Part shown: positions 1 through 64,000 of the stretch, one piece after another
Numbering within the stretch: position 1 is the stretch's first letter
Layout: the number at the start of each line of letters is the position of its first letter
Virus record (IMG/VR): IMGVR_UViG_3300037067_003427
Coordinates: 5,505-69,504 of that record
Strand: one strand, 5' to 3'
DNA from: a virus
Lineage: Duplodnaviria > Caudoviricetes
DNA length: 64,000 bases
Made by a program: the position numbers and the translations under genes
Notes under the pieces: generated by a model
What the model saw: the letters and a program-made list of their open reading frames with translations, nothing else
Database searches by the model: none
Told to the model about the DNA's origin: nothing

Positions 1-194
1 TTCGGTAAGTCTGGTTCCCGTTGTTGCGATTGCGTTGTAACGTCTGAACTTCATTGACTGGGTAGAGTTTCCGGGCAAACTTTTGCTCTGTCCAAATTTC
101 TCAAGGCATAGATAAGGCATCGCCCGTTTAAGTAACTCTGCCACAATATATGCCGCAGTTCTCGGAGAAATATCTCCGTAAGTTGTTATCATTG

Positions 195-1157
195 TTATCC
201 TCCTTGCTTATTTACAGCCTCATCAAAAGCACTTTCAAAATCATTAGCAGGTGCCATTTTAACATTTACTGCTCCTCTGCGAGTTGTCACCGCAGTCATG
301 GCAAGCATCTTTTCCTGCTTTTTGGTGTTGATTGGAATAACTTCTGCCGTTGATGGGGATGAAATTCCGTTTTCCGCTTTGAAATCATTTAGCAGTTCCA
401 CAATACTTTCAGCATCGCCTGCACTATAAGTTTCCATCATACCTTTTTGGAGGTATTTTGGCTTAGTGGCAATCCAAGTTTTGATTGATTCGTCTTCCAC
501 ATACTTTTCATAATCCGGATGGCTTTCTCTGATTGTTGCAAAGTGTTCTGCTGTTGATCTCTCTTCGCGTTCTTTTTGGGTTTCCTTCACGAGTTCTACT
601 GCCGGTGCAAGTTGGGTTGCGAATTCAGCTTTCAATTCATCTTTTAAACCATTGATATGATCGCTTATTTCCTTCCTTATCTTAGCTAGGGCTACTTCTC
701 GTTTCTTACCCTCCATTTTGGAAATCACATCAAAATCCTCTTCGTACTGTTTGAGTGCTTCCTGATCCTCTTCGCTTAAAAGAGGTGGTTCATCAACAGT
801 TGTGACTTCCTTTGGCTTTTCAGCCGGTTTCTTTGCTTCTTCGATCTGCTTCAGAAGGGTTTCCTTTTCGGTCTTCCATTCTGTTTTTTCATGATCGAAG
901 ATGCCTTTCAGGGTTTTATAACGCTGTTCATACTTCTCGTCAGATTCCCCTGGCTGTTGAAGCGACGGATCAACTGCTTCGGGAACTACAGTTTCTACCA
1001 CTGGCGCAACTTCGGGTTCTACCTTCGCTACTTCCTCTGTGATATTTTCTGGGTTGTCCTCTGGCTTCAAATCTGGTTGATCTGGTGCTCCTGAAGCTTT
1101 CTCAAATGCTTCTGCAAATTCATCTGTTTCCAATGTCCCTCTATCATCGGCTTCCAT
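195..1157 (-). CDS. Putative head scaffolding protein
   Basis: 320 aa, very acidic and coiled-coil-like, ends AFDEAVNKQGG; lies just downstream of the portal gene, the usual scaffold position before the capsid gene (inferred to be off the left edge). Confidence 0.55.
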   Translation of the reverse strand: MEADDRGTLETDEFAEAFEKASGAPDQPDLKPEDNPENITEEVAKVEPEVAPVVETVVPEAVDPSLQQPGESDEKYEQRYKTLKGIFDHEKTEWKTEKETLLKQIEEAKKPAEKPKEVTTVDEPPLLSEEDQEALKQYEEDFDVISKMEGKKREVALAKIRKEISDHINGLKDELKAEFATQLAPAVELVKETQKEREERSTAEHFATIRESHPDYEKYVEDESIKTWIATKPKYLQKGMMETYSAGDAESIVELLNDFKAENGISSPSTAEVIPINTKKQEKMLAMTAVTTRRGAVNVKMAPANDFESAFDEAVNKQGG

Positions 1158-1180
1158 AATCTATTCCTTTCTTTTAATAA

Positions 1181-1217
1181 AAAAGGCTCCGAAGGAAATT
1201 AATCCTTGGAGCCTTTT
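1181..1217 (-). terminator. Intrinsic terminator-like hairpin
   Basis: AAAAGGCTCC...GGAGCCTTTT stem, followed on the minus strand by a T-tract; sits between the small ORF at 1246-1416 and the scaffold gene. Confidence 0.6.
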
Positions 1218-1245
1218 GTCTCATACTTGATCGAGCTTTAGACTG

Positions 1246-1416
1246 TTATGTTTTTAAAAGGGGTTGCAACTTACGCTTCAAACCTTCTAGGGTTTTAAGT
1301 ATGTCAATCACTTCATCCTTCTTCATAACAATAGTGTCTGCTACATAAATTTCGGTCTTCACCTCATTTTCAGTCTTAATAACTACTTTTTGCGTATGTT
1401 GCTGAAATTGAACCAT
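1246..1416 (-). CDS. Small hypothetical protein (56 aa, MVQFQQHTQK...), below the ORF-track length cutoff
   Basis: Translated by hand: open frame from ATG at 1416 to TAA at 1246, filling the gap in the operon. Confidence 0.5.
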   Translation of the reverse strand: MVQFQQHTQKVVIKTENEVKTEIYVADTIVMKKDEVIDILKTLEGLKRKLQPLLKT

Positions 1417-1442
1417 AGTTTTTTCTCATTGTCAAGTGGTTT

Positions 1443-1682
1443 TTATTGTACGTTAGGATTCTCTCTCTCCAAGTAGTCTTTAAGCTGAACAAAACCCTCT
1501 ATTCTCCCCTGATTTTTGGGAAGTCTCATACGTCCTACAGTGTCATTCTCCTTTCTTGTTTCATCAATTAAAATGTTAAGAAGTTTTATGACCACTTTTC
1601 CTGAAGGTTGATGCTTTAACCTTATAAACTCGAATATCGCCGTTGTTTTTGGATCTAACTCTTCAGTCATTTTCTCCCTCAC
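1443..1682 (-). CDS. Hypothetical protein, coupled to portal
   Basis: ATGA overlap with the portal stop codon. Confidence 0.6.
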   Translation of the reverse strand: MREKMTEELDPKTTAIFEFIRLKHQPSGKVVIKLLNILIDETRKENDTVGRMRLPKNQGRIEGFVQLKDYLERENPNVQ

Positions 1683-3967
1683 TTTTTAGCAACTGGTTTC
1701 TTCTTCTTTTTTGCCACTATTCCACTTGAAACACTCTTTTCCTTCATTTTCATGGCATGTTCTGCGGTTTTACCCTTAATGGCAATATCGTGTGCCGCTT
1801 TTGTGGTGTCCACAGCGACTCTTACGTTATGATCTTCCTGCTGATGTTGCATGTCGATGTCATGTTTCTCATTTTCACGCCGGATTTTCTCTTCTGCCGC
1901 TGCAACTTCGGTCTGCTTTAAAGCAACATCACCTTCTACCACCCTCGGGTCAGTACTTTCACCCTGTTCCGGTGGTGTCTGGGCATCTTTTGTAGCTTCC
2001 ACATTGAATTTCTTAGCCTTGGTAAGCTGACCCATAGTCTGGGCTTTCTTGTAAGCTATATCAGCCTCTGCCTGAGCATACATAAGTTGAGTCTGTTTAC
2101 TGTTTTCACGTGCCTGACGTACTTTTTCCACTTCTTCTTCCGTTTTCAGAACGATATTGATGTCATGTGCCTTCAGTTTCTCTTTCAGGAACTCTCTTCG
2201 ATCAACATAATCCCATTCTTCGGGGGTCATGGTCGTGGTGAGTTGGGTAAGAGCTTGCATCCTTATCTCTTTCATCACCAGAGAGCTAACACCACGAGCT
2301 TTTACACTATAATCACCTTTTATGTCGGTTCTCGGGTTGAATTCCATGTTCCATGCGTACATATCTCGCATAATTCGCTCTGTAAAGGAGTCAAAATTCT
2401 TCACAACGTCTTTAATTGAGATCGTAATGGTAGCCATTCGGCCTGAAGTAGCTTGCGCCGTTTCATTATTAACCATCTGGCCTATCATCCATGTAGGAAG
2501 GGTAGTTTCTTCATCGCCAAACTGCTTGAAAGCATCCACAATCCTCAACAGTTCTTCAACATGAGAGTCGATATTATAAACTCTAAGGGCAGGATATTGG
2601 GCATCAATGCCCTTCCCCTCCCTGAACCATAGTTTTCTCGAATAGAACGAGTTAATATCAGTTCCAGGGGTTAGCAATGACCAGTTAATTTCCACCTGTG
2701 GACCAGCCACACACGCAGCGTTATCAAGTACCATCCTTGCACCGGCTGAAATGGCTAACTGGGAATGTCGCATAATACGAGCAAGACCTTCACCGTAAAG
2801 TGAAGTTTCATCCTTTTCGTAATAAAAGAGTTTATATTTGTCGAGCGCCTGATCATACAGAGTAGCCATAATAGGTTTCTGACCAAGAAGCCATACGTTC
2901 GCTGCATATTCAAGCTCAACATCTTCTATCTCCAGTCCACAGGCGGCCAAATCGTGTCCATCCACATATCCCCAGTATTCAAGAACTTCATATTTCTTTC
3001 CCATCTGGGTATTTGTTGATCTACTTGTATCATATGTTCCTGCACTCACATATGAAGCGCCATCTTTTCTTCCCATGGACGTTTCACTTTCAATTACCTG
3101 AAGATCAACTTCCCAGTTTTTAGGAACGTAATCACCATCTCTATGATCGTTAAGATATTCTTTGATCATTTCCGGGTAAAAATCTGGTCGTTTAAGAAGT
3201 TGGCGAAGATCGTGTTTGGTCATAAGGTGTCGTTCAAACGATCCCTCTATGCCCTCAATATCGGTAACACTCATATCTGGATACCAATCCCATATACGGA
3301 TGGCTTCAAAAAAAGGAATCTTCTCTGTTTGAGTTGATTCAATGTAGTCACCACCAGTAGTATCCGGTTCCCATTTCCGTTTTGTGCGATTACTGATCAT
3401 CGGTCCTTTCATGATGCCGGTTCCATATAAAAGACCTGACCGAAGAACCTTCTTTGTTTCTTCTGGATAATCCATTTCAATAAACTGATCGTCTATAACA
3501 CTTGACATTCTTGCACAACGATCCTGAACTTCTTTCTTGATAGCAAGTCTAAGTTCTTCTATATCTGGAGCGATGGGAGATTCGAGTGGCTGACCGTTTT
3601 CATCAACCGTCTTCACCAAAGCAAGAGCAATCTCTTTAACGAGTTCTCGTGACACCTTTGGTTCTGGAGTGGGTTCTATTTCCCAATTCTTATCCGTATC
3701 GGGAAAAAGCATTTCATGAAGTCTGGAAAGGACAATGTTAACCTTAGAACGGGTTATTTTTGGATATACTCTGGAATGGTTGGCGTCTATCTTTATATCG
3801 GGATCGTATATGCCTTTCATCTGACGAAGACATTCAAGCCACTCAAGTTCTTTTGGTCTACGATATGATTCGTTTATGGAAAATTGATTCCTGAGTCTAT
3901 AACCGAAGGACCGCATTGCTTCACTATTGCGTTCCGGTTTGCTGAACGCCTGTTGTATCTGATCCAT
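1679..3967 (-). CDS. Portal protein (P22-like podovirus type)
   Basis: 762 aa, directly downstream of TerL; long C-terminal coiled-coil; motifs such as LYGTGIMKGP, YEVLEYWG and QATSG typical of podoviral portals. Confidence 0.8.
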   Translation of the reverse strand: MDQIQQAFSKPERNSEAMRSFGYRLRNQFSINESYRRPKELEWLECLRQMKGIYDPDIKIDANHSRVYPKITRSKVNIVLSRLHEMLFPDTDKNWEIEPTPEPKVSRELVKEIALALVKTVDENGQPLESPIAPDIEELRLAIKKEVQDRCARMSSVIDDQFIEMDYPEETKKVLRSGLLYGTGIMKGPMISNRTKRKWEPDTTGGDYIESTQTEKIPFFEAIRIWDWYPDMSVTDIEGIEGSFERHLMTKHDLRQLLKRPDFYPEMIKEYLNDHRDGDYVPKNWEVDLQVIESETSMGRKDGASYVSAGTYDTSRSTNTQMGKKYEVLEYWGYVDGHDLAACGLEIEDVELEYAANVWLLGQKPIMATLYDQALDKYKLFYYEKDETSLYGEGLARIMRHSQLAISAGARMVLDNAACVAGPQVEINWSLLTPGTDINSFYSRKLWFREGKGIDAQYPALRVYNIDSHVEELLRIVDAFKQFGDEETTLPTWMIGQMVNNETAQATSGRMATITISIKDVVKNFDSFTERIMRDMYAWNMEFNPRTDIKGDYSVKARGVSSLVMKEIRMQALTQLTTTMTPEEWDYVDRREFLKEKLKAHDINIVLKTEEEVEKVRQARENSKQTQLMYAQAEADIAYKKAQTMGQLTKAKKFNVEATKDAQTPPEQGESTDPRVVEGDVALKQTEVAAAEEKIRRENEKHDIDMQHQQEDHNVRVAVDTTKAAHDIAIKGKTAEHAMKMKEKSVSSGIVAKKKKKPVAKK

Positions 3968-3999
3968 ACTCTTACTCCTTTAATCCCTCGGTTTGGGTA

Positions 4000-6387
4000 T
4001 CAATACCCTGTTATCGATTGTGACGGTACGTACTTCTGTTGTTGAACCTGTGCCGCAAATGCTTTCCATCTTTTATCGTTTGATTCCTTATCCTGAATAT
4101 ATAAACACAGCATTTCTAAACTATCAGCAACATGAGAGGAAAAGTTCTTTTCTGGAACTGGTTTATATTCTTCTCCCGTCGTCTTCGGTTCTTTTTCGTA
4201 ATGATACCCCCCGTTCATTGCCTTGCGAAGATTGTGGCAATTTGGAGATATAATTAGACCCGGTTCGCCACGATACATCTTATTAAGAAAGAATTCAACA
4301 GCACCTACCCTCGGCATAATTGCATTGGTTGGTGCAGGAACTACATTTCTCAATCCTACATCTGGACCTTGAAGAACCTCAAAACACGTTGATTCATCCG
4401 TTGGAGAACGGGAAGTTCCTGCTGGATCTCCAAATCCCATCACGTTCATTCCAAAATACTTCTGTCGAAGCAAAGGAAGTAGTTCATTTTCGCAAAACTG
4501 TCTTATCCCCCCTACCCCAGTCAACTCATCAAGAATCCTTAGTTGACCAAGAGGAGTAATCTGTCCTATGACCACCGTGGGATTAAGTCCAAAGTCAAAT
4601 CCGACAATAACATCTCGTCCTTTAATTGGTTCTAATATATTTGGAGCAACGTGGACATTATCAACAAAACTTCCAAAGACAGGTTTTCCGCTGATGAGGA
4701 ATCCATACTGCCCATGAATATAAACACGGATATACATCTCGCTTTTCCCTTTGGCGAGGTTTTGGTAGTAATTCTTGGCAATATGTTTGGTATTCTCTGC
4801 GTGTGCGGAAAGGCCAGAAGGTTGTTTGAACATTTTGAAATTGTCTGGTTTGATTTTCTCGGCAATATTATAAAGGGTTGAACCTTCGTCTGGAGGGTTT
4901 GTATCCATGAACATTCCATACCATGAAGCACCACCATCTCTTTTTGAAGGATAACGGCCTATACGAGAATCCATGGCCTCTATAATACTCCACGGAATCT
5001 CACGGACTTCATTGAACCATGCCCATGTTACTTCAAGAGAAAGAAGATTGGAAACTTGGTCTGGACGGTCAAGAGCACGAAAGATAACCTCATGATGAAC
5101 GCCGGGAACTTTTGTAAATATATAGGTATGGTCAGTTACCCTCCACTCGCCAAAAATACGTGGAGGAAACCAGTCATGATACGTTTTGATAGTAGTATCG
5201 CGTAGTTGCGTATAACTGTTCCTCACAACAACAGAACGTGACCGCCTTATTCCGTCTGGTCCAGGAACTTGCTCTTGCGCTCTTTTGAAGTCTTCAATAA
5301 CACAACCACTGCTCTTTCCGGAATTACCAGTTATAAAAATTTTATCATTTCTTCTCGCAACAAAAAAACCTGTTTCGGTTTCAAAACAATATTGCCTTTC
5401 TACATATATCTTTTCAGCTAAAGTCTTTTTTGTATCGTGACGCATACCGACAAAAGGACGCGATTGATTTTCGATAACATTGTAACAATCTTGCTGACCG
5501 ACACCTTGATGGATCAATGATATGGACGCCCTGATGCCATGACATGCAAAAACATATTGCATGAAATCTGCGTCTTTCTTTTGTGTTGTTGAAAATATTC
5601 TTACCCCACATCTATTTTCTTCACATCCATCCCAATGAATCATCTCATCAAGAATAATCCCAAGTTGATATTTTGATGATCTCCAATATTTAGTGAGCGT
5701 TTTGTTTCTTTCCGGTGCATCGAAAACATAAATAAATTCCGTTGGTCTTCCGGGATAATTTCGTACTTCAAACTCAATCCCCATACGAGTTAAAAGATAC
5801 GATAACCGTTCTCTTTTTCTAATTCTACGTAAACCAATATAACACTTTAATTCATTACTATAAATTTTCGGAAAGTGTCCATCTGCACATATGGCAACCA
5901 TAAGTCTTAATTCGTCATCGGACAAATCAATACTGCTTTTCCCTTCGTAATTAAATGCAGTCGGAATCATTCCATCCCAACCTGATAATAATTTATTGTG
6001 TTCATCAAAAACTTCTTTGGCGGTTATAACTCTAAACACCTTATTATTATACTTTTTATTAAACAATACTCTATGATTTGGAGTAAGTACCATATCTAAC
6101 CCACGCGATTTAAAGTGGTACATTTCTCCGTTATACGGTTGATTTATGTAATTTACAGGGTTATTGAATGTCATTATATCTGTAGATGGATCATATTGAG
6201 CAATCAAATGATTATCCCACTGATCTATTCTAACCCATCCTTCTTGTGACAAAAATTCAGTGTCTCCAGACAGACAAGCAAATGGTCCCATAAGACAACG
6301 CATCCTTGTGTTATCCATTGCGAACTTCTTGATGGTGGGTACATCAGAATAATCATATAAAACCTGGAAGTCCTTACTATCGTTCAT
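4000..6387 (-). CDS. terL: Terminase large subunit, interrupted by an intein
   Basis: Spliced Walker A GPFA|SGKS; Walker B-like AWFNEVRE; motif MDTNPP; C-terminal RNase H-like nuclease motifs GFDFGLNP and SHVADSLE. Confidence 0.93.
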   Translation of the reverse strand: MNDSKDFQVLYDYSDVPTIKKFAMDNTRMRCLMGPFACLSGDTEFLSQEGWVRIDQWDNHLIAQYDPSTDIMTFNNPVNYINQPYNGEMYHFKSRGLDMVLTPNHRVLFNKKYNNKVFRVITAKEVFDEHNKLLSGWDGMIPTAFNYEGKSSIDLSDDELRLMVAICADGHFPKIYSNELKCYIGLRRIRKRERLSYLLTRMGIEFEVRNYPGRPTEFIYVFDAPERNKTLTKYWRSSKYQLGIILDEMIHWDGCEENRCGVRIFSTTQKKDADFMQYVFACHGIRASISLIHQGVGQQDCYNVIENQSRPFVGMRHDTKKTLAEKIYVERQYCFETETGFFVARRNDKIFITGNSGKSSGCVIEDFKRAQEQVPGPDGIRRSRSVVVRNSYTQLRDTTIKTYHDWFPPRIFGEWRVTDHTYIFTKVPGVHHEVIFRALDRPDQVSNLLSLEVTWAWFNEVREIPWSIIEAMDSRIGRYPSKRDGGASWYGMFMDTNPPDEGSTLYNIAEKIKPDNFKMFKQPSGLSAHAENTKHIAKNYYQNLAKGKSEMYIRVYIHGQYGFLISGKPVFGSFVDNVHVAPNILEPIKGRDVIVGFDFGLNPTVVIGQITPLGQLRILDELTGVGGIRQFCENELLPLLRQKYFGMNVMGFGDPAGTSRSPTDESTCFEVLQGPDVGLRNVVPAPTNAIMPRVGAVEFFLNKMYRGEPGLIISPNCHNLRKAMNGGYHYEKEPKTTGEEYKPVPEKNFSSHVADSLEMLCLYIQDKESNDKRWKAFAAQVQQQKYVPSQSITGY
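5323..6276 (-). mobile_element. Intein (318 aa) with LAGLIDADG homing endonuclease
   Basis: Begins CLSGDTE (Cys38); block B LTPNHRV; LAGLIDADG-like motifs MVAICADG and EMIHWDG; ends YCFETETGFFVARRNDKIFITGN followed by Ser+1. Confidence 0.92.
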
Positions 6388-6394
6388 CTTTACC

Positions 6395-6559
6395 CTACTT
6401 TATACCGTTCCATAATACTTTAACGAACTCTGCATTGTCTTCATTGGCTTCTTTGTATCCCATTATAAGACAACTTATCGGTAAAATAATTATGTACGAA
6501 ATGGGAATCATCCACCAAGCGATTAACAGACGGAGCAATAAGATTCTTATTCTTTTCAT
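6395..6559 (-). CDS. Small membrane protein
   Basis: Hydrophobic stretch ILLLRLLIAWWMIPISYIIILPISCLIM; start moved to MKRI. Confidence 0.45.
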   Translation of the reverse strand: MKRIRILLLRLLIAWWMIPISYIIILPISCLIMGYKEANEDNAEFVKVLWNGIK

Positions 6560-6563
6560 TTCA

Positions 6564-6872
6564 TCACCCCGGACCAACAGTTTGATCAGTTACCTTTGCG
6601 TACAGTCTGAAAACAGAACTATTCGCTGGTGTGTTTGGAATCGGATATGAACTCGCTTCTATTCCTACTCTTAGAAACTGAGGTGTGAAAAGGAGGGGTG
6701 ACATTCTCATGGAATCCTCTTTAAAGGGTTGTCCTGTTTCTTCATCCATTTCACCCTTTTTGAAAAACCTGAATGCTCTTGGTTTGTTTAATTTGTTTCC
6801 GCCACTCATCTTACCCACCAGAAGCATCCCATGCATAAACACCGTCGTAAGAACTCCCTCATCTTTTTCCAT
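6564..6872 (-). CDS. Hypothetical protein
   Basis: Tightly packed in the operon with an upstream RBS. Confidence 0.55.
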   Translation of the reverse strand: MEKDEGVLTTVFMHGMLLVGKMSGGNKLNKPRAFRFFKKGEMDEETGQPFKEDSMRMSPLLFTPQFLRVGIEASSYPIPNTPANSSVFRLYAKVTDQTVGPG

Positions 6873-6875
6873 TTT

Positions 6876-7124
6876 TTATTCTCCTTTTGCTTCACACGGA
6901 ATTGTTGAAAATAGTAATTCTACCTCCGAATCACTGATAAGGCGGTATGACCTTTCAAATACATCTTTTGGCGACCATGATATATATCCATCTTCGTAAC
7001 GAACCTTGTGTCCCGGCCTTGTCTCTCTATTTGATACATCCCCACCTCTTATCTTCTTTAAAAACGAACATTCATCCATTTCTTCCGCAGTAATTATTTT
7101 GGTTCCTATATACGTCTTTTCCAT
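6876..7124 (-). CDS. Conserved phage protein (YIGTK...GYISWSPKDVFE domain, often fused to DUF2829-type domains)
   Basis: Recognisable motif; start re-assigned to MEKTY, which has GGAGG at proper spacing. Confidence 0.6.
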   Translation of the reverse strand: MEKTYIGTKIITAEEMDECSFLKKIRGGDVSNRETRPGHKVRYEDGYISWSPKDVFERSYRLISDSEVELLFSTIPCEAKGE

Positions 7125-7144
7125 TTTCATCCCTCCCTCATTTT

Positions 7145-7160
7145 TTCCAGATGTCTGGAA
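7145..7160. repeat. Dispersed 16-bp quasi-palindrome, copy 1
   Basis: TTCCAGATGTCTGGAA, just upstream of the RBS of 6876-7124. Confidence 0.95.
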
Positions 7161-7431
7161 TTTTTGTTGCAATGGTTTTTTTATAATTATTATCGTTGTC
7201 ATATGTTTATGACACTTTTCTTTCCCATTTTTTGTACAAATTGGACACTTCAATCTGTCACCCCATTCTTTTCGCATTTCCTGTTGTGTTCTCCTATAAA
7301 TTCCTTTGACAATGGTTTATATCCTCTTAAACGATATATTTCTTTTACAAGTTGACCGTTCCGTCTTTCAACAAGTTCACACCTATTCTTCCAATATTGA
7401 GTATCTTTATCCATATCCGTCTCCAAGAATT

Positions 7432-7447
7432 TTCCAGATGTCTGGAA
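7432..7447. repeat. Dispersed 16-bp quasi-palindrome, copy 2
   Basis: TTCCAGATGTCTGGAA, just downstream of the 7465-7647 ORF. Confidence 0.95.
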
Positions 7448-7464
7448 ATTTTCAGTCTGCCATA

Positions 7465-7647
7465 CTAAATTGTCACGTTATTGACGTTTCCGCACTTTTC
7501 ACACTTTAATTCAAATTTTCCACGGAACTCCCTGGAGTCTTCTCTACATTCCTTGGTTTTTGTATTCATCACATTCCCGCAATGAATAACAAAAGGTAAT
7601 TTAATATCAGCAATTAACTCATTGCATCTTGTACAGTATATTTTCAT
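7465..7647 (-). CDS. Small zinc-ribbon protein
   Basis: CTRC...CEKC motif pair; start at MKIYC abuts the FkbM stop. Confidence 0.5.
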   Translation of the reverse strand: MKIYCTRCNELIADIKLPFVIHCGNVMNTKTKECREDSREFRGKFELKCEKCGNVNNVTI

Positions 7648-7648
7648 A

Positions 7649-8314
7649 TCAGTCTGCCATACGGCAACTTTCAATGCAAAGAATCTTCACCCTGTTTGAA
7701 AGCCAGTTTGCAAGTCCATCAATCCTTCTTCCGTCATAATCTAAACGAGCATTTATGTGTTGTTCGCCAACATAATATTCAACCTTTTTAAGTGACTCTT
7801 CTCCATTATATAAGATGTCGTATTCAGCGCCCTCAGTGTCACACTTCATGAGTTTTACTTTATCGATGTTAAATCTCTGGAACGCTTCATCAAGAGTAAT
7901 AATGTCACATTCTGCTTTTTCATGCCATTTCGGATTGAAAGTCATAAAAGAAGAGGACCCTCCTGAGTCCCCTTTCTTCCCGAAGAATATTTGAACCTTT
8001 CCATTTATCTTTCCCAGACCGATGTTATGAGGTTCGATATTAACACCATTTAATTCGATGTTTCTTAACAATGTAGCATAGGTTCTCGGGACAGGTTCAA
8101 GAGAAATGATTCGTGCTTCTGGAAAACATTTGGCCATAAGAATAGAGAACATCCCTTCACACGCACCTACATCGAGAATCGTATCTCCCTTTCCGAATAC
8201 AAGTTTGCTCTGAAGCACCTTATAATTATCTGAAAAGATTTCCGTTATTAGGTCCTTTGCCATGAATGTTTCTTCAAAATAGAATTTCACTCCCCCAAAT
8301 TCATGTTCAATCAT
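7649..8314 (-). CDS. FkbM-family SAM-dependent methyltransferase
   Basis: Motifs ILDVGACEG, ISLEPVP and LMKCDTEGAEYDIL. Confidence 0.85.
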   Translation of the reverse strand: MIEHEFGGVKFYFEETFMAKDLITEIFSDNYKVLQSKLVFGKGDTILDVGACEGMFSILMAKCFPEARIISLEPVPRTYATLLRNIELNGVNIEPHNIGLGKINGKVQIFFGKKGDSGGSSSFMTFNPKWHEKAECDIITLDEAFQRFNIDKVKLMKCDTEGAEYDILYNGEESLKKVEYYVGEQHINARLDYDGRRIDGLANWLSNRVKILCIESCRMAD

Positions 8315-8472
8315 TATTCTTCCTCAATTTTTTAATAATGTTTATAACTGAACTGCATGACAATCCAGATCCATACGGTTCTCTTAAAACTCCACTTTCT
8401 TTTAAAGAACGTCTTTCCTTTTTTGAAATAACAATATCCTTTACTAAATATTTTAGTCTACCGAATTCATGT

Positions 8473-9054
8473 TCAATAATTCCATCCCCCATATTGTTCT
8501 TCATCCCTTTGTTTCTCAAGTTCAACAATAGACACAACTCCCATTATGTCATCTATAACAAGCAATGGAACTATTTTTTTAATTGCTTCGTCTGAACAAT
8601 CCCACCATTTTAATTCAAGAAGTCTTTTAATGTGCCATTCAGGAAGTCTGTATCTTATAAGTTCGGCCGGATTTCCACCTACTATTTCATAGGGATTTAC
8701 ATCTCGTACAACATGGGATCGTGCAGCAATGACTGCCCCATCTCCTATCGTCACACCACGCATAATCGTTACATCTCTTCCTATCCATACGTCGTTTCCT
8801 ATAATAACGTCTGGTTTTTCGGTAAACATGGGAGGAGGAGCAATCGGGAAGACATCTGTGTGGGCATAGCCGAATCCATAAGTGGACAGTGCTCTCGAAT
8901 TGTGCCTACCTCCCAGTATGATATGAACGTTTTTAGCAATGGAACAGAAGGCGCCAATCTCCACCTTCCCTTCACCATCCCAACAATGAACCGTAATGTT
9001 GTACGCTTCAGAAGAATACTTTCCTACTTTTGTAATTGCAGGACTTAGAGACAT
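8473..9054 (-). CDS. CatB/Vat-related hexapeptide-repeat (LbH) O-acetyltransferase
   Basis: IGAFCSIA, IGNDVWIGRDVTIMRGVTIGDGAVIAARSHV, VGGNPA, LLELKWWD. Confidence 0.85.
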   Translation of the reverse strand: MSLSPAITKVGKYSSEAYNITVHCWDGEGKVEIGAFCSIAKNVHIILGGRHNSRALSTYGFGYAHTDVFPIAPPPMFTEKPDVIIGNDVWIGRDVTIMRGVTIGDGAVIAARSHVVRDVNPYEIVGGNPAELIRYRLPEWHIKRLLELKWWDCSDEAIKKIVPLLVIDDIMGVVSIVELEKQRDEEQYGGWNY

Positions 9055-9239
9055 ACCCTGTTCCTTTTTTTGGCCAATAATCGTGTAACTCTTTTCTGTT
9101 TTTTAATTTTATTCTTTTCCCTTCTACCTTCAGCTTTATAACGGGCGCATTTTACTTTGTTGCGTCCATACTTTTTTGCTCCCTTACCACCCTCCTTTCT
9201 TCGTTTCTTAGTAATAACAACCTTTGCCGTTTTTGCCAT
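9045..9239 (-). CDS. Small, highly basic protein
   Basis: 64 aa, K/R-rich (KYGRNKVKCARYKAEGRREKNK); possible nucleic-acid binder. Confidence 0.5.
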   Translation of the reverse strand: MAKTAKVVITKKRRKEGGKGAKKYGRNKVKCARYKAEGRREKNKIKKQKRVTRLLAKKRNRVCL

Positions 9240-9299
9240 GACATTTCACCTCCTTTTCGCTAGTGTTCTGTCATGGCATCACCTCACTGTTTCTTTTCA

Positions 9300-9965
9300 T
9301 TATTCCTCCTCTTTTTTTGTTTCCTCGTGCATACCCCCCAGTAACATTTCAGGCGCTGCGGTTTGAGATACCTCTTCTTCGTAAGGCGTAAGATCGCTTT
9401 CCGGATTTGTGGCACGTTCGAGTTGCTTCAAGTCAATCCCCGTATTCATCTGTTTCTCAAGTAGTTTCTCATCCTCCAGACCTTTTAGGACCACATAAAC
9501 CATTCTGTTAGAATTAACACCTTCTTCTTTAGACCTTATTCTCGCAGCCATAAGCGAAGACTCGATCTTCATAAGTTCTTTGACCATAAACTTGAACTCA
9601 GAATCTGCCTTCATCATATCGACTAGTCGTTGTCTGCCCTTTTTCCTTCCGTTGCCCACTGAATTTCTATAGGCATATCTCAGATCCTGAAGCATCTGAT
9701 ATGCAGACTTTGCATCGCCGGAATCAAACTTTTCCACCACCTCGTCCACTTCAACCACTTCCGGAACTATCCCCGCTTCTCGTTCAGCCTTCAGTCTTTT
9801 TTTGTTGGCGTTGGCCTTATCGCGTCCACTTTGCATAGCAGCGCGTTGCTGAATCTTTCTCAGTTCTTCTTTGGAATAGTTTCCCTTTTTCTTTTCGTTG
9901 AAGTAATCAGATATCGGTGCATCTTTGGTAGGTTTACCACCATTCTTGGTAGTCATTCCAAACAC
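9300..9965 (-). CDS. Hypothetical protein, possible terminase small subunit
   Basis: 221 aa, helical and charged, near the start of the packaging operon; function inferred from position only. Confidence 0.35.
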   Translation of the reverse strand: MFGMTTKNGGKPTKDAPISDYFNEKKKGNYSKEELRKIQQRAAMQSGRDKANANKKRLKAEREAGIVPEVVEVDEVVEKFDSGDAKSAYQMLQDLRYAYRNSVGNGRKKGRQRLVDMMKADSEFKFMVKELMKIESSLMAARIRSKEEGVNSNRMVYVVLKGLEDEKLLEKQMNTGIDLKQLERATNPESDLTPYEEEVSQTAAPEMLLGGMHEETKKEEE

Positions 9966-10271
9966 TCCCGAAATTAAGAATTGATTTTAAATACTTCTAA
10001 ACTTACATATATTCATTGTCAAGTAGATATTTTAGAATTTGTTTCCACTTTTACTATCTTAACCCTTACAACACTCAAATTCAGATACTTTTTTAATTGG
10101 TTCCATTGCATACCCCAAACAACACCAACATCTTGTACTATGGCTTTAATAGCATCATGTCTGGTCCTTCTGATGGTACGGTTATGTAACCAAGGATAAC
10201 GTCCGTTGTATTGTATGGCCCACATTCCTTCCCTCGTATCCCACATATTCTTCTCCGTTTCTTTTGAAGTA

Positions 10272-10556
10272 CTATTCTTTTGGAGGTTTACACTGAAAGC
10301 ATTTACATGAAGGATGATGCGCCAGAGTATTCTTAACTAATGGCGTTACTATCTTTTTGGCATCATCTTTAGTCTTTATCACTTTCGGTGTGTCAATACT
10401 CGTCTTAACTGGTTTCGCCGCTTCCTCTAACTCTTTAATCCTTTCCATGAGGACTTTACAGTTAGAACACTCCGAAGTACCAACCTTCTTTTTCGCCCTC
10501 CTTTCTTTTTGGTACGCCCTCATCTGTTCTTTGGTTCTTACCATCACAACCTCCAT
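10272..10556 (-). CDS. Hypothetical protein with Cys motifs
   Basis: CSNC and HHPSCKCFQC motifs. Confidence 0.5.
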   Translation of the reverse strand: MEVVMVRTKEQMRAYQKERRAKKKVGTSECSNCKVLMERIKELEEAAKPVKTSIDTPKVIKTKDDAKKIVTPLVKNTLAHHPSCKCFQCKPPKE

Positions 10557-10559
10557 GTA

Positions 10560-11862
10560 ACATTTTGTAACTCACATTCGCTTTGAATCCACTGTTACAC
10601 CTTATTGTAACATTGTCAAGCCGTTTTTATGATGGTCGTTGTAACTTTTTGTAACACCATTCCTATCTTTTTCTAAAATTTCCAGAACATTCAATTCCAT
10701 ATACCCTTTATTCTATTCAGGTATACCCCCCCAATACCCCCTACCACCCTTTTATAACATAGCATTATTAAAAGGGTTAGTAACATACGTAAAGTAGCTC
10801 AAACAGGTTAGTAACACGTATAAAGTAGGTTAGAGACTCATCCCGCCCCATCGATCACGAATTCCGGGTTGTACGGGCACAAGCATAAAAGAATTCTTTT
10901 ACTTGGCTTACTAATGATTACGTATATATATGATTGTCTATTGAATTGATAGTGATTAGATATAAAGGTATGCTACGCATGGATTAGGAGTATATGTCGT
11001 GTTACTTATAGCATGTATATACATTATAGATATCCCATCGCCCCTGCGTTAAGAAACGATCTATCCCTTACTGTGTCTACGATTGCTCATATGCGTCAAC
11101 TGTTGACGCAGTTATATATTGTGCCCCTTTGTATATACGGTTTACATATCATTGTAAACCCGCCATCTATTCCATAATCGAATAATAGATTGCAGCATAT
11201 GAATAGCCTGTCTTGTGTAAGTCAATACAGTGTTGAGATAGAGAAGAGAAGGAAATAGAAAGGCTTGGGGATACTGTTCAGCAACTACTGAAATATGAGT
11301 AATCTGATTATTGAATAGATATGATTATGCTTTTATACTCTCATTGGAAATACTATATACCCTCACGGCGAAAGCTGAAACAGGATCGGAGTCCTATGTA
11401 AAATACCTGTCAATACGGCGTTTTGATTCCTGTGTTTTAACATGCAGGATCAACCTGATACAAATTCGACGTTTTTGCATCTTATGGCTAAGATCTCCAG
11501 CGCTTTATAAATCCCAAAACCTAAAAGAAAACATAAATATAAGGAATAGACCTTTGGGCGAAGTGTGGCATAAATATTTCCAGATGTCTGGAAAAGTGCG
11601 CAAAGTATTTCACACCTGTTTTATAACCCTTGATATTGCTACTCTTTATGGTGTGTAAATGTTTACGCAGTGTGAACGTAAATAAACACTAATATGATGC
11701 AAAACATCCCCTATATCAGCCATGTCAAATGATAGATAAAATGATAAACACGTATAACTATATGATATTACATTGATAAAAATAAATATTGAAAATGTTA
11801 ATAATTGGCAGACCATATGCATGTATAAAAGGCAAATAACATAATAATAGGAGGGAAAAATC
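10560..11862. promoter_or_regulatory. Non-coding divergent control region, candidate genome-terminus or packaging region
   Basis: No convincing ORF; strand switch from late to early genes; imperfect 27-bp direct repeats (10771-10797, 10802-10828); perfect inverted repeat TGCGTCAAC-T-GTTGACGCA (11092-11110). Confidence 0.45.
11578..11593. repeat. Dispersed 16-bp quasi-palindrome, copy 3
   Basis: TTCCAGATGTCTGGAA, about 270 bp upstream of the first early ORF. Confidence 0.95.
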
Positions 11863-14800
11863 ATGAAAGTAGAAAAAAGAATTGAAAGTGGATCGGTAGT
11901 TGTGGAGATTACTCTTAACGAGGAAGAACAAAAAACCATGATCGGAGTAGGTGTGCAAGAAGGTGGAAGCTCTTGGACTGTGTCAAAGGATAATCCCATC
12001 AAAAACTTTGCCTGTCTGCTGCGGGCACACTATGGGAGTTATAAGGATATCCCATTGACGCTACTGATGCAAGATAACTACTGTGTGCCAAAACCGTGCT
12101 TTGACCTCACCGCACAGCAAATCCTTGAGATTGCATTAAAAAACTATGATGCAATTTTGCAAGCAAAAGCAGATGCACACGCGCTCTGTGGGGTTGCGGA
12201 GTGCGTCTCACAAAAATCAGCCGTGGAATTTTTAGCCACGGAAAACCGGCTCTTATATCGGACAAGCAAAGGGCAAATCAAACCGATTGAATAAGTTAAT
12301 AGTTGGCTCAATATATGTATATATAAAAGGTAAAACATAAACTGGGAGGTTTAAAAAATGGATCATACAAAAGGACCGTGGAAATGTCAGGTTATACCAA
12401 CAACAACACGCAGTGGGGATGAAGTTTTTGTGAATATCTATAGTCAAGGCGGTTATGCTTGTGGGAGAGCTTACGGCGAAAGTATTAAAGAGTGCTTTTC
12501 CATTGCTCGCCTTATCGCCGTTGCTCCTGAATATGATGAACTTATTAATGAAATTGCCAATGATCTTGGGTATGCAGAATGGGCAACGCCAAAACACGCA
12601 GAAGACATTTTATGTGAATTGATTAAAAAATATCATACAAGGTTACGTGCGGCAATCGCTAAATCAAAAGGGAATTTATAACAAATCGGTCAGTGGTTCA
12701 GTTTATTGGGAATAACAGGAGGCAACGAGCAATGAAAGTTGAGAATATGACAGGTAATAGCGGACGAGAGATTCCAAATCAATTTATAATTCGTGATGAT
12801 AAAGGAAATGTTTTCTTTCAGTCCTATCAAAGCATCATCGTCAAGATTGACAAAAACGGAAACACGTTTCTTGATCGGAATAAATGGGATTATTCAAAAA
12901 CCACCGGCAAATATAGAAACGAGTTTCTAAGAGAAACCAAAAAGGACACAGAAAAGAAGATCAAAACCGGCGAGTATAAACTTGCAAATTTGAATTAATC
13001 CTCCTGTCAACAACCCCCTTCACCTTGAGGAAGTGGAGGGAGAGATTGACCGGATGATTAAAATTGAAAGGAGATTAACACATGAAGCCATTAAAAAAGA
13101 TAAAAGATAATCGCGTAAAATGCAAAACTAACGAAACAGATTGCACTGGAGGAATGGAATGTCTTTCAGATACCAACCCCCCATTAAAAACCTGCAAAAA
13201 GTGTTTGTGTTATACTTGCACAAACGGAAAATGCCGAAACTATAAAAGGCTTTAGGATGCAAAAGGAGACACAACCATGACCATGCAAGAACTTGAAACA
13301 CTGAACATTGGCGATCTTGTTAATGTCATACTCCCTTCTTGGGGTACAACCATCAAGGGCTGGCGCGTTGTTTCACAAGTGCGGAGATATTACATCACCA
13401 TTGACAGCAATGGAATTAGAGATTTAATTGTGCATCCAAGAGAAGTTTTAGCAATAAAAAGGAGGGTCAAATAATGAGATTCACGCTTGAAATTAAGATG
13501 GATAATGCAGCCTTTGAAGATGATCCGAGCTATGAAGTAGCAAGGATACTAAGGGAAACGGCAAAACGGATTGAAGGACACCCGCATTTTTCACCTGGGC
13601 ATGAACAACCTTTGCATGATGTAAACGGTAACAATGTTGGTTGTTTTGACGTTTGGAAATGAAAGGAGGACACCTTGAACCGATTAAATACTTTCGATGA
13701 TGATTTGTTGGAGAGGATGAAAAGAGCGGCTGATTACATCGGCAGAAAATCCAATGAAAAACTTCTTCGGGCACACACAAGAACGGAGTTTGGATTTTTA
13801 GCCATTTGTATTCTTGAACTTGTCATGATTGCTTATTTACTGGGGAGGTGAAAAGTGAAACCAGAAATCAGGAAAGCGATTGAGGAGTTGATTCCATTAT
13901 ATGATGAAGTTGATTCTTCAGATTTGGAAGGGATCGCAACGGCCAAGGCTTATGAAATAATCAAAAAGGCTAAACCCACGCAGAACGCCTTGATTAGTAT
14001 GCTGGAAATTATGGACTTAGCCGATATTATCCTTGAAGGCGCTTACGATGAAATCAATGCAAGGGAAAGAACCGAAGCAACACAGGAGGGGTCCTATGAT
14101 TGATATTGTAATAATTATTGTAATTCTAATATTTATATTTGTGAAGAGAGGGGATTAAATCATGGTATATGTAACGTATTACATAACCGATGACAACGAA
14201 ACAGTCATTGTTTATGGTGGAACTGACAAAGCCAAAGCGGTGGCGGCAATGAAAAAGGGCCCCATAGTAAGAACATCATATCTCAATAAGTGGGAAGATG
14301 AAGAATTGATTTCGGAATACTACCAAGAATGGTGGCGTAATCACCGTGGGGGATTTGTAAGAAGTGTTGGAGAAGTTATTGAATTAGAACATTGGAACTG
14401 TATCGAGTGCGGCAATAGAATCATGGAAGATGATAAGGTGGCGCTTCTCATCCTGGATCAAACTGGACTGTGTAGAGAATGTGCTGATAAACAACAAACG
14501 GAAGATCGGAAGGAAATAGAGGGGATAAATGGACCTTATAAGCGCCCTTAAACGGGCAAATGAAGAGAAAACGGCTTTCATTAACGTACTTTTGGGTGAT
14601 GGCCACATAGCCGACAAGCATCTCAGACAACGGGTAAGCGATCTTGAGCTTCAGAATGAAAATCTGATGCAGGAAGTAATCGATCTTACAGAATCACTGG
14701 AAAAAGAAAGGGGAAAATAATGGAAGTAGTCACCAAAGAAAACAATGATCTTGCACGGCTCAAGGTATGCAAAGAATGCAGAAAGACAACATATACATGT

Positions 14801-15090
14801 TGCGAGTTCTCACGAAAAGATAACCAAAGCGATAGTGAATTTACATCTTTGGTATGTCCATTTTGTTATGAACCGGCATTGTGCTATGTCAAGGAAGGAG
14901 GGGGAATATAATGGACGTAAGTTTTGATGCTACCAGAGACAGGGGAACGGTACGTTTGCACCAAGTAAGCCAAGAGGAATTTGATAAATGGGTTCGTTTG
15001 ACCGAAGCGAAAATAGTGCCCCTGCCGGACAATCATTGCGAAACAGCTTCTTTTAATATAGGAAGCGTGGAGATTATATTGTTTACTTAA
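11863..15090 (+). other. Cluster of about 11 short early-type ORFs (11863-12294, 12358-12681, 12732-12998, 13082-13255, 13277-13474, 13474-13662, 13855-14103, 14162-14551, 14529-14720, 14720-14911, 14911-15090)
   Basis: Co-oriented, mostly with GGAG(G)-type RBS; includes common phage early-protein motifs (HTKGPW...ARLIAVAP; FQSYQSII...WDYSKTTGKYRNEFL; IKMDNAAFEDDP...VARILR). Confidence 0.7.
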
Positions 15091-15436
15091 AAAACATCTT
15101 TAATTCTTCAATCCTATCAGCAATAAAGGGGGCATCGTATTTCACGATTACGAGTCCCCTTTTTTGCAGTTTTTCATATGCTTCTCTTCCAATCACATCA
15201 ATGCTCATAATTCTTTTTGTTTCCTTAGCGGAATCGAGTAAACGATGGCAGTCATTACACCCTCCTAAGCCATTCAGAGGATCAAAACGGGTGTTTTTTG
15301 TTTCTCTTGTGATAATATGACAGGAAGAAGTTGTAGCCTTTACCTTACAGAATCGGCATATAGGATCACGTTTTCTGATTACCATAGACCACAAATTGTC
15401 AGCTTTTTTCTGTAGGTTAGTTTTTTGTGTGTTCAT
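15083..15436 (-). CDS. NinG/Rap-like HNH-fold endonuclease
   Basis: ADNLWSMVIRKRD, CRFC, HIITR...RFDPLNG...CNDCH. Confidence 0.7.
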   Translation of the reverse strand: MNTQKTNLQKKADNLWSMVIRKRDPICRFCKVKATTSSCHIITRETKNTRFDPLNGLGGCNDCHRLLDSAKETKRIMSIDVIGREAYEKLQKRGLVIVKYDAPFIADRIEELKMFFK

Positions 15437-15620
15437 GAGTCCTGCACAATAGTAATTTCCCCACCAGATTCTAAAAATTCTTTTACCTGTTTCTCTAGCA
15501 CCACTCTATCTGCACCCTTGTTGGTCATTCTAGGAAAAGACATGTCTTTTTTCTTGTATGCTTCTCTTTCCCTGTAATTGTTTGGTCTCATATTCTCACG
15601 TTCTTCGTGCAACAATCCCA

Positions 15621-16088
15621 TCATGCCTCCATAAAGTGTTCTGAAATTTCCATTGCTCTTTCCATAGTAAGCGATTTCCGTTCGCTCATTTCTTCTTCAC
15701 ATAAAAAGTCTCTTATAGTGATATAAAAGAACTTCTTATATTTTCGTGGCTGATAAAAACATATAACCACATAAGCAGGGATATTGGAAAGGTTAAAACA
15801 GTCAAAAGGCTTTGGAACCCCAAATCTGGTCTTATTTCCGCTGAAGATGGGAGAGTCGGGTATCTTATAGAACATTCCCTTTTCTCCGCTTATTTGTGTC
15901 AAATATTCCTTTTGGTGAGGCTTTACTGCGGAAAACAGAATAGATGATGTCTTCGCCAACTTCAATTCAAACACTCCTTTGAGGGTATTATGATCTCGGA
16001 ATAGGACCTGAGCTTGAGCTTCTTTCACTTTTTCTTTTCCTTTTTCACGTTCTTTAACAATTCCTTTATGGTAATCTTTTATTTTCAA
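15621..16088 (-). CDS. Putative PD-(D/E)xK nuclease, RecU-like Holliday junction resolvase
   Basis: YKIPDSP...KPFDCF motif; VFELK motif. Confidence 0.45.
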   Translation of the reverse strand: MKIKDYHKGIVKEREKGKEKVKEAQAQVLFRDHNTLKGVFELKLAKTSSILFSAVKPHQKEYLTQISGEKGMFYKIPDSPIFSGNKTRFGVPKPFDCFNLSNIPAYVVICFYQPRKYKKFFYITIRDFLCEEEMSERKSLTMERAMEISEHFMEA

Positions 16089-16256
16089 TTATTTTGGCCA
16101 TAATTTGTACGAATAATGCAACTGGTACATATACCCAAAATAAAAACCACATCAACTCGGTAGCGTTTACAGCAGCCAATATTCGATACAAAAGAAAATA
16201 CCAGATCGGCATCACTATAAAAATTGCCAACATGCCAGAAACAATCTTTAAACCTG

Positions 16257-16820
16257 TCATTTTTTCTTCTCCTTTGCTTTTTTCATATCAGTTACAAGCG
16301 TCATTGACGTTGTTAAACCACACTTTTTACATTTGTTCATCATCCATGTTTCCGTTTCGTGTTCACAGGTATCCTTCGGCTTCTTGCTTAAATTATCAGA
16401 AAGGTTCCGGCAGGAGTTCGTTTTGGCCATGTGGAGTAGTTCTTCCTTTTCTTCGTCTGTTTTTCCTCGGGCGTAAGGAAGGATTTCAATTAAGCGATAC
16501 GGGAAGATTCCAGATAATTCCAGATGTCTGGAAATTACAGGGTAGAGTTCTTTAACAACTCCCATGATGTTGTTTCCGGTGGATTTCTTAAGCCCGATCT
16601 CATTTTCCATCCAGTGATTGAAATTCTTGGCTTCAGATCCATCGCTTTGCCACACCCGGAACGCTTTGGCGGCAAGAAGATATGCCCCCAGATGAAATAC
16701 ATCATCGCACATATCCATTTTTGACTGTTCGATTCCCTGTTTGACTGAATGGACAATAGTGGAATTATCCTTTTCATCAATCTTGGTTAATGCGTTTATA
16801 ATCTCCCTATTTTGCATCAT
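16257..16820 (-). CDS. Hypothetical protein (C-terminal CEH...CKKC zinc motif)
   Basis: 187 aa ORF within the operon. Confidence 0.55.
   Translation of the reverse strand: MMQNREIINALTKIDEKDNSTIVHSVKQGIEQSKMDMCDDVFHLGAYLLAAKAFRVWQSDGSEAKNFNHWMENEIGLKKSTGNNIMGVVKELYPVISRHLELSGIFPYRLIEILPYARGKTDEEKEELLHMAKTNSCRNLSDNLSKKPKDTCEHETETWMMNKCKKCGLTTSMTLVTDMKKAKEKKK
16518..16533. repeat. Dispersed 16-bp quasi-palindrome, copy 4
   Basis: TTCCAGATGTCTGGAA inside the CDS (encodes part of ISRHLE). Confidence 0.95.
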
Positions 16821-17527
16821 ACCTCCTTTGTTTTCTTAATAGCGTTCCTACTTATTATTTCCCTTTGTCCGTCCTCAAACTCAACAAGTGCGGAGTTTGC
16901 CCTACCCCTAACAATGACCTTGCATTTTCGGCCATACATCGAAAGGCGCTTTTCATTGTTTTTCCATTTATAAACATAAACCATATCTCTTTTGGCTTTT
17001 TTATCCATTATATCAGTAATTGGATCAGACCATCTAAGGACGATATATGCTGGAATAATGGGCGTTGTGTTGTAAAAACAATACCATTTGCCCGGAGTTA
17101 ATTTGACTTTATTAGAGATTAAATTATCCATCATAGTTCCCTCATTTCCGTTTCCAATGTTATCTTAAAGTTGTCCACATCTTCCATAAATTTCTGTCTT
17201 ACCGTATAAACGCTTACTCCATGTTTTCTGGCCAATCGATTAAAGAATACTTCTCTCGCCTGAAGTTCTGTATAGGCATAGCAATAAAGGATCAGTAATT
17301 CCCTTGAATAGTTAAATATCCCCTTCCACCGCTGTTTTATCTTAGAAATTTTCTTCTTCATGATATGCTTTCCAAAATGAACGGGAATATCTTTCGATTG
17401 TTTTTTTGTTGTCTACCAAAACATACACCTTGTCATCAGTGCAAGAGATAAGATATCCAAGCGTTATTCCCTTTTCAAGATGGTCCATACCCCTGCGCGT
17501 CATAATAACTCTTATTCGTCCGTACAT
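16817..17527 (-). other. Three short hypothetical ORFs (16817-17134, 17131-17361, 17342-17527)
   Basis: Overlapping start and stop codons in the same operon. Confidence 0.6.
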
Positions 17528-19176
17528 TTATCATCCTCCATTCTTCTCCATGACGATGTATTTGTAAATTTACATCCTTCAACCAACTTAAACTCTATTT
17601 GAAGCCTATTCGGATTCATTTTTGAATTACGCCAGTTCTTTGCCTTTACGATTTTTAATTTGTTTGGTGCAAGTGAAAGATATAAACGAGGTAGGTTTTT
17701 GGTCCTTTCACCGCCTTCACCCGTTTCCCTTCCTTTTGGCTTTTGAAGGGCAATGAAAGCTATCCCTTTTCCAAGCGCCTTCCCTATTTTTTTGATAAAT
17801 CCTGCCATAAGATAGAAGTTATCAAACAGTTCAAGGTAATCGATTATATTTATATCATCTGGGAAGATCACCTGATCAAAATCATCATACCGTTCGTAAA
17901 AATGGAAATTCGTATTTGTCGCAGCATCAGGCCAAAAGTAATCGGCACGATCCAAAAATTCCTGTTTTCCCATCTCTGTGCTGAAATAATGCACCTGAAA
18001 ACTATCTACATTCTTTTTTGCAAAATTCATCAGGAAGGCGCTTTTCCCAGAATCAGATTCTCCGGCAATAACATAAACACAACCCGGCATCGGTTTTATC
18101 AAAGACTCTATCCCAAGGGGAAATTCAACTGCAAGCTCTCCATGAAGGTCTGACCTATCAGAAAGATTAATAACTTTTAAGTTTTTGTTAATCGTTCTGT
18201 ATGTTCCTGTATTCCCTCCTGTTATTTTATCAATCAGTCTATCTTCACCCTCAGAAATACGCTTCAAAATTATTGAAACATTCTTCTTATCCATCCTTGT
18301 AGACACTTGGAGACAGTTGTATACGGTTTGTAGATTAAATGTTCCCTCTTGTAGACACACCCATTCCTTAATTTCTTGGGCAAAACTTTTTTCCCGTTTT
18401 TCATTTCGGTTCAGTGCAGAAATAATTTTTGCTTCAATTTCGTTTTCCGGAAAAGGAGGGTTACAATTTTTAGCAAGTATGTTAATAACTTGTCTTATCT
18501 CATCTTCTGAAGTTCGAGAAATGGCAAGTTGATTTGCAATATGGAAAAGGTCCTGATCTCTTCTTCCGACAGTGAACATTTTGTAGACACTTGAAGACGT
18601 TTGGAGACTACGTAGACGATTTAGATTTTGACCGTCTACAGACTCCTTATATATAAATGCATATATATTATCTAATATGACTTGCCCCGGCGCGGCCAGC
18701 GGCGTGTCAAAAATTGAATTTGTCCACTGGTAGGGATTACCATTTCCATTAACAGAAGGAGGGGCAACAATATAATTCCCTTCTGCCCGAACATCGATTG
18801 CAATTTCTTCATTTACAACACCTTTAAGATCTGTGTTGTCTGGGCATCTGAAATATAAATGTTCTCCATTTTGGGGAGTGGTGGCAGAAGGAACAACCAA
18901 GGAGTCTGAAAATATTTTTATTGCTACATCATCATCGAACTGGTCCTTGTATCGATCAAGGTCAACTACAAAGAGGTTTGATATCTTACCTGTTACTATT
19001 CCCACGTTTGCTTTAGGGGTATTCATCCACCAAGAAGTAATTGCGTTTCGATCAGCTTTGATAGTCTGGAAGGGTTCCCATTTAATGAGTGGTTTTTTGA
19101 GTCCCGGGATTAATGGAATGACCGAGAATCCCATATCGCAATATTGGAGGGCGGCTGCAAGAAACGGGTTTACCAT
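17512..19176 (-). CDS. Bifunctional primase-polymerase (Prim-Pol) fused to a RecA-fold helicase
   Basis: N-terminal GFSVIPL...KPLIKW...ANVGIVTG...VVDLD, GEHLYF, DVRAEGNYIVAPPS; C-terminal Walker A AGESDSGKS and IIDYL; start moved to MVNPFL. Confidence 0.85.
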   Translation of the reverse strand: MVNPFLAAALQYCDMGFSVIPLIPGLKKPLIKWEPFQTIKADRNAITSWWMNTPKANVGIVTGKISNLFVVDLDRYKDQFDDDVAIKIFSDSLVVPSATTPQNGEHLYFRCPDNTDLKGVVNEEIAIDVRAEGNYIVAPPSVNGNGNPYQWTNSIFDTPLAAPGQVILDNIYAFIYKESVDGQNLNRLRSLQTSSSVYKMFTVGRRDQDLFHIANQLAISRTSEDEIRQVINILAKNCNPPFPENEIEAKIISALNRNEKREKSFAQEIKEWVCLQEGTFNLQTVYNCLQVSTRMDKKNVSIILKRISEGEDRLIDKITGGNTGTYRTINKNLKVINLSDRSDLHGELAVEFPLGIESLIKPMPGCVYVIAGESDSGKSAFLMNFAKKNVDSFQVHYFSTEMGKQEFLDRADYFWPDAATNTNFHFYERYDDFDQVIFPDDINIIDYLELFDNFYLMAGFIKKIGKALGKGIAFIALQKPKGRETGEGGERTKNLPRLYLSLAPNKLKIVKAKNWRNSKMNPNRLQIEFKLVEGCKFTNTSSWRRMEDDKCTDE

Positions 19177-19202
19177 AATTTCCTTATTACTCCCAAAAAA
19201 GA

Positions 19203-19295
19203 ACACCCATTAAAGCGGAGAGCATACCAGGAGGGATATGCATTTAATGGGTGTCTTTAATGGGATTGTTCATTTTAGCTCTCCGTAAGCTAAAA
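19203..19295 (-). terminator. Terminator/attenuator-like hairpin set upstream of the prim-pol gene
   Basis: 12-bp stem ACACCCATTAAA/TTTAATGGGTGT followed by TCTTTTTT on the minus strand; second hairpin TTTTAGCT/AGCTAAAA at 19273-19295. Confidence 0.6.
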
Positions 19296-19298
19296 AAG

Positions 19299-19502
19299 TT
19301 AAGTGTTCTTTTCGATCCTTATGTATGGGATCTTTGCTACAGGAAGTCCGATAATGGGAGACATTTTCACAGCGGAATCAAAAAAAGGAACTCGTTTGGT
19401 ATAAATCCATGAGTTTATGGTTGTAACCTTAAAACCGGCCTTTTTTAATTCCTTGCGATATTTCTTTACCAAAAGTCGAAATTTTGTCTTATTGGTTTTC
19501 AA
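19299..19502 (-). CDS. Small Cro/XRE-like HTH protein
   Basis: 67 aa, basic; ELKKAGFKVTTINSWIYTKRVP resembles an HTH recognition helix. Confidence 0.45.
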   Translation of the reverse strand: MKTNKTKFRLLVKKYRKELKKAGFKVTTINSWIYTKRVPFFDSAVKMSPIIGLPVAKIPYIRIEKNT

Positions 19503-20862
19503 TTATCTCGTATTCCCTTATCCAATCAATCACAGCTTCAGAAAATCCATCAACATGGGTCCATGCGCCATAGCCGACACCGTTCTGAGCGGAGGCAACA
19601 TTAATCAAATAGTTATGCTTTCCAAGCAGACGCGCCTTTGAGGGCGAGTCGTCATAGCCAATTCCGCAATCCTGTTCATCGGTAATGACAATCACGCGGT
19701 CAACGTCACCCTCGGCCTTGTAGACAAAATCCATGACCTGCTTCAAGAAAATGCCTCCACCGCCGAGAGGACGACAAAGCTGATAAATGGCATCCGACAG
19801 AGCGAAGCCGTGGCGGGAAGGAACCAACTGAGTCTTGTGGACTCGCGTACTATCATTCCCCGCTGTCGCGTAAATAATCGGAACTTCGCACAACTCCCTA
19901 ACAAGGATAGCCAATGAACAGGCGACGTTTGCCCGATCAATTTCGGAGTATTTTGATACCGGGTTCCCATACATGCTCCCCGAAACATCAACAACCATTG
20001 CGGTCTTTCCGGGAAGTTTCGTAAATTGCGATAGGCAATTCAGCATGGGAGTCTCAATCGCCTCTTCTGCCCACAGGTTATGTTTGGCGGCTACGATGAA
20101 CCTAAAAGGCAAAACTCGGTCTGTTTTCATTCTCGCTAATGAATCTTGGATAAGAGACTCCGGCACCTTGGCCTCTTTCATGTTACGCAGGTTTCGCAAG
20201 AAAGCCAAGGCCCCCAATTTATTCTCAGAAATCAATCGTTCCCATGTTTCTTTTTTATCTTTTCCAGAAGACAATGCAACTTCCCATGTATCCGGAGGAG
20301 ATAGGGTTCCACAAACAAGATCATTCCAATCAGCAGATTGCAAAACGTCTTTTGGCTTTGCGTGACAAAGGAAAAGAACATCACGAAGTTTTATTGTTTC
20401 GTCACGATTATACTTTGCCAGTTGATAGGCGTTGAATTTTGTAAACGCTGAAGCAAGACCTTTTTTTACCTGAGCAGAAAGTGGTTGCTTGCCTTCTTTC
20501 CAGTATATAGCAAGAAATTCGGTAAGCTCATCTGGGCGCTGAATGACTTTTGCCAACACAGAGGCGGTATTTTTATATCCAATTCTTGCCAATTCACGTA
20601 CCAGTAAAAGTGGAACATGGCGAAGTTTGAACTTTTCTCGTGCTTCAATGGCCAATTCCGCTACTTTTTGTGAATCAACATCATTTACAAGAGAAGCAAT
20701 GCGAGAGGCAACCGTTTCTCCGTCTTCATAAAACTCTCTTTCCCAAAGCATACAAGAGCACACAGACCTTCGTAACTTTTGATAGGCGTTGATGTGTACC
20801 GCTTTTGCTCCTTCGTGGGTGTAAATAGGTTCTTTTTTAACTGTTTTATTCAACTTCGCCAT
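19489..20862 (-). CDS. rsr: Ro60/TROVE-domain RNA-binding protein with C-terminal VWA domain (Rsr ortholog)
   Basis: THEGAKA, LRRSVCSCMLWEREFYEDG, LRHVPLLL, IQRPDELTEFLA, AYQLAKYNR, PDTWEVALS, VVDVSGSM (MIDAS), IVITDEQ; true start MAKLNK follows RBS AAAGGAGG. Confidence 0.92.
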   Translation of the reverse strand: MAKLNKTVKKEPIYTHEGAKAVHINAYQKLRRSVCSCMLWEREFYEDGETVASRIASLVNDVDSQKVAELAIEAREKFKLRHVPLLLVRELARIGYKNTASVLAKVIQRPDELTEFLAIYWKEGKQPLSAQVKKGLASAFTKFNAYQLAKYNRDETIKLRDVLFLCHAKPKDVLQSADWNDLVCGTLSPPDTWEVALSSGKDKKETWERLISENKLGALAFLRNLRNMKEAKVPESLIQDSLARMKTDRVLPFRFIVAAKHNLWAEEAIETPMLNCLSQFTKLPGKTAMVVDVSGSMYGNPVSKYSEIDRANVACSLAILVRELCEVPIIYATAGNDSTRVHKTQLVPSRHGFALSDAIYQLCRPLGGGGIFLKQVMDFVYKAEGDVDRVIVITDEQDCGIGYDDSPSKARLLGKHNYLINVASAQNGVGYGAWTHVDGFSEAVIDWIREYEIIENQ

Positions 20863-20890
20863 ACTTTCTCCCTCCTTTAATGTGATTAAT

Positions 20891-20965
20891 TTGGGGGAAC
20901 AAGCGGTTTTCGGTAGTTGCCTTTCGGCCTTCCCATATGAAGTAACTGAAACCTTCGCCACCCAA
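20891..20965 (-). ncRNA. Y-RNA-like module 3 (about 75 nt)
   Basis: TTGGG-TGGCGAAG-GTTTCAG-TTACTTC...GCC-GAAA-GGC...CGAAAAC-CGCTTGTTC-C-CCCAA; the two ends pair. Confidence 0.7.
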
Positions 20966-20974
20966 AAGATTATA

Positions 20975-21039
20975 ACCAGGGAATAATCGATAACGGTCTT
21001 TTCATTTCAAGTGAAGTATCCGTAATCTTCGCCACTGGT
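20975..21039 (-). ncRNA. Y-RNA-like module 2 (about 65 nt)
   Basis: ACCAG-TGGCGAAG-ATTACGG-ATACTTC...CCGTTAT-CGATTATTC-C-CTGGT; the two ends pair. Confidence 0.7.
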
Positions 21040-21046
21040 ATATTTT

Positions 21047-21174
21047 TGGGGAAGTGGGTAGGAGTCGAACCTACAGCCTCGTCATTATCCTTGAAGTAAC
21101 TCTTATCTTCGCTACCTTTCGGAGAACAGGCGATAAGAGAAATTTTCGCGCTCTACCGCTGAGCTACCACTTCC
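21047..21174 (-). ncRNA. tRNA-shaped Y-like RNA (128 nt): tRNA shell with a 65-nt Ro-binding-type module in place of the anticodon arm
   Basis: Acceptor GGAAGTGG/CCACTTCC + encoded CCA; T8A9; D arm GCTC-AGCGGTA-GAGC; variable loop AGGCT; T arm GTAGG-TTCGACT-CCTAC; the insert carries the same AGCGAAG/TTACTTC motifs as modules 2 and 3. Confidence 0.85.
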
Positions 21175-21203
21175 ATATTTAATTCAAAGATCACTTGGCT
21201 GCG

Positions 21204-21233
21204 ATGATACGCCATGTATAAATTAAATGTCAA
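21204..21233 (-). promoter_or_regulatory. Sigma70-type promoter for the Y-RNA/Ro60 unit
   Basis: TTGACA (21233-21228), 18-nt spacer, TATCAT (21209-21204); predicts a leader of about 20-25 nt before the tRNA-like 5' end. Confidence 0.7.
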
Positions 21234-21287
21234 GCACTTTTTTATTTACCCTCATAAAAAATAATACACCCTGTATGCAGAATTATC

Positions 21288-21315
21288 TTGACATTGATGT
21301 TTTTTGTGCTATAAC
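21288..21315 (+). promoter_or_regulatory. Sigma70-type promoter for the rightward operon
   Basis: TTGACA, 16-nt spacer, TATAAC preceded by an extended -10 TG. Confidence 0.7.
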
Positions 21316-21346
21316 AGAAGCCAAGAGAAAATAAATTGAGGCAATT

Positions 21347-21961
21347 ATGGAAAGATGGAAAGACATACCGGGGTTTGATAAATACGAAATTTCCACGCTT
21401 GGAAGGGTTAGACATAAATTCCATAAACATATTCTTAAATATTCCTATCCATATAACGGGTATCCGCAAGTCAAACTTTCTTTAAATGGTGAACATGGAG
21501 ATAAAGTGGGCGGAATTACGAAATGTGTGCATAGTTTGGTATTTATCACATTTGTGCGCTCTCTTTTAAAAGGAGAAGAAATAAACCACAAAGATAATAA
21601 TCGTGCCAATCCAGCATTGAATAATCTTGAAGTTTTTGCAAACAAAAAAGAGCACGGGAAAGTACATAGAACATTACAATATAGAAATTGCCTTGAGTGT
21701 GGCAAAGAAATTAAACCTAGTAGCCTTTATTGTTCTAGGGAGTGTAGGTTAAAAAACATAAACGTAGAAAGACAGTGTAAATACTGTGGAGGTTCTTTCT
21801 ATATTAGCAAAAAGTTCATTGCGTGGAAAATGAATGATATCAGATATGCTAACGGAGCCGGAATATATTGCTCACGTAAGTGTTTTTATTCTGACCGTAA
21901 AGGGAATCCAATCCGAAGACCGTTTTATCCCTTTGCTATAAAGGAATCGCGAGGGAAATAA
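21347..21961 (+). CDS. NUMOD4-HNH homing endonuclease with C-terminal Cys motifs
   Basis: ERWKDIPGFDKYEISTLGRV (NUMOD4); VHSLV...INHKDNNRANPALNNLE (HNH); YCSREC and YCSRKC repeats. Confidence 0.85.
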   Translation: MERWKDIPGFDKYEISTLGRVRHKFHKHILKYSYPYNGYPQVKLSLNGEHGDKVGGITKCVHSLVFITFVRSLLKGEEINHKDNNRANPALNNLEVFANKKEHGKVHRTLQYRNCLECGKEIKPSSLYCSRECRLKNINVERQCKYCGGSFYISKKFIAWKMNDIRYANGAGIYCSRKCFYSDRKGNPIRRPFYPFAIKESRGK

Positions 21962-22450
21962 ATATGAGTAATGAAATTAATACCGGCACAAAATACTTCT
22001 CATTTTCTATTTGTTTCATACTTATTATCGGGCTTATTATGTTCGTTCTTGTTCAGACCTGTTCATTTTTCTTCGGAGAAGATCGGCAATATGCAATGAG
22101 TTCAGAAGATCAGAGGGTATATTTTAAAGCTCTGGAACGCAAGATATTTGTAGGGCGTAATCATAAAAGACCGTTTATTATTTCTTGTGAGAACAGGGTA
22201 TGGAATGGAAAACAATGGATTAAGTTTAAGGATGTAAAATGAAGAAGAAAATAATGATCTGGAAAAAAGAAACTCCAATTTGGATTAACCAAACGCCGCA
22301 GTGTAAAAAATTTGGATGGTTGGAAAAAAAGATAGATGAAATAGAGGTTGAAGTTTTGGCAATAGTGGGGAAATACGCAATGGTAAAAAGAAGGGGTTCG
22401 GCAAGCTATATACCTATAGTTGTTTCAGTTAAAGAGTTGGGGGAAATATA

Positions 22451-22822
22451 ATGGAAAAGCAATCTCCAGCCAGAACCGTTCAGCTTGTTTGCAGGGATTG
22501 TCTTGGATTAAAAGATGCCAGAACGGACATCATAAAGAACTGTGAAGGTGATACGGCGCAAAACGGAGCTTGCCCTCTTTATCCATATCGAATGGGGAAA
22601 AGAATCAGCGTCAAGGTATTCCGAAAATACTGCCTATACTGCAATGCGGGAAGTTCACCGCTGATCGAATCATGTCCAGTAGAAACATGCCCTGTTTTTC
22701 CTTATCGCTTTGGTAAGAATCCGGCACTTACCGGAATCAACAGATCGGGAATACAGAAAGGTTCGTTTGGTGCTTCAAAAAACCCAGAAAAGGCTCGTCA
22801 AACCACAAATAAAGAAAAATAA
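22451..22822 (+). CDS. Cys-rich protein with an internal duplication
   Basis: CRDC...CPLYPYRMG and CLYC...CPVFPYRFG. Confidence 0.6.
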   Translation: MEKQSPARTVQLVCRDCLGLKDARTDIIKNCEGDTAQNGACPLYPYRMGKRISVKVFRKYCLYCNAGSSPLIESCPVETCPVFPYRFGKNPALTGINRSGIQKGSFGASKNPEKARQTTNKEK

Positions 22823-22997
22823 GGCGTTTATTTATAACTGACATAACATAAGGAGGGAAGAATGAAAAAGAAGAAAGAATTGAGCAGGTATGATCGTTTT
22901 GTTGAGTGGCTGGTAGGGGTTCTCTGCCCAGAAAAACATTTGGCTAAGAATCCGCCAAGGGGGTTAAAGAGGGTACGGAAAGAGAAGGAGGTTTAAA

Positions 22998-23612
22998 ATG
23001 GGATTAATGGCAGATGATTCAGGAAAAGATATAGAGCCTATCCCCGAAGGCGTTTATCAGGCAATTTGTTATGCTATTTACGATCTGGGAACACAGACTT
23101 CGGAACTGTACGGTGATGCACATCAATGTCTCATTAGCTGGGAAATACCGGAAGTCAGAATTGAATATGACAAGGATGGCCAGCATTACGATCTTCCCCG
23201 AGCCATATCCAAATACTATACGGTATCCCTTCATGAAAAATCAAATCTGAGAAAGGCTCTTGTTTCGTGGCGTGGTCGTGCGTTTACTCCAGAAGAACTC
23301 AAAGGCTTTGATGTTCAGAAACTCTTGGGCGCTAATTGCATGTTGCAGATCATCCATACAAACAAAAACGACAAAGTAAGGGCAGAGGTCGCTTCCATAC
23401 TTCCTCTCTATAAAGGATTACAGAGGAAAGAAGCCGAAAATCCATTGGTCATGTTTTCATTTTCTGAATATGATGGTGGGATACCCAAAAATGTTCCTTC
23501 ATGGGTAATGAAGAAAATCGAACAGTCAAAGGAGTGGAAACTCATCGAGCAAGGTAGTTCCCAGAACGAATCCGATGGGCTTCCTTCATATGATGACGAT
23601 GTTCCTTTTTAG
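22998..23612 (+). CDS. Phage single-stranded DNA-binding protein
   Basis: Acidic tail ending YDDDVPF; IYDLGTQ...SLHEKSNLRKALVSWRGRAFT family motif. Confidence 0.7.
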   Translation: MGLMADDSGKDIEPIPEGVYQAICYAIYDLGTQTSELYGDAHQCLISWEIPEVRIEYDKDGQHYDLPRAISKYYTVSLHEKSNLRKALVSWRGRAFTPEELKGFDVQKLLGANCMLQIIHTNKNDKVRAEVASILPLYKGLQRKEAENPLVMFSFSEYDGGIPKNVPSWVMKKIEQSKEWKLIEQGSSQNESDGLPSYDDDVPF

Positions 23613-24269
23613 GGTATAAGGGGGGATTATATGGGGAACAAATGGGATGAAATGAATGAAGCATACAAAGAAGCAGAAGCTACAATTAATTCTGCTGATT
23701 ACATGATTGCTGATATGGCAAGAATGGTTTCCAAGCGCCTTCGCCAAATTGATATGTCATGGAAGAATATCAATGTTTTGATTAAACTTAAAACCGAGTT
23801 AAGGAATTTTAACATACAAACAAAACAATGGAAAAAGCGATAAGGGGGATTATGAAAAAAAGCTGTTACGATTGTTTCAGTTTCATTACGAAAATACCAC
23901 TTATCAACAACGGGGATATCATTAACGCAAGACTGGATTACAAAAAGGCAACGGCAATATGCAAAGAAGGGCTACTTACCAAAGGAAATAAATGTGAATT
24001 ACGTGTCTTTAAAAACGTGCTCACCACCGGAAACAAGAACATGAAAACTTATGAAGAGGCTGAAAAATGTTCTTCATATGAGGGGGATGAATGATGAAAA
24101 AGATGCAAGCGTTTCTTGATAATATTATCGCTCTGGCTCAGGATGCAAAAGATGCTCTAAGGGAAGGCTCTGTAGTTGAGGATCATGATTGGCAATGCGT
24201 TTGTGGTCATTGGAATGGAGCAAATTTGTGGAAATGTCCTGTGTGTGGAAGCACGCCATTGAAATAAAA

Positions 24270-24285
24270 TTCCAGACATCTGGAA
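24270..24285. repeat. Dispersed 16-bp quasi-palindrome, copy 5
   Basis: TTCCAGACATCTGGAA directly before the RBS of the exonuclease gene. Confidence 0.95.
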
Positions 24286-24298
24286 AAGGAGGGATAGA

Positions 24299-25219
24299 AT
24301 GAGTCCTGCGCGTTGGTTTTCATGCCCAGATAAGTCAGAGATATTGATTGATAAATGCCTTTCGTTCGGTGGTTGTCCTTTTCCGGAACGATGCGCCCCT
24401 ATTCCTTACCTCAGACTGGTTGGTTTTGACCGTGAATGGCGTGGTGTTACTCCCAGTCAGGCCGGTAATGGTCCTCGTTTAATATGGCTGAAAGCAGTTA
24501 CTGATTACACTGTTGATCCTGAAGGTAGGGCATGGGCTGCATTGGGGATAGGAACTCACAGTAAATTGGCGGTCCATGCGTATAACGTTCTTGCTGAAGA
24601 AGAACTTTCCGATGAACTCCAAAAGGGGATAACAGACGTTCTTGAACAGGATGAAACCGATTATATTGTTGATTCGGAAGGCAAGGCGTGGAGGGGCGAA
24701 GGATATATTTTAACTGATTATAAAACATATGGAAGTTATAAAGTGACCAAATGTATCGGCATAAAACAGATCGAAGAAAATATCCTTGATAAAGACGGTA
24801 ATCCTATTCTGTATGCTTCTGGAGAGAAAAAGGGAAAGGTTAAAACCAAAAAGGTTTCCGTCATCGACCCTGCAAGTGTGGATCTCGCCGTGGAAGAGCT
24901 ACAGCTTAATTCCTACAGAATCCTCTTCTCCAAATACGGCTTTCATATCACCAGAATGAGATTGTTTGTCATTCCTAGAGATGGAGCTACTTTTGTTGCT
25001 GAAGGCAGAGGGATTACCAGAAACACCTACATGATCCCAATTCGTAAACTTCCCGATAAAGAGGTTCTCGACCATTACAGCACCCTCCGAAAGGAAGTAG
25101 ATGAAGCATTTAAAAACAAAGATGCTAGAATGTGTTCCAAAGAGGAATCGTGGCAACAAAGAAGGTGTGATCCAAAGTATTGTGAAGTTTTTGATGCGTG
25201 TAAAGGAGATAGAAAATGA
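24299..25219 (+). CDS. Cas4-like PD-(D/E)xK exonuclease
   Basis: N- and C-terminal Cys cluster (CPD...C...C; C...RRCDPKYCEVFDAC); GITD...LTDYKT; QLNSY. Confidence 0.7.
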   Translation: MSPARWFSCPDKSEILIDKCLSFGGCPFPERCAPIPYLRLVGFDREWRGVTPSQAGNGPRLIWLKAVTDYTVDPEGRAWAALGIGTHSKLAVHAYNVLAEEELSDELQKGITDVLEQDETDYIVDSEGKAWRGEGYILTDYKTYGSYKVTKCIGIKQIEENILDKDGNPILYASGEKKGKVKTKKVSVIDPASVDLAVEELQLNSYRILFSKYGFHITRMRLFVIPRDGATFVAEGRGITRNTYMIPIRKLPDKEVLDHYSTLRKEVDEAFKNKDARMCSKEESWQQRRCDPKYCEVFDACKGDRK

Positions 25220-25776
25220 CAGCAGAAATATATTTACAGACGATATTTGAAGTAATTGGATGTGCGGTGCTTACCGTGTTTATGGTATCCGTTCTAATCG
25301 TTGTTACATATTATTCATATAAAATGGCAGAAGTTCTTATCAGAGATCGGAAGAAACTGGCGGTAAAGATTAAGAAGTCAAAAAGCTTTAATAAATTCAA
25401 CGAACCGCTGAAGGCAGTTCCCAAAAAGGTAGCAAAAGCATGATAAGACTTTTTGATTACATAGACAACATGCCTATTGATCCACAACTTGTAATGTTTG
25501 TTCTTTTCGTGGTTGTTGTTTCATTGTTGATTGAACTTCTATGGAGGGCGAACAGCATCAAGACGTTTTCTAAATCATTCGCCAGAGGTATTGAGTTCGA
25601 AATTGGATCAATATCGTTTCGTGCAGGAATATATAATAAAGCAAGAAAACCAAGGATTAGAAAACCGGAAACAGATGTTCATGGGCGGCAGATTGACTTT
25701 CTGTGGCTGTCATTTGCCTATATCAGAACGGACGAAAGATTTATTGATTAACAACCATATTTGAAAGGCTTGTATT

Positions 25777-26475
25777 ATGATGGCTTGTATTTTGTGCGGA
25801 GGGCGTGGAAGCAGATTGGGAAGCATCACAGACAAGATTCCCAAAGCTCTTGTAGAGGTTCGCGGTAATCCGATTATATGGTATTCATTTCTAAATCTTT
25901 ATCATCACGGCTTTAGAGAGTTTATATTTCCACTCGGGTATAAAGGTGAAATGATTAAAGAGTACGTTCTCAAAACTTTCGGCCATCTTGATTGCGGGAT
26001 TCTCTTTGTTGACACTGGAGTTGATTCTACCATCGCAAGCAGAATGTATCAGATTAAGAATTCTATTCCCTGTAGGAAAGACTTCTTCCTTATCAATTCT
26101 GACACAATATTCGATTTCAATATCTTTGCCATGATGGGGATGCATATCGCCAACAACGCCCTTGTAACCCTTTCTTCAGTAGAAGTAACGGCTCCATGGG
26201 GGGTAATCTGTATGAACGGGGAAGAGGTTGTAGGTTTTGACCGTGAACGGAAGATACGTCATATCGCAGACGGTAGAATTAATTCCGGACTGGCATGGTT
26301 AAATAAAGATGCTCTCGATCTGGTCGACCTGAAAGATTTCACCGGAGATTTTGAAACGGCTATTTATAATGAGGCGATTAAAAGAGGAAGACTTTATCAT
26401 TATGAAATAAAGGGAACATGGTATCCAATAGACACGCAGAAAGACTTGGACTTTGTGAATAGGGAGATAAAATGA
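25777..26475 (+). CDS. Sugar-1-phosphate nucleotidyltransferase (RfbF/RmlA-like)
   Basis: ILCGGRGSRL...PKALVEV; LGYKGEMIKEY; VDTGVD; INSD. Confidence 0.85.
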   Translation: MMACILCGGRGSRLGSITDKIPKALVEVRGNPIIWYSFLNLYHHGFREFIFPLGYKGEMIKEYVLKTFGHLDCGILFVDTGVDSTIASRMYQIKNSIPCRKDFFLINSDTIFDFNIFAMMGMHIANNALVTLSSVEVTAPWGVICMNGEEVVGFDRERKIRHIADGRINSGLAWLNKDALDLVDLKDFTGDFETAIYNEAIKRGRLYHYEIKGTWYPIDTQKDLDFVNREIK

Positions 26476-27581
26476 CACCAGAAGAATGGCTTGATAGATA
26501 TGAGGCACGGCTTATCGTGCGCGGATTGGATAAAGAATTTGCCCATGCCACAAGACAAGCGGCAGAGGTAGATTTAGATTATCCGCCAGAGGGTGCAGCA
26601 GATGATGAAATATCTTATATGGCAGATGATTATGGACCTGAACTTGGAGGTGATTCATGAAACAGTCAGATCGCAAACTTATCACCGAAAAATTGCTGGA
26701 TGAGTGCTTCCATGATGTTCCCGATGTTAACTTTCCTTGGGAAACGCGCCATGCTGTTAGAACTTGTAATAAATGCGGAGAACAAAATAAATTACTGCGG
26801 CGTAACTTCGACACCCCCGCCGACTTCTTTGATGTGATTGAGAAGTTGGTTGAAAAGGGGGAGTGGGAGGATTTTTACTACTATTTTCTCGATAAATCTC
26901 CGCTTGACCATATGTATAATTGCATTGCATGGCTCCTATCTGACATTGAAAGATTCTGCCAGTTAGTAGCCGATTGGCTGAAGGAGAAGAAAGAATGAAC
27001 ATAGATGATATTGTTGAAATACTGGAATGTGCCAAGATCAATGTGGATAATATACTGAAAGTCGGAACGCCTATTGATGAACTCGTTAAGATGCAAATTG
27101 ACGAAGCTATAAAGATGTTGGAGACAAATGATGAACCCAAATAACTACGGCTCACAGCCCAGGAATTGTGTTGGAGACGGATTCATATTGGACACAAGTT
27201 CCCCATGACAGTCCAGACGGAGAAATTGATGAAACCATATGGGAATGGAAACTTACAAATTACCAAGCCTGTGACCCAAAAAGAAGTATCCCCGCCGTTC
27301 AATTCGCTGAAGTATGGAGGGAGTTGCCGGATGATTGGTTTGATATGGAGATGCTGTTAAAAAGATACGCGAATAATCTTCATCAAGACTTCTATGTGGC
27401 ATTTATTATTATAACCTTGAAAGATGTTAATTCACTTATCGAGCTTCTGATTTGGACGAAGGAGAGGAAGACATGACTTGGGAAGAGATTTTTGAAGATC
27501 AAATTAATAGCAGTTTTTGGTATCGCTATTTCAGAAGATTAGAGGGGAGAGACAAGGTTAGTAGAATGCTTCTAAGGAGGT

Positions 27582-27938
27582 ATGAAAATGACCGACGAAG
27601 TTCCATATTGGAACGAAAAACAATATCAACATAACCACTACTGGATAAGAAGCAACTATGGAAAGGCTGACCATTGTTCAAATGATATTTCTCATAAGGG
27701 GCCATTTCATTGGGCAAATATTAGTGGACTACACTTACAAAACATATCGGATTATATGCAACTTTGCGTTAAGTGTCACTCAAGACTAGACAACAAAAAA
27801 GTTACTCATTGTCCACGAGGACATCTATATGATGATAAAAATACTTATATAACCCCACTAGACAAGCGGATGTGTCGTATATGTGCAAAAGAAGCAACAA
27901 GAAGATACAAGGAGAAAAAATATGCAGCAGTTGTCTGA
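27582..27938 (+). CDS. HNH endonuclease with C-terminal zinc-binding module
   Basis: HWANISG...YMQLCVKCH; THCPRGH...MCRIC. Confidence 0.7.
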   Translation: MKMTDEVPYWNEKQYQHNHYWIRSNYGKADHCSNDISHKGPFHWANISGLHLQNISDYMQLCVKCHSRLDNKKVTHCPRGHLYDDKNTYITPLDKRMCRICAKEATRRYKEKKYAAVV

Positions 27939-28790
27939 TCTTGAATTAACCGAGAAGTGCGCGAAGTGGTGCGGGCTGAAAGTACAAATAGCAAGAGGTT
28001 CAGTATTTGTTTTAATAGATGAAGAATTTGAGCCATTTGACCCTCTTAACAACAAAAATGACCTATGGGATATCGTTGTTCCGAAGCTGCCAAAAGACAT
28101 AGAAGTATCTACTCAACAAGGCAAATACATTATATTTAAGGATGGTAGCTCTAAGGGAATAAAGCAAGGCAATCTTCCCGACCTATCCAGGGCTATTTGT
28201 ACCCTGATAGCAGAAATGGAGGAGTAATGACCATAAAAGAAAAATTATATAAACAAATTAATGAATCTTTCAGAGATAAATTAGACGAGGCAATGCGCGT
28301 CAAGGGAGTAGATGTTGAAACAACTTATAATTTTCTTGAGGGACATCTTGTTACAAAAACAGTTGATGGGACTGATATGACACAAGAACAAATGGAGTAT
28401 TTGAAGGGATTTTCTGACGGATATTGTGAAGCAATGCAACAGATTTAGTCGGAGGGTTACGGTGGAAAGAAATGGAGGGGTGATGAATAAAATGGATAAG
28501 ATAAAAGATATACCAAATTGGGAAAAAGAGTTTGATAGAAGATTTATGGATGACACTGATAATGGTGTTGGTTGTTTATGGGTATTCAGACTTAATCCTG
28601 ACGGGACAAGAAGTATTGCCTTAACTCGTGACATAAAGGATTTTATTACAGCTCTAAAAACACCATATCCAGCGGTAACTTCCCACCGTAAATGTAATAA
28701 ATGCGGGGAAGAAATGAGAAAACACGGATATCTTGAAGCTACAAACGAAGCAATTTGTCTTTAGTTATAACAAATAAACGAGGGAAGATT

Positions 28791-29504
28791 ATGAGTGACA
28801 TGATGTTGTTGGGGATTCTTAGGATGCCATTTGATGATTGCGGTTCCGTACACCTAATTCAATTAAAACATGCATGTGAAGAAGCTGCTAGTGTAATTGA
28901 AAACCTCCGAGCCGAACTCGCCAAGAAGGATGAGGAGATTGCCGAGCTACAAAAGGCATACGATAGAGTATGGAAAGATAGATACGATTTATTAGGCATT
29001 ACGTCAACAGATAGCCTTTTGTCAAGTGAATGGGTAATGAGAACTGCGAGAGCTGAGGTAATGGTGAAAGAGAAGGATGAGGAGATTGCGAATCTTAAAA
29101 AGAAATTCTTATCGGCTGAAAATACTATTGTTCAAAACAATGCTATTCTTGAAAGTATAAGTGTTATTTGTCAAAACGGTGCAGATGAGGCTAATATATC
29201 TGATTTTATGTTATCTTTTCCCGAAGTCAGAGAAGTGTTTGACATTAAAAATGGATCAGATTTTTTCCGTCTTAAACTTAATGAGAAAACATCAAAGTTA
29301 TCAAACGCAGAAATGGAACTCGCCCGCCTTCAAGCCCTGCTGGATGAATATATGGACGCAATTACTTGGGCTTTGGGAGCAAATGGAGATTTTAGATCAC
29401 GGAATGACGGTGAAGGGTCATATTGGTGGAGAAAAGAACTTCAAGAGCGTGCTGGCCTTGTTTGGAATGGAGAAAAATTCATCCAAAAGATAGGAGAGAA
29501 ATGA
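28791..29504 (+). CDS. Mosaic coiled-coil hypothetical protein
   Basis: Internal repeat KDEEIAEL/KDEEIANL; start moved to MSDMMLLG. Confidence 0.55.
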   Translation: MSDMMLLGILRMPFDDCGSVHLIQLKHACEEAASVIENLRAELAKKDEEIAELQKAYDRVWKDRYDLLGITSTDSLLSSEWVMRTARAEVMVKEKDEEIANLKKKFLSAENTIVQNNAILESISVICQNGADEANISDFMLSFPEVREVFDIKNGSDFFRLKLNEKTSKLSNAEMELARLQALLDEYMDAITWALGANGDFRSRNDGEGSYWWRKELQERAGLVWNGEKFIQKIGEK

Positions 29505-30592
29505 GCTTAATAGAACGTAATAAATATGGGGCAAATTATATTCCCGATCTGGAAGAATTTAAACAGAAGGTTCTCAACAAAACCATCATTCCTCATCAGG
29601 TAGAATTTCAGCCGGGACCGATGAAAGGGAACCTATGTTGGTTAAAGTGTCCTTATTGCTATGGGGGATCTGCAATAGATACCGGAGAAAGACTTACGGA
29701 AGATGTAGCGCTTCAGGTTATTGACAGCCTTGCTTCTAAAGGGGTTAATAAGGTTATATTCGCCGGATACTGCACCGATCCTCTTAACTGTGAATATATT
29801 GAAAATATTACGTACAAAGCATTAGTAAATAATATGACTGTAGGATTTAATACAAAACTTCTACGGATAAAGGAAAATTTCATCGGAAGGGTTCTTCTGT
29901 TTTCTACCCCAAACAGTTACATAAGCGTCAGCATTGATGCGGGGAATAACGATTCATATAATAGGGTCCATGGTATAAAAAGTGCGGCAACTTCATATGA
30001 CCGTGTTCTGGCTAATGTAAAAAGCGTTACAAAATGGGAAAGCAATCTTGATATTACCGTGTCATATTTATTAAACAGAGTAAACGGTGGCTTTGATGAA
30101 GTACAAAAATTCATCAGAGATTTCCAGATGTCTGGAATTAAATTGATTCGATTTGCGTTCCCGCAATTGCCGCGCAATGCTTCTCGTAAAGTAAAATCTA
30201 TGATTATTGCAAGAGCTTATCGTGATTGGTATAAGAAAAGACTTCAAAATGTTATTGATGAATATACTAACGGAGCTTGTCCGATAATTCTTGTTGATGC
30301 AGATGATGAGTATAATATCACTTCACCACGTACTCTTCCTTGTCTGGCAAGATGGATATATCCTACAGTAGGATTTGATGGATGGCTTTATCATTGCAGT
30401 CAGAGTTCAGCGCCGAACTTCAGAAAGATGGCTTTAGGGAATCTGGCGGAACATGACTTCTGGGAACTGTATTATGATTATAATATCACCGAAGAATACT
30501 TTAAGGATTTGGAAAAGAATATGAAAGAATGTGGTTGTAAGTGTGATCGGAAAGAGCATTTAACCAACGGGAAATGGGAAGGAGAATGGTGA
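29501..30592 (+). CDS. Radical SAM protein with SPASM/twitch-type C-terminus
   Basis: CWLKCPYC (CxxxCxxC); FAGYCTDP; C-terminal CLARW...GWLYHC...LGNL; true start MSLIER. Confidence 0.85.
   Translation: MSLIERNKYGANYIPDLEEFKQKVLNKTIIPHQVEFQPGPMKGNLCWLKCPYCYGGSAIDTGERLTEDVALQVIDSLASKGVNKVIFAGYCTDPLNCEYIENITYKALVNNMTVGFNTKLLRIKENFIGRVLLFSTPNSYISVSIDAGNNDSYNRVHGIKSAATSYDRVLANVKSVTKWESNLDITVSYLLNRVNGGFDEVQKFIRDFQMSGIKLIRFAFPQLPRNASRKVKSMIIARAYRDWYKKRLQNVIDEYTNGACPIILVDADDEYNITSPRTLPCLARWIYPTVGFDGWLYHCSQSSAPNFRKMALGNLAEHDFWELYYDYNITEEYFKDLEKNMKECGCKCDRKEHLTNGKWEGEW
30122..30137. repeat. Dispersed 16-bp quasi-palindrome, copy 6
   Basis: TTCCAGATGTCTGGAA inside the CDS (FQMSG). Confidence 0.95.
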
Positions 30593-31035
30593 GGATATGG
30601 ACACGGGTATTTTGACGCATATTTCAACTGCACTAGATATCATTCAATTTTGTATTGTTTATATAGCGATATTCATAACTATTCGTGCAGCTTCAGATAT
30701 ATTCAAATAAGGAGAATGGAAATGAAAAAATTTAAACCAGAAACAGAAGAAGAAGTAAAACTTACATCTACTCCAAAAGGCATGAGAGAATATATGATAC
30801 AAAATGCCAATAATTTCCCATTTCCGATTGTTTATCATGTTCTTAAAAGAGCAGAATACGAAAACATGTCTTCAGAGGATACCATGACCATATTGGCACT
30901 TAATGCGTTGGTACAGCTAGAGATTGTTATGGATAATTTATTAAATATGATTAGAAACAATCCTTCTGCATATATTGTAAAGAATACTGGACAAGGAGAT
31001 ATAAACGCAATACTGGGGGGCGAGAAAGTTAAGCC

Positions 31036-32403
31036 ATGAAAATCCTTTTTGTATTGCCAAGAGATTCAAATGATTACGGTCATAAGCCTGTAGGTATTTC
31101 CATGCTTTCCGGTATTGCCAAAAGGTTAGGGCATCAAACAGAGTTCCTTGATCTGGGGTTCGTCAATCATGAGTATTCCATGCCAGGTTATGAAGAACAA
31201 TATACCAGAATAGGAATGTTCAAACCTGTGGATTACGGAAAGGTTGAGCAAGAACAAAAATCCACCGTGGAACAGGCCACAAATAAATATCTTTGCACGT
31301 TCCATCCTGACATCGTTGCGATCAGCCTTTTCTTTCCACTCGAAAAGATTGCCAGAGAAATCATTCGAGCAACAAAGGAATATGATAAGAACATCACAAT
31401 AGTTATTGGAGGTCCACAAGCCACCACTGCACCAGAAAAAGCCTTAGCTTTAGGAACTGATTATGTAAATATTGGAGAGGGGTTGGTTTCGTGGGAACTA
31501 TTTCTTCGTGCTCGTCAGGCAAACAAACCTTCAGACACTATCGGAAATTTCCAGACATCTGGAAAACTACTCCCCCTGCTTACGGATTTGGACACCCTAC
31601 CCTATCTTGATTATGATATTTACGAAGATCGCCACTTTTTAAAAGCCTTTGACGGAAAAGTCTACAGGGGTGGAGATGCAATGATTACAATCGGTTGCAT
31701 CGGGAAATGTTCATACTGCATCAACCATTATTACCGGAAAATATACAGAGATTACAACATCAGAAGGTACTCAATTAACCGTATTGTCAATGAGCTTTCT
31801 TTTCTGGCACAGCGATATCACTTGGAGTTCTTTAAGTTCTGCGATGAGAATTTTCTTCTTATGCCCGTTCCTGCCCTTCAGAGATTCGTTGAAGCGTACA
31901 AGAGCAGAGTATGCCTTCCTTTTACGACTGCCGTTCATCCCAAAACGGTTACCGAAGAGAAGATCTCCCTTTTAAGACAAGCAGGGTGTGTAAGTTTGTC
32001 CATAGGTATTGAAAATGGCGATGAAGAGTACCGTGGAAATGTATTGAAACGGTCAGATTCGATTAAAGATGTTCTCAACGCCTTTAGACTCGCAAGGAAG
32101 CATCACATAAGAACTATGGCCTTTAATATGGGTGCAACACCGTTTTATACCAGAAAGATGTATGAGGACACCATCGAACTCAATAAGAGGGCAGAACCGG
32201 ATGTATCTACCTTTTCTCTTTACATGCCACTCCCAGGAACTGAATTGGCAAAAGTAGCTATGGATAATGGATTTCTCGATCCGGACTGGGAAAACAAACT
32301 GGAATTTAATTACCTTGAGAAACCGATTCTGAAGTTTAAGAATCTGACAAGTGATGAAATCGTAACCATGAGAAATGAATTTCAAGGAAGGATAAAGACA
32401 TGA
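31036..32403 (+). CDS. Cobalamin-binding-domain radical SAM protein (class B methyltransferase-like)
   Basis: N-terminal B12-binding domain (PDIVAIS, VIGGPQAT, GEG); CIGKCSYC; FCDENF; GIENG. Confidence 0.85.
   Translation: MKILFVLPRDSNDYGHKPVGISMLSGIAKRLGHQTEFLDLGFVNHEYSMPGYEEQYTRIGMFKPVDYGKVEQEQKSTVEQATNKYLCTFHPDIVAISLFFPLEKIAREIIRATKEYDKNITIVIGGPQATTAPEKALALGTDYVNIGEGLVSWELFLRARQANKPSDTIGNFQTSGKLLPLLTDLDTLPYLDYDIYEDRHFLKAFDGKVYRGGDAMITIGCIGKCSYCINHYYRKIYRDYNIRRYSINRIVNELSFLAQRYHLEFFKFCDENFLLMPVPALQRFVEAYKSRVCLPFTTAVHPKTVTEEKISLLRQAGCVSLSIGIENGDEEYRGNVLKRSDSIKDVLNAFRLARKHHIRTMAFNMGATPFYTRKMYEDTIELNKRAEPDVSTFSLYMPLPGTELAKVAMDNGFLDPDWENKLEFNYLEKPILKFKNLTSDEIVTMRNEFQGRIKT
31549..31564. repeat. 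Dispersed 16-bp quasi-palindrome, copy 7
   Basis: TTCCAGACATCTGGAA inside the CDS (FQTSG). Confidence 0.95.
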
Positions 32404-32590
32404 AAATTGCTATGCCAGAAATTTCGGAAATAAAACGACTTTTTCGTGAATACGACAAAGCAGAAAATCCACGAGACAGAGGATTTAAAATGGGAGAAAT
32501 AAGTAATTTCTTTCGCAATTACTACATGGAAAAGATTGAAATCATATTGGCTATTGCAGGAGAAATGCAGAAACATTTCAAGGAGGAAAA

Positions 32591-33097
32591 ATGACAGAAC
32601 CTTATTTGATTAATGCGGAACCATTTATAGATCATAGAGGGGTGTTTGAAAAGATTTATAAACAGAAAGTCTTAGAATCACCTGTTGTAGAGATAAATAT
32701 ATCTTCAACAACACATCATGGTACTGTGCGTGGACTTCATTATCAAATCGGGAATGAATGGAAAATTGTCAAGATTTTAAAGGGAGTGATATTCGATGTT
32801 CTTCTTGATATCCGTAAAGGAAGTCCGACCTTTTTGAAATTTGTATCGGTTATAATGATACGCAATCATCAAACATGGTGTATCCCGCCCGGATTTGCTC
32901 ATGGATATCAGACAATAACCGATGATTGCGAGGTTCTTTACCTTCATACCGAACCATACAGTGAAAAGGATAGCAGGACTATACGATACGATGATCCAAA
33001 AATAGGAATACCATGGCCATTATCTGTAGGTGAAATATCAGAAAAGGATAAGAACGTTCTATTCCTAACTAATAAATTTAAGGGGGTAAAAACGTGA
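32591..33097 (+). CDS. rfbC: dTDP-4-dehydrorhamnose 3,5-epimerase family protein
   Basis: FIDHRGVF; GTVRGLHYQ; DVLLDIRKGSPTF; IPPGFAHGYQT; YDDPKIGIPWP. Confidence 0.9.
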   Translation: MTEPYLINAEPFIDHRGVFEKIYKQKVLESPVVEINISSTTHHGTVRGLHYQIGNEWKIVKILKGVIFDVLLDIRKGSPTFLKFVSVIMIRNHQTWCIPPGFAHGYQTITDDCEVLYLHTEPYSEKDSRTIRYDDPKIGIPWPLSVGEISEKDKNVLFLTNKFKGVKT

Positions 33098-33406
33098 ACT
33101 ACTTCTATCTTTATTCTAACTACACGCAAGCGCATGATGCATTCCAAAAATGGATAAAAGATCATATAATAGACACTGCATCAGATATTATATCCTTTTC
33201 CGGCATGATTATTTTTCAAAAAGAAGATAGACATCAATTTATTTCTGTTTCTTTACATATAGGGTTTGAAAATATCATGGGAATGATGGGAATATGCGAT
33301 GCTTCGGTCCTCTTGAAAGATATTGATGAAATAAAGACGAGAATTGAACATGAAGTAATGTTTATGGAAGAAAGAACAAAATCACGCAAAATGGAGGGAA
33401 ACACTA

Positions 33407-34612
33407 ATGAAATGTAGAAACTGTGAAAATGAATTAACAAATGTCTTTCTTGATCTGGGATACTCACCGGCAGCTAATACGTTTCCGACTGACCTTACAA
33501 AACCGGAGATATGGTATCCTCTAAAAGTATGGATATGTGAAAAATGCTGGCTGGTTCAGATGGATGAACATATACCCGCAACAGAGATCTTCAATGAAGA
33601 TTATCCCTATTACAGCAGCCACAGTGAGAATAATGTGGTGAGAGCTAAAGCATACGTGGAGATGATGTGTGAAAGATTTAACATTGGAAAGTGGAGTAAT
33701 GTTTTGGAAATTGGCAGCAATGATGGATACCTTCTGCAATGGTTTAATGAAAAAGGTGCCATTACTTTAGGAATCGATCCTGCGCGTAACGCTGCAAAGG
33801 AAGCAAGGAAACGAGGGGTGAGAACAGATGTAGACTTTTTCTCATCCTATAAGGCCGACGATATTTTTAAATGCGATCTTATTTGTGGCTCCAATGTTCT
33901 CGCCCATCAACCAAATATAAGTGACTTCATAGAAGGATTAAAGATAGCCTTGAAACCAGAAGGTATCATAACTATGGAATTCCCGACTCTCTTGAATATG
34001 CTTACTGGGGCTTGTCAGTTTGATTCAATCTATCAGGAACATTTTAACTACCTTTCATTCTTTGTGGTGTGTGAAATGTTCAAAAAGCATGGCCTTGAAG
34101 TATTTGATGTTCTTCATACCCCAGAACAAGGTGGAAGCATTATGATTATCGCACAGCATGAAGGAGGTAAACATGAAACAACGGAAAGTGTTTCTGTTGA
34201 ACTTTACCATGAGCTAGTAGGAATGCAGATGAATACCCTCGGAGCCTATCAGGGTATGCAGAAAAGAGTGGAGAAAACAAAACTGGATTTATTGGATTTC
34301 CTTATCTTTCACAGGCTAGAAAAAGTTGCTGCATATGGTGGTAGTTGCAAATGCAATACGCTTTTCAATTACATCGGAATAAAGCCTGATTTGGTCAAGT
34401 TTGTTGTTGACCGTTCACCGCTAAAACAAGGGCATTATCTTCCCGGATCGCATATTCCTATAGTAGATGAAGAATATCTCAAAAGAGAAAGACCAGATTA
34501 TGTAATCATAACAGCATGGAATCTGAAAGATGAAATCATGAAACAGTTGCAATATACGAGAGAGTGGGGGTGTAAGTTTATTCTCACAACGCCAAAATTG
34601 GAGGTGATATGA
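33407..34612 (+). CDS. NDP-hexose C-methyltransferase family (Zn-binding domain + class I MTase + C-terminal domain)
   Basis: CRNC...DLGYSPAAN...YPLKV..CEKCWLVQ; EIGSNDGYLL; NVLAHQP; FDSIYQEH; YLPGSHIPI; AWN. Confidence 0.88.
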   Translation: MKCRNCENELTNVFLDLGYSPAANTFPTDLTKPEIWYPLKVWICEKCWLVQMDEHIPATEIFNEDYPYYSSHSENNVVRAKAYVEMMCERFNIGKWSNVLEIGSNDGYLLQWFNEKGAITLGIDPARNAAKEARKRGVRTDVDFFSSYKADDIFKCDLICGSNVLAHQPNISDFIEGLKIALKPEGIITMEFPTLLNMLTGACQFDSIYQEHFNYLSFFVVCEMFKKHGLEVFDVLHTPEQGGSIMIIAQHEGGKHETTESVSVELYHELVGMQMNTLGAYQGMQKRVEKTKLDLLDFLIFHRLEKVAAYGGSCKCNTLFNYIGIKPDLVKFVVDRSPLKQGHYLPGSHIPIVDEEYLKRERPDYVIITAWNLKDEIMKQLQYTREWGCKFILTTPKLEVI

Positions 34613-35754
34613 ATCCGATTCTTTACACAAAGCCTTCCATAACAAGCCTTGAGATATCCCTTGCCATGGACGCTGTAAAATTCGGTTGGGGTGATAAGTG
34701 TAACGATTATGTAACCCTATTTGAAAAAAACTTTGCCAAATATATAGGAACCCGCTATGCCGTTGCCACTTCTTCATGCACCGGTGCTCTCACTCTGGGA
34801 CTTGCAGCTTTGGGAATAGGCCGTGGAGATGAAGTTATTATGGCAGATAGTAATTGGATTGCTACGGCAGCACCTGTAGTTCATCTGGGAGCACAACCAG
34901 TATTTGTGGATATACTTCCCGATACATGGTGTATTGATCAAAACAAGATTGGAGAGGTGATCACCAAAAGAACAAAAGCAATCTTGGCCACGCACTTGTA
35001 CGGGAATACGTGTGACATGGCAAGTATATTGATTGGTTGCGTGAAGTATCTTATCATTAATTCGGAAATTAGTATTATAGAAGATGCTGCGGAGGCATTG
35101 GGGTCAGTTTACTGTGAAAAGAAAGCCGGAAGTATAGGAAACTTTGGAGTTTTTTCGTTCCACGGCACAAAGACCATGACTACTGGAGAAGGTGGGATGA
35201 TAGTCACAAATGATAAAGACCTGTATGAAAAGGTTCTCGCTCTTTCAAATCACGGCAGAGTAAAAGGACAGGAAAAACAGTTCTGGCCTGAAATGATCGG
35301 GTATAAATTTAAAATGTCCAATGTTCAAGCTGCTATTGGTTGCGCTCAACTTTCACGAATAGATGAATTGGTAAACCGGAAACGTCAGATTATGAATCGA
35401 TACAAAGAAGCATTTTCCAGACATCTGGAAATTTCAATGAACCCTGAACCGGAAGGAACTATTAATGGCTCGTGGATGCCAGTGATTCTATTCTCTAAGG
35501 AGTCTGGGATTACAAGGGAACTGCTCATGGAAAGGTTTCAGAAAGCAAATATCAGCGCAAGGGTATTCTTCTATCCCCTATCCAGTCTTCCAATGTTTAA
35601 CAATAATCCTCTCCATAGTCTTAGGATGAACAATATGGTAAACAACCCTGTAGCATATGATATTCCTACACGTTCCATTAATTTGCCGTCCTATCACGAC
35701 ATGACGGATGAAGATCAGCAACGGGTAATAGATGTTGTATTGGGGGTGTTATAA
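34609..35754 (+). CDS. DegT/DnrJ/EryC1/StrS PLP aminotransferase (perosamine synthase-like)
   Basis: SCTGAL; THLYGN; IEDAAEALGS; SFHGTKTMTTGEGG (PLP lysine); INLPS. Confidence 0.9.
   Translation: MNPILYTKPSITSLEISLAMDAVKFGWGDKCNDYVTLFEKNFAKYIGTRYAVATSSCTGALTLGLAALGIGRGDEVIMADSNWIATAAPVVHLGAQPVFVDILPDTWCIDQNKIGEVITKRTKAILATHLYGNTCDMASILIGCVKYLIINSEISIIEDAAEALGSVYCEKKAGSIGNFGVFSFHGTKTMTTGEGGMIVTNDKDLYEKVLALSNHGRVKGQEKQFWPEMIGYKFKMSNVQAAIGCAQLSRIDELVNRKRQIMNRYKEAFSRHLEISMNPEPEGTINGSWMPVILFSKESGITRELLMERFQKANISARVFFYPLSSLPMFNNNPLHSLRMNNMVNNPVAYDIPTRSINLPSYHDMTDEDQQRVIDVVLGVL
35415..35430. repeat. Dispersed 16-bp quasi-palindrome, copy 8
   Basis: TTCCAGACATCTGGAA inside the CDS (FSRHLE). Confidence 0.95.
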
Positions 35755-36176
35755 TGTGGTTTAAATGGTTTAAAAAGAGTATAGAAATTCCAAAAATAAA
35801 TAAAAAAGAAGTACCCAATGACCGTAAGATTGTAAAAATGGCATTACAAAAGAATCTGGAGGTCATGAGAGATTTGAACATTAATATTTCATCATTATCT
35901 GAAAGATTATCTAGTATTAGACAAGATATCCATATGCTAGACCAAAGGTTCGACCTTTTAACAGACATGCTTGGTATCGAAATTGCAGCCGATTGTCTTA
36001 AAAATCCTCCCAGAGCATTTGTGAAAAGTATGTCAGATAAAAGCCTTTTTGCAAATTCTAAAAAATATATTGATGCAACAATAACAGCAGAAAGGTTTCT
36101 AGTTTTAAGTTATAAATTAATGAAACAGCAAACAGAATTAATGAAGGACATAAACTGGAGATGATATTGGAGGAAA

Positions 36177-36758
36177 ATGAAAATACCAATCCTTAAAGGT
36201 GAAGAACAGATAGGTTGGTTAAAACAGATTGATCGTGTAACTCCACAGATTGTAGAGAAGATGACAAAATGGCGGGAGAAGGGTCAGACTTATTTTCTTA
36301 CGCAATTCTATCCTACCATCGAAAAGACTACAGAATGGTTACAGTTGGTACTTTCAGACAAAACAAGGATGATGTTCATTATTTCCGCAAACGGAAGAAG
36401 GATGGGTCAGATAGGCGTAAGAGATATTCAGAAGTACACGGCAGAGATCGACAATGTTATTCGTGGAGAAAAAGGTTGCCCTTCGCTCATGTATTACGCT
36501 GAACTTGCCCTTTTGGAATACCTGTTCTCTACAGGAATTAATACTGTATATCTTCATGTATTTTCAACAAACCTCAAAGCTATAAGGCATTACCAGAGAG
36601 TAGGTTACAGGGAAATCAGAAGAAACAAACTCCGAAAGATTCAGGACATTAAGTTTATCTTTTATCATACTGGAAAGTCCGGAGGAAGAAAAACGGATAT
36701 AGAGTATATCAAAATGAAACTGTCAAAGAAATCATTTGAGGAGGGAAGACATGAGTAA
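36177..36758 (+). CDS. GNAT N-acetyltransferase (PseH-like)
   Basis: EIDNVIRG; YLHVFSTNLKAIRHYQRVGY; follows the aminotransferase. Confidence 0.75.
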   Translation: MKIPILKGEEQIGWLKQIDRVTPQIVEKMTKWREKGQTYFLTQFYPTIEKTTEWLQLVLSDKTRMMFIISANGRRMGQIGVRDIQKYTAEIDNVIRGEKGCPSLMYYAELALLEYLFSTGINTVYLHVFSTNLKAIRHYQRVGYREIRRNKLRKIQDIKFIFYHTGKSGGRKTDIEYIKMKLSKKSFEEGRHE

Positions 36759-37470
36759 ACCTAATCCACTTGACCCCAAAGTTGCCACAACGAAAGCTAC
36801 AGAGATAAGCGCTGATGAACTTACTGCCCGTATGGAGAAACAGGAACTGATTCATGATGAACCACTCCGTAAAGCCGTAAAGGTCTTGGAGGGTGCCATT
36901 GAAAAGGTTGTCAAGAGCCTCGGTGTAAATGTTGAACATGATATCCCTTCACAACTCAAGTTTCTCAACATCCATATCAAAGAAGTTGAAAACTACCCTG
37001 GCATATTCATCATGATTGATAAGGGCATTGAAATAGAACCCTATGCGTGGGTCAGTGATGCCATTATGATGAGTGATGGAACTTATAAATATGAGATTCA
37101 ATGGTTCCGTGAGAACAGATTGGAAACGATTGGAGGGGTAAAGGTAGTATGAAAAATATGTTCATGTATGAAACAGGCATTGTAAAAGTGGGCATCAGAA
37201 AATGGTACAATCCGCTTCGATGGTTTAAAGGAAAGATATACAAAAAGCACGTTTCTTTACGGAGGGTATTTAAGTGAAAAAATCTGAACTTTCCAATCTT
37301 ATTGATGATTATGTTAAAAAGAAGGAAGGTAAGATTCTAGTCCTTCCAGAAGACCCTAGAATACATTTGGGTGAATTAAACACAACAATCCGCCCAAATA
37401 AAAAAAGACAAAATACTAAAAATTATGATTATTCTACCTCGGATTATCCTACGAAAATGGAGTATTAATA

Positions 37471-38727
37471 ATGAAAGTTCTGTTTGTTGTGAAGTCTAAA
37501 TCTATTGAAACGCTTGGGGTTATGTACCTTGCCGCTGTGGTAAAACAATGTGGTCATGATGCAAGGATATGGGACATTGATTATGCCAATAAAATAAAAA
37601 ATGAATATCGAGAATACGATCCAGACATCGTAGGATTCAGCATTATGACTGGCGATAGACATAAGTTCCAAGGTCTACGACTTTGGTTGTTGTCTCATTA
37701 TAAATCAACAACAAAAACTCCTACATTTATAGTTGGCGGTCATGATCCATCCCTATTTCCTCAAGGGTACGAATGGGCAGATATGATCATTTCCGGTGAG
37801 GCTGAACAGACACTTGCGGAGCTTCTTGGTTCCCATATCAAATATCCAAACCTTGACAATATCCCATGGCCTGACCGATCAGACTTTCCGAACATGAAGA
37901 TACGTGATTTTATCGCTTCAAGAGGTTGTTCGTGGGGAGTTTGTGGATATTGCTACAACTCTGCTTGGAATAGACTTTTCCCTGAACTCAAAAAGGTAAG
38001 ACACAGAAGCGTAAATGATGTTGTAAAAGAAATCGTCAGCGTCAATCCCCAGTTCGCTTATTTTCAAGACTCTACCTTTGCTCCGAATATAAAATGGATG
38101 AGAGAATTCAGCAGACAGTATCGTTCAGTAAGAATCCCATACCATGTTCATCTAAGACCCAATATGGTAAATGAAGAACGAGTCCTTCTGTTACATGACA
38201 GTAATTGTGTTTCCTGCAAGATTGCCCTTGAAACAGGAAGTGACAGTTTACGAAAACTGATTAACCGTGGGAACACAAATAATGAAGATGCTATTAATGC
38301 TTCCAAACTGTTTCGTAAATGGGATATCGCTCTCATTATGCAGAACATTTTGGCGTTACCGTCGTCAACCATCGAAGATGATCTTGAAACGCTTGAAATA
38401 AATATCCGATGTAAACCTGCCTATGCATGGTCAAGCATCTTCCAGCCATATCCTGCAACGGACTTGGCTATATATTGTGAAAAGAACGGACTGTATTCTG
38501 GGGATTATTCTGAAATAGGTGATAACTTCTTTGATAAGAGTGTACTTAATATTTCCGAAGAACATAAGGAACAGGTGGTGGCATTACAAAGAATCTTTGC
38601 TTTTTGCACCGAACATCAGGTAATGCCAAAGGTTGAAGATCTCACATTGGCCAATATTCCAAACTTCATCAACAAAACTATGAGGGGTATTGGCGATAAA
38701 AGAATGTTCCCGGGGGTGCAATTATGA
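37471..38727 (+). CDS. Second cobalamin-binding-domain radical SAM protein
   Basis: LGVMYLAA; PDIVGFS; VGGHDP; ASRGCSWGVCGYC; FQDSTF; ALETGS. Confidence 0.85.
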   Translation: MKVLFVVKSKSIETLGVMYLAAVVKQCGHDARIWDIDYANKIKNEYREYDPDIVGFSIMTGDRHKFQGLRLWLLSHYKSTTKTPTFIVGGHDPSLFPQGYEWADMIISGEAEQTLAELLGSHIKYPNLDNIPWPDRSDFPNMKIRDFIASRGCSWGVCGYCYNSAWNRLFPELKKVRHRSVNDVVKEIVSVNPQFAYFQDSTFAPNIKWMREFSRQYRSVRIPYHVHLRPNMVNEERVLLLHDSNCVSCKIALETGSDSLRKLINRGNTNNEDAINASKLFRKWDIALIMQNILALPSSTIEDDLETLEINIRCKPAYAWSSIFQPYPATDLAIYCEKNGLYSGDYSEIGDNFFDKSVLNISEEHKEQVVALQRIFAFCTEHQVMPKVEDLTLANIPNFINKTMRGIGDKRMFPGVQL

Positions 38728-39096
38728 ATAAATATACCCTTGGATGGTGGAGTAAAAAGCTCCATTCTATAGATATTTACCCTACCCGTAAATGGTGGCA
38801 TAACCTACTAAATGTGAATCCAAAGCCAATAGGAACGGAAAGTATTAAATCTTGGGACTGGACTGAAATTGATATATGTTTTAGTTCAAATGATGAATGT
38901 CAAAAATTTATTGATGAATTAAGTACCATCAATAAAGGTGGGATAGGTTCACCAATAAGACAAATCATGGCTGGTGGATATGACAAAGGTATCTATGATA
39001 TGCAATTAGTTAGCTGTGGTCGAGTCAAAGACGGTTAATTTTCAACGATAGTTCTCGCATGGAATTGGACATGGGCAGTTTAATGGAAAGGATAAA

Positions 39097-39612
39097 ATGA
39101 TGAAAGAATTAAAGGTTAGAACTTGGGATAAAGAAAATGAGATTATGGTTTATTCGGACAATGAAACAGAAAATAACGAAAATGGATATATTTTTCACTT
39201 TGATGGTGGTGAAATAGTATGTGCTGAAATTGGTGAAGAATTAGTAGATGGAATGCCTGAACCCTACTACCGTACATTAGATAATCTTATGGAGTTCACT
39301 GGACTTAAAGACTACAACGGAAACGAAATTTATGAAGGAGATATCGTTTCTGTTCCTTACGTCAATCCGATGGGTCAACTCGATGAAACCATAGAGGAGA
39401 GAAAGGAGGAAATTATTTTCAAGGATGGCGGCTTTAAGCTAGCAGGTTGCGGATCATATCAAGATATTTCAGACTGGCAAGAGCGAGGGCAAACGAGATA
39501 CATCCCAAATTGTGGGAATGTAACAGAGTTATTACCCCACACAAAACTAAAGATCATCGGTAATATCTATATGCTTCCCCCTGCAACCTCCAAAACTGAA
39601 GGAAGGGAATAA
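39097..39612 (+). CDS. YopX-family protein
   Basis: ELKVRTWD; LMEFTGLKDYNGNEIYEGDI; KIIGNIY. Confidence 0.85.
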   Translation: MMKELKVRTWDKENEIMVYSDNETENNENGYIFHFDGGEIVCAEIGEELVDGMPEPYYRTLDNLMEFTGLKDYNGNEIYEGDIVSVPYVNPMGQLDETIEERKEEIIFKDGGFKLAGCGSYQDISDWQERGQTRYIPNCGNVTELLPHTKLKIIGNIYMLPPATSKTEGRE

Positions 39613-39616
39613 TAAT

Positions 39617-40087
39617 ATGAATCCAATGCTGAGGGGTAATATTCAACAGGAAAAGCGCAAGAACCGTGTGAATAAAACGGATACTAAAATCATGTCAAAA
39701 CAAGAGACGGAAATTCAAACATTAAAATTTAAACTCCATATAGCGTTTAAAAAGTTGAAGGAAATCAAAGAATGGTTTGAACGTCATGGAAACAATATAG
39801 AAATATACAATGGCAGCGTAATGCTTGGTTTAAATGATTACTCAAAAGTTACGATGGATGAATATAATGGCACCCAACAAAAAACAACCACAGCCATAGA
39901 TCATGAACTTATTGAAAAAGTAAAAGGTGTTGCCCATAGTGATATTGATAAATCAATACAATCACTACAAACAGCGTTTAAAAAAAGAAAAGTGGCGGCA
40001 GAATTCGTACTTTCGGAAAACAATAAAGACGCTGTTGCCCTTTTTAGTTACTTTAATGACACTATTAGAAAAGTACTATATCTGTAG
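39617..40087 (+). CDS. Hypothetical protein (last gene of the rightward operon)
   Basis: 156 aa ORF converging on the virion operon. Confidence 0.55.
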   Translation: MNPMLRGNIQQEKRKNRVNKTDTKIMSKQETEIQTLKFKLHIAFKKLKEIKEWFERHGNNIEIYNGSVMLGLNDYSKVTMDEYNGTQQKTTTAIDHELIEKVKGVAHSDIDKSIQSLQTAFKKRKVAAEFVLSENNKDAVALFSYFNDTIRKVLYL

Positions 40088-40205
40088 GACTGCACTCACT
40101 TTAATGTCAAGGGGAAAGGCGGTAAGGATACAAAATGGATCAGATAATATATGATAGTGCCTTAGATTTCTGTATCTCGACAAAAAGTTATCCGATGAAC
40201 ACCGA

Positions 40206-43200
40206 TTAACCCTTTTCCATCAGTTTCTTATAGCGAGAAGGGTGCTTCTGGGCAAGGTTGACCAACTTTCTTGCTCTGATTCTACTGTATTTTTTCTTCT
40301 CTTCTTCAGTAGCCTTATCCCATATCTCTAAAAGGTCTTCTCCAGACAGGGCTTTCATTTGGACTTGAGTAGCAGTTGTTCTTGACCGTTCAAGGATAGC
40401 TTTCATATCTTCACGCCCAAGACTTCCACTTTTGATATCATCCTGAACATTCTTCATTATATCCGTTACTGGTTTATGGGCATCACGGTTTTCTTTAACC
40501 TGATCTGCATACATTCTTACCAGTCCCATACGTTCACGTTCAACTTTGGGGGCAGAGATGACGATCCTTTCATGGAACTTATCAGCCACAGCTTTCTCAA
40601 ACTCTGTTTTAAACGGATAGTTGGAAATACCACCGGATTGAGCCATAGCGTTTATAATGGAACGAAGGGGTGTCTGCCCACCTGTCTTAAAGAAACCCTG
40701 TAAGGGGATAGGTGTCCATGACCGCCATATTTCTCTTGCCACCTGTTCTGCATCAGCTTTTCTTCCATATCTGTCTCTTCCTTGAGCCAGTTGAATTATC
40801 GGTCTTCCGTAAAGAGGATTGATACGATTATAAATGAAGTTTCTGGGGTCGTTTATCAAGTGCATTAAGTCTCCCATAACAGAACGGGGAGTGTATTCAT
40901 GTTTTCCGATAATCAGAGAGAATGGACGGTCCAGATGCATTTTATGGTCATCCCCGAACATAATATTAGCAAGTTGTGCAATGACAAACATTCCGATACC
41001 ACCTCTTAAAAGAGCCGTTGCCTGTTCTCTTCCGGCGCCTAAAGGATGTGCGATTGCCGATGCAACAAAGCTCATTCTTGCAAGTAGGAAGTCTGGGGCA
41101 AAGAGGGAGATTTGCAAAGCATCAATCAGGGTCGGATTCCATGCCTCTCCTTTCCAGTTCTTCCCGCCGAAGGCTTCATTGGAATGTCTTGCTTCCTGCT
41201 CAAAGACTTGAGCCAGTGTCATTTCACCATTTTTTATCTTTTCAAGGTTATGGAAGTACGTCCGTGTTGCAGCTTTTTCTGCCATGGCCATCTTGAGCTT
41301 CGGGAAGAAACTCAGCCACATAAAGTTGTTAAACTGAGAAAGCCTTTCACCTACACCCTTGGCGAACTTTCCGGGGATGATTCCAAATAACCCTATTCCA
41401 CTTAACCCTTCAGATATAATTTCTGCATGATGGTGGTCGTAAGTAATCAGTCCATGTTTAACAAGAGATTGCCTTAGTTCCCCTATGGTCATCAGTTTAC
41501 CGTCTGGACCTGTAATCTTACTTTTCTCTGTAGAATGGAAATCTACATCTGGAAGTCTAAAAGGGTTGATTGCGTGATACATCCCATGAAGTCCCAAGTG
41601 GACAATATGAAATGGAGATCCAACAACCATTGTTTCTTTGATAAACGAACTTGCTTTGAGAAGTTTCTTCCCTATCTGAACCCCTCCTATAAACGGCCAG
41701 CTTTCAGGAGCAGTCCAGTTTCTTAATTTGGATGAACCTAACCATGCGTTCATCTGATGGTAAGCGTCTTTATGCACCCATGCCGAAGCTTCCATGTAAA
41801 TCGGATTGCCCTTTTCATCCTCTCCCAGATACTTGTACTTTCTAAAATCAGGGTGATCGAATTGGATATAATTCCCTCTATCCGGAACTGCGGTAGGCTT
41901 TATCATGTATGCAGAATCAAAAGCACCGTTTCCTTCGACCACTTTACACGTACCAGCAAGGACCAGAGTAGGATTCTTATCGTTCTGAACATGGCCACGA
42001 AGGGCAAGAATTGTTTCTCTGTTGATAATGGCGTTTTTGATGGACCTCTGCCATTCAACCAACTGCCCTCCAATGGTAGGATCGATAGGTTGATAACCTG
42101 ACATAATAGCTTCGTGGTAATTGTTGAATATCTTCTGCATGGCTTCACGAGGCTTTGTGGTGAGTATTCCTGCATTGACTTCTGAAAGGAGTTTATTTGT
42201 CACTATATTTGGTTTCCGGAATGAACCACGGACATAATTCTCAACAAAACTGTCCACGAGTTCCAAATGGTATGCTTCATTAAACAAGGCGTTCCATAAA
42301 GACCTGAAGTTTGCCGCTTCTTCCTTTTCGGCAGGAGTAAGCTTTAAAGCTCTTTCGTAACTCTTCTTGGCTGCGGTGAGTGTTTCGATATATTTCTTCC
42401 CATATCCGGAATAGGTTTTGCCATACATGGTTGAAACCTTTGGAAGCTGAAGATTGACCATATCCAACCATTTCTGTAGCTGTTCTTCGCTTCCGGCGTT
42501 CATGTAATAAGTAATGGCAGTTTGTTGTTCTCTGGTCAGCCTTTTGTTGATTGCCTTTAACTGGTCCATCAGGTCTTTTTCAACAATCGCCTTTGAACCA
42601 CCGTTTCCATCAATAATGTCTTTGAGACTCTGTTTTGCAGGAACAATCTTCTGTTTGTAGATATCGACTGTCTTTTTAACGTCCGTCTTGGCATCGGTCA
42701 ATACTCTTTGAATCTCTGGAAAGTTCTTAAACTTGTCCACGACATCATCAAACTGAATAAACAACTCTCCTTGGTCTGGAGGCGGCTTATTCTGTTTCAG
42801 TCCAAATGGAACTGCTGTACCTTTTGGAGTAATTTCAAATGTTTCTTCTGGGGATAAGCCGGGGAGATCGGCTGTTTTAAATTGTGACAACGCTTTTTGC
42901 GCCCACACGTTCTGTTTATATTTTTCCAATACTTCTATAGGAACTTTTTCTCCTTTTTCTAAAGCGTCCTTAACAAGTTGTGGATGAGCACTTAACCGTA
43001 TAGCCTTTTCATCTCCAGTTTTATCACCAACATATTCAGATGGAGTCATTTGCCATGGCTGTTTGACTTTTGGTGTAGTGGCAATTTCTTGAGGTAGAGT
43101 TGAGATCATTTCCTTATACTTTGCTTCGGATATAAATTTACCATCAACATAAATTCTGGCGGGAAATTGATTAAAAAGGGTTCCTTTTGAAGAAACATTA

Positions 43201-46200
43201 ATAATCATATCCTGTTCAATACGGATATTCTTCCCCCCACGATTTCCGGTAATATTAAATCTATATCCATCAAGGTGTTTCACCTCTCCATTATCCAATT
43301 CTCCCAATTTATTTTGAATCTTGTCTTTCCATGAAGATATTGTCTCATCGGCATAAGAATCTGCCGCCTTTTTGAGTCTAACGGCATCGATCTTTTGGGG
43401 TGGAAGTTCACTCATACGATAGGTTCCAGTTTGCCGTTCTAACACGTTTGAGATGGTTTCACGGTAGAATTTAGCAGAAGAACTATTATAGACTCCCCTT
43501 AGAGTTGGTCCGAATTGATCAACCATTCGTTTGAATTGTGATTCGATCATAGAAGAATATCTGGTTGCAATGGCTGGCTTATATTTATCAAGAACATCCA
43601 TTAATACTTTATTTTTTATACCAGTTTCGGTTTTTGGTGCTATACCTTCTTCAACAGGAATAATAGAATCCATAATCTCATGCAGTTCATCTAGTTTGGA
43701 TTTCATTCCATAATTACCACCAATGAAGTCCACAATGATATTCTTGAATTTCTGCCATACTGTTTGAGATTCCTTTTTCTCTCCTTCAGTTTTAATCGAA
43801 TCCAACCATCGGGCGAATCCTTTTCTTGTAAACGCATAAGATACGAGTTCTTCAGGTGTCATGTTTGCAATATCAATTATCTTCTTTACAGAATCAGGAG
43901 CATATTCTGCACGATTCTTAACCGAATCAAGAAGTTTATTAAGACGGTTGTTTAATAGAATTGCCTGTGCAGAAGTCATCTTTCCGATAAAGTTTCTTAT
44001 AATCGCGTGAATAGACTCATGGCCAAATGCTTCCATATACGCATCGGAAACATTTGAAAGATTTTGGTCTATATAAGGAGTGTTAAAAGTAATCCTGTTG
44101 TCATCCTTGTCATATACACCCACCGCTCTTTGTCTTGCTTCATGAGAGATGTTAGAAGGATCAAATGATATTTTAACTCCGAGTTTATCTAGTATGGGAA
44201 CCAGCCAACCGTAAGCAAATTTCTGACCTGTAGCCTTTTCGTAAAGCTCTACGGCTTTAGAAGGAGACATATCTTCTGCTTTTTGAAGATTCCACATGGA
44301 TTTAAGAAGTTCTTTACCTTCAGGTGATTGATCTTTGGAAGGTGAGGTCTCTCCTTGCATTTCAAGTTGGTTTTTTGCATTATCAAGTCTTTCCAATATC
44401 TGTGTCAAAATTTCTTCGGCATCATACCGATCTTCTGCATCCAACAACTTTTTAGCATCACGGCGTTTTTCCAGTTCTGGTGTTTTGAGTTCTTCGTAAA
44501 GAGTATCTATTGACTCTGCATCTTCCTTATTAGATTGATCCGTTGCTTTATCAACCTTTTCCTGAAGTTCAGAAAACTCCTTTTCCTGTTTGTATTTAAG
44601 TATATCTACAATTTTATTAGATTCGCCAGCAATAGGTGTTTCAAGTTGCTTTTTCCCTACTGCATCAAAGAAACTATCTACTTCTTTGGCATTGGCTTCA
44701 AGGACTTCGGGAGTAAGCCTTTCTTTTTCGAGTTCATTTACTGCCTCCTCCATTTCTTCTGCATGTTTTGCCAAAAGTGCCTCTGATTCTTTTTCAATCT
44801 GATCTACCTGCTTCTCGCTGATCTCCCCTTCAGTTCCACCTTTTTGCAGTCTTCCCATCTCACGAGGGTCTTTTAACGCTTCCATAAGATCAGAATCACT
44901 TTTAAAACCATGTTCCTGTGCAATCTCTCCGATGTTATTGTTTCCGCTTCCTCTGATAAGACCGGGGTATTGTTTTGTTAATTGTTTTATTGTGTTTGAA
45001 TCAGTAATCCCCCGTAATCCCGTTTTGGTTTCTTTGTTTCCAAGACCTATCCCCCCGCTTTTTCTAATCGCTTGAATGATAGGATTCATAGGATTGCTTG
45101 ATTTGGATGCTCGTATTCTTTTTGGGGCTTCCTTTACGGGTTCTGCTTTCTTAGCTTTAATCTTTTCACGAACAGCGGTAACACCTTTTCCTTCTTTCTT
45201 GCCAAATTCAACACGTTTTCTTGCGAGTGCTTCTGGAAGTGTTTCGTTTTTGCCAAGACTGAATGTAGTTCCTGTTTTGGGATCGGTGAATAATGGAATC
45301 GGTGGTTTGTTAACCCGTTCCTGCATATCATTAAATATAACACCAGCATCTTTAGCTTGTTTTTTGTAATCAGGTTCGGCGGCTTCTTTATGTTGAGTTT
45401 CCTTATTGATTTCACTTAATCTATCGTTGACGGTTTCAACAACAGTTGAGTATCTTTCGTTTAGTGGTATTTCTCTTTCAAGTGCAGATTTGCTATTGAA
45501 CCGAGATTGTTTCATCCCGAGATTTTTTTCATACAATTCCTTTGCCGCCTTTGATGACATTACGTTCCCATCGGTAACGTCTATTCTAAAGTCAGTAGTT
45601 CCCCTAACCGAATCAACTAATCCCGGTTTATATTTAACCACTTCCGAGTTAGGAAACATTTCTTTAAGTTCTTCAATCGTTGGTATCTTCCCCGAAGAAT
45701 CAAAAGATAAAGATATTATACTCCCATTTAAATTGGATTGAACGATTATTGGTTTATTAGGAGAAACACCCTCTATATTTGTTCCAGTCTGTTCTACTTT
45801 TTCTTCTTTTTCGGAAACAGCTTCTTCAGGCGGTAAAATAGCCTCATTTTTGACTTCTTCTGTCTTCAATGGAGCTTCAGTCGTTAAAACTTCTTTAGGG
45901 GCAATTTGAGGCTCAGATGCCTTTCCAGCAACCTCTTTCTGTGCATACTTCTTTACTATCTCATCTGGTTTTCCAGCAAGAACAGTATTGGCATCTTTAA
46001 GAAGCGTTTCGGCATCAGCAGTGGGATTCTTTTCGAGTACGAAATCAACTGCCGCCGCTACCTGAGATTTGTTAAGATTTGTCCAAAGGGAATTTTTCAG
46101 TCCTATGATGACATCATCACGGTTAGGATTTGCTTCTGTTTGTTTTGGAGTAAACCGTTGTGCCATATCTCTACTTAATTCCGGTTGGACAATAGGAGTA

Positions 46201-47330
46201 TCGACAACCTTTCTTTCTTCAAGGCTGTCCATTTGTGAATCAATATCCATGGACAACGAATCAAAAGGAGCCGTTACATCAATAGGAAGATTGTTCTGAA
46301 TCTTGTTAAGAGCATATTCAGCCCACTTTTCCTTTATTTCAGGATTGTCTGTAGCGATAATATCCGATACACCACCGGCTATTTCAGCACGTTTTTTCTG
46401 CTTTGCCAATGATTCAGGGTCTTGCGGATTGAAATTCTCTATTGGACTGGCAAGGATATCAGCCTGTTTTGCAGCTACATACTGATTGACCACCTGAGCG
46501 CCACCACCGACAAGAACGGTCATAAGCGCGGTCGGACCTATGGCGGAAACTGCTTCTGCCCATGGATCGGCTTCAGGACGAATACCCTGACGCTTTTCAA
46601 TCATGGCCTCAATATAGTTCTGTCCCATTTCTGTAGATATTTCGAGAGGCATGGTACGAAGGGTAAGTTCTTTGAGGTAATTAATAAGACCGCCTTTAAG
46701 AACGCCTTTTGCACCCTTATCCAGAATAGACTTTCCGATAGTTCCCAGAGGACCGAATAGCCTTGCTGCCGCCCAGTTAGCAACTTCTTCTCCAGTAAAT
46801 TCTGTGAGTCCTGTCAGGTACGGTGCCGCACCTTCAGGAACTCCTCTCTGCTGTGCAAGTTCTCTTGTTGTCTGTGCTTGCGAAAGACCGAATATGGCAG
46901 GGATGGCATACTGTGAAATCTTCCCTGCACCGTAAACAAGTCCTCCAACGGCCTTTGCTGCCGGATGAGGAACGAATTGTAACGCTTTTCCTACTCCCAT
47001 TAATCCCATAGGAATACCAACAGACATGGGTATCATTTTACCGGCCTGTTCGGGAATACTTTCAGGAGCGTTCCCCTGTCCTTCTTTTCCCCATTCAGAT
47101 ATCTTTTGGGCAGTATCTTCCGGCTTAGTCCCGCCCACTCCCAGAAATTGAGATGCTTTGGCAAGTTGTTCTGGAACGCCATAGACCGTTCCCTTGTATA
47201 TACCTTTGGCAAGGCTAGTTACGGGATTGGATGAAACGGTTTCCTCTTGAGAAGGAGCAAAATCATTCCACGGCCCAGATTCAGGTTTCTCTTGAAAATC
47301 TTCCCAAGGATTGCTCATATTTTCTCCCAA
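40206..47330 (-). CDS. Large internal virion (ejection) protein with polyvalent-protein features
   Basis: 2374 aa at the end of the virion operon; N-terminal PWEDF/PWNDF repeats; HExxH (GHESIH) metallopeptidase-like motif; PWQMTPSEY motif. Confidence 0.7.
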   Translation of the reverse strand: MGENMSNPWEDFQEKPESGPWNDFAPSQEETVSSNPVTSLAKGIYKGTVYGVPEQLAKASQFLGVGGTKPEDTAQKISEWGKEGQGNAPESIPEQAGKMIPMSVGIPMGLMGVGKALQFVPHPAAKAVGGLVYGAGKISQYAIPAIFGLSQAQTTRELAQQRGVPEGAAPYLTGLTEFTGEEVANWAAARLFGPLGTIGKSILDKGAKGVLKGGLINYLKELTLRTMPLEISTEMGQNYIEAMIEKRQGIRPEADPWAEAVSAIGPTALMTVLVGGGAQVVNQYVAAKQADILASPIENFNPQDPESLAKQKKRAEIAGGVSDIIATDNPEIKEKWAEYALNKIQNNLPIDVTAPFDSLSMDIDSQMDSLEERKVVDTPIVQPELSRDMAQRFTPKQTEANPNRDDVIIGLKNSLWTNLNKSQVAAAVDFVLEKNPTADAETLLKDANTVLAGKPDEIVKKYAQKEVAGKASEPQIAPKEVLTTEAPLKTEEVKNEAILPPEEAVSEKEEKVEQTGTNIEGVSPNKPIIVQSNLNGSIISLSFDSSGKIPTIEELKEMFPNSEVVKYKPGLVDSVRGTTDFRIDVTDGNVMSSKAAKELYEKNLGMKQSRFNSKSALEREIPLNERYSTVVETVNDRLSEINKETQHKEAAEPDYKKQAKDAGVIFNDMQERVNKPPIPLFTDPKTGTTFSLGKNETLPEALARKRVEFGKKEGKGVTAVREKIKAKKAEPVKEAPKRIRASKSSNPMNPIIQAIRKSGGIGLGNKETKTGLRGITDSNTIKQLTKQYPGLIRGSGNNNIGEIAQEHGFKSDSDLMEALKDPREMGRLQKGGTEGEISEKQVDQIEKESEALLAKHAEEMEEAVNELEKERLTPEVLEANAKEVDSFFDAVGKKQLETPIAGESNKIVDILKYKQEKEFSELQEKVDKATDQSNKEDAESIDTLYEELKTPELEKRRDAKKLLDAEDRYDAEEILTQILERLDNAKNQLEMQGETSPSKDQSPEGKELLKSMWNLQKAEDMSPSKAVELYEKATGQKFAYGWLVPILDKLGVKISFDPSNISHEARQRAVGVYDKDDNRITFNTPYIDQNLSNVSDAYMEAFGHESIHAIIRNFIGKMTSAQAILLNNRLNKLLDSVKNRAEYAPDSVKKIIDIANMTPEELVSYAFTRKGFARWLDSIKTEGEKKESQTVWQKFKNIIVDFIGGNYGMKSKLDELHEIMDSIIPVEEGIAPKTETGIKNKVLMDVLDKYKPAIATRYSSMIESQFKRMVDQFGPTLRGVYNSSSAKFYRETISNVLERQTGTYRMSELPPQKIDAVRLKKAADSYADETISSWKDKIQNKLGELDNGEVKHLDGYRFNITGNRGGKNIRIEQDMIINVSSKGTLFNQFPARIYVDGKFISEAKYKEMISTLPQEIATTPKVKQPWQMTPSEYVGDKTGDEKAIRLSAHPQLVKDALEKGEKVPIEVLEKYKQNVWAQKALSQFKTADLPGLSPEETFEITPKGTAVPFGLKQNKPPPDQGELFIQFDDVVDKFKNFPEIQRVLTDAKTDVKKTVDIYKQKIVPAKQSLKDIIDGNGGSKAIVEKDLMDQLKAINKRLTREQQTAITYYMNAGSEEQLQKWLDMVNLQLPKVSTMYGKTYSGYGKKYIETLTAAKKSYERALKLTPAEKEEAANFRSLWNALFNEAYHLELVDSFVENYVRGSFRKPNIVTNKLLSEVNAGILTTKPREAMQKIFNNYHEAIMSGYQPIDPTIGGQLVEWQRSIKNAIINRETILALRGHVQNDKNPTLVLAGTCKVVEGNGAFDSAYMIKPTAVPDRGNYIQFDHPDFRKYKYLGEDEKGNPIYMEASAWVHKDAYHQMNAWLGSSKLRNWTAPESWPFIGGVQIGKKLLKASSFIKETMVVGSPFHIVHLGLHGMYHAINPFRLPDVDFHSTEKSKITGPDGKLMTIGELRQSLVKHGLITYDHHHAEIISEGLSGIGLFGIIPGKFAKGVGERLSQFNNFMWLSFFPKLKMAMAEKAATRTYFHNLEKIKNGEMTLAQVFEQEARHSNEAFGGKNWKGEAWNPTLIDALQISLFAPDFLLARMSFVASAIAHPLGAGREQATALLRGGIGMFVIAQLANIMFGDDHKMHLDRPFSLIIGKHEYTPRSVMGDLMHLINDPRNFIYNRINPLYGRPIIQLAQGRDRYGRKADAEQVAREIWRSWTPIPLQGFFKTGGQTPLRSIINAMAQSGGISNYPFKTEFEKAVADKFHERIVISAPKVERERMGLVRMYADQVKENRDAHKPVTDIMKNVQDDIKSGSLGREDMKAILERSRTTATQVQMKALSGEDLLEIWDKATEEEKKKYSRIRARKLVNLAQKHPSRYKKLMEKG

Positions 47331-48247
47331 TTTTTTTGATCAGCAAGATTACCACCTTTAAAACGATAGCCTTTAACAACATCACCTTTAACTGGAATTT
47401 TCTTAGGTTCTGGAAGTTTCATTCCCTTTGGAATTGGATATCCCATGCTTTCGAGTGTTTTGGAACCCTCTCCGTAATCTTTTTTCCCTGTTTTTATGCC
47501 AGCTTCATCAAGGATATCAGGAGATGTCATTTCGAGTGCTTTAAGAAAATTCATAGGATCTTTTAAATTATTCCCCTGATCGAACTTTCTAACTTCCAAT
47601 CCAAGTTTAGCCCTTTCAATGGCATTTCTTTCAGCGTTTCCGCTTCCTGATGCATTTATCTGTGCTTTACGAATATCTAGGATTCTATTCTGGGCATTTC
47701 CAGCAAGTCCATACGCGCCTCTATTTTGACGGTTATTTTCAATACTGCTAACAAGGTCTTCTATTTGTGTGTTAAGGTCTTTTTTGGGTGCCGCTTCTGG
47801 AACTCCAATACCTTCAAGTAACCTATTTCCTTCTTCATAAGAACCAGATTTTTTAACTATGGTCGGAATTTCGCCTTGCGGGGTTATGCCACCTTTTCCA
47901 GACATCGCCCATCCCTTAGGAACTTGATATGGCTTAACAACGCTTGGAGTTTCTGCCGTGGGTTGATTGGTTACAGAAGGTACTCCCGGTGCGGTGGGTG
48001 TGTTTACTACTGGTGCTGCAATCCCTCTGCTTTTTGCTAATGCTACAGCGTTCTCAAACTTCTGATCATCAGTCAAGGAAGCATTTTGAGTAGTCATAGC
48101 CGGGTTTTCAACTCCTCCCCAAGAGTTTATTATAGGACCAGGATCTTTGATTGGCTGACCTGCACCCACAAAATTTCTGGCCTTTTGTTTTGCAACCTCC
48201 AATCCTTTAGCCCCAGGGGTATTACTCCAATCTATTTCTTTAGCCAT
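47315..48247 (-). CDS. Putative internal virion protein
   Basis: Position upstream of the large ejection protein; low-complexity A/P/Q-rich sequence. Confidence 0.5.
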   Translation of the reverse strand: MAKEIDWSNTPGAKGLEVAKQKARNFVGAGQPIKDPGPIINSWGGVENPAMTTQNASLTDDQKFENAVALAKSRGIAAPVVNTPTAPGVPSVTNQPTAETPSVVKPYQVPKGWAMSGKGGITPQGEIPTIVKKSGSYEEGNRLLEGIGVPEAAPKKDLNTQIEDLVSSIENNRQNRGAYGLAGNAQNRILDIRKAQINASGSGNAERNAIERAKLGLEVRKFDQGNNLKDPMNFLKALEMTSPDILDEAGIKTGKKDYGEGSKTLESMGYPIPKGMKLPEPKKIPVKGDVVKGYRFKGGNLADQKNWEKI

Positions 48248-48256
48248 ATCATCCTC

Positions 48257-49711
48257 CTAATTATCTAAACTTCCCGACATTGCTTCACTGTAACTCATAC
48301 TTGCATGAGCACTCATTGCGGCCATTGCGCCTGCTGTCATAGAAGCGGTTGCTGTTGCTACTCCTCTTGCCGCTTCCATCATTATATTTGCATGGAGATC
48401 ATTGCTTCTATTTGTAATCTCAATACTCTTTATCCCTAGTTCCGAAGCTGCAATATACATTTTTGCTTGAGATTCGGAAATCTTGCTTTTCAATTCTGCC
48501 GAGACAACATTTAATTGTGTATTCGCTTTGAACATTTCCGTTTCACCATTATATTTCGCAATACGAACATCGGCGTCTTTTGCCCAAGCATCAAACTGAA
48601 GTTTATTAGCTTCGATCTTTGCCTTTTCAACACCCAATTCGGCAATCATGGCATCTACTTCTGTTTTGTAAGTTTCTATCAATATAGTAGTTGCTCTGAG
48701 TTGTTCTGAATAAATCTGAATTGTCTGGGCATTGACTTCACCTACCAGTTTCTGCCCTTCGATCTGCGCCTTATAGAGTTCCACTTTGGTCATTTCGGCA
48801 CGAATAATCATTTCCCGTACCTGTGCCGTGGCTTTATATCCTTCTACTTTTGACATATATGTTTTAATCTGAAGATCAATATACTCATTGGCGAACTTTG
48901 CCGTTGCCTCTTCAGCTTGGAAAACAAGTTCTTCATACTTAATCAGCATATTTATAAGACGGTCTGCCAGAGTTACGGTGAGTTCGAGGGACTTGAACAG
49001 GTTTGATTGTTCCAGTTCTGCCTGTTTAACAGCGATTTCACGAGAACGGTCAAGATTCTTATTCATGTATTCTATTTGAAGTGCCATGAGAGAATCAGCA
49101 AGAGGACCATCGGGAAGAGAAAATCCAGTCTTAGCCCACATTGCTTTTACTTTGTCAGTTGAATCAGAAAGTTGCTGTTCATTGCGTTCACGATCCCTAT
49201 CCCATATCGCCGTTTCCACGGCAGGTGAAAGGCCTGTGCCACCATTGGCAATATTATTTGTCAGCCTGGTAATTGCCGCTTGGATCATGGGGTCATCCGT
49301 AATGATGACATTTCCTACGTTATAATTCCATTGATGAGGTGGAGTAATATCATAAACAGGTGCCGTTATATCCAAAGAGGGGAAAGAATCCAAAGAAGGA
49401 ATATTTGGCATGACAATATTTTGCAGGGTTCCAAGTGTGGGTGTAGTCGTTTCCGGTTTTGTCGGCTTTGTCGGAACTTCAAGTGTGACTACAGTTGGCG
49501 CACTTCCAATCGATAATGCTCCCGGAGGAGATGGTGAAGATACTGGCGCATCAGACACAGATGGTGTTGAAAATGAAGTAGGATATGCAGTAGAAAGTTG
49601 CAAAGCAGCGAGTTTATCCAAAGCAGTTTTTGCTGCATCAAGCGCCGCCTGTCCCCATAGTCTACTTGTTGTCAATTGGTATTGTACTGGTTCTAATGCT
49701 AGTCCGGACAT
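48257..49711 (-). CDS. Putative internal virion protein (coiled-coil)
   Basis: Long Ala/Glu/Lys coiled-coil and an A/M/S-rich C-terminus typical of ejected core proteins. Confidence 0.55.
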   Translation of the reverse strand: MSGLALEPVQYQLTTSRLWGQAALDAAKTALDKLAALQLSTAYPTSFSTPSVSDAPVSSPSPPGALSIGSAPTVVTLEVPTKPTKPETTTPTLGTLQNIVMPNIPSLDSFPSLDITAPVYDITPPHQWNYNVGNVIITDDPMIQAAITRLTNNIANGGTGLSPAVETAIWDRDRERNEQQLSDSTDKVKAMWAKTGFSLPDGPLADSLMALQIEYMNKNLDRSREIAVKQAELEQSNLFKSLELTVTLADRLINMLIKYEELVFQAEEATAKFANEYIDLQIKTYMSKVEGYKATAQVREMIIRAEMTKVELYKAQIEGQKLVGEVNAQTIQIYSEQLRATTILIETYKTEVDAMIAELGVEKAKIEANKLQFDAWAKDADVRIAKYNGETEMFKANTQLNVVSAELKSKISESQAKMYIAASELGIKSIEITNRSNDLHANIMMEAARGVATATASMTAGAMAAMSAHASMSYSEAMSGSLDN

Positions 49712-49720
49712 AACTGCCTC

Positions 49721-51328
49721 CTAAAACTTAATTGTAATCGCCAATGGTGTGCTGTCTTCTTCGTTTGCCACATCCCCACCCTGAAGCGTCTGTCTCATTT
49801 CTATGTCACCGGGATTAAGGGTTTTTACCTTTGATTCCTTGCTTACAATCTTCGTATAAAGAGTATTTGCCGTAAACGCATATGAACATATTCCAGAAGA
49901 TATGGTTGGTAAAATACTTTCCGATGCCTTATACAGTTTACTCTCATGCCATATATTGTCAATACTCCCATAATCATATCCGATTGAAGCAGGGTCAAGA
50001 ATGGTACTATGGCAGTCATCTATGACCGTATCGTGTCCAATCGAAGTAGTTCCCGGAGGAGTGACTACCCATCCTTCACTATGAGTTGCTGGCCATGTCG
50101 TTGTCGGTGGCCAATAGAAGAACCAAGTCTTTTCGCTTACGTCGTATGTCTTTAGTGTCTTCAGCCTGTAAATAAACTCTGGGCATGTAACATCTATTTC
50201 CAACATTTTTACTGTAACCGTCGATTGAGAAGGATCAGGAGTATCACCGGTGGTTACGTTTCCGGAAATAAGCAAATACCTTTTACTCACATCTTCATTC
50301 ACTTCATACCGAAAGGTCTTGCCGGTATAGTCTGTTCTCAGTTTGTCCACTTTCCCATCAAAGACTTCTATCTCTTTAACTTTGATAGAATTTAGAACAC
50401 TTTGCCTTTGAAATGCCTGTGTATCTTCAGTATTACGTGTTCCGGTAAAAGGGTCGAATCCCCCGCCCGTTACGCAACTGTATGAAAAGGAATTAACAGT
50501 ACTATGATTATCTACCCAGTCTGAAAGCAATACGCCGTACCCTGGTTCATATCCTTCAAACATTGGCATATAATCAGAACCGGCCACCACGTCAATGTTC
50601 GGTTCACGTTCCGCTTCGGGATGGTCCACATTGTCTGTGAAAATATACCAGAATCCTGTACTGTAAAAAGGAACTGTTTCGTAAAGCCCGTATGTCTGAC
50701 AAATCGTTTTTAACGCATCGAAATAATAAGCATACACTTCAGTAGTGCTATCCCGAACATCTGAGAAGACAATTCTGATGTCTTTTGATAGATCTATCTG
50801 AAAAACATCCGAACTCAACCTGAACAGGACTTTCTTTTTTACAAAAGTAGGTGGTGCCGATGGATTTAATGGGTCAACAACAACCTTCTCTGTGACATAA
50901 AAAGCTATGCCCTGTAAGTCTGCTTCTGTCCAATCAGAGGGGAAGCTGTACTCCGAATCATGAACCATTGTTTCACGTTCCGATTTAGACGCACAATAAA
51001 GGGTTACAAACGCTTCTACTTCACTACCCTTTGGATAATAGTAAAGTCTGAACTCTTCTCCTCCTAATTCAGCTTGTTGACCGTTAAAGGTAAACTTAAA
51101 CGCATCACCAGTTACACCACCGGAATATATTCTGACATACTCCACATCGTTTACTCTCATCACTTCTACTGAACCTTCTGCGTTCTTCTGGACAAGACGA
51201 TGGACATTTGCACCGTCAGATTGCATCATATTCCATATATGGAAAGACAGCATTTTCGACAACGCCAAAAGAGAACCTGGAATGGGAAAATCAGAATCTC
51301 TATAATTTCGTGGAACGTGTTGTTTCAT
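49721..51328 (-). CDS. Virion/tail-associated hypothetical protein
   Basis: 535 aa within the tail module. Confidence 0.55.
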   Translation of the reverse strand: MKQHVPRNYRDSDFPIPGSLLALSKMLSFHIWNMMQSDGANVHRLVQKNAEGSVEVMRVNDVEYVRIYSGGVTGDAFKFTFNGQQAELGGEEFRLYYYPKGSEVEAFVTLYCASKSERETMVHDSEYSFPSDWTEADLQGIAFYVTEKVVVDPLNPSAPPTFVKKKVLFRLSSDVFQIDLSKDIRIVFSDVRDSTTEVYAYYFDALKTICQTYGLYETVPFYSTGFWYIFTDNVDHPEAEREPNIDVVAGSDYMPMFEGYEPGYGVLLSDWVDNHSTVNSFSYSCVTGGGFDPFTGTRNTEDTQAFQRQSVLNSIKVKEIEVFDGKVDKLRTDYTGKTFRYEVNEDVSKRYLLISGNVTTGDTPDPSQSTVTVKMLEIDVTCPEFIYRLKTLKTYDVSEKTWFFYWPPTTTWPATHSEGWVVTPPGTTSIGHDTVIDDCHSTILDPASIGYDYGSIDNIWHESKLYKASESILPTISSGICSYAFTANTLYTKIVSKESKVKTLNPGDIEMRQTLQGGDVANEEDSTPLAITIKF

Positions 51329-53007
51329 CGTTCTTTCATAACCTTGTCTAAATGTAGTTTCAAAGCATCAAGTGTCAATGTGCTTCCATCAACATTCTTT
51401 ATATCCAAAGCAACGTATTTGCTTCTAATACCTTTTCCGATTTTAACTCTCACTCCGGTTTCGGTAATGTAAATCCCCTCAAGACTATATTCATATTCTT
51501 CACCATCCGGTTGAATCACCGTAAGGATAATATCACCACTTGATTTGTACGAAAACCATACCTGTTTCAGTTTCTTTTTAAATCTCTGTTCGAGATCAAG
51601 ATAACCAGTCCGGAAGTTCCAATCAATAATAGTTCCATCATCTGTGGTCCCTGTAGAAAGATCAACTATCTTTGTCGAAGTGGCTCCGAAAGACTTTCCG
51701 TTAAACTGACACATGGAATTGAAATCATAATTGTCATAAAGCGTAAGTGCTTTGTTCTTAATATTCATAACCATTGAAAGATAATTTGCAACAACTGCTA
51801 GAGATGAACCTGTTATAACAAGAGAAGGTAATGTGATACTCGCACTTCCCTCTATAGACATTATTCCTGTAGCAGATATACTTATCGGGGGAATAGATTT
51901 GTCAAACGAACCGATTATCCCGGAAAGTGCTTCAGCAACTAATGTCATCATGGGAAGCGTTATATTCGCAGTTCCTATTTCATTTATCTGGCCTTCAGCA
52001 AGCAACGTCAGTCTGGGAAGATCGATAAGAGCCGAACCTATATTGTTCGGTGTTCCTATTCCAGTTATAGATAGTAATGGAAGCGTCAGCAAACCATCAC
52101 CAGAAACATCCAGAATCCCTTCAGCGGTGATAGTAAGGGATGGTAATGAGAATACCCCTATCCCTATTGTTTCATCAAATCCCTCTCCTGAAATGGTTAT
52201 GGCGGGCAAGATAATATAAGGAGCTTCGCCGGTGGCGTTCATAAAATAAGTCATCGTACTGCCAACCGAAAGACGAAGGGGGATAGACGCACTTATTTTA
52301 GGAGGAGTTCCGATAGTACCACTTATTGATGCAGTTATGGCAATCGAAGCGGAAATGGTTGTAACAGCGAGTGTGCCGCCCATGGACATTGTAAAGGGAA
52401 GTGTCGCTTCCATGTCTCCATACGCACCCTTCATTAAAGTAGAGGGCATGCTCATAGTAATAGGAATGGAAGCATTTATAGTCGGAACAGAAGATGTTTC
52501 GTCAAGATGGACTGCCTTGGCAATATCAGTAACGCAATCATAAATATCACGATATGCGGAGTTCGTTGACCCGTTATTTACGATAATCCATTGTATTGCT
52601 TTTCCAGAAACCCATCCCGCTTGGTCAAGAATCTCCTGAAGGATAGGTGATACGTCAGGGCTGTCATATGCGACACCACTCCCGAAGGCGGGAACAGTCC
52701 AGTCCACATATGCAGTAGTTTTGACAAGGGCATTTCCTTCAGCGGCTGATGTAGGGGCAACGGCATCTATTGAAAGGTTTCCGTATATTCTTACATTGCA
52801 GACGGTAAGAGCTGTACTTCCTATTCCTGTAACAGTAAGGGTAGCCGCACTTACAATATCTCCATGAGCCGGAGTAAATGATGGCATACGAATAAACGCA
52901 TTGTAAGGACCACCACCATCACCAAAAGTAATCGTTCCCGTACCGCTAAAGATTGCACCGTACCAACAACCATCATCACCGGCTACGGCTGGTTTGTATT
53001 CACCCAT
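51325..53007 (-). CDS. Tail protein: N-terminal putative glycan-binding domain, about 22-aa LPx(L/I)xIx(A/G)xG repeats, C-terminal tail-nozzle-like domain
   Basis: Periodic repeats ILPAITISGEG / SLPSLTITAEG / TLPLLSITGIG / DLPRLTLLAEG / TLPMMTLVAEA; C-terminal YDNYDFNSM...RTGYLDL. Confidence 0.6.
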   Translation of the reverse strand: MGEYKPAVAGDDGCWYGAIFSGTGTITFGDGGGPYNAFIRMPSFTPAHGDIVSAATLTVTGIGSTALTVCNVRIYGNLSIDAVAPTSAAEGNALVKTTAYVDWTVPAFGSGVAYDSPDVSPILQEILDQAGWVSGKAIQWIIVNNGSTNSAYRDIYDCVTDIAKAVHLDETSSVPTINASIPITMSMPSTLMKGAYGDMEATLPFTMSMGGTLAVTTISASIAITASISGTIGTPPKISASIPLRLSVGSTMTYFMNATGEAPYIILPAITISGEGFDETIGIGVFSLPSLTITAEGILDVSGDGLLTLPLLSITGIGTPNNIGSALIDLPRLTLLAEGQINEIGTANITLPMMTLVAEALSGIIGSFDKSIPPISISATGIMSIEGSASITLPSLVITGSSLAVVANYLSMVMNIKNKALTLYDNYDFNSMCQFNGKSFGATSTKIVDLSTGTTDDGTIIDWNFRTGYLDLEQRFKKKLKQVWFSYKSSGDIILTVIQPDGEEYEYSLEGIYITETGVRVKIGKGIRSKYVALDIKNVDGSTLTLDALKLHLDKVMKER

Positions 53008-53020
53008 TTGCTACACCTCT

Positions 53021-53464
53021 CTATGAAAGAGATATTGGAGCCGTAAGCAAGGAAACAACACCACCCGCAGTGATCGAAACAGCATTGATAACAAAAACAC
53101 ATGTAGAAGCTGTTCCAACATCACCATCAATAACGTGAGTTGCCGCTGATCCGGTATATCCCAGACCAACCGTTTTCATTCTTGCCCATCCAGCCGTTCC
53201 CGTTGTAGCTGCCGTTCCCGTATATCCTGCTGCATTTGCCAAGGCTGCCGTGCCTGATGTTGCTCCACCAGTTGTTGCCCATCCTATACCCGTAATGGTG
53301 CAAAGAAGAGTTCCACTGGTAGCCGAATCAGCATCTGCCGGTTGTGCGCCGGTGTATATTTCAAGTTGTGCCGTTCCGCCTGTTCCGCAGGTTCCAGCCA
53401 TGCACTTAACAATTCCAGCACTTATGGCATATTCTTTGAGGTCTAAACTTAATTTCAAGGCCAT
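53021..53464 (-). CDS. Virion structural protein, paralog of 53479-53934
   Basis: Shared motifs (IYTGAQPADAD / IYTGSQPVSAD, GWAR, D(G/M)xVG). Confidence 0.65.
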   Translation of the reverse strand: MALKLSLDLKEYAISAGIVKCMAGTCGTGGTAQLEIYTGAQPADADSATSGTLLCTITGIGWATTGGATSGTAALANAAGYTGTAATTGTAGWARMKTVGLGYTGSAATHVIDGDVGTASTCVFVINAVSITAGGVVSLLTAPISLS

Positions 53465-53478
53465 CGTTATTACCTCCT

Positions 53479-53934
53479 TTACTCAGCCGTTTCAGTAATG
53501 CTAAATGTGTTAATCGTAAGAGTAGAATCCAATGTCAGCGAAGTATGTGACAGATTTAGGTCAGCGCCGGAAACTCCTACACTCATATCAATTCTATTTT
53601 CTGTTGCCGAGGTTCCTGAAGTTCCACCAGTTCCGTAAAATCTTGCCCATCCAGCTACACCAGCAAGAATAACCTTTCCACTCCATACAGGCACCGTAAG
53701 GGGAAGCGTTCCAGTTGCCGCAGTTCCGAAGCGAAGACCGTCTGAAGCGGCTGTTCCGCTTGTAGAACTGATACGAACCAGTTTGCTTCCTGTTTCTACA
53801 TAGTCAGCACTTACGGGTTGCGAACCAGTGTAAATGTCCAAAAACCCACCTACCAAGATAGATTTCAGTCCTCCCGTACCCGTATAACCATCCAATAACT
53901 TGTTACGAATTCCCGTTGATAACCGAACAGCCAT
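53479..53934 (-). CDS. Virion structural protein
   Basis: MAVRLSTGIRNKLL...IYTGSQP.SAD motif common in podovirus tail modules. Confidence 0.65.
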   Translation of the reverse strand: MAVRLSTGIRNKLLDGYTGTGGLKSILVGGFLDIYTGSQPVSADYVETGSKLVRISSTSGTAASDGLRFGTAATGTLPLTVPVWSGKVILAGVAGWARFYGTGGTSGTSATENRIDMSVGVSGADLNLSHTSLTLDSTLTINTFSITETAE

Positions 53935-53946
53935 GGCGTCCTCCTT

Positions 53947-54855
53947 TTAATACAATGAATTAATGTAATGACGAACATTATTTTTATCCCTGACGAAAGC
54001 CGTTCCTCTACCTCTTGCTGTGAATGTGTATCTTGCTTCTGTCAGATTAACTACCTTTCCGCTATTGTCACCGAGACATATCCCGTTTTCACTTGTCCAT
54101 ATTGCCACATCACCATCTATACTGTCATCGACATACTTTCCCGCAACCAGTATATCCGTGTAAGGAATAGCCGGAGATGGGAATACGCCATCCCTTGCAA
54201 ACTCATCATTCCCTTTTCCTTTGATAAACCACACCTGATCGTCAGAAACATAAATCCCATTGTCCACGATGGAACGTAGCATAGTAATCCGTTTATTGAA
54301 GATTCGGTATCCGGTACGAACATCATAGTAGTCGCATAGTGGATCTGAAATATAGAGGATGTTATCTTTGGCAACCAGAAGGCATCCTTTATGAACTTCG
54401 ATAAACTGTCCTGCCGGAAGTGGCTCTTTAAACTCTCTCGCCGGTGTCATCAAAGCATTGTCAACATCCTTTGAGATATATCCAATCTGGTGTTCGTTGG
54501 TGTAGTAAATCCTGTCATTGAATGAAGCATAGGACATTCTTGCACCTGCAAAAAGATCACTTCTAATGATGACCTGATTATAAACGGTATCCAGTTTATA
54601 GAAAATTACTCCATCCACATAGAGCATCGTCACATTGTCAGACCACAAGGAATGAATATCAGTTCCCGTTAGGACTGTTGTGAAACCGGAACGTGAAGAA
54701 ATGGCATAGGTATTGTCAATATCCACATTGTTCGCCTGTTGAAGAGGATAAACCTGTTCCGTTCTGCTTATGGCAATAGGAAAAAGCCTTGTCGCAGAAT
54801 CGACTGTATTTATTCCAGAGAACTTATCTACAGACTGTTGAATTGCAATATCCAT
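53947..54855 (-). CDS. Tail tubular/nozzle-type protein
   Basis: FSGINTV...NNVDID...SRSG N-terminus; beta-rich; located in the tail module. Confidence 0.55.
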   Translation of the reverse strand: MDIAIQQSVDKFSGINTVDSATRLFPIAISRTEQVYPLQQANNVDIDNTYAISSRSGFTTVLTGTDIHSLWSDNVTMLYVDGVIFYKLDTVYNQVIIRSDLFAGARMSYASFNDRIYYTNEHQIGYISKDVDNALMTPAREFKEPLPAGQFIEVHKGCLLVAKDNILYISDPLCDYYDVRTGYRIFNKRITMLRSIVDNGIYVSDDQVWFIKGKGNDEFARDGVFPSPAIPYTDILVAGKYVDDSIDGDVAIWTSENGICLGDNSGKVVNLTEARYTFTARGRGTAFVRDKNNVRHYINSLY

Positions 54856-54918
54856 TACTTCTTCCTTTCAATGCCATACCCTTTTTTCTTACCGGGTTTC
54901 CAGCCATGTTCCACAGCA

Positions 54919-57876
54919 TTAAGAAGTCGCTCTTGTGACTTCGCCTTCTCTAAAGTTGTTCCTTTGCTTTTTATCCCTTTTGGCGTGCTCACCTGATAAT
55001 GACTTCCCTTTTTCTTTATCGTTACTGGCATGTAACACCTCCATAACCTTTTCTATTTCTTCTATCACACGCTCTTCGGTGATGTCTTTTGTGCAAATAT
55101 AATCCTTGTTTCTTGGACACCAATCGAACCCTCTATCTATAGGAAGAGAAGGGTCATGAAAGCATCCGGGGTTACATACATCAATAGAAATCCTGTGTTC
55201 ATTTGGGAAGTCATTCTCTTCTATGGAAACACCTGTAATCATAATACACGGCTTGTTGAGAGCATAGGCAATCCATGAAGGACCAGCATTAAGTCCTATA
55301 TAAAAATCACACCCTGCAACATCATTTATCGTCTGTTCAATCGGTTGCCCGTTGTGGCTTATGATACCTTCTAGGTTACCCTTTTCAGCACTTATTGAAA
55401 TGCACTCATATCCTTGAGCGTTCAAGTAATCGATAATCTTCTGCCATGCACCTTCACGGTTCCATAACTTATTCTTCATAGTTGAAAACTCCGAGAAGCA
55501 AACATAGGGTTTTGCCGGATTACCGTTGCCTCTTTTTGGGATTTGATACTTCAACTTCGCCCGAATAGGTTCGTATTCCAATCCAAGAATATCAGAAGCA
55601 ACCTTCTGAAGATTCGTTTCCCGCCAGTTCTTCACATTCTTGTCGAGTTGGTCATCAAAGCATCCTACTTCATAGGTAGCGTAAATGTCTTTAATCTCAC
55701 TTCCGGGGGTAATGAATTCGATATCCGGATAATCGAATATGTTTCTCCACCATGTTGAACAGTAAACCTTACACTCATGTTTCTTCCGGAACTCGTCAAC
55801 ATAAGGTATCCATGCAATCGTATCACCAAGGGCTTTTGACCCCATGGAGATAATGACGTTCTTCCCTTTTAAATCGATTTTATGCTCAAATTTTACATTT
55901 CCACCGAGGGATGCTTTCACAGTCCAGTCCTGATAATACTTTGTCTTGGATCTGCTCCACATTCCTACTTTCTGTTTGAGGTTATAGACGTTTTCCGCTT
56001 CTTTGGTACTCCATGCAATATCGTATTCGTTATTGGACATGCTCGAAGAACCGATAATCTGAAGGAATGCACCATCTACAAAATGACACAGGAACCGATC
56101 TTCGCCCCATAGAGTTCGATCTGCCTGATCGAAACGGTTCACAATATCCATCTTGATGAACTCGACATTCTTTTCAATGTCGTAAATCTTGGAAACGTGT
56201 TCATAAAGCCATCGTTCTGCAAGGAACCTATGTTCGGGATAACGGCTTGCGTATTCTTCCCATGAGGAAAGATAGGGGTATATCTTGTCCATGACTTCTG
56301 TTTTAGCCGCCATTAAATGACCGCCGAACGTCTTTGGATCACCTTCCCACTGTAAACAGATCATGTCCTTATCGGAGTTATGAACTTTGTTTAACCAGTC
56401 GTTTAAATCCACTTCCACATCGAAAGACATCTGGTAAATCCAGTCGAATTTCCCTCTGGCAAAATTGATTCCATTACGAAGGTTGTTAAGACCAGCCACG
56501 GCATGATACTGAACTCTCGCCCTCTTTTGTTCCATTGAACCATCTGGGAGTTGCCGCCAATAAACAGGATGGTCATCTCCGGAAAGGATGTCTTTCTTTT
56601 CGTAAACAAAGTAATCAGCCATCGTCATAACTTCAGTAGGAACAGGATAGTGAGAAGTGACAATAACTTCATATCCAGCCCTGTGAATCTGTTCGATGGT
56701 TTCCTTTAGGGTTTCCATCTTGGCAGGAGTATCAGGCCAGCAATCTACAGCAAATACAGTGCTTCTCTTTTTCATGTCTGTAATGTCATAACCGTGACTT
56801 CGGGCATAAGATTTGATTTCCTTTTCAGTATTTACTACTTCAAACGGTTTTTCCAGATGTCTGGAAAACTCATTAAGAATCTCCATGGCTGTTTCTGCTG
56901 CCTTTGCCCACGAGAACTTCGTCCGTATCATTTCAGATAGCTTTAAAGCCTTCTCTTTATGTTCTGAATAGTTTTCATAAACGTCCTTCATCTTCTCAAC
57001 GAGATTATTGTAATCCGGCTCTCCCCACTGACCGGGAACATCCCAGTTTCCATAAATCCCTTCCGGTTTCTTTAATTCGCTGATCCGGACAACAATAGCA
57101 TCTCCTGCATATTCGGTAGAGCCGCCAAAATCGGAGCATATGGACGGAATTCCACACGCCATTGACTCGATGAGAGGCAGGTTCCATCCTTCTGAACGAG
57201 CGCAGGTAACCACACAGTGCGCCGCCTGAAGCCGCCTGATATAATCCGGCCTTGCTTCATAATGTATAGGGATGATTCGTGAGTCTTCGAGGCCATATGC
57301 TTTTAACCTTTCTTCTGTTGAGTTGTAATTGTCCGAAGGAAAAAGGGTATCCGCTGAAAGATAAAGACGAACATTTGGATTATCTGGGAACGCTTTTAAG
57401 AACGATTCACATATCTCTTTGGTTGATTTTCTTGCTTGCCACTGACCTACATGAACAAAATTAAAGTTTGGCTGAGAGTACACTATGTTTTCTCCTCCCG
57501 GCTCCTTCTTTTTTGGTTTATAGACTTCTGGGTCAACACCTTCATGAACCACTCGAATAAATTCCTCTGGTACTCCTTGAGCAATGGCACATGACTTTTC
57601 CCATTCCGAAACAAGCCAAAGCTGATCGTAATACTTAAGGTTGACAAGAAACTGTGCCGGGTACTGAGTCGATTCCCAGACCGTATAAAGGATACTTGGT
57701 GAAGGTGGAAACTTGATTATCTGTGACGCTGTAACAACATCAAGCAAAGAAATGTGAACATCTCCCTTTCCTTCAAACTTTACCGTTGCCAGTTTCGCAA
57801 GCTGTTCCGTAAATCTGGAAGCATGGACTTGATAACCTGTTCGTTCTCCAATAGAACCGTGAAATACTATGTTCAT
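54919..57876 (-). CDS. Multi-domain glycosyltransferase: GT4-like GT-B domain + middle domain + TibC/Aah-like (autotransporter heptosyltransferase-type) domain
   Basis: N-terminal HVGQWQARK...RSEGWNLPLIESMACGIP; C-terminal SKALGDTIAWIPYV, KLWN...WQKIIDYL, FYIGLNAGPSWIAYAL and Cys set CNPGC...WCP...ICTK. Confidence 0.82.
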   Translation of the reverse strand: MNIVFHGSIGERTGYQVHASRFTEQLAKLATVKFEGKGDVHISLLDVVTASQIIKFPPSPSILYTVWESTQYPAQFLVNLKYYDQLWLVSEWEKSCAIAQGVPEEFIRVVHEGVDPEVYKPKKKEPGGENIVYSQPNFNFVHVGQWQARKSTKEICESFLKAFPDNPNVRLYLSADTLFPSDNYNSTEERLKAYGLEDSRIIPIHYEARPDYIRRLQAAHCVVTCARSEGWNLPLIESMACGIPSICSDFGGSTEYAGDAIVVRISELKKPEGIYGNWDVPGQWGEPDYNNLVEKMKDVYENYSEHKEKALKLSEMIRTKFSWAKAAETAMEILNEFSRHLEKPFEVVNTEKEIKSYARSHGYDITDMKKRSTVFAVDCWPDTPAKMETLKETIEQIHRAGYEVIVTSHYPVPTEVMTMADYFVYEKKDILSGDDHPVYWRQLPDGSMEQKRARVQYHAVAGLNNLRNGINFARGKFDWIYQMSFDVEVDLNDWLNKVHNSDKDMICLQWEGDPKTFGGHLMAAKTEVMDKIYPYLSSWEEYASRYPEHRFLAERWLYEHVSKIYDIEKNVEFIKMDIVNRFDQADRTLWGEDRFLCHFVDGAFLQIIGSSSMSNNEYDIAWSTKEAENVYNLKQKVGMWSRSKTKYYQDWTVKASLGGNVKFEHKIDLKGKNVIISMGSKALGDTIAWIPYVDEFRKKHECKVYCSTWWRNIFDYPDIEFITPGSEIKDIYATYEVGCFDDQLDKNVKNWRETNLQKVASDILGLEYEPIRAKLKYQIPKRGNGNPAKPYVCFSEFSTMKNKLWNREGAWQKIIDYLNAQGYECISISAEKGNLEGIISHNGQPIEQTINDVAGCDFYIGLNAGPSWIAYALNKPCIMITGVSIEENDFPNEHRISIDVCNPGCFHDPSLPIDRGFDWCPRNKDYICTKDITEERVIEEIEKVMEVLHASNDKEKGKSLSGEHAKRDKKQRNNFREGEVTRATS
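56851..56866. repeat. Dispersed 16-bp quasi-palindrome, copy 9
   Basis: TTCCAGATGTCTGGAA inside the CDS (FSRHLE). Confidence 0.95.
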
Positions 57877-57887
57877 ATCTTCTCCTT

Positions 57888-57978
57888 CTCCCTCAAAGGG
57901 TTTTCCCTCATATTAAGGTGCTTCCGGGCGCGTTTGCTGAGGGAGGTGCAAACTGAGTTATAGGCTCTGCCCGGAAGC
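57888..57978 (-). promoter_or_regulatory. Structured leader in front of the glycosyltransferase gene
   Basis: 10-bp stem GCTTCCGGGC/GCCCGGAAGC enclosing GTTTGC-ACCTCCCTCA-GCAAAC; the loop is complementary to TGAGGGAG next to the SD sequence. Confidence 0.5.
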
Positions 57979-57980
57979 CT

Positions 57981-58220
57981 CTATTCTTCCTTCTTTTCTC
58001 CAAACGACTGGAGAGCTTTGGCGCAAAGCACGCCTACAAGTAATCCAGCATTATTAACTCCCATGTCTACAAAGGATGCAGTTTTGATACACTGATAATC
58101 CCATACCAGTATAATATCCAAAACGACAAAGATGGTAAGAATTCGCATTACAGAAACATCTTTACTGTTACTGAATAGTTTATGAATCCATTTTTTCATT
58201 TCCATGTCTCCTCGAAACAT
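57981..58220 (-). CDS. Putative holin
   Basis: Two hydrophobic segments and a charged C-terminus, in the lysis cassette. Confidence 0.5.
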   Translation of the reverse strand: MFRGDMEMKKWIHKLFSNSKDVSVMRILTIFVVLDIILVWDYQCIKTASFVDMGVNNAGLLVGVLCAKALQSFGEKKEE

Positions 58221-58417
58221 CGAACTTGAGTTAAAAGTTGATTCGAGTACACCACTTCATTGAAATAGTTTTGAATCAAATTCTCCCCACCTTTCATTCT
58301 AATTGGAGGGTTTGGACTCAGGCACGTTGGTTTTAAAGGCATCACAGCCTTCGGGCAACACGCCAGAACCATTAGCGTAATCCACAATACAATCATTAGC
58401 TTTAGTAATGTTTGCAT
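58196..58417 (-). CDS. Rz1-like outer-membrane spanin (lipoprotein)
   Basis: Signal peptide with lipobox-like VLA-C; Pro-rich mature part; overlaps the 3' end of the i-spanin gene. Confidence 0.7.
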   Translation of the reverse strand: MQTLLKLMIVLWITLMVLACCPKAVMPLKPTCLSPNPPIRMKGGENLIQNYFNEVVYSNQLLTQVRCFEETWK

Positions 58418-58709
58418 CTTTTAACTTCTCCTTGCTTTCAATGGGTATCTTGGACACCATGTTTTGAAGTGGCGCCACCGCCTTCTGTATGTTCTTTAAC
58501 GCTTCATTCTGCTTCTTTATGGCATCTGCATTTTGCTGAAGGACTGTATTCTGCCGTTCCAAAACCGTTATCTGAACACCCTGTTCTTTTAATTTTATAT
58601 CTTTCGTCCAAATACTCACTCTTAAAAATGCGATATAAGAACCGACTACCACTACGGCAATCGCTATGATAATCAATGTCTTATATTTCCATATGAATGT
58701 CCACCACAT
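58299..58709 (-). CDS. Rz-like inner-membrane spanin
   Basis: N-terminal TM helix, coiled-coil, two C-terminal Cys; follows the endolysin. Confidence 0.7.
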   Translation of the reverse strand: MWWTFIWKYKTLIIIAIAVVVVGSYIAFLRVSIWTKDIKLKEQGVQITVLERQNTVLQQNADAIKKQNEALKNIQKAVAPLQNMVSKIPIESKEKLKDANITKANDCIVDYANGSGVLPEGCDAFKTNVPESKPSN

Positions 58710-58711
58710 AT

Positions 58712-59101
58712 TTATCCCCTAAATTCAAAATGAGGCGCATCTGTCTTTCCTATAAACCTACCACCCCACGTTAGACCTACTTTTTCACCTATTATACCAG
58801 CTTCAGTATATTCTGCTATTCCATCACCATCTGCATCGAGAGAGGGATTCCAAAGTATCTTTCCATTGACCATTATTGCTATGTCGAAAGCCGTGCCTTT
58901 GATATGATTTGAATTACGTGTCCATGTGACTATCTTGCCCGGTTTCGTTCTTCCTTGCTCATAGAGGGCGTTTTGCTCTATCTGTGTTCGTAGGGTGCAG
59001 GTAACGATATAATCAATTCTGGCCTGTTTCATTTCAAAATCGAACTGCCAATACTTCTTTTGAGTATCAAACGTTAAATCTTCTATTCTTCGATTACTCA
59101 T
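58712..59101 (-). CDS. Endolysin, M15 (L-Ala-D-Glu) peptidase family
   Basis: LRTQIEQNALYEQGRTKPGKIVTW...SNH...AFDI; WGG...DAPHFE. Confidence 0.9.
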   Translation of the reverse strand: MSNRRIEDLTFDTQKKYWQFDFEMKQARIDYIVTCTLRTQIEQNALYEQGRTKPGKIVTWTRNSNHIKGTAFDIAIMVNGKILWNPSLDADGDGIAEYTEAGIIGEKVGLTWGGRFIGKTDAPHFEFRG

Positions 59102-59242
59102 TTTCCCCTCTCTTCCTTTGGTAATTCGCTATTCCTGATTAATAAATTACATCTTTCCTTCCACTCTCTTGGACACAATTCCTTACTGCATATTCTACTG
59201 GTCAAAGAACATATATCGTCTTTATGATAGATAATATTCATC

Positions 59243-59698
59243 TCAGTTAAGCACATATTTTAGAATAAAATAGGTAAATACCATTATCACCGCTATTCCC
59301 GCACCACCCATAAAAGCGATTGTCAACATATTCTTAAAAAGTTTATCCCTCATGTCTGTCATCCAAATACGAAACCACTTAAATTTGTTCAGTTCTTCTA
59401 CTGAATCCTCTACTGCTACTATTCGTTTTCCGTAATCCTGAAAGATGGATTTCACGATATCGTTCATAGCGTCAAGTTTTTTATTAGTTTCCTGAACATC
59501 TCTTTCCATCCCTGTTATCTTCTGGATATATTCATACTGCCTATCCATAAGAACCTTCTGTGAACCTACCACTGATAACAACTGCGTCTCGATGCGTTCC
59601 ATTCTCTGTGCTCCATTAAGAAATGCATCCTGATGGGCATGATGATCTTTACAGTACTGATCCACAATATTCACCTCAGGGTTTGGTTTGGGTTCCAT
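59243..59698 (-). CDS. Coiled-coil protein with C-terminal TM helix (holin/antiholin-like?)
   Basis: Single C-terminal hydrophobic helix; upstream of the endolysin. Confidence 0.4.
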   Translation of the reverse strand: MEPKPNPEVNIVDQYCKDHHAHQDAFLNGAQRMERIETQLLSVVGSQKVLMDRQYEYIQKITGMERDVQETNKKLDAMNDIVKSIFQDYGKRIVAVEDSVEELNKFKWFRIWMTDMRDKLFKNMLTIAFMGGAGIAVIMVFTYFILKYVLN

Positions 59699-59701
59699 TG
59701 T

Positions 59702-60232
59702 TTATAATCCATTGTATTCAGTTATTAATGCCTCAACACTCCATCCGTTCGCCGAACACCACGCCGGGAACTTTCCTGAGTTGAAATCGCCCGGATAACC
59801 TGTTCTGTCCACCATCCATTTATTCATGGCCGGATTTGCTCCCCAATCGCGACCAGAAGGCATGACCACTTGAGGTATTCCGCCTGTTGTTGAAATGCTA
59901 AGATTCTGCAAAACTGATTCAATTTGTTCTCCCCAGGTCACAGGTACCACCCCCTTAAAATAGTCTAATAAGTATTTATTCATCATATCGACTCTGATTT
60001 TAACGTACTGCTCCGCTGTCATACCTGCTGGCGGATTGTTGTCTGACATGGTGGCATTTGCCATATCAATGACGATTTCGGGATGTGCGATTGTCCAATC
60101 TCCAACTCCTAGCCAATTCCACCATTGCCACGGTTTTTCGTCTTTCATCGCCTGGAAACAGCAAGAGTATGTGATTCCTTTGATGGTGAATTTTTGTAAT
60201 AAATGTCTTCCTGTAGCCCACGGTTGATACAT
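59702..60232 (-). CDS. Hypothetical protein, tail module
   Basis: 176 aa, Trp-rich. Confidence 0.5.
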   Translation of the reverse strand: MYQPWATGRHLLQKFTIKGITYSCCFQAMKDEKPWQWWNWLGVGDWTIAHPEIVIDMANATMSDNNPPAGMTAEQYVKIRVDMMNKYLLDYFKGVVPVTWGEQIESVLQNLSISTTGGIPQVVMPSGRDWGANPAMNKWMVDRTGYPGDFNSGKFPAWCSANGWSVEALITEYNGL

Positions 60233-60244
60233 GATTTGATCCTC

Positions 60245-60622
60245 CTATTTCTTAAACTTTGCTCTTTCAGATATTGCCTGAGCCTCGTAATCTTTGAGAT
60301 ATTGTGAGGCGTCTGGCAACTTTGCCAGTTGTTCCCGGATTGACCGGATTGAGGAAATGTCAATTTCCCTGAGAGCCGCTTTGATGGCCGATTCCGCCCG
60401 CGCAGCTGCCTCCGCCGTAAGGATCGAATCTTTTTCTGGATCGACGATGAGTTTCCCGTCAACCACTGAAAGGAATCTCCCCGCTGCCTCAATCGTCGGT
60501 ACGTTTCCCGATGCGAGCCATGCCAGATAATCGTGTTGATCCGACCGAAGAATCCGTGATCCACCGTTAAAATAATGGATTACCTGATATGTGTTTTCGT
60601 CTATGTATCTATGTGCGTACAT
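60245..60622 (-). CDS. Tail fibre assembly chaperone-like protein
   Basis: DYLAWLASGNVP motif typical of tail assembly chaperones; follows the fibre genes. Confidence 0.55.
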   Translation of the reverse strand: MYAHRYIDENTYQVIHYFNGGSRILRSDQHDYLAWLASGNVPTIEAAGRFLSVVDGKLIVDPEKDSILTAEAAARAESAIKAALREIDISSIRSIREQLAKLPDASQYLKDYEAQAISERAKFKK

Positions 60623-60631
60623 CGTTGCCTC

Positions 60632-61171
60632 CTAAAACCATAGGATTTGGGGCCTACCAATCGAATAAACTATTGTCAGGGTTCGTGCATAAGTAGCGAT
60701 GGCATCGGAACAATAGTAATTAGCTGCTCCGCTAGAACTTCCATTATCCTTTATAACAAACTGCATATTACCTTTATTCCAACCCGCCCTCGTAATTATT
60801 TCCTCTACGATATTTTTTACATTTAGATTCTTAGTGCCTGTTGTAGTAATAGAAGGGTCGATAGATGCGGTTGTGAGAGTTAATGCTGCTCCCTCTGCTT
60901 TGCTTGTTGGTGCGGTTGCTGAATCAACATCATTTCCATATAATATGGATACAGGCGTCCCGTAGCTCTCTGCGACAACAATGGTCAATGTTGCACTACT
61001 AATACTTGCTCCCTTGGGCACAGTGACACTTGTAAATAATAACGAGGAATCCTGAGCCCACGTAGTGCTATTTTTACCCACGTAGGTTCCGTCAGATCCA
61101 AAATTAGTATTAGATAGCCACCAGTGAAAGGCATTTGCAGCGGAAGTTATTGTTTGTGAAAAGGTTGGCAT
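60632..61171 (-). CDS. Putative glycan-binding tail protein
   Basis: VPKGASISSATLTI...; homologous by eye to the N-terminal domain of 51325-53007. Confidence 0.55.
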   Translation of the reverse strand: MPTFSQTITSAANAFHWWLSNTNFGSDGTYVGKNSTTWAQDSSLLFTSVTVPKGASISSATLTIVVAESYGTPVSILYGNDVDSATAPTSKAEGAALTLTTASIDPSITTTGTKNLNVKNIVEEIITRAGWNKGNMQFVIKDNGSSSGAANYYCSDAIATYARTLTIVYSIGRPQILWF

Positions 61172-61294
61172 TTATTTTCTCCTACGGTGTCACAAGAATC
61201 ATTGAAACAGTAAGATCAGAAGCGTCACCTGCACCGCCCTTGTGGGCTGTGAGTTCAATTACTTCTCCCATGTTCATGTTATTCATATATTGCC

Positions 61295-61960
61295 CTATAA
61301 TGAAAATGCCAGTTCTATAATAAGTCCCTTGCCAGCAGTTGTGTGAACATTCGGAACATCAACTCTAATAATTTGTCCAGTTGTTACGTTATCATTATTT
61401 GTATCTATAGTTCCTGGAGTTGCCGAAGTTCTTGTACTCATTTCTGAACCCTCTATTTCCATATTGGCACTTAACATGGCAACCGTACCAGTTCCAGCAG
61501 TCCCTGTATTCGTAAGGGCGATTCCACATGATCCACCGGTTCCACCAGCAGTCATCAACGTTGCGGCAACCCTTACAAGATTAAAGGCATTAAGTTCATC
61601 AGGAACAACAAAATATGCTTTTCCGTTTCCGGTACTTGCATCATCGGTAGGACTTCCAAGTATAATTTGTACAGCACGTACTGGATAACCAGTTCCACTT
61701 GTTCCCGAAGTTCCATGAGAACCTGCTGAACCTGTTGCACCTGCACTTCCGGAAGTTCCCGAAGTTCCATGAGAACCTGCTGAACCTGTTGCACCTGCAC
61801 TTCCGGAAGTTCCCGAAGAGCCAGCAAGTGCTGTCTCCACCCCGTTAGAGTCTTTGAAATAATACTTATTATCTGACTTGGCGTATAACCTTACTGATCC
61901 AACCGGAGGCGTATCAGGAGCATCACCTTCAGTCATTGTTATCTTTGATGCATTTGCCAT
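61295..61960 (-). CDS. Short tail fibre-like protein with a Gly-X-Y Ser/Thr linker
   Basis: GSSGTSGSAGATGSAGSHGTSGTS repeats between N- and C-terminal globular domains. Confidence 0.65.
   Translation of the reverse strand: MANASKITMTEGDAPDTPPVGSVRLYAKSDNKYYFKDSNGVETALAGSSGTSGSAGATGSAGSHGTSGTSGSAGATGSAGSHGTSGTSGTGYPVRAVQIILGSPTDDASTGNGKAYFVVPDELNAFNLVRVAATLMTAGGTGGSCGIALTNTGTAGTGTVAMLSANMEIEGSEMSTRTSATPGTIDTNNDNVTTGQIIRVDVPNVHTTAGKGLIIELAFSL
61701..61818. repeat. Exact 54-nt tandem duplication (about 2.2 copies)
   Basis: Unit gttcccgaagttccatgagaacctgctgaacctgttgcacctgcacttccggaa starts at 61701 and 61755; partial third copy at 61809. Confidence 0.9.
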
Positions 61961-61968
61961 AATTCCTC

Positions 61969-63999
61969 CTAAAGGCTTTCACAACAATATCGTGCAGCCG
62001 TTAATGAAGATTGTGTATTTCTACCTATCGAAATTTTTCTGCTCAATGTACCAGCCTTGTTTGCATCAGTATAATGTCCACCAGCAACCATTTTTGACTC
62101 AGATTGCATATATACACTCCCTCGTTGATCTTCAAGATCGGTAAGTGTAAATGTTGCAGCAGTACTATAATCTCCACCAACAATCATAAATGCTTGATCT
62201 AAAAGCCACTGGTCATATACTCCCACCATATCTTCACAACCTATATTTGATACTATCCTCCCAATATTAGAAACCTCAGTTTTCGGATATCCTGCTGTAC
62301 CAGCTCTTGTATTCGTTCCATCGTGCAAAGTCTCTCCATCCGTAAATCCTGCTGTACCACTTAAATTACGACATAAATATACTGTTGGAGATACTTTATA
62401 TAACACCTGTGCCTGCAAAGTACTTGTGTTTCCATGTACGGGCGCTCCTCCAGGAACAAAATCTCCCGGTGTTGGCGCTCCATCAAGTGTAAGAGTAAAT
62501 AAACATGAATGAGAACCTGTCATATTTCCAAATGGAACGCCACCGTATATTTGACTTTCATCCCACGATCCATCTGCCGCCGATTGAAACTCGCTATCTG
62601 TTAAAAGTCTTTTGCCAACAGAATGACCATCAGAAACAGCGCTAGTCCACCGCCTTGAGGTAGTAATAGTTCCCGCATAACGACTTTCGGTTGCTATTCC
62701 CGTAGATTCTGATAAATAAATATCTATCCAAAGACCCGTATTAGGATCGTAAGTCATACCAGTATTATCTAAACATCTAGCGCGATGAGTTAAATCCCAA
62801 ATGCTATTTGGAATAATATCTTTTGTACTCTTTCCTGACATTCCAATATCAGCAGTAATCCATACCGTTCCTGCATCAGTTACTGATTGTCCAACAACAG
62901 GCCATGAAGGTGCTGCCGTTCCGGTTACTCCTTGATACTGAGCACGATATTTATACAGACTAGTTCCAGCATCACCAAATACACACCAATATCCATGCCA
63001 TACACCAGTTGATGCTTGCCACCCATAGAGTTCTTCGCAACCATAACAAAACGTATGGAACCCACCCAACCTGAAAGAAGGACGAGGAGTCTTATTCCAA
63101 GAAAAAGGACCAGTATAAGTATTAGCAGTTTCGCTGTCTGTACTTACTTTATATTCAATATTACTTCCATTTAAACATGCATAAACATAAAAATCTTCTC
63201 CCTCATATATATTCCCATATGCATCGTAATCATAACTTGTCTCAATATTAATTTCTGTGTCACTAGAAATAGTATAATTTATATTACTAATAGTTATGAC
63301 AAAAGGTCCATTTGTTTCACCTAAAATTTTTATAGTACTTCCACTTGTTCCCGCTCCCAAGATTCTTCTTGATCTATCGGATAAACCAGTCAAATATGAA
63401 CCAATCGCACTCGATGTACCAGACGATCCTGAACTTCCAGAAGTCCCAGTTACTATAGATTCTAAAACAACAATCTCACCACCATCTCCCATGGTTATTG
63501 TCCCACCATTATTTAAATGATCGAATACAGGATACTGTTCACCGTCTCCAATACTAACAGTTCCATTTGTTCCAATATCCCAAAAGATCGTTACGCCAGT
63601 ACTCGTACCTGACTCACCGCTAGACCCTGAACTTCCACTCGTACCACTCGTACCATGGCTACCGTCTGTACCTGAAGTTCCATGACTACCAGCCGAACCA
63701 GTATCTCCCTTTGATCCCGAAGTTCCACTTGTCCCAGAGGTTCCATCTGTTCCACTTGTACCATGACTTCCTGCTGATCCTGTATCACCTTTTGAACCAG
63801 ATGTGCCGGAAGTTCCCGATGAACCCGATGTTCCGTCACTTCCTCTTGACCCCGAACTGCCAGATGTACCGGAAGTTCCATGAGTACCGGCAGAACCCGA
63901 TGTACCAGACGATCCTGAACTTCCACTACTTCCAGAAGTCCCACTAGTCCCACTAGTTCCAGAAGTACCATCAGTACCACTTGTACCAGAGGTTCCATG
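61969..63999 (-). CDS. Tail fibre/receptor-binding protein (5'-partial): Ser/Thr Gly-X-Y region + Mtd-like C-type-lectin-fold C-terminus
   Basis: The frame of the 61969-63492 ORF is open to the window edge; IIPNSIWDL, LWIDIYL, GKRLLTDSEF, GCEDMVG, GG...AARYCCE resemble BPP-1 Mtd-type adhesins. Confidence 0.75.
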   Translation of the reverse strand, partial: HGTSGTSGTDGTSGTSGTSGTSGSSGSSGSSGTSGSAGTHGTSGTSGSSGSRGSDGTSGSSGTSGTSGSKGDTGSAGSHGTSGTDGTSGTSGTSGSKGDTGSAGSHGTSGTDGSHGTSGTSGSSGSSGESGTSTGVTIFWDIGTNGTVSIGDGEQYPVFDHLNNGGTITMGDGGEIVVLESIVTGTSGSSGSSGTSSAIGSYLTGLSDRSRRILGAGTSGSTIKILGETNGPFVITISNINYTISSDTEINIETSYDYDAYGNIYEGEDFYVYACLNGSNIEYKVSTDSETANTYTGPFSWNKTPRPSFRLGGFHTFCYGCEELYGWQASTGVWHGYWCVFGDAGTSLYKYRAQYQGVTGTAAPSWPVVGQSVTDAGTVWITADIGMSGKSTKDIIPNSIWDLTHRARCLDNTGMTYDPNTGLWIDIYLSESTGIATESRYAGTITTSRRWTSAVSDGHSVGKRLLTDSEFQSAADGSWDESQIYGGVPFGNMTGSHSCLFTLTLDGAPTPGDFVPGGAPVHGNTSTLQAQVLYKVSPTVYLCRNLSGTAGFTDGETLHDGTNTRAGTAGYPKTEVSNIGRIVSNIGCEDMVGVYDQWLLDQAFMIVGGDYSTAATFTLTDLEDQRGSVYMQSESKMVAGGHYTDANKAGTLSRKISIGRNTQSSLTAARYCCESL
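63601..63999 (-). repeat. Collagen-like Gly-X-Y run dominated by GTS/GSS (about 44 triplets, truncated by the window edge)
   Basis: Manual translation: HGTSGTSGTDGTSGTSGTSGTSGSSGSSGSSGTSGSAGTHGTS...GESGTS. Confidence 0.9.
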
Positions 64000-64000
64000 C

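Follow-up and report, generated by a model that had tools for sequence, protein, structure and literature searches.

Identical dispersed palindromes in an uncultured phage genome and a candidate binding protein with a predicted ParB-type fold

Ten copies of one 16-bp word

The window analysed here is a 64,000-bp stretch (positions 5,505 to 69,504) of a 69,504-bp uncultured phage record, IMGVR_UViG_3300037067_003427; coordinates are those of the window unless noted. An exact-match scan found the word TTCCAGATGTCTGGAA nine times in the window and ten times in the record. It is read on the plus strand at 7145, 7432, 11578, 16518, 30122 and 56851, and on the minus strand at 24270, 31549 and 35415; the tenth copy lies just beyond the window, at genome position 4613. 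The original prediction had listed nine exact copies, warned that others might have been missed, and proposed a scan of the full record for exact copies and for sites with one or two mismatches. Every coordinate it gave was an exact match, the window contained no further copy, and the only addition was the one outside. Dinucleotide shuffles gave a chance expectation of 0 for the exact 16-mer. Beside the ten exact copies there were zero sites with one or two mismatches, and just two with three, a number close to the 1.04 that chance predicts for sites with up to three mismatches.

The word has a 7-2-7 layout, TTCCAGA-CA-TCTGGAA, and its central dinucleotide is constant in this phage's copies, as predicted. 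The half-site TTCCAGA was not enriched by itself (35 observed versus 29.6 expected under a Markov model), and the ten identical copies hold 32 bits of information, far above what a regulator needs. The flanks are A/T-rich, as had been claimed, but they extend the symmetry to an 18-bp palindrome in only 6 of the 10 copies.

Five copies lie in intact genes, three directly before a ribosome-binding site (RBS) and two in other non-coding DNA. The copy at 7145..7160 reads TTCCAGACATCTGGAA on the sense (−) strand and is placed 5 nt 5′ of the Shine–Dalgarno (SD) sequence GAGGGAGGG and the ATG (7130/7124) of a small gene which, judged by eye only, we take to resemble N4 gp49/Sf6 gp66. The copy at 7432..7447 (−) has CA on the sense strand, lies 7 nt 5′ of the SD GGAGA, which belongs to a 54-aa ORF with its ATG at 7414, and is adjoined by a weak −10-like GAAAAT. 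The third, at 24270..24285 (+), also has CA on the sense strand and precedes by 1 nt the SD AGGAGGG of an orphan 306-aa gene whose ATG is at 24299; only two such copies had been predicted. The copy at 11578..11593, to which no strand is assigned, is within a 1.3-kb non-coding divergent region (10545–11862).

The in-gene copies are read in two frames, in agreement with the prediction. One frame gives ISRHLE at 16518..16533 (−), inside the gene of the candidate binder described below, where an additional half-site TTCCAGA (16508–16514) lies 3 nt away. The same frame gives FSRHLE at 35415..35430 (+), in a DegT-type aminotransferase gene (34609–35754), and at 56851..56866 (−), in a 985-aa glycosyltransferase gene (54919–57876). 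The other frame gives FQTSG at 31549..31564 (+), in a B12-binding radical SAM gene (31036–32403), and FQMSG at 30122..30137 (+), in a radical SAM gene (29501–30592). The 35415 copy occupies a variable segment whose length is equal in the orthologues, and the 56851 copy a variable inter-domain segment. The 30122 copy is the sole one with TG on the sense strand. Seven of the nine window copies have CA on the sense strand, as had been predicted, and genome-wide the figure is 8 of 9 among the assignable copies (p ~0.04, two-sided binomial test).

In alignments with the orthologues the in-gene copies fall, gap-free, on variable segments, so they arose in place by substitution and are not insertions. 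A mobile mini-element of the REP or MITE type was rejected on the same gap-free alignments, which show no empty-site insertions, and no transposase or RAYT was found in this phage. An assembly or adapter artefact was rejected as unlikely: a spurious 16 bp would disrupt five reading frames, and the five copies leave long ORFs open and align to orthologues.

The palindrome is not a general trait of the family. The closest relative in the collections by portal protein has 74% identity, and the collections contained no closer relatives usable for a synonymous-site comparison. The portal-gene neighbourhoods of 80 relatives, 828 kb in all, showed neither enrichment of TTCCA-N6-TGGAA nor recurrent palindromes. 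A literature search on dispersed perfect palindromes turned up nothing specific.

A protein family with a predicted ParB-type fold occurs together with related palindromes

The gene at 16257..16817 (−) encodes a 186-aa protein, the candidate binder, with a predicted central helical domain (residues about 35–147) and then a C-terminal Cys/His zinc ribbon. In its AlphaFold model (pLDDT 93) about 35 residues precede the DNA-binding-like domain. Against the DNA-binding domains of ParB, Spo0J and Noc the model scored Z 7.0–7.6 (rmsd 2.5–3.0 Å over 91–97 residues), which is below 8, where helical domains can match by arrangement alone, and is accompanied by no sequence-level match to solved structures. 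The scores were Z 5.2–5.4 for KorB and Z 5.0 for SopB; 31 chains reached at least Z 5, and the next unrelated fold scored Z 3.7. The Raf1 alpha-domain, at Z 6.9, scored as high as the ParB-type matches. The structural matches cover solely the DNA-binding domain of ParB (ParB residues about 130–230), and neither the 186-aa protein nor its 65 aligned relatives had a Pfam match to the ParB N-domain. A sub-threshold match suggests that the protein is distantly related to DUF3102, which is uncharacterised in the literature. No ParA- or CbiA-type match (Pfam or PHROGs) was found among about 75 proteins scanned, a set that leaves out some small ORFs.

The protein has 69 known homologues, none of them in cultured phages, and a second contig carries the same protein. 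The original prediction had instead proposed a 67-aa HTH protein (19299–19502) as binder. That protein matches no Pfam, PHROG or NCBIfam family, the relatives with shared motif arms encode no homologue of it, and it was rejected on both counts.

Protein and palindromes were compared in six genomes, this phage (G000) and G001 to G005, of which G005 may be incomplete; a seventh, G011, was added. By profile HMM the protein was present in G000, G001, G003 and G004 and absent from G002 and G005. TCCA-N6-TGGA was enriched in G000 (12 versus 2.5 expected) and G004 (10 versus 1.9), and TCCA-N4-TGGA was enriched in G001 (10 versus 1.3) and marginal in G003 (6 versus 2.5), where the protein is present yet the word enrichment is weak. 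Neither word was enriched in G002 or G005, both of which have no homologue. In an unbiased scan of all arms, TCCA...TGGA words came top with 4-mer arms in G001, and in G004 they took the top two places with 5-mer arms and second place with 4-mer arms. The proteins pair as G000 with G004 (33% identity) and G001 with G003 (35%), a split identical to that between N6 and N4 spacing.

G011, which was reached via the protein alone, carries ATCCAGACATCAGGAC, identical to the G000 core at 13 of 14 bases, and additionally GTCCAGATTTCAGGAC. The pattern TCC.GA..TC.GGA occurs in it twice, versus 0.04 expected. The protein family, with its predicted ParB-type fold, and TCCA...TGGA-type palindromes occur together across five phages, with putative cognate sites on the same replicon: ten 16-bp sites in G000, and related words wherever else among these genomes the protein is encoded. 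This co-occurrence supports the predicted parS-like site for a dimeric DNA-binding protein. Searches for related loci with the 306-aa protein and with homologue P0122 returned none, and one locus was returned with the homologue alignment A2; the 186-aa protein was absent from five further partial relatives.

Docking sites and alternative readings

It is moderately probable that a phage-encoded HTH protein docks as a dimer on the ten words in double-stranded DNA, the best candidate being the product of 16257–16817. Each arm of the palindrome would be read by one HTH of the dimer. Sites at gene junctions and in genes would serve as operators or polar roadblocks, setting expression level or timing along long operons, and the copy inside the binder's own gene could provide feedback, a like case being the spo0J gene, which itself contains a parS. 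As the main alternative, binding would have a purely architectural output, the organisation of the genome. The 186-aa protein has no CTPase domain and therefore would not be expected to form a sliding clamp. Docking leaves the lack of weaker sites in G000 unexplained.

The sites could instead act in RNA. An RNA hairpin had been called unlikely because of a 2-nt loop; this proved wrong, as UUCCAG-ACAU-CUGGAA folds well, its 6-bp stem closing a 4-nt ACAU loop at about −7 kcal/mol, and in 8 of 10 sense contexts the hairpin is predicted with a probability exceeding 0.85. Such an element, sited ahead of RBSs and within selected mRNAs, would act as a signal for processing, stability or control of translation, recognised by an RNase or RNA-binding protein of the phage or its host. 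The same strand (CA) is in the mRNA for 8 of 9 assignable copies, a bias that together with the robust predicted hairpin fits the RNA level equally well, and the word lies a few nt 5′ of an SD in three G000 copies, one in G004 and one in G011. However, one in-gene copy is oppositely oriented, and a compact genome forces intergenic sites next to an RBS. The stem sequence is kept between phages with no covariation, the centre varies (G004, G011), and the G011 arms are not self-complementary, with A opposite A, so that its stem is broken by A·A or U·U mismatches. No Rfam family matched, and the co-occurring protein resembles a DNA binder in its predicted structure. Conserved arms without covariation, the variable centre and the G011 mismatch favour, at the level of sequence, double-stranded DNA over a hairpin, and we regard an RNA element as rather unlikely.

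A host transcription factor or nucleoid protein reading the sites, with phages of related hosts sharing TTCCA...TGGAA arms, is distinctly unlikely. The N6 motif and an M15 endolysin are both common to G000 and G004, the endolysin (46% identity) to these two alone, which hints that their hosts are similar. In about seven Streptosporangiaceae genomes the same 16-mer is also a conserved upstream element, and some cellular proteins probably read it there. Against this, the motif goes with the phage protein, also in G011, which was found through that protein alone; in-gene placement would be unusual for a host regulon; and no bacterial genome had more than one copy among the matches listed. In viral, metagenome and genome collections, the matches listed were single and scattered, bar one unrelated contig, and included no other array of the 16-mer. 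A host-wide repeat or uptake sequence is unlikely, given the single scattered occurrences among the matches listed.

The sites could also be the substrate of an enzyme, nicked or cleaved, or used as crossovers that exchange gene blocks, the asymmetric CA/TG centre setting polarity. Perfect identity across all 16 bp and the lack of near-matches are commoner for an enzyme site than for an operator, and the 7-2-7 layout with its asymmetric central dinucleotide is similar to recombinase core sites. The phage encodes a NUMOD4/HNH endonuclease (21347–21961), and the 7145 and 7432 copies bracket a 287-bp segment unique to this phage. We nevertheless consider this very unlikely: HNH homing enzymes use long asymmetric sites, the centres differ in G004 and G011, ten sites lying in both orientations could not recombine without scrambling the genome, and no recombinase, integrase or resolvase was found among about 75 proteins scanned.

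It is highly improbable that the intergenic copies are weak intrinsic terminators of antisense transcription and the in-gene copies incidental: four copies were called terminator-like (a hairpin and then a T run), but on the antisense strand only, with a short, weak stem of just 3 G-C pairs; terminator-like sites in the region (15) matched shuffles (14.6); and five exact in-gene copies and the conservation of the arms across phages stay unaccounted for. An N4-like hairpin promoter for a virion RNA polymerase was rejected, the 2374-aa protein having no RNA polymerase or any other match and the portal relatives being podoviruses of HMO-2011/CRP type. Hexamers that are −10-like and A/T-rich adjoin four intergenic copies, with poor −35 elements, and promoter-like sites were not above shuffles.

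Relation to known dispersed sites

Several phage groups have dispersed, letter-perfect palindromes, Cluster O mycobacteriophages among them. Corndog and other Cluster O phages carry a 17-bp dyad repeat, TGTTCGG-N3-CCGAACA, in more than 30 copies, for which a dimeric DNA-binding protein was inferred (PMC4351075). Both systems have invariant inverted 7-bp arms and very few one-mismatch sites, with copies dispersed between and inside genes and a word absent from the host and other phages (here, among the matches listed). This phage is unrelated and does not have the Cluster O word; its sites differ in sequence, in spacer (2 bp versus 3 bp) and in number (10 versus more than 30), and their centre is also invariant and orientation-biased. 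In kind, the palindromes described here match the Cluster O repeats; in family they are distinct, and for them a candidate binder family is now proposed. We know of no binder or function reported for the Cluster O repeats since 2015.

Many copies of a single repressor site, spread through a phage genome, are also found as Cluster A stoperators, P1 C1 operators and phiC31 conserved inverted repeats. Stoperators have a set orientation with respect to transcription, whose elongation they block, and a single orientation was likewise found here in 8 of 9 assignable copies (p ~0.04). All three belong to temperate phages and are bound by the immunity repressor, and stoperators and C1 operators are asymmetric and variable between copies; here the site is a palindrome rather than an asymmetric 13-bp site, and family scans of this phage found no repressor or integrase module.

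ParB/parS, Noc/NBS, KorB/OB and SopB systems share with the present case 16-bp palindromes, several per replicon and some within genes, and the candidate's central domain superposes, as modelled, on ParB-family DNA-binding domains. KorB acting on RK2 at OB sites indicates that ParB-family sites can serve gene silencing (PMC11790492), and the phage-plasmid N15 has, in its sopC/SopB system, four separate IR sites (PMC7205306). The candidate differs from these proteins in having no N-terminal CTPase domain, no ParA partner among the proteins scanned, a zinc ribbon in place of the ParB C-terminal dimerisation domain and no sequence-level similarity, and the phage looks lytic.

Tentatively, these features may define a previously undescribed system, in which a minimal ParB-type-domain binder (no CTPase, a zinc ribbon, distantly related to DUF3102) and its own dispersed 14–16-bp TCCAGA-type palindromes, co-evolving in protein and spacing (N6, N4), would organise whole lytic phage genomes or time their expression; this could possibly explain the Cluster O repeats too. 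The motif can be tied to one small protein family, as candidate binder, by fold, co-occurrence, co-variation and an independent phage, and a long-unexplained type of phage repeat thereby gains a candidate binder that can be tested. If confirmed, a clamp-less relative would join the ParB/KorB world, and a lytic phage would be shown to mark about ten addresses on its chromosome.

The palindrome in the phage genome

The ten-copy element was confirmed to be real. All nine coordinates of the original prediction proved to be exact matches to TTCCAGATGTCTGGAA (shuffle expectation 0). The window spans bases 5505-69504 of an IMG/VR virus record, and a tenth exact copy was found at genome position 4613 of the whole 69,504-bp record. 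A scan allowing mismatches gave no copies with 1 or 2 mismatches and two sites with 3, about the chance level. TTCCAGATGTCTGGAA was the top repeated word among the 12- to 16-mers of this genome (G000), and its copies were letter-perfect in 10 of 10 cases, centre included, while those in the phages G004 and G011 vary. Lone TTCCAGA arms numbered 35, against 29.6 expected from a Markov model, indicating that the signal lies in the pairing of the arms and not in the arms themselves.

Three copies (7145, 7432 and 24270) follow a stop codon and precede the next ribosome-binding site (RBS); this location had been predicted correctly, but for two copies only. The copy at genome 4613 is immediately 3' of a TATAAT, and a structural-region gene lies ~130 nt downstream of it; that at 11578 falls within a 1.3 kb non-coding divergent region (10545-11862). 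The latter region possibly serves as an origin or for control, and also contains five TGTAAC repeats (10556-10655), two GGTTAGTAACA repeats (10775 and 10806) and a hairpin (11092-11110). The remaining five copies are within genes, as predicted, and are translated in two ways, I/FSRHLE or FQT/MSG. They occur in the gene of a 186-aa orphan (16518), in each of two radical SAM genes (30122 and 31549), in a DegT aminotransferase gene (35415) and in the gene of a 985-aa glycosyltransferase (56851), so that, as a post-hoc observation, glycan-pathway genes hold 4/5 of them. The CA form was on the sense strand in 8 of the 9 assignable copies.

The phage is an uncultured, podovirus-like virus encoding portal, large terminase, primase-helicase, a TROVE/Ro60 protein, a 2374-aa orphan protein and an M15 endolysin, implying that it infects bacteria, as well as a large set of dTDP-sugar, radical-SAM and glycosyltransferase genes. 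No close relative was found, the top portal identity anywhere being 74%. Pfam and PHROG searches gave no match for the 2374-aa orphan in the virion region (40206-47330); its best partial similarity was to Methanosarcina virus MetMV (37% identity, 15% coverage). A tRNA called by Rfam (44.8 bits; 21050-21173, - strand) adjoins the TROVE/Ro60-like gene (19489-20862), and a homing-endonuclease-like gene with NUMOD4 and HNH_3 (21347-21961) opens the rightward gene block. The final 105 bases (genome 69400-69504, window 63896-64000; collagen-like fibre genes) match genome 53-157 at 99% identity; the 'linear' record probably closes into a circle, or else its end falls within a repeated gene.

Related phages and other genomes

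Five related genomes of 66-76 kb (G001-G005) were taken whole for comparison. In G004, TTCCA-N6-TGGAA occurs 5 times against 0.2 expected, with varying centres; one copy is 14 nt ahead of the RBS of a 576-aa gene, and another, TTCCAGC-CA-GCTGGAA, has both arms changed symmetrically. G001 carries seven copies of TCCATCGCTGGA, letter-perfect including the centre, and its TCCA-N4-TGGA count was 10 (1.3 expected). Enrichment of the same word in G003 was marginal (6 versus 2.5 expected), and no TCCA-type word of this sort was found in G002 and G005. The sole further locus reached through the 186-aa protein, G011, has GTCCAGATTTCAGGAC right ahead of an RBS whose gene lies ~420 bp downstream from the homologue, as well as ATCCAGACATCAGGAC, which is identical to the G000 core at 13/14 positions; the pattern TCC.GA..TC.GGA occurs there twice (0.04 expected).

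Other repeated words were seen in these phages. G002 (L135) has nine GTGTSACAC palindromes within 340 bp (11590-11930), a cluster resembling an origin or operator array of the iteron type, in addition to 11 dispersed CGGTACCG sites. A second palindromic word, TTAA-N4-TTAA, is dispersed over the whole G004 genome (L131-L134), with 21 copies against 4.1 expected.

Exact scans with TTCCAGATGTCTGGAA gave 36 matches in IMG/VR, one per record. In JGI metagenomes and 185,579 species genomes there was likewise one per record among the matches listed, the exception across the scans, again among matches listed, being an unrelated high-G+C contig with two copies. Soil contig L176 (1060-1189) has two copies of the 16-mer, 114 bp apart. 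In about seven Streptosporangiaceae genomes of high G+C content (L276, L279, L297, L349, L363, L381 and L384), the same 16-mer, TTCCAGACATCTGGAA, is conserved as an upstream element, where it adjoins a GTCAACGAA box and in one case sits upstream of an FHA-domain gene; it is probably the operator of an unrelated bacterial regulator.

DNA site or RNA element

Docking of a protein on duplex DNA is the most likely role of the palindrome. Action as an RNA element is still alive, because opening of the innermost A-U pair leaves a 6-bp stem with an ACAU loop (about -7 kcal/mol), predicted to fold in nearly all sequence contexts of the copies; the earlier view that a 2-nt loop makes an RNA hairpin unlikely was thus mistaken. 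The strand bias, with CA on the sense strand, also agrees with an RNA role. However, one in-gene copy is inverted, the arms keep their sequence across phages rather than covarying, and the G011 arms (TCCAGA...TCAGGA) are non-complementary, which ruins a stem but leaves paired half-sites unharmed. Proximity to an RBS does not favour RNA either, as the compact genome forces every intergenic site beside one. A terminator is very unlikely: terminator-like calls were on the antisense strand and no commoner than in shuffles. In alignments with the related phages, the in-gene palindromes fall in poorly conserved segments equal in length to those of orthologues (for example ISRHLE versus IRNHAE and ILKHHE; FSRHLE versus LLKDVPN) and are therefore not insertions, which excludes a sequencing artefact as well as a mobile mini-element.

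A candidate binding protein

The HTH protein originally proposed as one candidate binder (19299-19502) had no family match and no homologue in the related phages or G011. A better candidate is the 186-aa protein (16257-16817, - strand), for which 69 distant homologues were found, with four nearly invariant Cys/His residues close to the C-terminus. DUF3102 matched weakly in 4/65 relatives, the G004 homologue scoring 23.2 bits, below the cut-off of 24.4. With a profile HMM the protein was detected in four phages (G000, G001, G003 and G004), while G002 (78% complete by CheckV, with direct terminal repeats) and G005 (possibly incomplete) gave no match, the same split of phages as for the motif. 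Pairwise identities (33% for G000-G004, 35% for G001-G003) agree with the N6 and N4 spacing classes. Its gene also has an additional single TTCCAGA arm 3 nt from the palindrome (TTCCAGA-TAA-TTCCAGATGTCTGGAA; 16508-16533).

Foldseek with the AlphaFold model (pLDDT 93) returned weak rows only, mostly ParB-family entries. VIA-align placed the ParB, Spo0J and Noc DNA-binding domains first (Z 7.0-7.6, rmsd 2.5-3.0 Å, 91-97 residues), followed by the Raf1 alpha-domain (Z 6.9), KorB (5.2-5.4), SopB (5.0) and VirB (4.5), with the next unrelated fold at 3.7. A ParB-type DNA-binding fold is thus probable but not certain, since these values are under the level where helical matches are safe.

ParB-family proteins bind 16-bp palindromes. 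KorB silences via 16-bp OB sites (PMC11790492), and the phage-plasmid N15 has four separate SopB sites (PMC7205306). The candidate system departs from the ParB family proper: the protein lacks the CTPase domain, and no ParA partner was found among about 75 phage proteins scanned. The closest precedent for the palindrome is the Cluster O mycobacteriophage repeat, with 7-bp invariant arms and 34 copies between and inside genes, whose function is unknown (PMC4351075). The element is of a known but unexplained kind, of which this variant is new.

We suggest that a dimer of the 186-aa protein would read both arms on duplex DNA and, being without the ParB CTPase domain, should stay at its sites rather than slide off them. 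Those at gene junctions or in genes could then be operators or polar roadblocks in long operons, or alternatively architectural anchors, and the copy in the protein's own gene would make feedback possible. A previously unexplained kind of phage element is now paired with a concrete, testable candidate binder.

Follow-up and report, generated by a model that had tools for sequence, protein, structure and literature searches.

On balance, the phage described here probably glycosylates its own collagen-like tail fibers in the host cytoplasm. The evidence lies in gene content, protein folds, conserved catalytic residues, synteny, and co-occurrence in other phages. The analysis used a 64 kb window (64,000 nucleotides) of a 69.5 kb viral contig. 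Bases 53-157 at the head of the contig repeat its end (99% over 105 nt), and both ends carry 9 nt periodic repeats; the ends overlap inside a fiber gene, which implies a circular genome. Virion genes lie in a late operon on the minus strand, and a sugar cassette lies on the plus strand among replication-type genes. An earlier note on this DNA had described sugar synthesis and tailoring genes in the middle operon, a large glycosyltransferase in the tail operon with two tailoring genes in the packaging operon, and two Ser/Thr-rich Gly-X-Y tail proteins. All three observed parts were confirmed; the interpretation placed on them is partly supported.

A single glycosyltransferase gene was found in the genome; it encodes a three-domain protein that is predicted to be soluble, as it has no membrane segment. 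Within the virion block, the gene has an endolysin-like and a head-closure gene as its neighbors and lies ~3.4 kb downstream of the fiber genes in the same operon.

54919-57876, minus strand: glycosyltransferase, 985 residues, three transferase domains
56857-57876, minus strand: domain 1, residues 1-340, GT4-type GT-B fold (PF00534, phrog_2170)
56077-56832, minus strand: domain 2, residues 349-600, GT-A/nucleotide-diphospho-sugar transferase fold (AF2 model, Foldseek)
54919-56145, minus strand: domain 3, residues 578-985, TibC/Aah-fold protein O-glycosyltransferase (phmmer, TIGR04414, AF2 model)

Domain 1 matched PF00534 (43.5 bits, cut-off 26.4) and phrog_2170 (E 1e-30). It contains an E-x7-E motif (EGWNLPLIE), in which E229 is invariant among 26 homologues and E237 nearly so (at least 90%). 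Domain 2 had no sequence-family match; its AF2 model (pLDDT 91.8) matched glycogenin and GnT-I in Foldseek (E ~4e-6), with a VIA Z of 12-13 to GT2/GT-A enzymes, and it carries an invariant D486-x-E-x-D490 motif. Judged by sequence and predicted structure, domain 3 is a true TibC/Aah-type domain, as the earlier note had proposed. It matched TibC (4RAP) in phmmer (E 1e-36), and its AF2 model superimposes on TibC with a TM score of 0.80-0.86 (rmsd 2.4-2.8 Å); the TM score to LPS heptosyltransferases is 0.48. The domain has an N-terminal β-barrel, a catalytic Asp (D685), and a Cys4 cluster (C901, C905, C920, and C928). It retains D110, T226, K230, and W305 of TibC as well as the four Fe-finger Cys; homologues show no variation at the catalytic Asp or at these Cys, and the catalytic and ligand-binding residues stay invariant down to 34% identity. 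The adenine-contacting R286 of TibC is replaced by Thr and P300 by Asn, the thumb hairpin region is ~10 residues shorter, and the TIGR04414 score (196.4 bits) falls slightly below the cut-off of 200; together these features suggest that the donor and quaternary structure may differ from those of TibC. The label "heptosyltransferase" cannot be assumed for this domain, because the Arg that specifies adenine in TibC is replaced.

The proposed acceptors are two fibers encoded on the same strand.

61969-64000, minus strand: large collagen-like fiber, C-terminal 676 codons (translation, repeat counts, PHROG match)
61295-61960, minus strand: small collagen-like fiber, 221 residues, 15 Gly-X-Y triplets (repeat count, PHROG)

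The large fiber gene runs on across the junction of the contig ends into bases 1-1039, for a total of ~970 residues. When the circle was closed at the overlap, a single frame of 982 codons was obtained, in which 121 Gly-X-Y triplets follow one another without a break; the part inside the window holds 44 triplets. A run of 121 consecutive triplets cannot have arisen by chance. X is Thr in 75 and Ser in 38 triplets, Y is Ser in 84, and Pro is absent from the repeats; these Gly-(Thr/Ser)-Ser repeats supply ~200 Ser/Thr per chain. The run follows a short N-terminal domain and is succeeded by a 51-residue break, four more triplets, and a C-terminal domain of ~480 residues that resembles the phrog_11262 tail protein (E 2e-30). 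The small fiber matches PHROG tail fiber and collagen-like minor tail families, and 70% of its X and Y positions are Ser/Thr. Gly/Thr-rich phrog_3758 proteins are encoded at 53021-53934.

The test of enzyme-repeat co-occurrence suggested by the earlier note gave a strongly positive result in both directions. A repeat ORF (at least 15 triplets, 70-96% Ser/Thr, mostly on the same strand) was present at ~43 of 80 TibC-like loci and at ~24 of the 33 that have a full 10 kb upstream flank. In the reverse sample, viral contigs chosen by the Ser/Thr Gly-X-Y DNA coding-repeat pattern alone had a TibC-like domain in 12 of 44 cases, compared with 0 of 48 random contigs (Fisher p = 6e-5; like all co-occurrence counts here, this is uncorrected for shared ancestry). 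Surroundings were fetched for 11 of the 12 positives, and the repeat gene lay no more than 10 kb from the TibC gene in seven and within ~4.1 kb in six. Stand-alone TibC-like genes were seen at ~20 of 79 loci, nine of which also hold repeats, so the TibC domain is the constant partner. The domain occurs in 4 of 50,697 GenBank phage records; one carrier, Microcystis phage Mel-JY01, has an unannotated 202-triplet fiber 1.7 kb upstream of it. In the literature, we found no paper on this enzyme-fiber pairing.

It is very improbable that nothing is glycosylated, with the transferase inactive or otherwise employed and the repeat association reflecting shared ancestry of tail modules. The counts leave some room for this, being phylogenetically uncorrected, and many TibC-like loci belong to a small number of related lineages from freshwater or groundwater. 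The invariant catalytic and ligand-binding residues nevertheless argue for an active enzyme, as do the inteins tolerated within the transferase gene of some lineages (inteins tend to sit in conserved, important genes) and an association that holds across very different genome sizes and domain architectures.

Glycosylation of some other acceptor, the repeats being merely frequent neighbors in tail-fiber modules, is unlikely but carries more weight. Candidates in the virion are the capsid, the tail tube, the phrog_3758 proteins, and non-collagen Ser/Thr fiber stretches; in the host, they are an adhesin, pilin, or flagellin. Two close relatives, G046 and G047, have the glycosyltransferase, FkbM, and sugar genes and lack any Gly-X-Y run reaching 10 triplets; their big fiber has only a Ser/Thr/Ala-rich stretch, which indicates that the acceptor is not strictly a collagen-like repeat. 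In 4 of the 11 fetched positives, over 10 kb separates the repeat gene from its TibC counterpart. The native acceptor of TibC is a β-helix rather than a triple helix (PMC4358343), and mycobacteriophage acceptors are, as cited in PMC12619734, the C termini of capsid and tail-tube subunits. Against this, the association holds specifically for this kind of repeat (the 12/44 versus 0/48 above), the two genes are often directly adjacent (gaps of 40-45 nt or overlapping ORFs), and the pattern spans contigs of 10 kb to 300 kb, stand-alone TibC genes included. Self-glycosylation of the fibers, the reading of the earlier note, gains from the TibC-type domain, virion-operon synteny, and co-occurrence and is weakened by G046 and G047.

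Sugar-tailoring genes lie in two places. Three minus-strand genes include the FkbM and acetyltransferase genes upstream of the large terminase and portal genes, and eight plus-strand enzyme genes span 25777-38727.

7649-8314, minus strand: FkbM-family methyltransferase, candidate glycan O-methylase (PF05050, PF05575, TIGR01444)
8473-9054, minus strand: hexapeptide-repeat (Vat/CatB-like) O-acetyltransferase, candidate glycan O-acetylase (PF00132)
9300-9965, minus strand: 221-residue protein that adjoins FkbM in relatives
25777-26475, plus strand: sugar-1-phosphate nucleotidyltransferase (PF00483, TIGR02623 partial, 1TZF)
29423-30592, plus strand: radical SAM/SPASM-type enzyme (PF04055)
31036-32403, plus strand: first B12-binding radical SAM enzyme (PF02310 and PF04055)
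32591-33097, plus strand: RmlC-like NDP-4-keto-6-deoxyhexose 3,5- (or 3-/5-) epimerase (PF00908)
33407-34612, plus strand: NDP-hexose 3-C-methyltransferase (TcaB9/KijD1/mycarose type), full length (PF08421 and PF08484)
34609-35754, plus strand: DegT-type NDP-keto-sugar aminotransferase (PF01041, 385 bits)
35754-36164, plus strand: 136-residue ORF between the aminotransferase and acetyltransferase genes
36177-36758, plus strand: GNAT N-acetyltransferase, candidate amino-sugar N-acetylase (PF13302, PF00583)
36736-37152, plus strand: 138-residue protein that adjoins the second B12-radical SAM gene in relatives
37471-38727, plus strand: second B12-binding radical SAM enzyme (PF02310 and PF04055)

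The FkbM product (PF05050, 54 bits; TIGR01444, 96 bits) passes the cut-off of the Vibrio cholerae RfbT family (PF05575, 30.6 bits versus 27.9), which O-methylates terminal perosamine. The hexapeptide acetyltransferase scored 140 bits against NF000311, under the cut-off. The nucleotidyltransferase is nearest to glucose-1-phosphate cytidylyltransferase (1TZF, E 6e-24), and mannose-1-phosphate guanylyltransferases match more weakly. All matches of the SPASM-type enzyme, to PF04055 and SPASM-type maturase families, are far under the cut-offs. The first B12-radical SAM enzyme matched the AprD4 family (NF033070, 50.8 bits), its nearest solved relative being the sugar diol-dehydratase AprD4 (6FD2, E 2e-10); the second matched AprD4 weakly. 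The RmlC-like protein scored 150.8 bits against PF00908 and 136.9 bits against TIGR01221 (cut-off 155.75) and resembles solved RmlC enzymes (E 4e-28). The C-methyltransferase aligns across its full length with 5T64, 4RV9, and 3NDI (E 1e-59 to 1e-61), the aminotransferase is nearest to perosamine synthetases (3BN1, E 2e-64), and the GNAT protein has a weak PseH-like match (TIGR03585, 31.7 bits). No Pfam, PHROG, NCBIfam, or Atlas lead was obtained for the 9300-9965 protein, no family match for the 136-residue ORF, and no family or Atlas lead for the 138-residue protein. The whole 69.5 kb genome has no SDR-type 4,6-dehydratase, epimerase, or reductase (ketoreductase included), and the earlier note's description of the system as "complete" does not hold.

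Seven relatives were compared, one of which (G047) has terminal repeats. The glycosyltransferase is present in all seven, always inside the virion operon. A cassette of NTP-transferase, SDR dehydratase, C-methyltransferase, and B12-radical SAM genes, plus FkbM, is found in five to six; FkbM (with the 9300-9965 protein adjoining it) and the SDR dehydratase-family gene each occur in six. So do the second B12-radical SAM gene (49-62% identity), the most conserved sugar-cassette gene of the family after FkbM, and the 138-residue protein next to it. The C-methyltransferase is found in five, DegT in two, and GNAT in one; the hexapeptide acetyltransferase, the SPASM-type enzyme, and the RmlC-like gene are each found in none. 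Across this phage family, the sugar cassette is accessory and varies in content. One relative (G050) has the glycosyltransferase and repeats with no sugar genes; this, and the scarcity of DegT, indicate that a tailored sugar is dispensable for the core function.

The cassette could instead, or even together with the transferase, remodel LPS, capsule, or S-layer glycan of the host during infection, for surface conversion or superinfection exclusion. Genes of the RmlC, perosamine-synthase, and RfbT kinds are classically O-antigen genes, the cassette sits among early/middle genes on the strand opposite to the virion genes, and the studies of aquatic phages consulted here usually read such genes in this way (PMC7029224, PMC10202952). 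We nevertheless regard it as improbable, although the earlier note had named it the main alternative. The genome has no integrase or recombinase, which makes lysogenic conversion unlikely; the scanned ORFs include no membrane-associated transferase, flippase, polymerase, or Gtr-type gene; and the sole transferase is soluble, has a protein-directed TibC fold, and is embedded in the virion operon of all relatives.

There is similarly little probability that the cassette is unrelated to the transferase, serving a small molecule, DNA hypermodification, or disturbance of the host nucleotide-sugar pools while the transferase draws on ordinary host donors such as ADP-heptose or UDP-hexose. The cassette is variable and partly missing in relatives that keep transferase and fibers (G045, G050), is broken up by unrelated small phage ORFs, and has no dehydratase, which relatives possess; AprD4-like and SPASM radical SAM enzymes typify aminoglycoside or RiPP chemistry. 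However, the scanned ORFs contain no DNA-modification or biosynthetic scaffold genes, and, apart from the transferase, the genome encodes no enzyme that can use an NDP-sugar. TibC-positive phages show an excess of dehydratase genes (SDR type in 16 of 36 records versus 3 of 48 random records), and in some homologues (L043) methyltransferase domains are fused into the same polypeptide as the transferase.

For the favored reading, glycosylation of the fibers by the phage itself, we infer the acceptor, donor, order of steps, and benefit as follows. Late in infection, the soluble enzyme would act on the Gly-(Thr/Ser)-Ser repeats of both fibers. Ser/Thr hydroxyls would receive their first sugar from the TibC-fold domain, the other two domains (GT-A fold and GT4) would lengthen it to a short oligosaccharide, and FkbM and the hexapeptide acetyltransferase may add O-methyl and O-acetyl caps. 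The plus-strand cassette would remodel an NDP-hexose pool. Its likely product is a perosamine-like sugar, a C-methyl-branched, N-acetylated 4-amino-4,6-dideoxyhexose, and one or more of the three transferase domains may take this sugar as donor. Since dehydratase and ketoreductase are lacking, the NDP-4-keto-6-deoxyhexose would have to come from the host, or a keto-deoxy sugar would have to arise via the AprD4-like radical SAM enzymes. The tailored sugar may be the one attached to the fibers, a claim kept conditional because the sugar genes are accessory and variable. The likely benefit is that the Pro-free triple helix is stabilized and shielded from protease or antibody, or that the glycan serves adsorption.

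Compared with known NDP-deoxysugar pathways (TcaB9/KijD1/TylC3, Per, RmlC), the phage has full-length homologues (E 1e-61, 2e-64, and 4e-28, respectively), together with the RfbT-like FkbM enzyme. It differs in lacking the 4,6-dehydratase and 4-ketoreductase, in adding three radical SAM enzymes (two with B12 domains and AprD4-like), and in having its genes interleaved with unrelated small ORFs. Mycobacteriophages offer a precedent, since they encode transferases that glycosylate their virions (Freeman et al. 2023, Cell Host Microbe, cited in PMC12619734). There too, glycosyltransferase genes adjoin structural genes and the phage's own virion proteins are modified; as far as that citing source describes them, however, the transferases are of ordinary GT families rather than TibC-like, and the system has neither a collagen-like acceptor nor a sugar-tailoring cassette dedicated to it.

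TibC-TibA and Aah-AIDA-I of E. coli are bacterial autotransporter heptosyltransferase systems (BAHT; TIGR04414; PDB 4RAP/4RB4; PMC4358343), and TibC represents a family of protein Ser O-glycosyltransferases. Domain 3 shares with TibC the whole-domain fold, including the β-barrel, the catalytic Asp, the phosphate- and sugar-binding Thr/Lys/Trp, and the four-Cys metal site. Both enzymes are soluble and cytoplasmic and hyper-glycosylate, in the phage as proposed here, Ser of a repetitive fibrous protein encoded nearby. Unlike TibC, the phage domain is fused behind two more transferase domains, has C-x3-C in place of C-x2-C as its first Cys pair, has a shortened version of the thumb hairpin used for the TibC dodecamer, and scores marginally under the equivalog cut-off; with Thr and Asn in place of Arg286 and Pro300, its donor need not be ADP-heptose. 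The acceptor of TibC is an autotransporter β-helix, whereas that of the phage would be a Pro-free collagen-like Gly-Thr/Ser-Ser fiber repeat.

BclA, a bacterial spore protein, differs from the phage fiber in having Pro in its repeats (GPT), and a small operon devoted to its glycan cap encodes, among others, a DegT-type aminotransferase and an acyltransferase. The transferase that primes BclA is not TibC-like, and the system has no C-methyltransferase or radical SAM enzymes. According to PMC7793302 and its refs 27 and 28, BclA of the Bacillus anthracis/cereus exosporium (anthrose operon) is likewise a densely O-glycosylated collagen-like Gly-X-Thr fiber, and in B. anthracis the oligosaccharides on the collagen-like region end in a 4-amino-4,6-dideoxyhexose that is methylated and N-acylated. 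By analogy, BclA is a better functional analogue for the putative acceptor than the autotransporter β-helix.

The 69,504-bp IMG/VR viral record, of which the window spans bases 5505–69504, is rated complete by CheckV, and the window has a G+C content of ∼40%. Its tail half had no nucleotide match among GenBank phages by megablast. On the minus strand is one long virion block. The major head protein and further structural genes lie within the 5.5 kb preceding the window; beyond the contig junction come the two collagen-like fibres, small ORFs and an endolysin-like gene, followed on the same strand by the 985-aa transferase, a head-closure gene, virion structural proteins and a 2374-aa ORF. The sugar genes occupy the plus strand, interspersed with small ORFs, a YopX gene and an HNH gene.

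Main features of the window (window coordinates)
1679–3967, minus strand: portal/adaptor, in the virion block
4000–6387, minus strand: large terminase, in the virion block with the FkbM and acetyltransferase genes
7649–8314, minus strand: FkbM methyltransferase
8473–9054, minus strand: hexapeptide acetyltransferase
21–40 kb, plus strand: sugar genes
40206–47330, minus strand: 2374-aa ORF, closing the virion block
54919–57876, minus strand: three-domain glycosyltransferase, 985 aa
61295–61960, minus strand: second collagen-like fibre
61969–64000, minus strand: large collagen-like fibre, crossing the contig junction

A promoter and terminator scan of 53–64 kb found sites no more often than in shuffled sequence, which leaves operon boundaries undefined. 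The 2374-aa ORF has no Pfam or PHROG match and is conserved patchily (26–48% identity) in five of the seven family relatives; its product may sit inside the virion or be an ejection protein. Family, PHROG, NCBIfam and Atlas searches gave no lead for the ORFs at 9300–9965, 36736–37152 and 35754–36164. At 19489–21173 on the minus strand lie the gene for a 490-aa TROVE (Ro60-like) protein (PF05731, E 7e-18) and, ahead of it, a tRNA-like element of 124 nt, which scores 44.8 bits against the Rfam tRNA model and was not called by ARAGORN. Together they look like a phage Ro60/Y-RNA-like (YrlA-type) module, and the TROVE gene occurs in none of the seven relatives.

DNA with a 9-nt period is present at both contig ends, and contig bases 53–157 repeat the last 105 bases of the contig at 99% identity. 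Closing the circle on this 105-base overlap yielded a single open frame of 982 codons, the large fibre.

Layout of the large fibre, from N to C terminus
N-terminal region, ∼76 residues
121 unbroken Gly-X-Y triplets
51-residue break
four further triplets
C-terminal domain, ∼480 residues

The C-terminal domain matches a PHROG tail protein, and the long Gly-X-Y tract is set between non-collagen domains, as in other bacterial and phage collagen-like proteins. The stabilization of the triple helix by Pro or charged pairs that belongs to such proteins was not found, the 125 triplets containing no Pro at all. Position X is Thr in 75 triplets and Ser in 38 (90% together), position Y is Ser in 84, Asp in 13 and His in 12 (71% Ser/Thr), and Lys and Arg are few. 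The second fibre has 15 triplets. The earlier note, which had described two tail proteins with Ser/Thr-rich Gly-X-Y runs, was right and even understated the case, given the length of the tract in the joined frame. Contig bases 1–83 are an exact copy of window 63357–63439, inside the fibre gene, and the contig head switches to the contig-end sequence through a 31-nt internal repeat; this duplication is either an assembly (de Bruijn-graph) artefact at the repeat or a deletion variant without ∼486 nt of repeats. Just downstream of the transferase, past the head-closure gene, two small virion structural proteins (phrog_3758; 53021–53934, minus strand) are encoded in tandem; they are paralogues, unusually rich in Gly and Thr (14–16% each) as well as Ala and Ser, and are possible extra glycan acceptors.

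The transferase has three domains and no hydrophobic segment. Domain 1 (residues 1–340) belongs to GT4, with PF00534 scoring 43.5 bits (cut-off 26.4) at residues 141–260; within its E-x7-E motif, EGWNLPLIE, E229 is invariant and E237 nearly so in the homologue alignment. Domain 2 (residues 349–600) matched no sequence family, and a PDB sequence search gave nothing useful. Its model (pLDDT 91.8) has a GT-A/nucleotide-diphospho-sugar transferase fold, found at E 4e-6 by Foldseek and at Z 12–13 across ∼165 residues by VIA, with the proviso that nucleotidyltransferases share this fold and score similarly. D486 and D490, candidates for a DxD-type acidic motif, are invariant. In two relatives (L028:1199–5203, in genome G015, and L039:10001–14134) the GT4 domain of the transferase homologue is interrupted by an intein that combines a Hint/intein splicing domain with a LAGLIDADG homing endonuclease and that extends the ORF to ∼1335–1378 aa.

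Domain 3 (residues 578–985) matches the TibC structure 4RAP at E 1e-36 by phmmer. The AF2 model of this region (pLDDT 87.8) superimposes on 4RAP with a TM score of 0.80–0.86 and an rmsd of 2.4–2.8 Å over 381–395 columns, the N-terminal β-barrel included, whereas the runner-up families, LPS heptosyltransferases among them, reach only ∼0.48. The model thus combines the N-terminal β-barrel with the atypical GT-B catalytic domain that defines the overall fold of bacterial autotransporter heptosyltransferases (BAHT). The family model TIGR04414 scores 196.4 bits (E 7e-58) over positions 26–374 of 374, narrowly below its equivalog cut-off of 200. Residues were checked against a list from the TibC structure paper (PMC4358343). 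The catalytic base Asp110 corresponds to D685, in KALGDTIAW, which does not vary in 26 full-length homologues or in 31 diverse domains. Cys339, 342, 358 and 370 correspond to C901, C905, C920 and C928, all invariant in the 26 close homologues; among the 31 diverse domains the last three never vary and the first hardly does. The first pair of this predicted iron finger is C-x3-C, against C-x2-C in TibC. The donor-binding Thr226, Lys230 and Trp305 are T799, K803 and W868, invariant or nearly so, and the conserved TibC residues hold in phage homologues down to 34% identity. We consider it highly improbable that an enzyme with these residues modifies nothing whatever. Two TibC residues are replaced: Arg286, which reads adenine N1 and accounts for ADP-sugar specificity (PMC4358343), aligns with Thr849, itself nearly invariant in the phage clade, and Pro300 aligns with Asn863. 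The thumb hairpin needed for the TibC dodecamer (residues 262–277; PMC4358343) faces a gap of ∼10 residues. Domain 3 therefore belongs to the TibC fold family without being an equivalog; with both residues replaced, the thumb shortened and the score below cut-off, ADP-heptose cannot be taken for granted as its donor, nor a dodecamer as its assembly. In a distant homologue (L043:5959–10296), two class-I methyltransferase domains are fused with GT4 and TibC-like domains, a hint that methylation of the glycan may belong to the same process.

The association between enzyme and repeats was examined from both sides. A single-protein locus search found only 3 loci, and an alignment-based scan of IMG/VR was then used. 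This found relatives in 203 contigs and returned 79 loci; the clade accounts for no fewer than 203 IMG/VR contigs and 595 protein clusters. All 79 loci carry the TibC-like domain, most with GT4 and many with the GT-A domain, and in ∼20 there is a stand-alone TibC gene. Loci that seemed to have GT4 only were considered as a natural control and ruled out, as all have a TibC-like domain ∼4.5 kb downstream. When the locus of Microcystis phage Mel-JY01 (L001) is added, ∼43 of the 80 loci have an ORF with at least 15 triplets of 70–96% Ser/Thr, mostly on the same strand; where the full 10-kb upstream flank is available, the count is ∼24 of 33. The largest repeat ORF has 859 triplets. In the reverse direction, IMG/VR was scanned with a DNA pattern that takes no account of the enzyme, seven GGN-WSN-WSN triplets in a row. 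The TibC-like domain (E 1e-21 or better) was present in 12 of the 44 searchable records, most of them fragments, and in none of 48 control records chosen by an arbitrary 14-mer (Fisher one-sided p = 6e-5). Among the 11 of the 12 positives with fetched surroundings, the repeat ORF lies within 10 kb of the TibC gene in seven and within ∼4.1 kb in six; some repeat ORFs are 40–45 nt away or overlap it. All these counts are uncorrected for shared ancestry; the pairing spans contigs of 10–300 kb and several domain architectures. The co-occurrence check that had been proposed for this system was thus positive both ways.

TibC-like domains are found in only 4 of 50,697 GenBank phage records, one of them from a cultured phage, Mel-JY01 (PP395634.1). 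Bases 2–3049 of its plus strand hold an unannotated frame of 1016 codons with 202 Gly-Thr/Ser-Ser triplets and a normal C-terminal domain, 1.7 kb upstream of a 1226-aa homologue of the transferase. At that position the deposited annotation places a pair of minus-strand CDS, Pro-rich and labelled 'hypothetical', and is probably on the wrong strand. The homologue, annotated as 'FkbM methyltransferase', was considered as an FkbM fusion; Pfam finds no FkbM domain in it, and it is a fusion of GT4 and TibC-like domains. Representative bacterial and archaeal genomes gave only six loci, all on MAG contigs that resemble mis-binned phage (one of 68 kb in a 'Nitrosotalea' MAG), and so neither a host clue nor a clean bacterial example.

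The earlier note had proposed a candidate complete system that included NDP-sugar synthesis and tailoring genes. The genes themselves stand on solid homologies. Along its full length the C-methyltransferase aligns with TcaB9, KijD1 and the mycarose enzyme (E 1e-59 to 1e-61), the aminotransferase is nearest to perosamine synthetases (E 2e-64), and the RmlC-like cupin matches at E 4e-28. The nucleotidyltransferase is nearest to glucose-1-phosphate cytidylyltransferase, the GNAT protein has a weak PseH-like match, FkbM also clears the family cut-off for V. cholerae RfbT, and the hexapeptide acetyltransferase is Vat/CatB-like. Two radical SAM enzymes have a B12 domain, with the sugar diol-dehydratase AprD4 as their sole solved relative, and a third is of SPASM type. 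From these homologies we infer an N-acetylated 4-amino-4,6-dideoxyhexose that carries a C-methyl branch and is capped with O-methyl and O-acetyl groups. Completeness was not borne out: a six-frame search of the whole genome found no SDR dehydratase, epimerase or reductase family, PF16363 and PF01370 included. Of the canonical NDP-6-deoxyhexose pathway, the nucleotidyltransferase, epimerase, C-methyltransferase, aminotransferase and N-acetyltransferase are thus present, and the 4,6-dehydratase and 4-ketoreductase were not found.

Seven relatives of 66–76 kb were compared gene by gene.

Genes of the window found in the seven relatives
Glycosyltransferase: 7 of 7
FkbM and its adjoining uncharacterized gene: 6 of 7
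Second B12-radical SAM and its adjoining uncharacterized gene: 6 of 7
C-methyltransferase: 5 of 7
Nucleotidyltransferase (weak match): 5 of 7
DegT: 2 of 7
GNAT: 1 of 7
RmlC-like, SPASM enzyme, hexapeptide acetyltransferase: 0 of 7 each

The comparison shows a family core of transferase, FkbM and B12-radical SAM, with aminotransferase, epimerase and acetyltransferases swappable. A PF16363 (SDR dehydratase-family) match is present in six relatives, and in the five that bear the cassette the gene has the nucleotidyltransferase on one side and the C-methyltransferase on the other; the present phage has therefore lost or replaced it. It must draw NDP-4-keto-6-deoxyhexose from the host or, which is speculation, use its extra radical SAM enzymes. 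Across phages, SDR dehydratase genes occur in 16 of 36 TibC-positive records and 3 of 48 random ones (p = 4e-5), and in 15 of 29 and 2 of 15, respectively, when only records of at least 50 kb are counted (p = 0.013). A three-way association of transferase, fibre and sugar genes exists, and with it before us we think it quite unlikely that the cassette is unrelated to the transferase; one relative, G050, does have transferase and repeats without sugar genes. The core is the transferase–fibre pair, to which the sugar cassette is an accessory that can be exchanged.

Taken together, the comparisons lead us to favour, with slightly better than even confidence, a reading in which the phage would O-glycosylate its collagen-like fibres in the cytoplasm. 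The TibC-fold domain would prime the fibre glycans, the GT4 and GT-A-fold domains would extend them, FkbM and the acetyltransferase would cap them, and the cassette would supply at least part of the donors. Ser/Thr Gly-X-Y ORFs are found in five of the seven relatives. The other two, G046 and G047, have no such ORF; all they show, upstream of the transferase, is a large fibre with a stretch rich in Ser, Thr and Ala. They keep alive the reading, unlikely in our estimate, that other proteins are the acceptors. Papers on aquatic phages interpret glycosyltransferases as modifiers of DNA or the host surface. For this phage, remodelling of the host surface seems improbable. The genome has no detectable tyrosine or serine recombinase, so the phage looks virulent, and temperate serotype conversion was judged unlikely as no integrase was found. 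DNA hypermodification was likewise judged unlikely, matching genes not being found among the ORFs scanned. Fibre glycosylation can also be put in a stronger form, which we regard as doubtful: a largely self-contained viral collagen glycosylation machine in which a three-domain 'assembly-line' enzyme would prime and lengthen O-glycans at ∼200 Ser/Thr per chain, glycan rather than proline or hydroxyproline would stabilize the Pro-free helix, and AprD4-like and SPASM radical SAM enzymes would replace the 4,6-dehydratase to give a previously undescribed C-methyl-branched N-acetyl amino-deoxy sugar.

To our knowledge, the only role described so far for TibC/Aah enzymes is the virulence-associated modification of autotransporter adhesins in Proteobacteria, and our full-text literature searches returned no paper tying TibC-like enzymes to phages and collagen-like fibres. 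The role of the family is widened here by a sister clade that is a conserved virion-module gene, genetically coupled to Pro-free Gly-Ser/Thr collagen-like fibres. The present genome, 69.5 kb and apparently complete, is a compact case that unites fibre, transferase, candidate capping enzymes and sugar-tailoring cassette, and the same pairing in cultured Mel-JY01 makes the idea directly testable. The hypothesis, comparative throughout, is coherent, applies widely and lends itself to experiment. In mycobacteriophages it is established that phage enzymes glycosylate the virion (Freeman 2023, cited in PMC12619734). If the fibres are glycosylated, the phenomenon would reach well past actinobacteriophages, the stability of Pro-free collagen-like helices would be explained, and a new enzyme–acceptor pair would be available for glyco-engineering collagen-like materials. 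BclA of Bacillus spores offers a likeness on the side of the predicted acceptor: its collagen-like region bears glycans with a methylated, acylated 4-amino-4,6-dideoxy sugar cap (PMC7793302). On the enzyme side, the 985-aa protein is predicted to work like TibC/Aah and differs in its equivalog score, in the Arg that reads adenine, and in its presumed acceptor: no scanned ORF matched an autotransporter family, and the neighbours of the transferase are collagen-like fibres. We therefore regard it as a new branch of the TibC/Aah enzymes and not as a member in the strict sense.

What the first reader, a model, noticed from the sequence alone, without database searches (positions are those of the whole stretch)
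19489..21233. Phage-encoded Ro60 (TROVE) cassette with its own promoter and three tandem Y-RNA-like modules
Seen in sequence: a sigma70-type promoter (TTGACA-18-TATCAT) points into three unannotated RNA modules and then a complete TROVE-VWA gene. All three modules share RGCGAAG-N7-(T/A)TACTTC on one strand and N7'-CG..T.TTC on the other. The N7 helix differs but stays paired (ATAAGAG/CTCTTAT; ATTACGG/CCGTTAT; an imperfect GTTTCAG/CGAAAAC), which is visible covariation. Established: bacterial Ro60 (Rsr) binds Y RNAs that are encoded next to it, carry a GNCGAA(N)G-type 5' motif, tether Ro60 to PNPase and are linked to RNA damage and repair; a few phages carry Ro60. Inference: this is a self-contained phage RNP system with three different RNA partners, possibly for host RNA-decay takeover or for countering RNA-cleaving defences. 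No RtcB or other ligase partner is visible in the window.
Basis: partly seen in the sequence, partly recalled or inferred. Interest (0 to 1): 0.9.

Follow-up and report, generated by a model that had tools for sequence, protein, structure and literature searches.

The report
Phage Ro60 gene with three Y RNAs
An uncultured 69.5-kb phage carries a gene for the RNA-surveillance ring protein Ro60 preceded by three small partner RNAs; this kind of cassette is already known in phages, but the first RNA is an unusual version built like a complete tRNA with a free CCA end, which I did not find described in print.

Summary
A near-consensus promoter (21233-21204, minus strand) precedes three structured RNAs and a 457-aa Ro60 gene (19489-20862). 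The predicted fold matches every solved Ro60. All three RNAs share the docking module UGGCGAAG-N7-WUACUUC / N7'-CGNYURUUCC.

A model of this module found 75 copies in 32 phage loci chosen by protein similarity alone. All were on the Ro60 strand, just upstream of the gene, and showed strong covariation.

The kind is known: Chen 2014 reported Y RNAs next to Ro60 in 22 phages, and Thermus phage phiLo has two upstream Yrl RNAs that bind its Ro60 and PNPase. "A few phages" understates it, since 97 phage records encode a relative.

The new part is module 1. It is a YrlA homologue in true tRNA order: an open, covarying 8-bp acceptor stem, often an encoded CCA, and the Ro60 hairpin in place of the anticodon loop. 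I found 31 such RNAs in 25 viral contigs, plus copies in crAss001-like phages, one of them cultured.

Rfam's YrlA model misses all three modules. The scan has noted tRNA-shaped Y RNAs on other phage DNA before.

The parts
21204..21233 (-). sigma-70-type promoter TTGACA-18-TATCAT. The predicted start is near 21197, leaving a leader of about 23 nt before module 1.
   Evidence: 11 of 12 matches. An equivalent 11/12 promoter with an extended -10 lies about 50 nt upstream of the tRNA-shaped RNA in L006.
21047..21174 (-). Module 1: tRNA-order Y RNA, 128 nt. Parts: 8-bp acceptor stem including G-1:C73 (21174-21167 with 21057-21050); D arm 21164-21150; N7' 21139-21133; strand B 21132-21123; closing CC-GAAA-GG loop 21122-21115; strand A UAGCGAAG 21114-21107; N7 21106-21100; UUACUUC 21099-21093; T arm 21074-21058; encoded CCA 21049-21047.
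   Evidence: Rfam tRNA 44.8 bits with a 65-nt insert. No tRNA called by ARAGORN. Model R1 scores 130.9 bits. Covariation across 31 homologues: 93% paired against 45% slid. tRNA tertiary nucleotides are invariant.
20973..21040 (-). Module 2: minimal hairpin Y RNA. Terminal stem ACCAG/CUGGU, UGGCGAAG, N7 AUUACGG/CCGUUAU, UACUUC, and a short A-rich apical hairpin with loop CUUGAAA.
   Evidence: R2 72.9 bits. RNAfold agrees with the model. Covariation in A5.
20889..20966 (-). Module 3: Y RNA with a three-way junction. Terminal stem UUUGGG/CCCAAA, UGGCGAAG, an imperfect N7 helix, a CUUC/GAAG hairpin and a GCC-GAAA-GGC hairpin.
   Evidence: R2 45.3 bits. The class is conserved, with covariation in the second hairpin (GCC/GGC, GCUGC/GCAGC, GGGC/GCCC), in L001, L004-L007, L015 and L019.
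20871..20878 (-). Ribosome-binding site AAAGGAGG, 8 nt upstream of the ATG.
   Evidence: Read from the sequence. Similar GGAG-type sites precede the orthologues.
19489..20862 (-). Ro60 (TROVE + vWA) gene, 457 aa (P0001).
   Evidence: Pfam TROVE E=7e-18. PDB sequence hit to Thermus phage phiLo Ro60 9KOP, E=1.4e-21, over residues 14-453. AF2 model pLDDT 86, pTM 0.79. Foldseek: 9KOP TM 0.70, Xenopus Ro 2I91 TM 0.74, D. radiodurans Rsr 2NVO TM 0.63, human Ro60 9NEN. MIDAS D292/S294/S296 invariant in 27 homologues.

Best explanation
This is a phage Ro60/Y-RNA ribonucleoprotein cassette.

One transcript from the promoter at 21233-21204 carries three Y RNAs in front of the Ro60 open reading frame (inferred: no terminator lies between them). 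AU-rich spacers of 6-8 nt separate the RNAs.

Module 1 is shaped like a pre-tRNA. Host RNase P and 3'-end trimming down to the encoded CCA would therefore release it, and in doing so separate it from module 2 (inferred).

Each RNA docks on Ro60 through the same bulged helix. By analogy with metazoan Y RNAs, GG pairs with CC, C is bulged, GA pairs with UU, and AG faces a CGNYUR loop. Next come a covarying 7-bp helix and the invariant UACUUC element. Conservation and covariation of this module are shown here; binding is inferred from Xenopus Ro60, D. radiodurans Rsr and phage phiLo Ro60.

The distal parts differ among the three RNAs, so they probably tether Ro60 to different partners. Module 1 presents a tRNA acceptor/T/D body with a free 3' end. 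Module 2 presents a short hairpin. Module 3 presents a small three-way junction.

The most likely role is early reprogramming or blocking of host RNA decay and surveillance, for example through PNPase as shown in vitro for phiLo. This could also blunt RNA-based defences. The role is inferred.
For: - Protein identity.
- RNA modules and their linkage to TROVE genes.
- Covariation.
- The same three RNA classes in the same order in L001, L004, L006 and L007.
- tRNA features of module 1.
- No terminator between promoter and ORF.
- The RNAs keep their link to Ro60 even when placed downstream of it (L042, L063, crAss-like phages) or separated from it by an HNH gene (L007). This argues for trans-acting RNAs.
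- Literature: Chen 2014 (PMC4201824) found YrlA next to Ro60 in 254 bacterial species and 22 phages, with the GNCGAAN0-1G motif and a following YUAY. PMC12135203 shows phiLo Ro60 binds two upstream CGAA-motif hairpins (KD about 17 nM) and that the complex lowers PNPase activity by about 70-76%.
- PMC8375218 reports the crAss001 TROVE gene as an early gene.
- PMC11482910 reports that the Ro60-like gp130 of phage Bas63 counters the Ppl defence.
Against: - There are no expression, processing or binding data for this phage.
- Single-sequence folding is only mildly better than shuffles (z = -2.2, -1.9, -0.4), and the minimum-energy fold of module 1 misses the N7 helix.
- Rfam's YrlA model does not detect any module.
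- The host is unknown, so the partner enzymes are unknown.
- The phage encodes no RtcB, RNA ligase or CCA-adding enzyme, so a repair role has no support in the genome.
Confidence: 0.8

Rival explanations
1. The tRNA-shaped module 1, and perhaps the hairpin modules, act mainly as decoys or sponges for host factors that attack or sense tRNA. Candidates are anticodon or acceptor-end nucleases, CCA-modifying toxins and tRNA-sensing defence systems. Ro60 would stabilise or deliver the decoy. This differs from the best explanation in function, not in identity.
For: - Module 1 has an open 8-bp acceptor stem, and CCA is encoded in 12 of 31 tRNA-order RNAs against 2 of 66 YrlA-order RNAs.
- The tRNA tertiary nucleotides are invariant.
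- The tRNA-order form is enriched in viral DNA: 31 R1 hits of at least 59 bits in 25 contigs among 99 viral pattern loci, against 1 in 80 bacterial pattern loci.
- The Ro60-like gp130 of Bas63 counters a defence system (PMC11482910).
Against: - No anticodon loop is present, so anticodon nucleases have no target on module 1.
- No defence system is known to be blocked by a Y RNA.
Confidence: 0.2
2. The three structures are only a cis-acting leader of the Ro60 mRNA, for example for autoregulation by Ro60 binding to its own 5' UTR. They are not released as stable RNAs.
For: The modules lie between the promoter and the RBS with no terminator. Module 3 ends about 27 nt before the ATG.
Against: - In other phages the same modules lie downstream of the Ro60 gene (L042, L063, cr112_1, PhiCrAssBcn17), about 10 kb away (the L085 contig), or separated from it by an HNH gene (L007).
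- The tRNA-like ends and encoded CCA imply processing.
- The apparent motif at the start codon (ATGGCGAAG) occurs only in the closest relatives.
Confidence: 0.05
3. Module 1 is an ordinary tRNA gene interrupted by an intron or an insertion, and its likeness to modules 2 and 3 is incidental.
For: The Rfam tRNA model scores 44.8 bits, above its gathering score of 29. The acceptor, D and T arms are canonical.
Against: - Removing the 65-nt insert leaves a 2-bp anticodon stem and no anticodon loop. ARAGORN calls no tRNA.
- The insert carries the same conserved motifs and covarying N7 helix as modules 2 and 3, in 31 homologues.
- At 65 nt it is too short for a group I intron, and no intron family was found by Rfam.
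- The -1:73 pair is kept in 27 of 31 sequences, which is unlike ordinary tRNAs.
Confidence: 0.02

Closest known systems
YrlA, the tRNA-like Y RNA of Salmonella, M. smegmatis and mycobacteriophages (Chen et al. 2014, PMC4201824; structure in Wang et al. 2018, bioRxiv 10.1101/312249; Rfam RF02553)
   Same: - Encoded next to Ro60 on the same strand.
- Has a 5'-strand motif of the GNCGAAN0-1G type, followed after a short helix by YUAY (here UUAC).
- Has D and T arms with the tRNA tertiary nucleotides.
- The order of parts going outward from the docking helix is the same: strand A, T arm, acceptor, D arm, strand B.
   Different: - Module 1 is the circular permutation of YrlA. The RNA ends lie at an open acceptor stem (8 bp, with CCA encoded), and the Ro60-binding helix is closed by a loop.
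- Published YrlA has its ends in the Ro60 stem, a closed acceptor stem and 'no free CCA end'.
- RF02553 gives no match.
- Both strands of the docking helix are recognisable here, whereas only the 5' strand is in Salmonella and M. smegmatis YrlA.
- Modules 2 and 3 have no tRNA-like domain.
Thermus phage phiLo Ro60 with Yrl1 and Yrl2 (PMC12135203; PDB 9KOP, 9L5Y)
   Same: - A phage Ro60 with small hairpin Y-like RNAs carrying a CGAA motif directly upstream of the gene.
- It is the closest solved structure to P0001 by sequence (E=1.4e-21) and by fold (TM 0.70).
- Modules 2 and 3 resemble its stem-bulge-stem RNAs.
   Different: Only about 24% protein identity. phiLo has two RNAs, and no tRNA-shaped one is described. 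In phiLo, binding and PNPase attenuation are shown experimentally; nothing is tested here.
D. radiodurans Rsr-Yrn1-PNPase (RYPER) and metazoan Ro60-Y RNA particles
   Same: A ring-shaped Ro60. The Y RNA docking helix has a bulged C and an asymmetric loop: hY1 has UCCGAAG-GUAGUGA / UCACUAC-UGCACUUGAC, and here it is UGGCGAAG-N7 / N7'-CGNYURUUCC (comparison from my own knowledge of hY1). The distal module acts as a tether to an effector.
   Different: The effector of the phage RNAs is unknown. Yrn1 places its Ro60 stem at the acceptor position, not the anticodon position.
tRNA mimics with a free CCA end (tmRNA, plant-virus tRNA-like structures) and circularly permuted tRNA genes of algae and archaea
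   Same: An L-shaped tRNA body with an acceptor end available to tRNA enzymes. Permutation of tRNA gene order exists in nature.
   Different: No mRNA-like part and no anticodon mimic. The partner here is Ro60, not SmpB, EF-Tu or a replicase. Aminoacylation is untested.

Membership tests
Ro60 / Rsr (TROVE-vWA ring protein) | TROVE domain detectable by profile | tested here: met
   Pfam PF05731, E=7e-18, 65.5 bits against a cut-off of 23.
Ro60 / Rsr (TROVE-vWA ring protein) | Full-length fold of a HEAT-repeat ring plus a vWA domain, like solved Ro60 structures | tested here: met
   AF2 model pLDDT 86. The top 13 Foldseek hits are all Ro60 chains (phiLo, Xenopus, human, Deinococcus) with TM 0.63-0.74 over the whole length.
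Ro60 / Rsr (TROVE-vWA ring protein) | MIDAS motif DxSxS in the vWA domain | tested here: met
   D292, S294 and S296 are invariant in 27 homologues. The sequence VVDVSGSM is seen.
Ro60 / Rsr (TROVE-vWA ring protein) | Binds Y RNA and misfolded RNA | not testable with these tools
   Needs EMSA or co-immunoprecipitation.
Y RNA (Ro60 partner RNA) | Encoded next to the Ro60 gene, on the same strand | tested here: met
   All 75 R2 hits in 32 loci lie on the TROVE strand, just upstream of the gene. Of the 42 best R1 hits, 33 have a TROVE gene in the same fetched locus, always on the same strand.
Y RNA (Ro60 partner RNA) | Conserved 5'-strand motif GNCGAAN0-1G / CGAA in a bulged helix | tested here: met
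   The window has AGCGAAG, GGCGAAG and GGCGAAG. The wider phage consensus is GGYGNAG. Helix pairs covary: 95.8% paired against about 46% slid.
Y RNA (Ro60 partner RNA) | Stable small RNA bound by Ro60 in vivo | not testable with these tools
YrlA (Rfam RF02553) | Scores at or above the family's gathering score (69 bits) | tested here: not met
   No match at E<=10 anywhere in the phage genome. None in the local cmscan either.
YrlA (Rfam RF02553) | tRNA-like D and T arms joined to the Ro60-binding stem through the anticodon-stem position | tested here: met
   Met for module 1 only. Modules 2 and 3 lack it.
YrlA (Rfam RF02553) | Topology: RNA ends in the Ro60 stem, acceptor stem closed by a loop, no free CCA | tested here: not met
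   Module 1 has the reverse topology: an open 8-bp acceptor stem with CCA and a closed Ro60 hairpin. YrlA-order RNAs do occur in related phages (66 counted).
tRNA | Cloverleaf with a 7-nt anticodon loop | tested here: not met
   The Rfam tRNA score of 44.8 bits comes from the acceptor, D and T arms. A 65-nt insert replaces the anticodon arm, and ARAGORN finds no tRNA.

The most novel reading that the evidence does not exclude
The tRNA-order Y RNA is a distinct, mainly viral class whose free acceptor end is functional. That end has 8 bp, like tRNA-His, with G-1:C73 in the window and in 14 of 31 members, followed by CCA. It could be aminoacylated, or be recognised by EF-Tu, a synthetase, or a tRNA-end-sensing defence or toxin. 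That would bring the Ro60 ring to the translation or tRNA-surveillance machinery.

It would also be the missing evolutionary link for YrlA. Two tandem tRNA-order units, as in L004 (2359-2487 and 2493-2624), would give the published YrlA order once the outer ends are trimmed. This fits YrlA-order RNAs that still carry ACCA after a 7-bp acceptor strand (CcrColossus, L015).
Probability: 0.15. Interest if true: 0.85.

Novelty: new variant of a known kind. Interest (0 to 1): 0.62.

Why it matters
Ro60/Y-RNA particles are conserved from bacteria to humans, yet the partner of the tRNA-like YrlA domain and the role of Ro60 in phages are still open questions.

This cassette shows a compact, apparently complete set: one protein and three RNA classes, conserved across related phages. 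It includes a Y RNA with the ends of a real tRNA.

That form bears directly on how YrlA arose from tRNA. It also makes testable whether a free CCA acceptor end matters for Ro60 function.

The same RNA is present, unannotated, next to the early-expressed TROVE gene of crAss001-like phages. These grow on Bacteroides intestinalis, so the question can be addressed in a culturable system.

A practical consequence is that such RNAs are missed by Rfam's YrlA model and can be mis-annotated as tRNAs. In CcrColossus, part of one is annotated as a tRNA-Gln.

Tried and rejected
- **Rfam families.** A Rfam search with permissive thresholds gave only tRNA for module 1 and a meaningless lncRNA hit. RF02553 on the whole genome gave nothing.
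- **ARAGORN.** No tRNA or tmRNA in the window.
- **Megablast.** A 12-kb query against 50,697 phage records found no near relative.
- **Autoregulation through the start codon.** ATGGCGAAG resembles the motif, but it occurs only in the window, L001, L004 and L006 (GCGAAA in L005 and L008). More distant orthologues start differently. I reject it as a conserved feature.
- **Anticodon-loop mimicry in module-2-type RNAs.** This was a lead from earlier scan notes. The window loop CUUGAAA fits U33/R37. However, RNAfold gives no consistent hairpin for the apical segments of 21 relatives, and my own loop calls were ad hoc. Inconclusive.
- **Single-sequence folding.** z-scores are modest, and the minimum-energy fold of module 1 misses the N7 helix. 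I relied on covariation instead.
- **Repair partners.** No RtcB, Rnl2-type RNA ligase or CCA-adding enzyme in the genome.
- **tRNA-order RNAs without Ro60.** In six loci no TROVE gene was found within the fetched stretch; I searched the whole contigs of five. Two of the five have the gene elsewhere on the contig. The other three are fragments, 10-46% complete. So there is no evidence for Ro60-independent copies.
- **A dedicated promoter in relatives.** Found in L006, not in L001 or L004.
Full report
**What is there**

The window is part of a 69,504-bp IMG/VR virus record that CheckV rates 100% complete. PHROG matches support a tailed phage: primase/helicase, HNH endonuclease, tail protein and glycosyltransferase.

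On the minus strand, the promoter TTGACA-18-TATCAT (21233..21204, 11 of 12 matches) is followed by three structured RNAs. After them come the RBS AAAGGAGG and a 457-aa ORF at 20862-19489. No terminator-like site separates the promoter, the RNAs and the ORF. The next gene downstream on that strand is a primase-helicase (17512-19206). The promoter therefore probably heads the whole leftward early operon.

**The protein is Ro60**

- Pfam TROVE scores E=7e-18.
- The only PDB sequence relatives are the two entries for Thermus phage phiLo Ro60, at E=1.4e-21 over residues 14-453.
- An AlphaFold2 model built on 27 homologues has pLDDT 86 and pTM 0.79.
- Its 13 best Foldseek matches are all Ro60 chains: phiLo 9KOP TM 0.70, Xenopus 2I91 TM 0.74, human 9NEN, and Deinococcus Rsr 2NVO TM 0.63. 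Isolated vWA domains follow.
- The MIDAS residues D292, S294 and S296 are invariant.

**The RNAs**

All three carry strand A, (U/A)(G/A)GCGAAG-N7-(U/A)UACUUC, and strand B, N7'-CG(C/A)(C/U)U(G/A)UUC(C/U).

By analogy with metazoan Y RNAs I infer the following pairing (the hY1 comparison rests on my own knowledge). GG pairs with CC, C is bulged, GA pairs with UU, and AG faces a 5-6-nt loop. The last G closes the N7 helix on the C of strand B.

- Module 2 (21040-20973) is a simple hairpin with its ends at a 5-bp terminal stem.
- Module 3 (20966-20889) has the same frame, with a CUUC/GAAG hairpin and a GCC-GAAA-GGC hairpin on top.
- Module 1 (21174-21047) is different. It hits the Rfam tRNA model at 44.8 bits with a 65-nt insert in the anticodon arm, and ARAGORN calls no tRNA. 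In the insert, strand B comes first. A CC-GAAA-GG loop closes the end that is open in modules 2 and 3, and strand A follows.
- The RNA ends of module 1 are therefore those of a tRNA: acceptor stem GAAGUGG/CCACUUC extended by a G-1:C73 pair, followed by an encoded CCA.

**Comparative test of the docking module**

A protein-only search of IMG/VR gave 32 loci encoding relatives at 44-80% identity. The relaxed motif GGYGNAG-N7-NUACUUC occurs 1-5 times upstream of the gene, on the same strand, in 29 of them.

I aligned 21 hairpin modules with MAFFT, without using structure (A5).
- 95.8% of cells form standard pairs, against 42-50% when the 3' partner is slid.
- 95 cells have changes on both sides, against 27 in shuffles.
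- 0 of 500 shuffles reach the covariation score.

The model built from this alignment (R2) found 75 hits in 281 kb searched on both strands. Every hit was on the TROVE strand, and nearly all were within about 800 nt upstream of the gene, in all 32 loci. In the window's own genome it finds only modules 2 and 3.

Cultured phages show the same pattern. Xanthomonas phage MET23-P3 has five hits upstream of its unannotated Ro60 gene. CcrColossus has an array of them, and Microcystis phage Mvi-JY20 has one downstream.

**Three RNA classes are conserved**

In the closest relatives (L001, L004, L006, L007) the order is the same as in the window: tRNA-shaped RNA (two copies in L004), hairpin RNA, junction RNA, RBS, Ro60. 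In L007 an HNH gene is inserted before Ro60. The junction class shows compensatory changes in its second hairpin.

**The tRNA-order Y RNA is a real class**

A pattern specific for strand B-loop-strand A-T loop matched 99 viral stretches. Model R1, built from ten examples, scores 31 RNAs at 59-131 bits in 25 viral contigs.

On their alignment (fitted to the model, so it leans towards the structure):
- 93% of cells pair, against 43-46% when slid.
- 243 cells have double changes, against 71 in shuffles.
- All six helices contain pairs with changes on both sides.

Further features:
- The -1:73 pair is kept in 27 of 31 sequences (GC 14, UA 8, AU 3, UG 2), so the acceptor stem is 8 bp.
- U8, A14, G18, A21, G53, T54, T55, C56, A58 and C61 are invariant.
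- CCA follows directly in 12 of 31 sequences.
- By an independent regex count, NCCA follows the acceptor strand in 10 of 31 tRNA-order RNAs and only 2 of 66 YrlA-order RNAs.
- Where the fetched locus contains a TROVE gene, the gene is always on the same strand. Usually it lies 27-670 nt downstream of the RNA; in L042 and L063 it is upstream of it.
- Of the five contigs re-searched because the fetched locus lacked a TROVE gene, two have it elsewhere on the contig and three are fragments 10-46% complete.
- The same pattern in bacterial and archaeal genomes matched at least 120 stretches. Only 1 of the 80 fetched gave an R1 hit at this level, a 7.7-kb Lachnospiraceae MAG contig.
- A tRNA-order RNA also lies in the unannotated gap downstream of the TROVE gene of the crAss-like phage cr112_1 (71 bits) and of the cultured Bacteroides phage PhiCrAssBcn17 (76 bits).

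**Relation to what is known**

Chen et al. 2014 (PMC4201824) described YrlA RNAs next to Ro60 in 254 bacterial species and 22 phages. They reported the motif GNCGAAN0-1G, a following YUAY, and T and D arms separated by a closed acceptor stem-loop.

Wang et al. [quoted passage not shown] They speculate on an origin from dimeric pre-tRNAs. Only M. smegmatis YrlA is opened by RNase P and receives CCA.

phiLo Ro60 binds two upstream CGAA hairpins, and the complex attenuates PNPase.

So the cassette as such is a known kind. Module 1 is YrlA with the permutation undone. I found no description of this form in the papers searched; the 2020 Annual Review was not available.

Rfam RF02553 finds nothing in this genome.

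Earlier notes of this scan report tRNA-shaped Y RNAs on other phage DNA and reach the same view. My census above was made independently of them.

**Evolutionary inference**

L004 carries two tRNA-order units 5 nt apart. Reading from strand A of the first to strand B of the second gives exactly the YrlA order. CcrColossus and L015 have YrlA-order RNAs whose closed acceptor stem is 7 bp followed by ACCA. In CcrColossus part of such an RNA is annotated as tRNA-Gln. This fits permutation by tandem duplication and trimming. The direction of the change is not established.

**How it most likely works**

Shown here:
- Identity of the protein.
- Conservation, covariation and gene linkage of the RNAs.
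- tRNA architecture of module 1.

Inferred:
- Co-transcription of the RNAs with the Ro60 mRNA.
- Release of the RNAs by RNase P, 3' trimming and cuts in the AU-rich spacers.
- Docking of each RNA on Ro60.
- Tethering to different host partners.

The early expression of the crAss001 TROVE gene, the PNPase data for phiLo and the anti-Ppl phenotype of Bas63 gp130 point to an early host-takeover or counter-defence role. None of this has been tested for this phage.

No RNA repair enzymes are encoded in the genome.

**Limits**

- The host is unknown.
- E-values from my models are rough, because calibration was shortened.
- Alignment A4 is fitted to the model.
- The set of loci L034-L132 was selected by a pattern that favours the tRNA-order form, so the 31:66 ratio is not a frequency.

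Noticed in passing
window 21347-21961 (+); L007 about 2519-2990; L134 3918-4430: HNH endonuclease genes repeatedly sit beside Ro60/Y-RNA cassettes. In the window one lies divergently across the promoter region. In L007 one lies between the RNAs and Ro60. In crAss-like cr112_1 one lies just after Ro60. They may be homing endonucleases that move the cassette.
   Followed up: partly
L135 (Caulobacter phage CcrColossus) 1240-2460, annotated tRNA-Gln at 1673-1740: The annotated tRNA-Gln is the T arm plus acceptor strand of a YrlA-order Y RNA. Its acceptor stem is 7 bp followed by ACCA and a spacer hairpin. At least six Y-type RNAs are arrayed upstream of the TROVE gene.
   Followed up: partly
window 21005-21017 (module 2 apical loop); alignment A5 columns 25-47: Module 2 has a hairpin with about 5 bp and the 7-nt loop CUUGAAA (U at position 2, A at position 6), like an anticodon arm. 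Several relatives have UUC-N7-GAA with the same U/R pattern. The loop calls are ad hoc and RNAfold does not support a consistent hairpin.
   Followed up: partly
window 21288-21315 (+): A second promoter-like site (TTGACA-16-TATAAC) faces right towards the HNH gene and the rightward operon. The region 21200-21320 therefore looks like a divergent early promoter region. The scan tool did not list this site because its last base is C.
   Followed up: no
L014 2130-2202: A 73-nt stretch upstream of a phage Ro60 gene scores 65 bits on the Rfam tmRNA model (gathering score 47) although it is only tRNA-sized.
   Followed up: no
L016 4476-4584: A 109-nt tRNA hit (38.7 bits) with an extra long arm lies just downstream of a phage Ro60 gene. 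It has no Y-type motif.
   Followed up: no
L020, L021, L029, L136: In several phages the Ro60 gene is embedded in a large array of ordinary tRNA genes. L029 has 16 tRNA hits in 7.3 kb.
   Followed up: no
window 19200-19258: A long inverted repeat (about 15 bp arms, about 27-nt loop) lies between the small ORF after Ro60 and the primase-helicase start. It has no T run, so it is not a typical terminator.
   Followed up: no

What the first reader, a model, noticed from the sequence alone, without database searches (positions are those of the whole stretch)
21047..21174. Circularly permuted Y RNA built into a CCA-ended tRNA shell with a tRNA-His-like G-1:C73 pair
Seen in sequence: canonical acceptor stem, U8A9, D arm, 5-nt variable loop, T arm (TTCGACT) and encoded CCA. 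The anticodon arm has only 2 bp (CG/CG) and then a 65-nt insert with no anticodon loop. In the insert the Y-type module is permuted relative to modules 2 and 3: the 3' strand comes first, the usual free ends are joined by a CC-GAAA-GG tetraloop, then the GCGAAG strand follows. The acceptor helix can form 8 bp (GGAAGTGG/CCACTTCC). Established: described YrlA RNAs have their 5'/3' ends in the Ro-binding stem and a loop-closed acceptor stem; G-1:C73 is the main identity element for HisRS. Inference: this is the opposite permutation of YrlA. It could be matured by RNase P, possibly aminoacylated (His), and act as an anticodon-less tRNA mimic that carries Ro60 to tRNA-handling machinery. Whether this topology has already been described needs a literature and Rfam check.
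Basis: partly seen in the sequence, partly recalled or inferred. Interest (0 to 1): 0.88.

Follow-up and report, generated by a model that had tools for sequence, protein, structure and literature searches.

The report
Phage Y RNA wired in tRNA order
A 69.5-kb phage encodes, just upstream of its Ro60 gene, a small RNA with the ends and shape of a real tRNA and the Ro60-binding stem of a Y RNA as a capped side arm. This is the known tRNA-like Y RNA (YrlA) in the opposite connectivity, which I found in no paper or Rfam family, and it also occurs in the cultured phage crAss001.

Summary
Window 21174-21047 (- strand) is a 128-nt tRNA-shaped RNA gene (Rfam tRNA 44.8 bits; ARAGORN rejects it). It lies behind a sigma70-like promoter and ahead of two mini Y RNAs and a TROVE/Ro60 gene, in a complete 69.5-kb virus record.

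I found 18 further distinct copies in viral and metagenome contigs, plus two in cultured Bacteroides phage crAss001. In 17 aligned copies, 97% of cells pair, against 73% when shuffled, and 20 of 27 pairs show double changes. These cover an 8-bp acceptor stem, the D and T arms, and a Y-type bulged helix that a hairpin always closes.

Rotating the closed-acceptor Y RNAs of related loci at the acceptor loop makes them colinear with the window RNA (64-73% identity). It is therefore the same RNA with the ends moved. Rfam YrlA weakly hits those relatives and never this form.

- An anticodon-like hairpin is present. The Y arm interrupts the 5' strand of the anticodon stem.
- The -1:73 pair covaries (G:C, U:A, A:U), so histidine identity is not a family trait.

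Processing, Ro60 binding and charging are inferred, not shown. This scan has noted the same layout before on other phage DNA.

The parts
21204..21233 (-). Sigma70-like promoter, TTGACA-18-TATCAT
   Evidence: 11 of 12 consensus matches. A TTGACA box lies 50-65 nt upstream of the element in WIN, L001, L036, L038, L116 and L074.
21175..21203 (-). 5' leader with the motif GAUCUUUGAA; it must be removed to give a tRNA-like 5' end
   Evidence: Sequence. GTTCTTTGAAA-like motif 8-15 nt before the 5' end in many copies. Removal by RNase P is inferred.
21047..21174 (-). Whole tRNA-order Y RNA, 128 nt: G-1 to CCA
   Evidence: Rfam tRNA 44.8 bits. Model R1 130.4 bits, and the only such match in the 69.5-kb virus record.
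21167..21174 (-). Acceptor 5' strand including G-1; pairs with 21057-21050
   Evidence: 8 of 8 pairs show compensatory changes across 17 copies.
21150..21164 (-). D arm GCUC-AGCGGUA-GAGC, with A14 and G18 G19
   Evidence: Invariant U8, A14, G18 and A21 in alignment A1.
21147..21148 (-). Anticodon-stem positions 27-28 (CG), paired with 21081-21080
   Evidence: 27:43 and 28:42 covary (CG, CA/UG, CU/AG, CC/GG).
21132..21139 (-). Distal Y stem, 3'-type strand CUCUUAUC
   Evidence: 8-bp helix with 21107-21100; 6 of 8 pairs show double changes.
21121..21131 (-). Y-helix 3'-type strand GCCUGUUCUCC (internal loop, UU, CU, CC)
   Evidence: Conserved GCYUNUUCC. The CU:AG versus CC:GG change is compensatory in 3 copies.
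21117..21120 (-). GAAA tetraloop capping what are the free ends in ordinary Y RNAs
   Evidence: All 17 copies have a cap hairpin with a stem of 1-8 bp and different sequences.
21108..21116 (-). Y-helix 5'-type strand GGUAGCGAA, the Ro60-binding motif region with bulged U and C
   Evidence: Matches 6 of 7 positions of GNCGAAN0-1G from Chen 2014 (PMC4201824). The clade consensus is GRYGNAG.
21100..21107 (-). Distal Y stem, 5'-type strand GAUAAGAG
   Evidence: helix 3.
21082..21099 (-). Invariant UUACU, then an anticodon-like hairpin UCA-AGGAUAA-UGA
   Evidence: UUACUUC is invariant. Hairpin and 7-nt loop conserved; relatives carry U33-type loops with varied triplets.
21058..21074 (-). T arm GUAGG-UUCGACU-CCUAC
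   Evidence: G53, U54, U55, C56, A58 and C61 are invariant.
21047..21057 (-). Acceptor 3' strand CCACUUC, C73 and encoded CCA
   Evidence: CCA is encoded in 13 of 19 copies and in 30 of 32 true tRNAs of the related loci.
20976..21038 (-). Mini Y RNA (module 2) with ordinary connectivity
   Evidence: The minimum-energy fold gives a terminal bulged stem with GGCGAAG / UUCCCUGG.
20891..20965 (-). Mini Y RNA (module 3) with ordinary connectivity and a GCC-GAAA-GGC hairpin
   Evidence: Sequence and fold.
19489..20862 (-). TROVE/Ro60 gene, 457 aa
   Evidence: Pfam TROVE 6e-18. Full-length match to Thermus phage phiLo Ro60, PDB 9KOP/9L5Y, 1.4e-21.

Best explanation
This is a Y RNA of the YrlA type written in normal tRNA order.

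One transcript from the promoter at 21233-21204 probably carries this RNA, two mini Y RNAs and the Ro60 mRNA. Host tRNA-processing enzymes would cut out the first unit. RNase P would remove the roughly 22-nt leader, possibly leaving G-1 because it pairs with C73. A 3' endonuclease and exonucleases would trim to the encoded CCA.

The product is an L-shaped tRNA body with an 8-bp acceptor stem, D and T arms and an anticodon-like hairpin. A 52-nt side arm leaves the 5' strand of the anticodon stem between positions 28 and 29. That arm is the bulged Ro60-binding helix of Y RNAs, closed by a GAAA cap. The phage Ro60 would bind the arm. The tRNA body would serve as the effector-binding or protective module, as proposed for YrlA.

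Shown here: the sequence, the conserved and covarying structure, homology to closed-acceptor Y RNAs, and the link to TROVE genes. Inferred: transcription, processing, Ro60 binding and function.
For: - Placement. The element sits between a promoter and a TROVE gene, with two ordinary mini Y RNAs between. The TROVE protein matches a phage Ro60 shown to bind phage Y-like RNAs (PMC12135203).
- Copies. There are 19 distinct copies in 16 TROVE loci, plus two beside the TROVE gene of crAss001.
- Covariation. 97.2% of cells pair against 72.8% shuffled; 20 of 27 pairs have double changes.
- Cap. The hairpin is always present but differs in stem and loop.
- Homology. Rotated closed-acceptor units align colinearly at 64-73% identity.
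- tRNA features. The tertiary nucleotides U8, A14, G18-G19, U54-U55-C56 and A58 are invariant.
- CCA. It is encoded in 13 of 19 copies, following the habit of true tRNA genes in related loci (30 of 32).
- Precedent. M. smegmatis YrlA is cut by RNase P and gains CCA in vivo (PMC4201824).
Against: - No RNA data exist for this phage; no RNA run was listed for it.
- No binding or processing was tested.
- Single-sequence thermodynamics slightly prefers another fold of the insert: -39.1 against -37.5 kcal/mol for the comparative structure. The distal Y stem has only about 7% ensemble probability.
- The Ro motif is AGCGAAG, one off the published GNCGAAN0-1G, although the change is compensated.
- A capped Y stem might hinder the strand separation seen when Xenopus Ro binds Y RNA (as summarised in PMC12135203).
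- Some copies lack CCA or have acceptor helices extended to 10-11 bp (L062, L008b), so tRNA-type end processing may not be universal.
Confidence: 0.75

Rival explanations
1. It is a histidine-accepting tRNA mimic. G-1:C73 plus CCA would make the processed RNA a HisRS substrate, and the charged RNA would carry Ro60 to EF-Tu, ribosomes or other tRNA users.
For: G-1:C73 and CCA are present in the window. G:C at -1:73 occurs in 11 of 19 copies but in only 1 of 32 true tRNAs of the related loci. From general knowledge, bacterial HisRS relies mainly on G-1 and C73 and charges acceptor minihelices.
Against: The pair is U:A, A:U or G:U in 7 copies and unpaired in crAss001 copy 1. CCA is missing in 6 of 19. 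Closed-acceptor relatives have 7-8-bp hairpins often closed by C-G next to a tetraloop, so G-1:C73 can be a relic of that closing pair. The anticodon-like loop reads GAU with G33, not GUG.
Confidence: 0.12
2. It is mainly a processing signal. The tRNA shape recruits RNase P and 3' tRNA nucleases to punctuate the polycistronic transcript and release the downstream mini Y RNAs and the Ro60 mRNA. The element itself has no role as an RNP.
For: The element is promoter-proximal and followed within 8-12 nt by the next Y RNA in most loci. In L004 and L008, tandem tRNA-order units lie 6-10 nt apart, like tRNA clusters.
Against: A bare tRNA-like hairpin would be enough for that role. Here a complete, covarying Ro-type helix with its motif is kept inside the element in all copies. 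This reading does not exclude the main one.
Confidence: 0.1
3. It is a decoding tRNA gene with an intervening sequence that is spliced out, giving an Ile-like tRNA.
For: Deleting positions 29-80 would leave a 76-nt cloverleaf with a 5-bp anticodon stem and a 7-nt loop.
Against: The loop has G33. The 'anticodon' changes freely (GUU, UGG, UCU, GCU, UAG, UGU) between near-identical bodies with the same acceptor and discriminator. The insert is a conserved structured Ro-type helix, not a group I intron; Rfam finds none. No bacterial splicing system acts at position 28/29. Closed-acceptor relatives carry the same arm at their termini.
Confidence: 0.03
4. It is a decoy or sensor for host tRNA-targeting defence nucleases. 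The tRNA body with its anticodon-like loop and CCA end attracts such enzymes, and Ro60 then handles the outcome.
For: Anticodon-like 7-nt loops with U33 and R37 and varied triplets recur in this RNA clade. A phage Ro60-like protein counters a defence system in Bas63 (PMC11482910). The crAss001 TROVE gene is an early gene (PMC8375218).
Against: There is no direct evidence. The window's own loop lacks U33. No RNA repair genes lie near the locus.
Confidence: 0.1

Closest known systems
YrlA (Y RNA-like A; Rfam RF02553; Chen et al. 2014, PMC4201824; structure in Wang et al. 2018, bioRxiv 10.1101/312249)
   Same: Encoded beside a Ro60/TROVE gene. Has a bulged helix with the CGAA-type motif and a tRNA-like module with D arm, T arm, acceptor stem and conserved elbow nucleotides. 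Is part of an array with simpler Y RNAs.
   Different: In YrlA the 5' and 3' ends lie in the Ro60-binding stem, the T arm precedes the D arm, and the acceptor stem is a closed hairpin without CCA. Here the ends lie in the acceptor stem (with CCA), the D arm precedes the T arm, and the Ro-type stem is a capped hairpin. In the Rfam YrlA consensus the anticodon stem runs straight into the Y stem. Here an anticodon-like hairpin branches off. RF02553 gives no match.
[quoted passage not shown] 2014)
   Same: Ends up with an open acceptor stem bearing CCA on a Ro60-bound tRNA-like RNA.
   Different: That RNA becomes two pieces, with both the acceptor and the Y stem open. The window RNA would be a single chain with the Y stem closed.
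Closed-acceptor Y RNAs of related phage TROVE loci (for example L013:2818-2935, L020:2529-2648, L021:2847-2966)
   Same: Same sequence blocks in the same cyclic order, at 64-73% identity after rotation. Same split anticodon arm.
   Different: Only the position of the ends differs. These units score 31-45 bits with RF02553.
Circularly permuted tRNA genes of algae and archaea, and the dimeric-tRNA origin model for YrlA (discussed in 10.1101/312249)
   Same: Both concern interconversion between tRNA order and permuted order.
   Different: Those are decoding tRNAs restored by splicing. Here both orders appear to be end products, and neither decodes.
[quoted passage not shown]
   Same: A predicted non-decoding RNA in normal tRNA order that sometimes sits next to Rsr.
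   Different: As cited, it resembles an authentic tRNA and no Ro-type arm is mentioned. I could not read the paper, so this was not tested.

Membership tests
YrlA (Rfam RF02553 / Chen 2014) | Encoded next to a Ro60/TROVE gene | tested here: met
   The element ends 185 nt upstream of the TROVE start, on the same strand. The same holds in 16 loci.
YrlA (Rfam RF02553 / Chen 2014) | Ro60-binding bulged helix carrying GNCGAAN0-1G | tested here: inconclusive
   The window has AGCGAAG, 6 of 7, with the A paired to a compensating U. Relatives have GGCGNAG or GGUGNAG. The helix covaries. Binding was not tested.
YrlA (Rfam RF02553 / Chen 2014) | tRNA-like module with D arm, T arm, acceptor stem and elbow nucleotides | tested here: met
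   RF00005 at 44.8 bits. Invariant U8, A14, G18-G19, U54-U55-C56 and A58.
YrlA (Rfam RF02553 / Chen 2014) | RNA ends in the Ro-binding stem, T arm 5' of D arm, acceptor stem closed by a loop | tested here: not met
   The order is acceptor 5' strand, D arm, Y arm (capped), T arm, acceptor 3' strand, CCA.
YrlA (Rfam RF02553 / Chen 2014) | Reaches the Rfam gathering score of 69 bits | tested here: not met
   No RF02553 match at E up to 10 in 20500-21500, nor at E up to 0.1 in L036 and L038. Closed-acceptor relatives score 31-45 bits.
tRNA (RF00005) | Cloverleaf with 7-bp acceptor stem, D and T arms, at or above the gathering score | tested here: met
   44.8 bits against 29, model positions 1-71.
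tRNA (RF00005) | Continuous anticodon arm with a U33-type 7-nt loop, able to decode | tested here: not met
   The 5' strand of the stem is interrupted by a 52-nt arm, and the loop AGGAUAA has G33. ARAGORN gives no call.
tRNA-His | G-1:C73 pair | tested here: met
   G21174 and C21050. Across copies, however, the pair covaries with U:A and A:U.
tRNA-His | GUG anticodon and histidylation | tested here: not met
   The loop triplet is GAU. Charging cannot be tested with these tools.
Intron-containing tRNA | Insert is a recognisable self-splicing or enzyme-spliced intron | tested here: not met
   No intron family matched in the permissive Rfam scan. The insert is a conserved Y-type helix.

The most novel reading that the evidence does not exclude
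The tRNA-order form is a working tRNA-end mimic. It would be cut by RNase P, carry a real CCA end and, in the G-1:C73 copies, be charged with histidine. The phage Ro60 particle could then dock on tRNA-handling machinery (CCA enzyme, synthetase, EF-Tu, ribosome or tRNA-targeting defence nucleases). On this reading it also represents the ancestral link between tRNAs and Y RNAs, with the permuted YrlA layout arising from it by tandem duplication.
Probability: 0.15. Interest if true: 0.88.

Novelty: new variant of a known kind. Interest (0 to 1): 0.7.

Why it matters
Y RNAs are thought to descend from tRNAs, but until now only the permuted, closed-acceptor layout (YrlA) had been described.

- **Origin.** Here the un-permuted layout and the permuted one occur in the same family of phage Ro60 loci. 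They are interleaved on the Ro60 tree, and tandem arrays exist that could convert one into the other. That makes the origin question directly testable.
- **Biogenesis.** The layout suggests a simple route for a Y RNA: universal tRNA-processing enzymes define both ends.
- **Free CCA end.** It puts a free CCA end on a Ro60 partner, which opens the possibility of CCA repair, charging or recognition by tRNA-directed enzymes.
- **A tractable system.** The design is present but unannotated in crAss001, a cultured gut phage whose TROVE gene is transcribed early. Experiments are therefore feasible.
- **Annotation.** tRNA finders either miss these genes or miscall the permuted relatives as tRNA-Thr, -Pro, -Ser or -Pyl.

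Tried and rejected
- **RNA evidence.** The run search listed only DNA holders (landfill and groundwater metagenomes). No RNA holder was listed, so I did not lay reads.
- **Cultured phages by DNA similarity.** blastn of the locus against cultured phages found only the TROVE coding region of crAss-like phages. The crAss001 RNAs turned up only with the covariance model.
- **Host.** Three further copies lie on MAG contigs binned to Clostridia, Deltaproteobacteria and Methanophagales. The bins conflict and the contigs look viral, so I infer no host.
- **False members.** High model scores in L111, L101/L103, L065, L077 and L100 are read-throughs across tandem closed-acceptor units. I excluded them after inspection. 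L016:4476-4587 and L031 were also rejected.
- **Thermodynamics.** z-scores are weak (-2.2 for the whole RNA, -1.1 for the insert). The case rests on covariation, not folding energy.
- **A Bacteroidetes-type promoter** in the leader motif. I dropped this in favour of the conserved TTGACA box.
- **Papers not held.** Burroughs and Aravind 2016, Sim and Wolin 2018, and Sim et al. 2020 could not be read.
- **Not used.** Structure prediction, complex prediction and protein database searches were not needed.

Full report
**What is there**

On the - strand, 21174-21047 reads as a tRNA gene with a long insert. Rfam's tRNA model matches it end to end at 44.8 bits (gathering score 29), skipping 65 nt in the anticodon arm. 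ARAGORN calls no tRNA anywhere in the window.

A sigma70-like promoter, TTGACA-18-TATCAT, lies at 21233-21204. That leaves a leader of about 22 nt.

Downstream on the same strand are:
- two small hairpin RNAs with the same conserved motifs but ordinary connectivity, at 21038-20976 and 20965-20891;
- a 457-aa TROVE/Ro60 gene at 20862-19489 (Pfam 6e-18), which matches the Ro60 of Thermus phage phiLo over its full length (PDB 9KOP, 1.4e-21).

The window belongs to a 69,504-bp virus record rated complete. This is the only such element in it.

**Is the structure real?**

I fetched 32 viral, 80 metagenomic and 10 genome-collection loci encoding relatives of the TROVE protein. Ten upstream elements shared the window's layout. 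RNAalifold on their MAFFT alignment predicted an 8-bp acceptor stem, the D stem, the T stem and an 8-bp stem inside the insert. Compensatory changes occur in 18 of 25 pairs.

A covariance model built from them found more. After inspection there are 19 distinct elements in 16 loci, scoring 90-131 bits.

On the 17-sequence model alignment:
- 97.2% of cells form standard pairs, against 72.8% in column shuffles (0 of 500 shuffles reach the observed value);
- with partners slid by 1-3 columns, only 42-47% pair;
- 20 of 27 pairs show changes on both sides.

This alignment was fitted to the model. The independent MAFFT/RNAalifold result gives the same helices.

**The capped Y helix**

In every copy the segment between UUCC (or UUCU) and GG(C/U)G folds into a hairpin of this form: CC or CU, a cap stem of 1-8 bp, a loop, the returning cap stem, a bulged U or C, then GG or AG.

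The cap differs from copy to copy:
- CC/GG with GAAA or GUAA;
- UC/GA with GGAA;
- CGC/GCG with UUCG;
- CGG/CCG with a longer loop (5-9 nt, depending on how the stem is drawn);
- UCUCCC/GGGAGA with GCGA.

The helix under the cap has the anatomy of the Ro60-binding stem: a bulged pyrimidine, the (G/A)GCGNAG strand opposite GCYUNUUCC, then a variable 8-bp stem. The window's G-to-A change in the motif (AGCGAAG) is matched by C-to-U on the other strand. The same double change is seen in L004b and L074.

**Relation to known YrlA**

The same locus set holds 55 units (45 distinct) with the published YrlA order: motif strand, T arm, closed acceptor hairpin, D arm, return strand. Rfam's YrlA model RF02553 matches such units full length, but only at 31-45 bits against a gathering score of 69. 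It gives nothing on the window, L036 or L038.

I rotated the closed-acceptor units at the acceptor loop and aligned them with the tRNA-order elements. The window RNA is 64-73% identical to them over 114 columns, with essentially no gaps. That is the same range as its identity to other tRNA-order copies, 64-77%. It is therefore the same RNA with the chain ends moved from the Y stem to the acceptor stem. Wang et al. describe YrlA as resembling a circularly permuted tRNA (10.1101/312249); this is the un-permuted counterpart.

**Correction on the anticodon arm**

Comparative data show more. Positions 27-28 together with 81-83 pair with 91-95 and enclose a 7-nt loop.

All five pairs form in 8 of 17 tRNA-order copies and in about half of the closed-acceptor units. 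Both parts of the stem vary in a compensatory way (CG, CA/UG, CU/AG, CC/GG; UCA/UGA, CGC/GCG, CGA/UCG, CCA/UGG).

The Y arm is thus a 52-nt branch leaving the 5' strand of the anticodon stem. Most loops look like anticodon loops (pyrimidine-U-NNN-purine-A), with triplets that change freely. The window's loop, AGGAUAA, lacks U33.

A second subgroup (L001, L007, L004b, L008b) instead has a continuous 4-5-bp anticodon stem with the Y arm in place of the loop. The Rfam YrlA consensus has no such side hairpin, which explains the low scores of this phage clade.

**The -1:73 pair and CCA**

| Feature | tRNA-order copies (n = 19) | True tRNA genes of the same loci (n = 32) |
|---|---|---|
| -1:73 | G:C 11, U:A 4, A:U 2, G:U 1, broken 1 (L006) | Watson-Crick in 14; G:C in only 1 |
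| CCA encoded | 13 | 30 |

The extra pair is therefore a real feature of the element, and the CCA follows local tRNA-gene habit. But the identity of the pair is not fixed, so histidine identity cannot be the conserved function.

Closed-acceptor relatives have hairpins of 5-11 pairs, mostly 7-8, often capped by UUCG or GNRA loops. G-1:C73 can be the former closing pair of such a loop. That is inference.

In L062 and L008b the helix extends to 10-11 bp and there is no CCA.

**Evolution**

On a TROVE protein tree of 97 sequences, loci with tRNA-order elements fall in at least 8 separate places even when only well-supported branches are counted. One clade is enriched, with 8 of its 13 members. Rows marked 'n' include truncated flanks, so absences are soft.

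Tandem closed-acceptor units with identical distal stems exist (L014, L020). In such arrays, the D arm and return strand of unit 1 can pair with the motif strand and T arm of unit 2. Losing the outer halves would then give the tRNA-order form. Direction cannot be decided from these data.

**Thermodynamics**

For the single sequence, the comparative structure is 1.6 kcal/mol above the minimum free energy fold. That minimum-energy fold uses a competing hairpin between GGUAGC and the invariant GUUACU. The insert alone does fold into the capped Y helix. Energy z-scores are weak, so the argument rests on covariation.

**A cultured example**

In Bacteroides phage crAss001, the 900-nt unannotated gap after TROVE gene gp96 contains Y-like hairpins and two tRNA-order elements:
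- L125:4115-4262 at 77 bits, with no -1:73 pair and no encoded CCA;
- L125:4370-4512 at 34 bits, with a degenerate D arm.

The TROVE gene there is an early gene, described only as a possible ribonucleoprotein component (PMC8375218, PMC10136315).

**Literature and earlier notes**

Searches for YrlA, Ro60 or Y RNA together with phage or tRNA-like terms returned no description of this layout. Three relevant papers are not held.

This scan has already noted the same design on other phage and giant-virus DNA. Those are unchecked AI notes and I do not count them as evidence. Two first-reader notes on other DNA led me to test the anticodon-like loop.

**Verdict**

The finding is real, conserved and undescribed in what I could read. 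It is a new variant of a known kind. The mechanism (RNase P and CCA maturation, Ro60 binding to the capped arm) is inferred at about 0.75. Histidine charging is at about 0.12.

Noticed in passing
L125:3842-4748 (Bacteroides phage crAss001, MH675552.1, about 95964-96870): The unannotated gap after TROVE gp96 holds Y-like hairpins and two tRNA-order elements (4115-4262 and 4370-4512). An SPFH/band-7 gene (gp91) lies about 2 kb further on.
   Followed up: partly
window 21116-21095 (- strand) and all relatives: The invariant GG(U)RGC of the Y motif strand can pair with the invariant GUUACU just downstream. This competing hairpin appears in the minimum-energy fold and might be an alternative state when Ro60 is absent.
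   Followed up: partly
window 21175-21203 (- strand); L001, L007, L008, L038, L050 leaders: A GTTCTTTGAAA-like motif lies 8-15 nt before the 5' end of the element in many loci. Its role is unknown.
   Followed up: no
L006:2696-2824: In this copy the acceptor strands do not match. The 5' half resembles L004a and the 3' end resembles L004b, so it is probably a recombinant or decaying copy.
   Followed up: partly
L016:2414-2985: One array carries a tRNA-order element, a true tRNA-Lys and a closed-acceptor Y RNA side by side.
   Followed up: no
L014:2130-2202: A 73-nt match to both ends of the tmRNA model (65 bits), that is, a tRNA-like domain without the mRNA part, upstream of a Y RNA array.
   Followed up: no
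L002:2812-2885, L011:2668-2737, L017:1978-2044, L022:2833-2901: ARAGORN calls parts of closed-acceptor Y RNAs as tRNA-Thr, -Pro, -Pyl and -Ser. Phage tRNA annotations may therefore contain such false calls.
   Followed up: partly
window 21347-21961 (+ strand): A NUMOD4-domain ORF, probably a homing endonuclease, lies divergently just upstream of the Y RNA promoter.
   Followed up: no
L062:1811-1944 (same as L063): Here the tRNA-order element lies downstream of the TROVE gene. Its acceptor helix extends to about 10 bp and it has no CCA.
   Followed up: no
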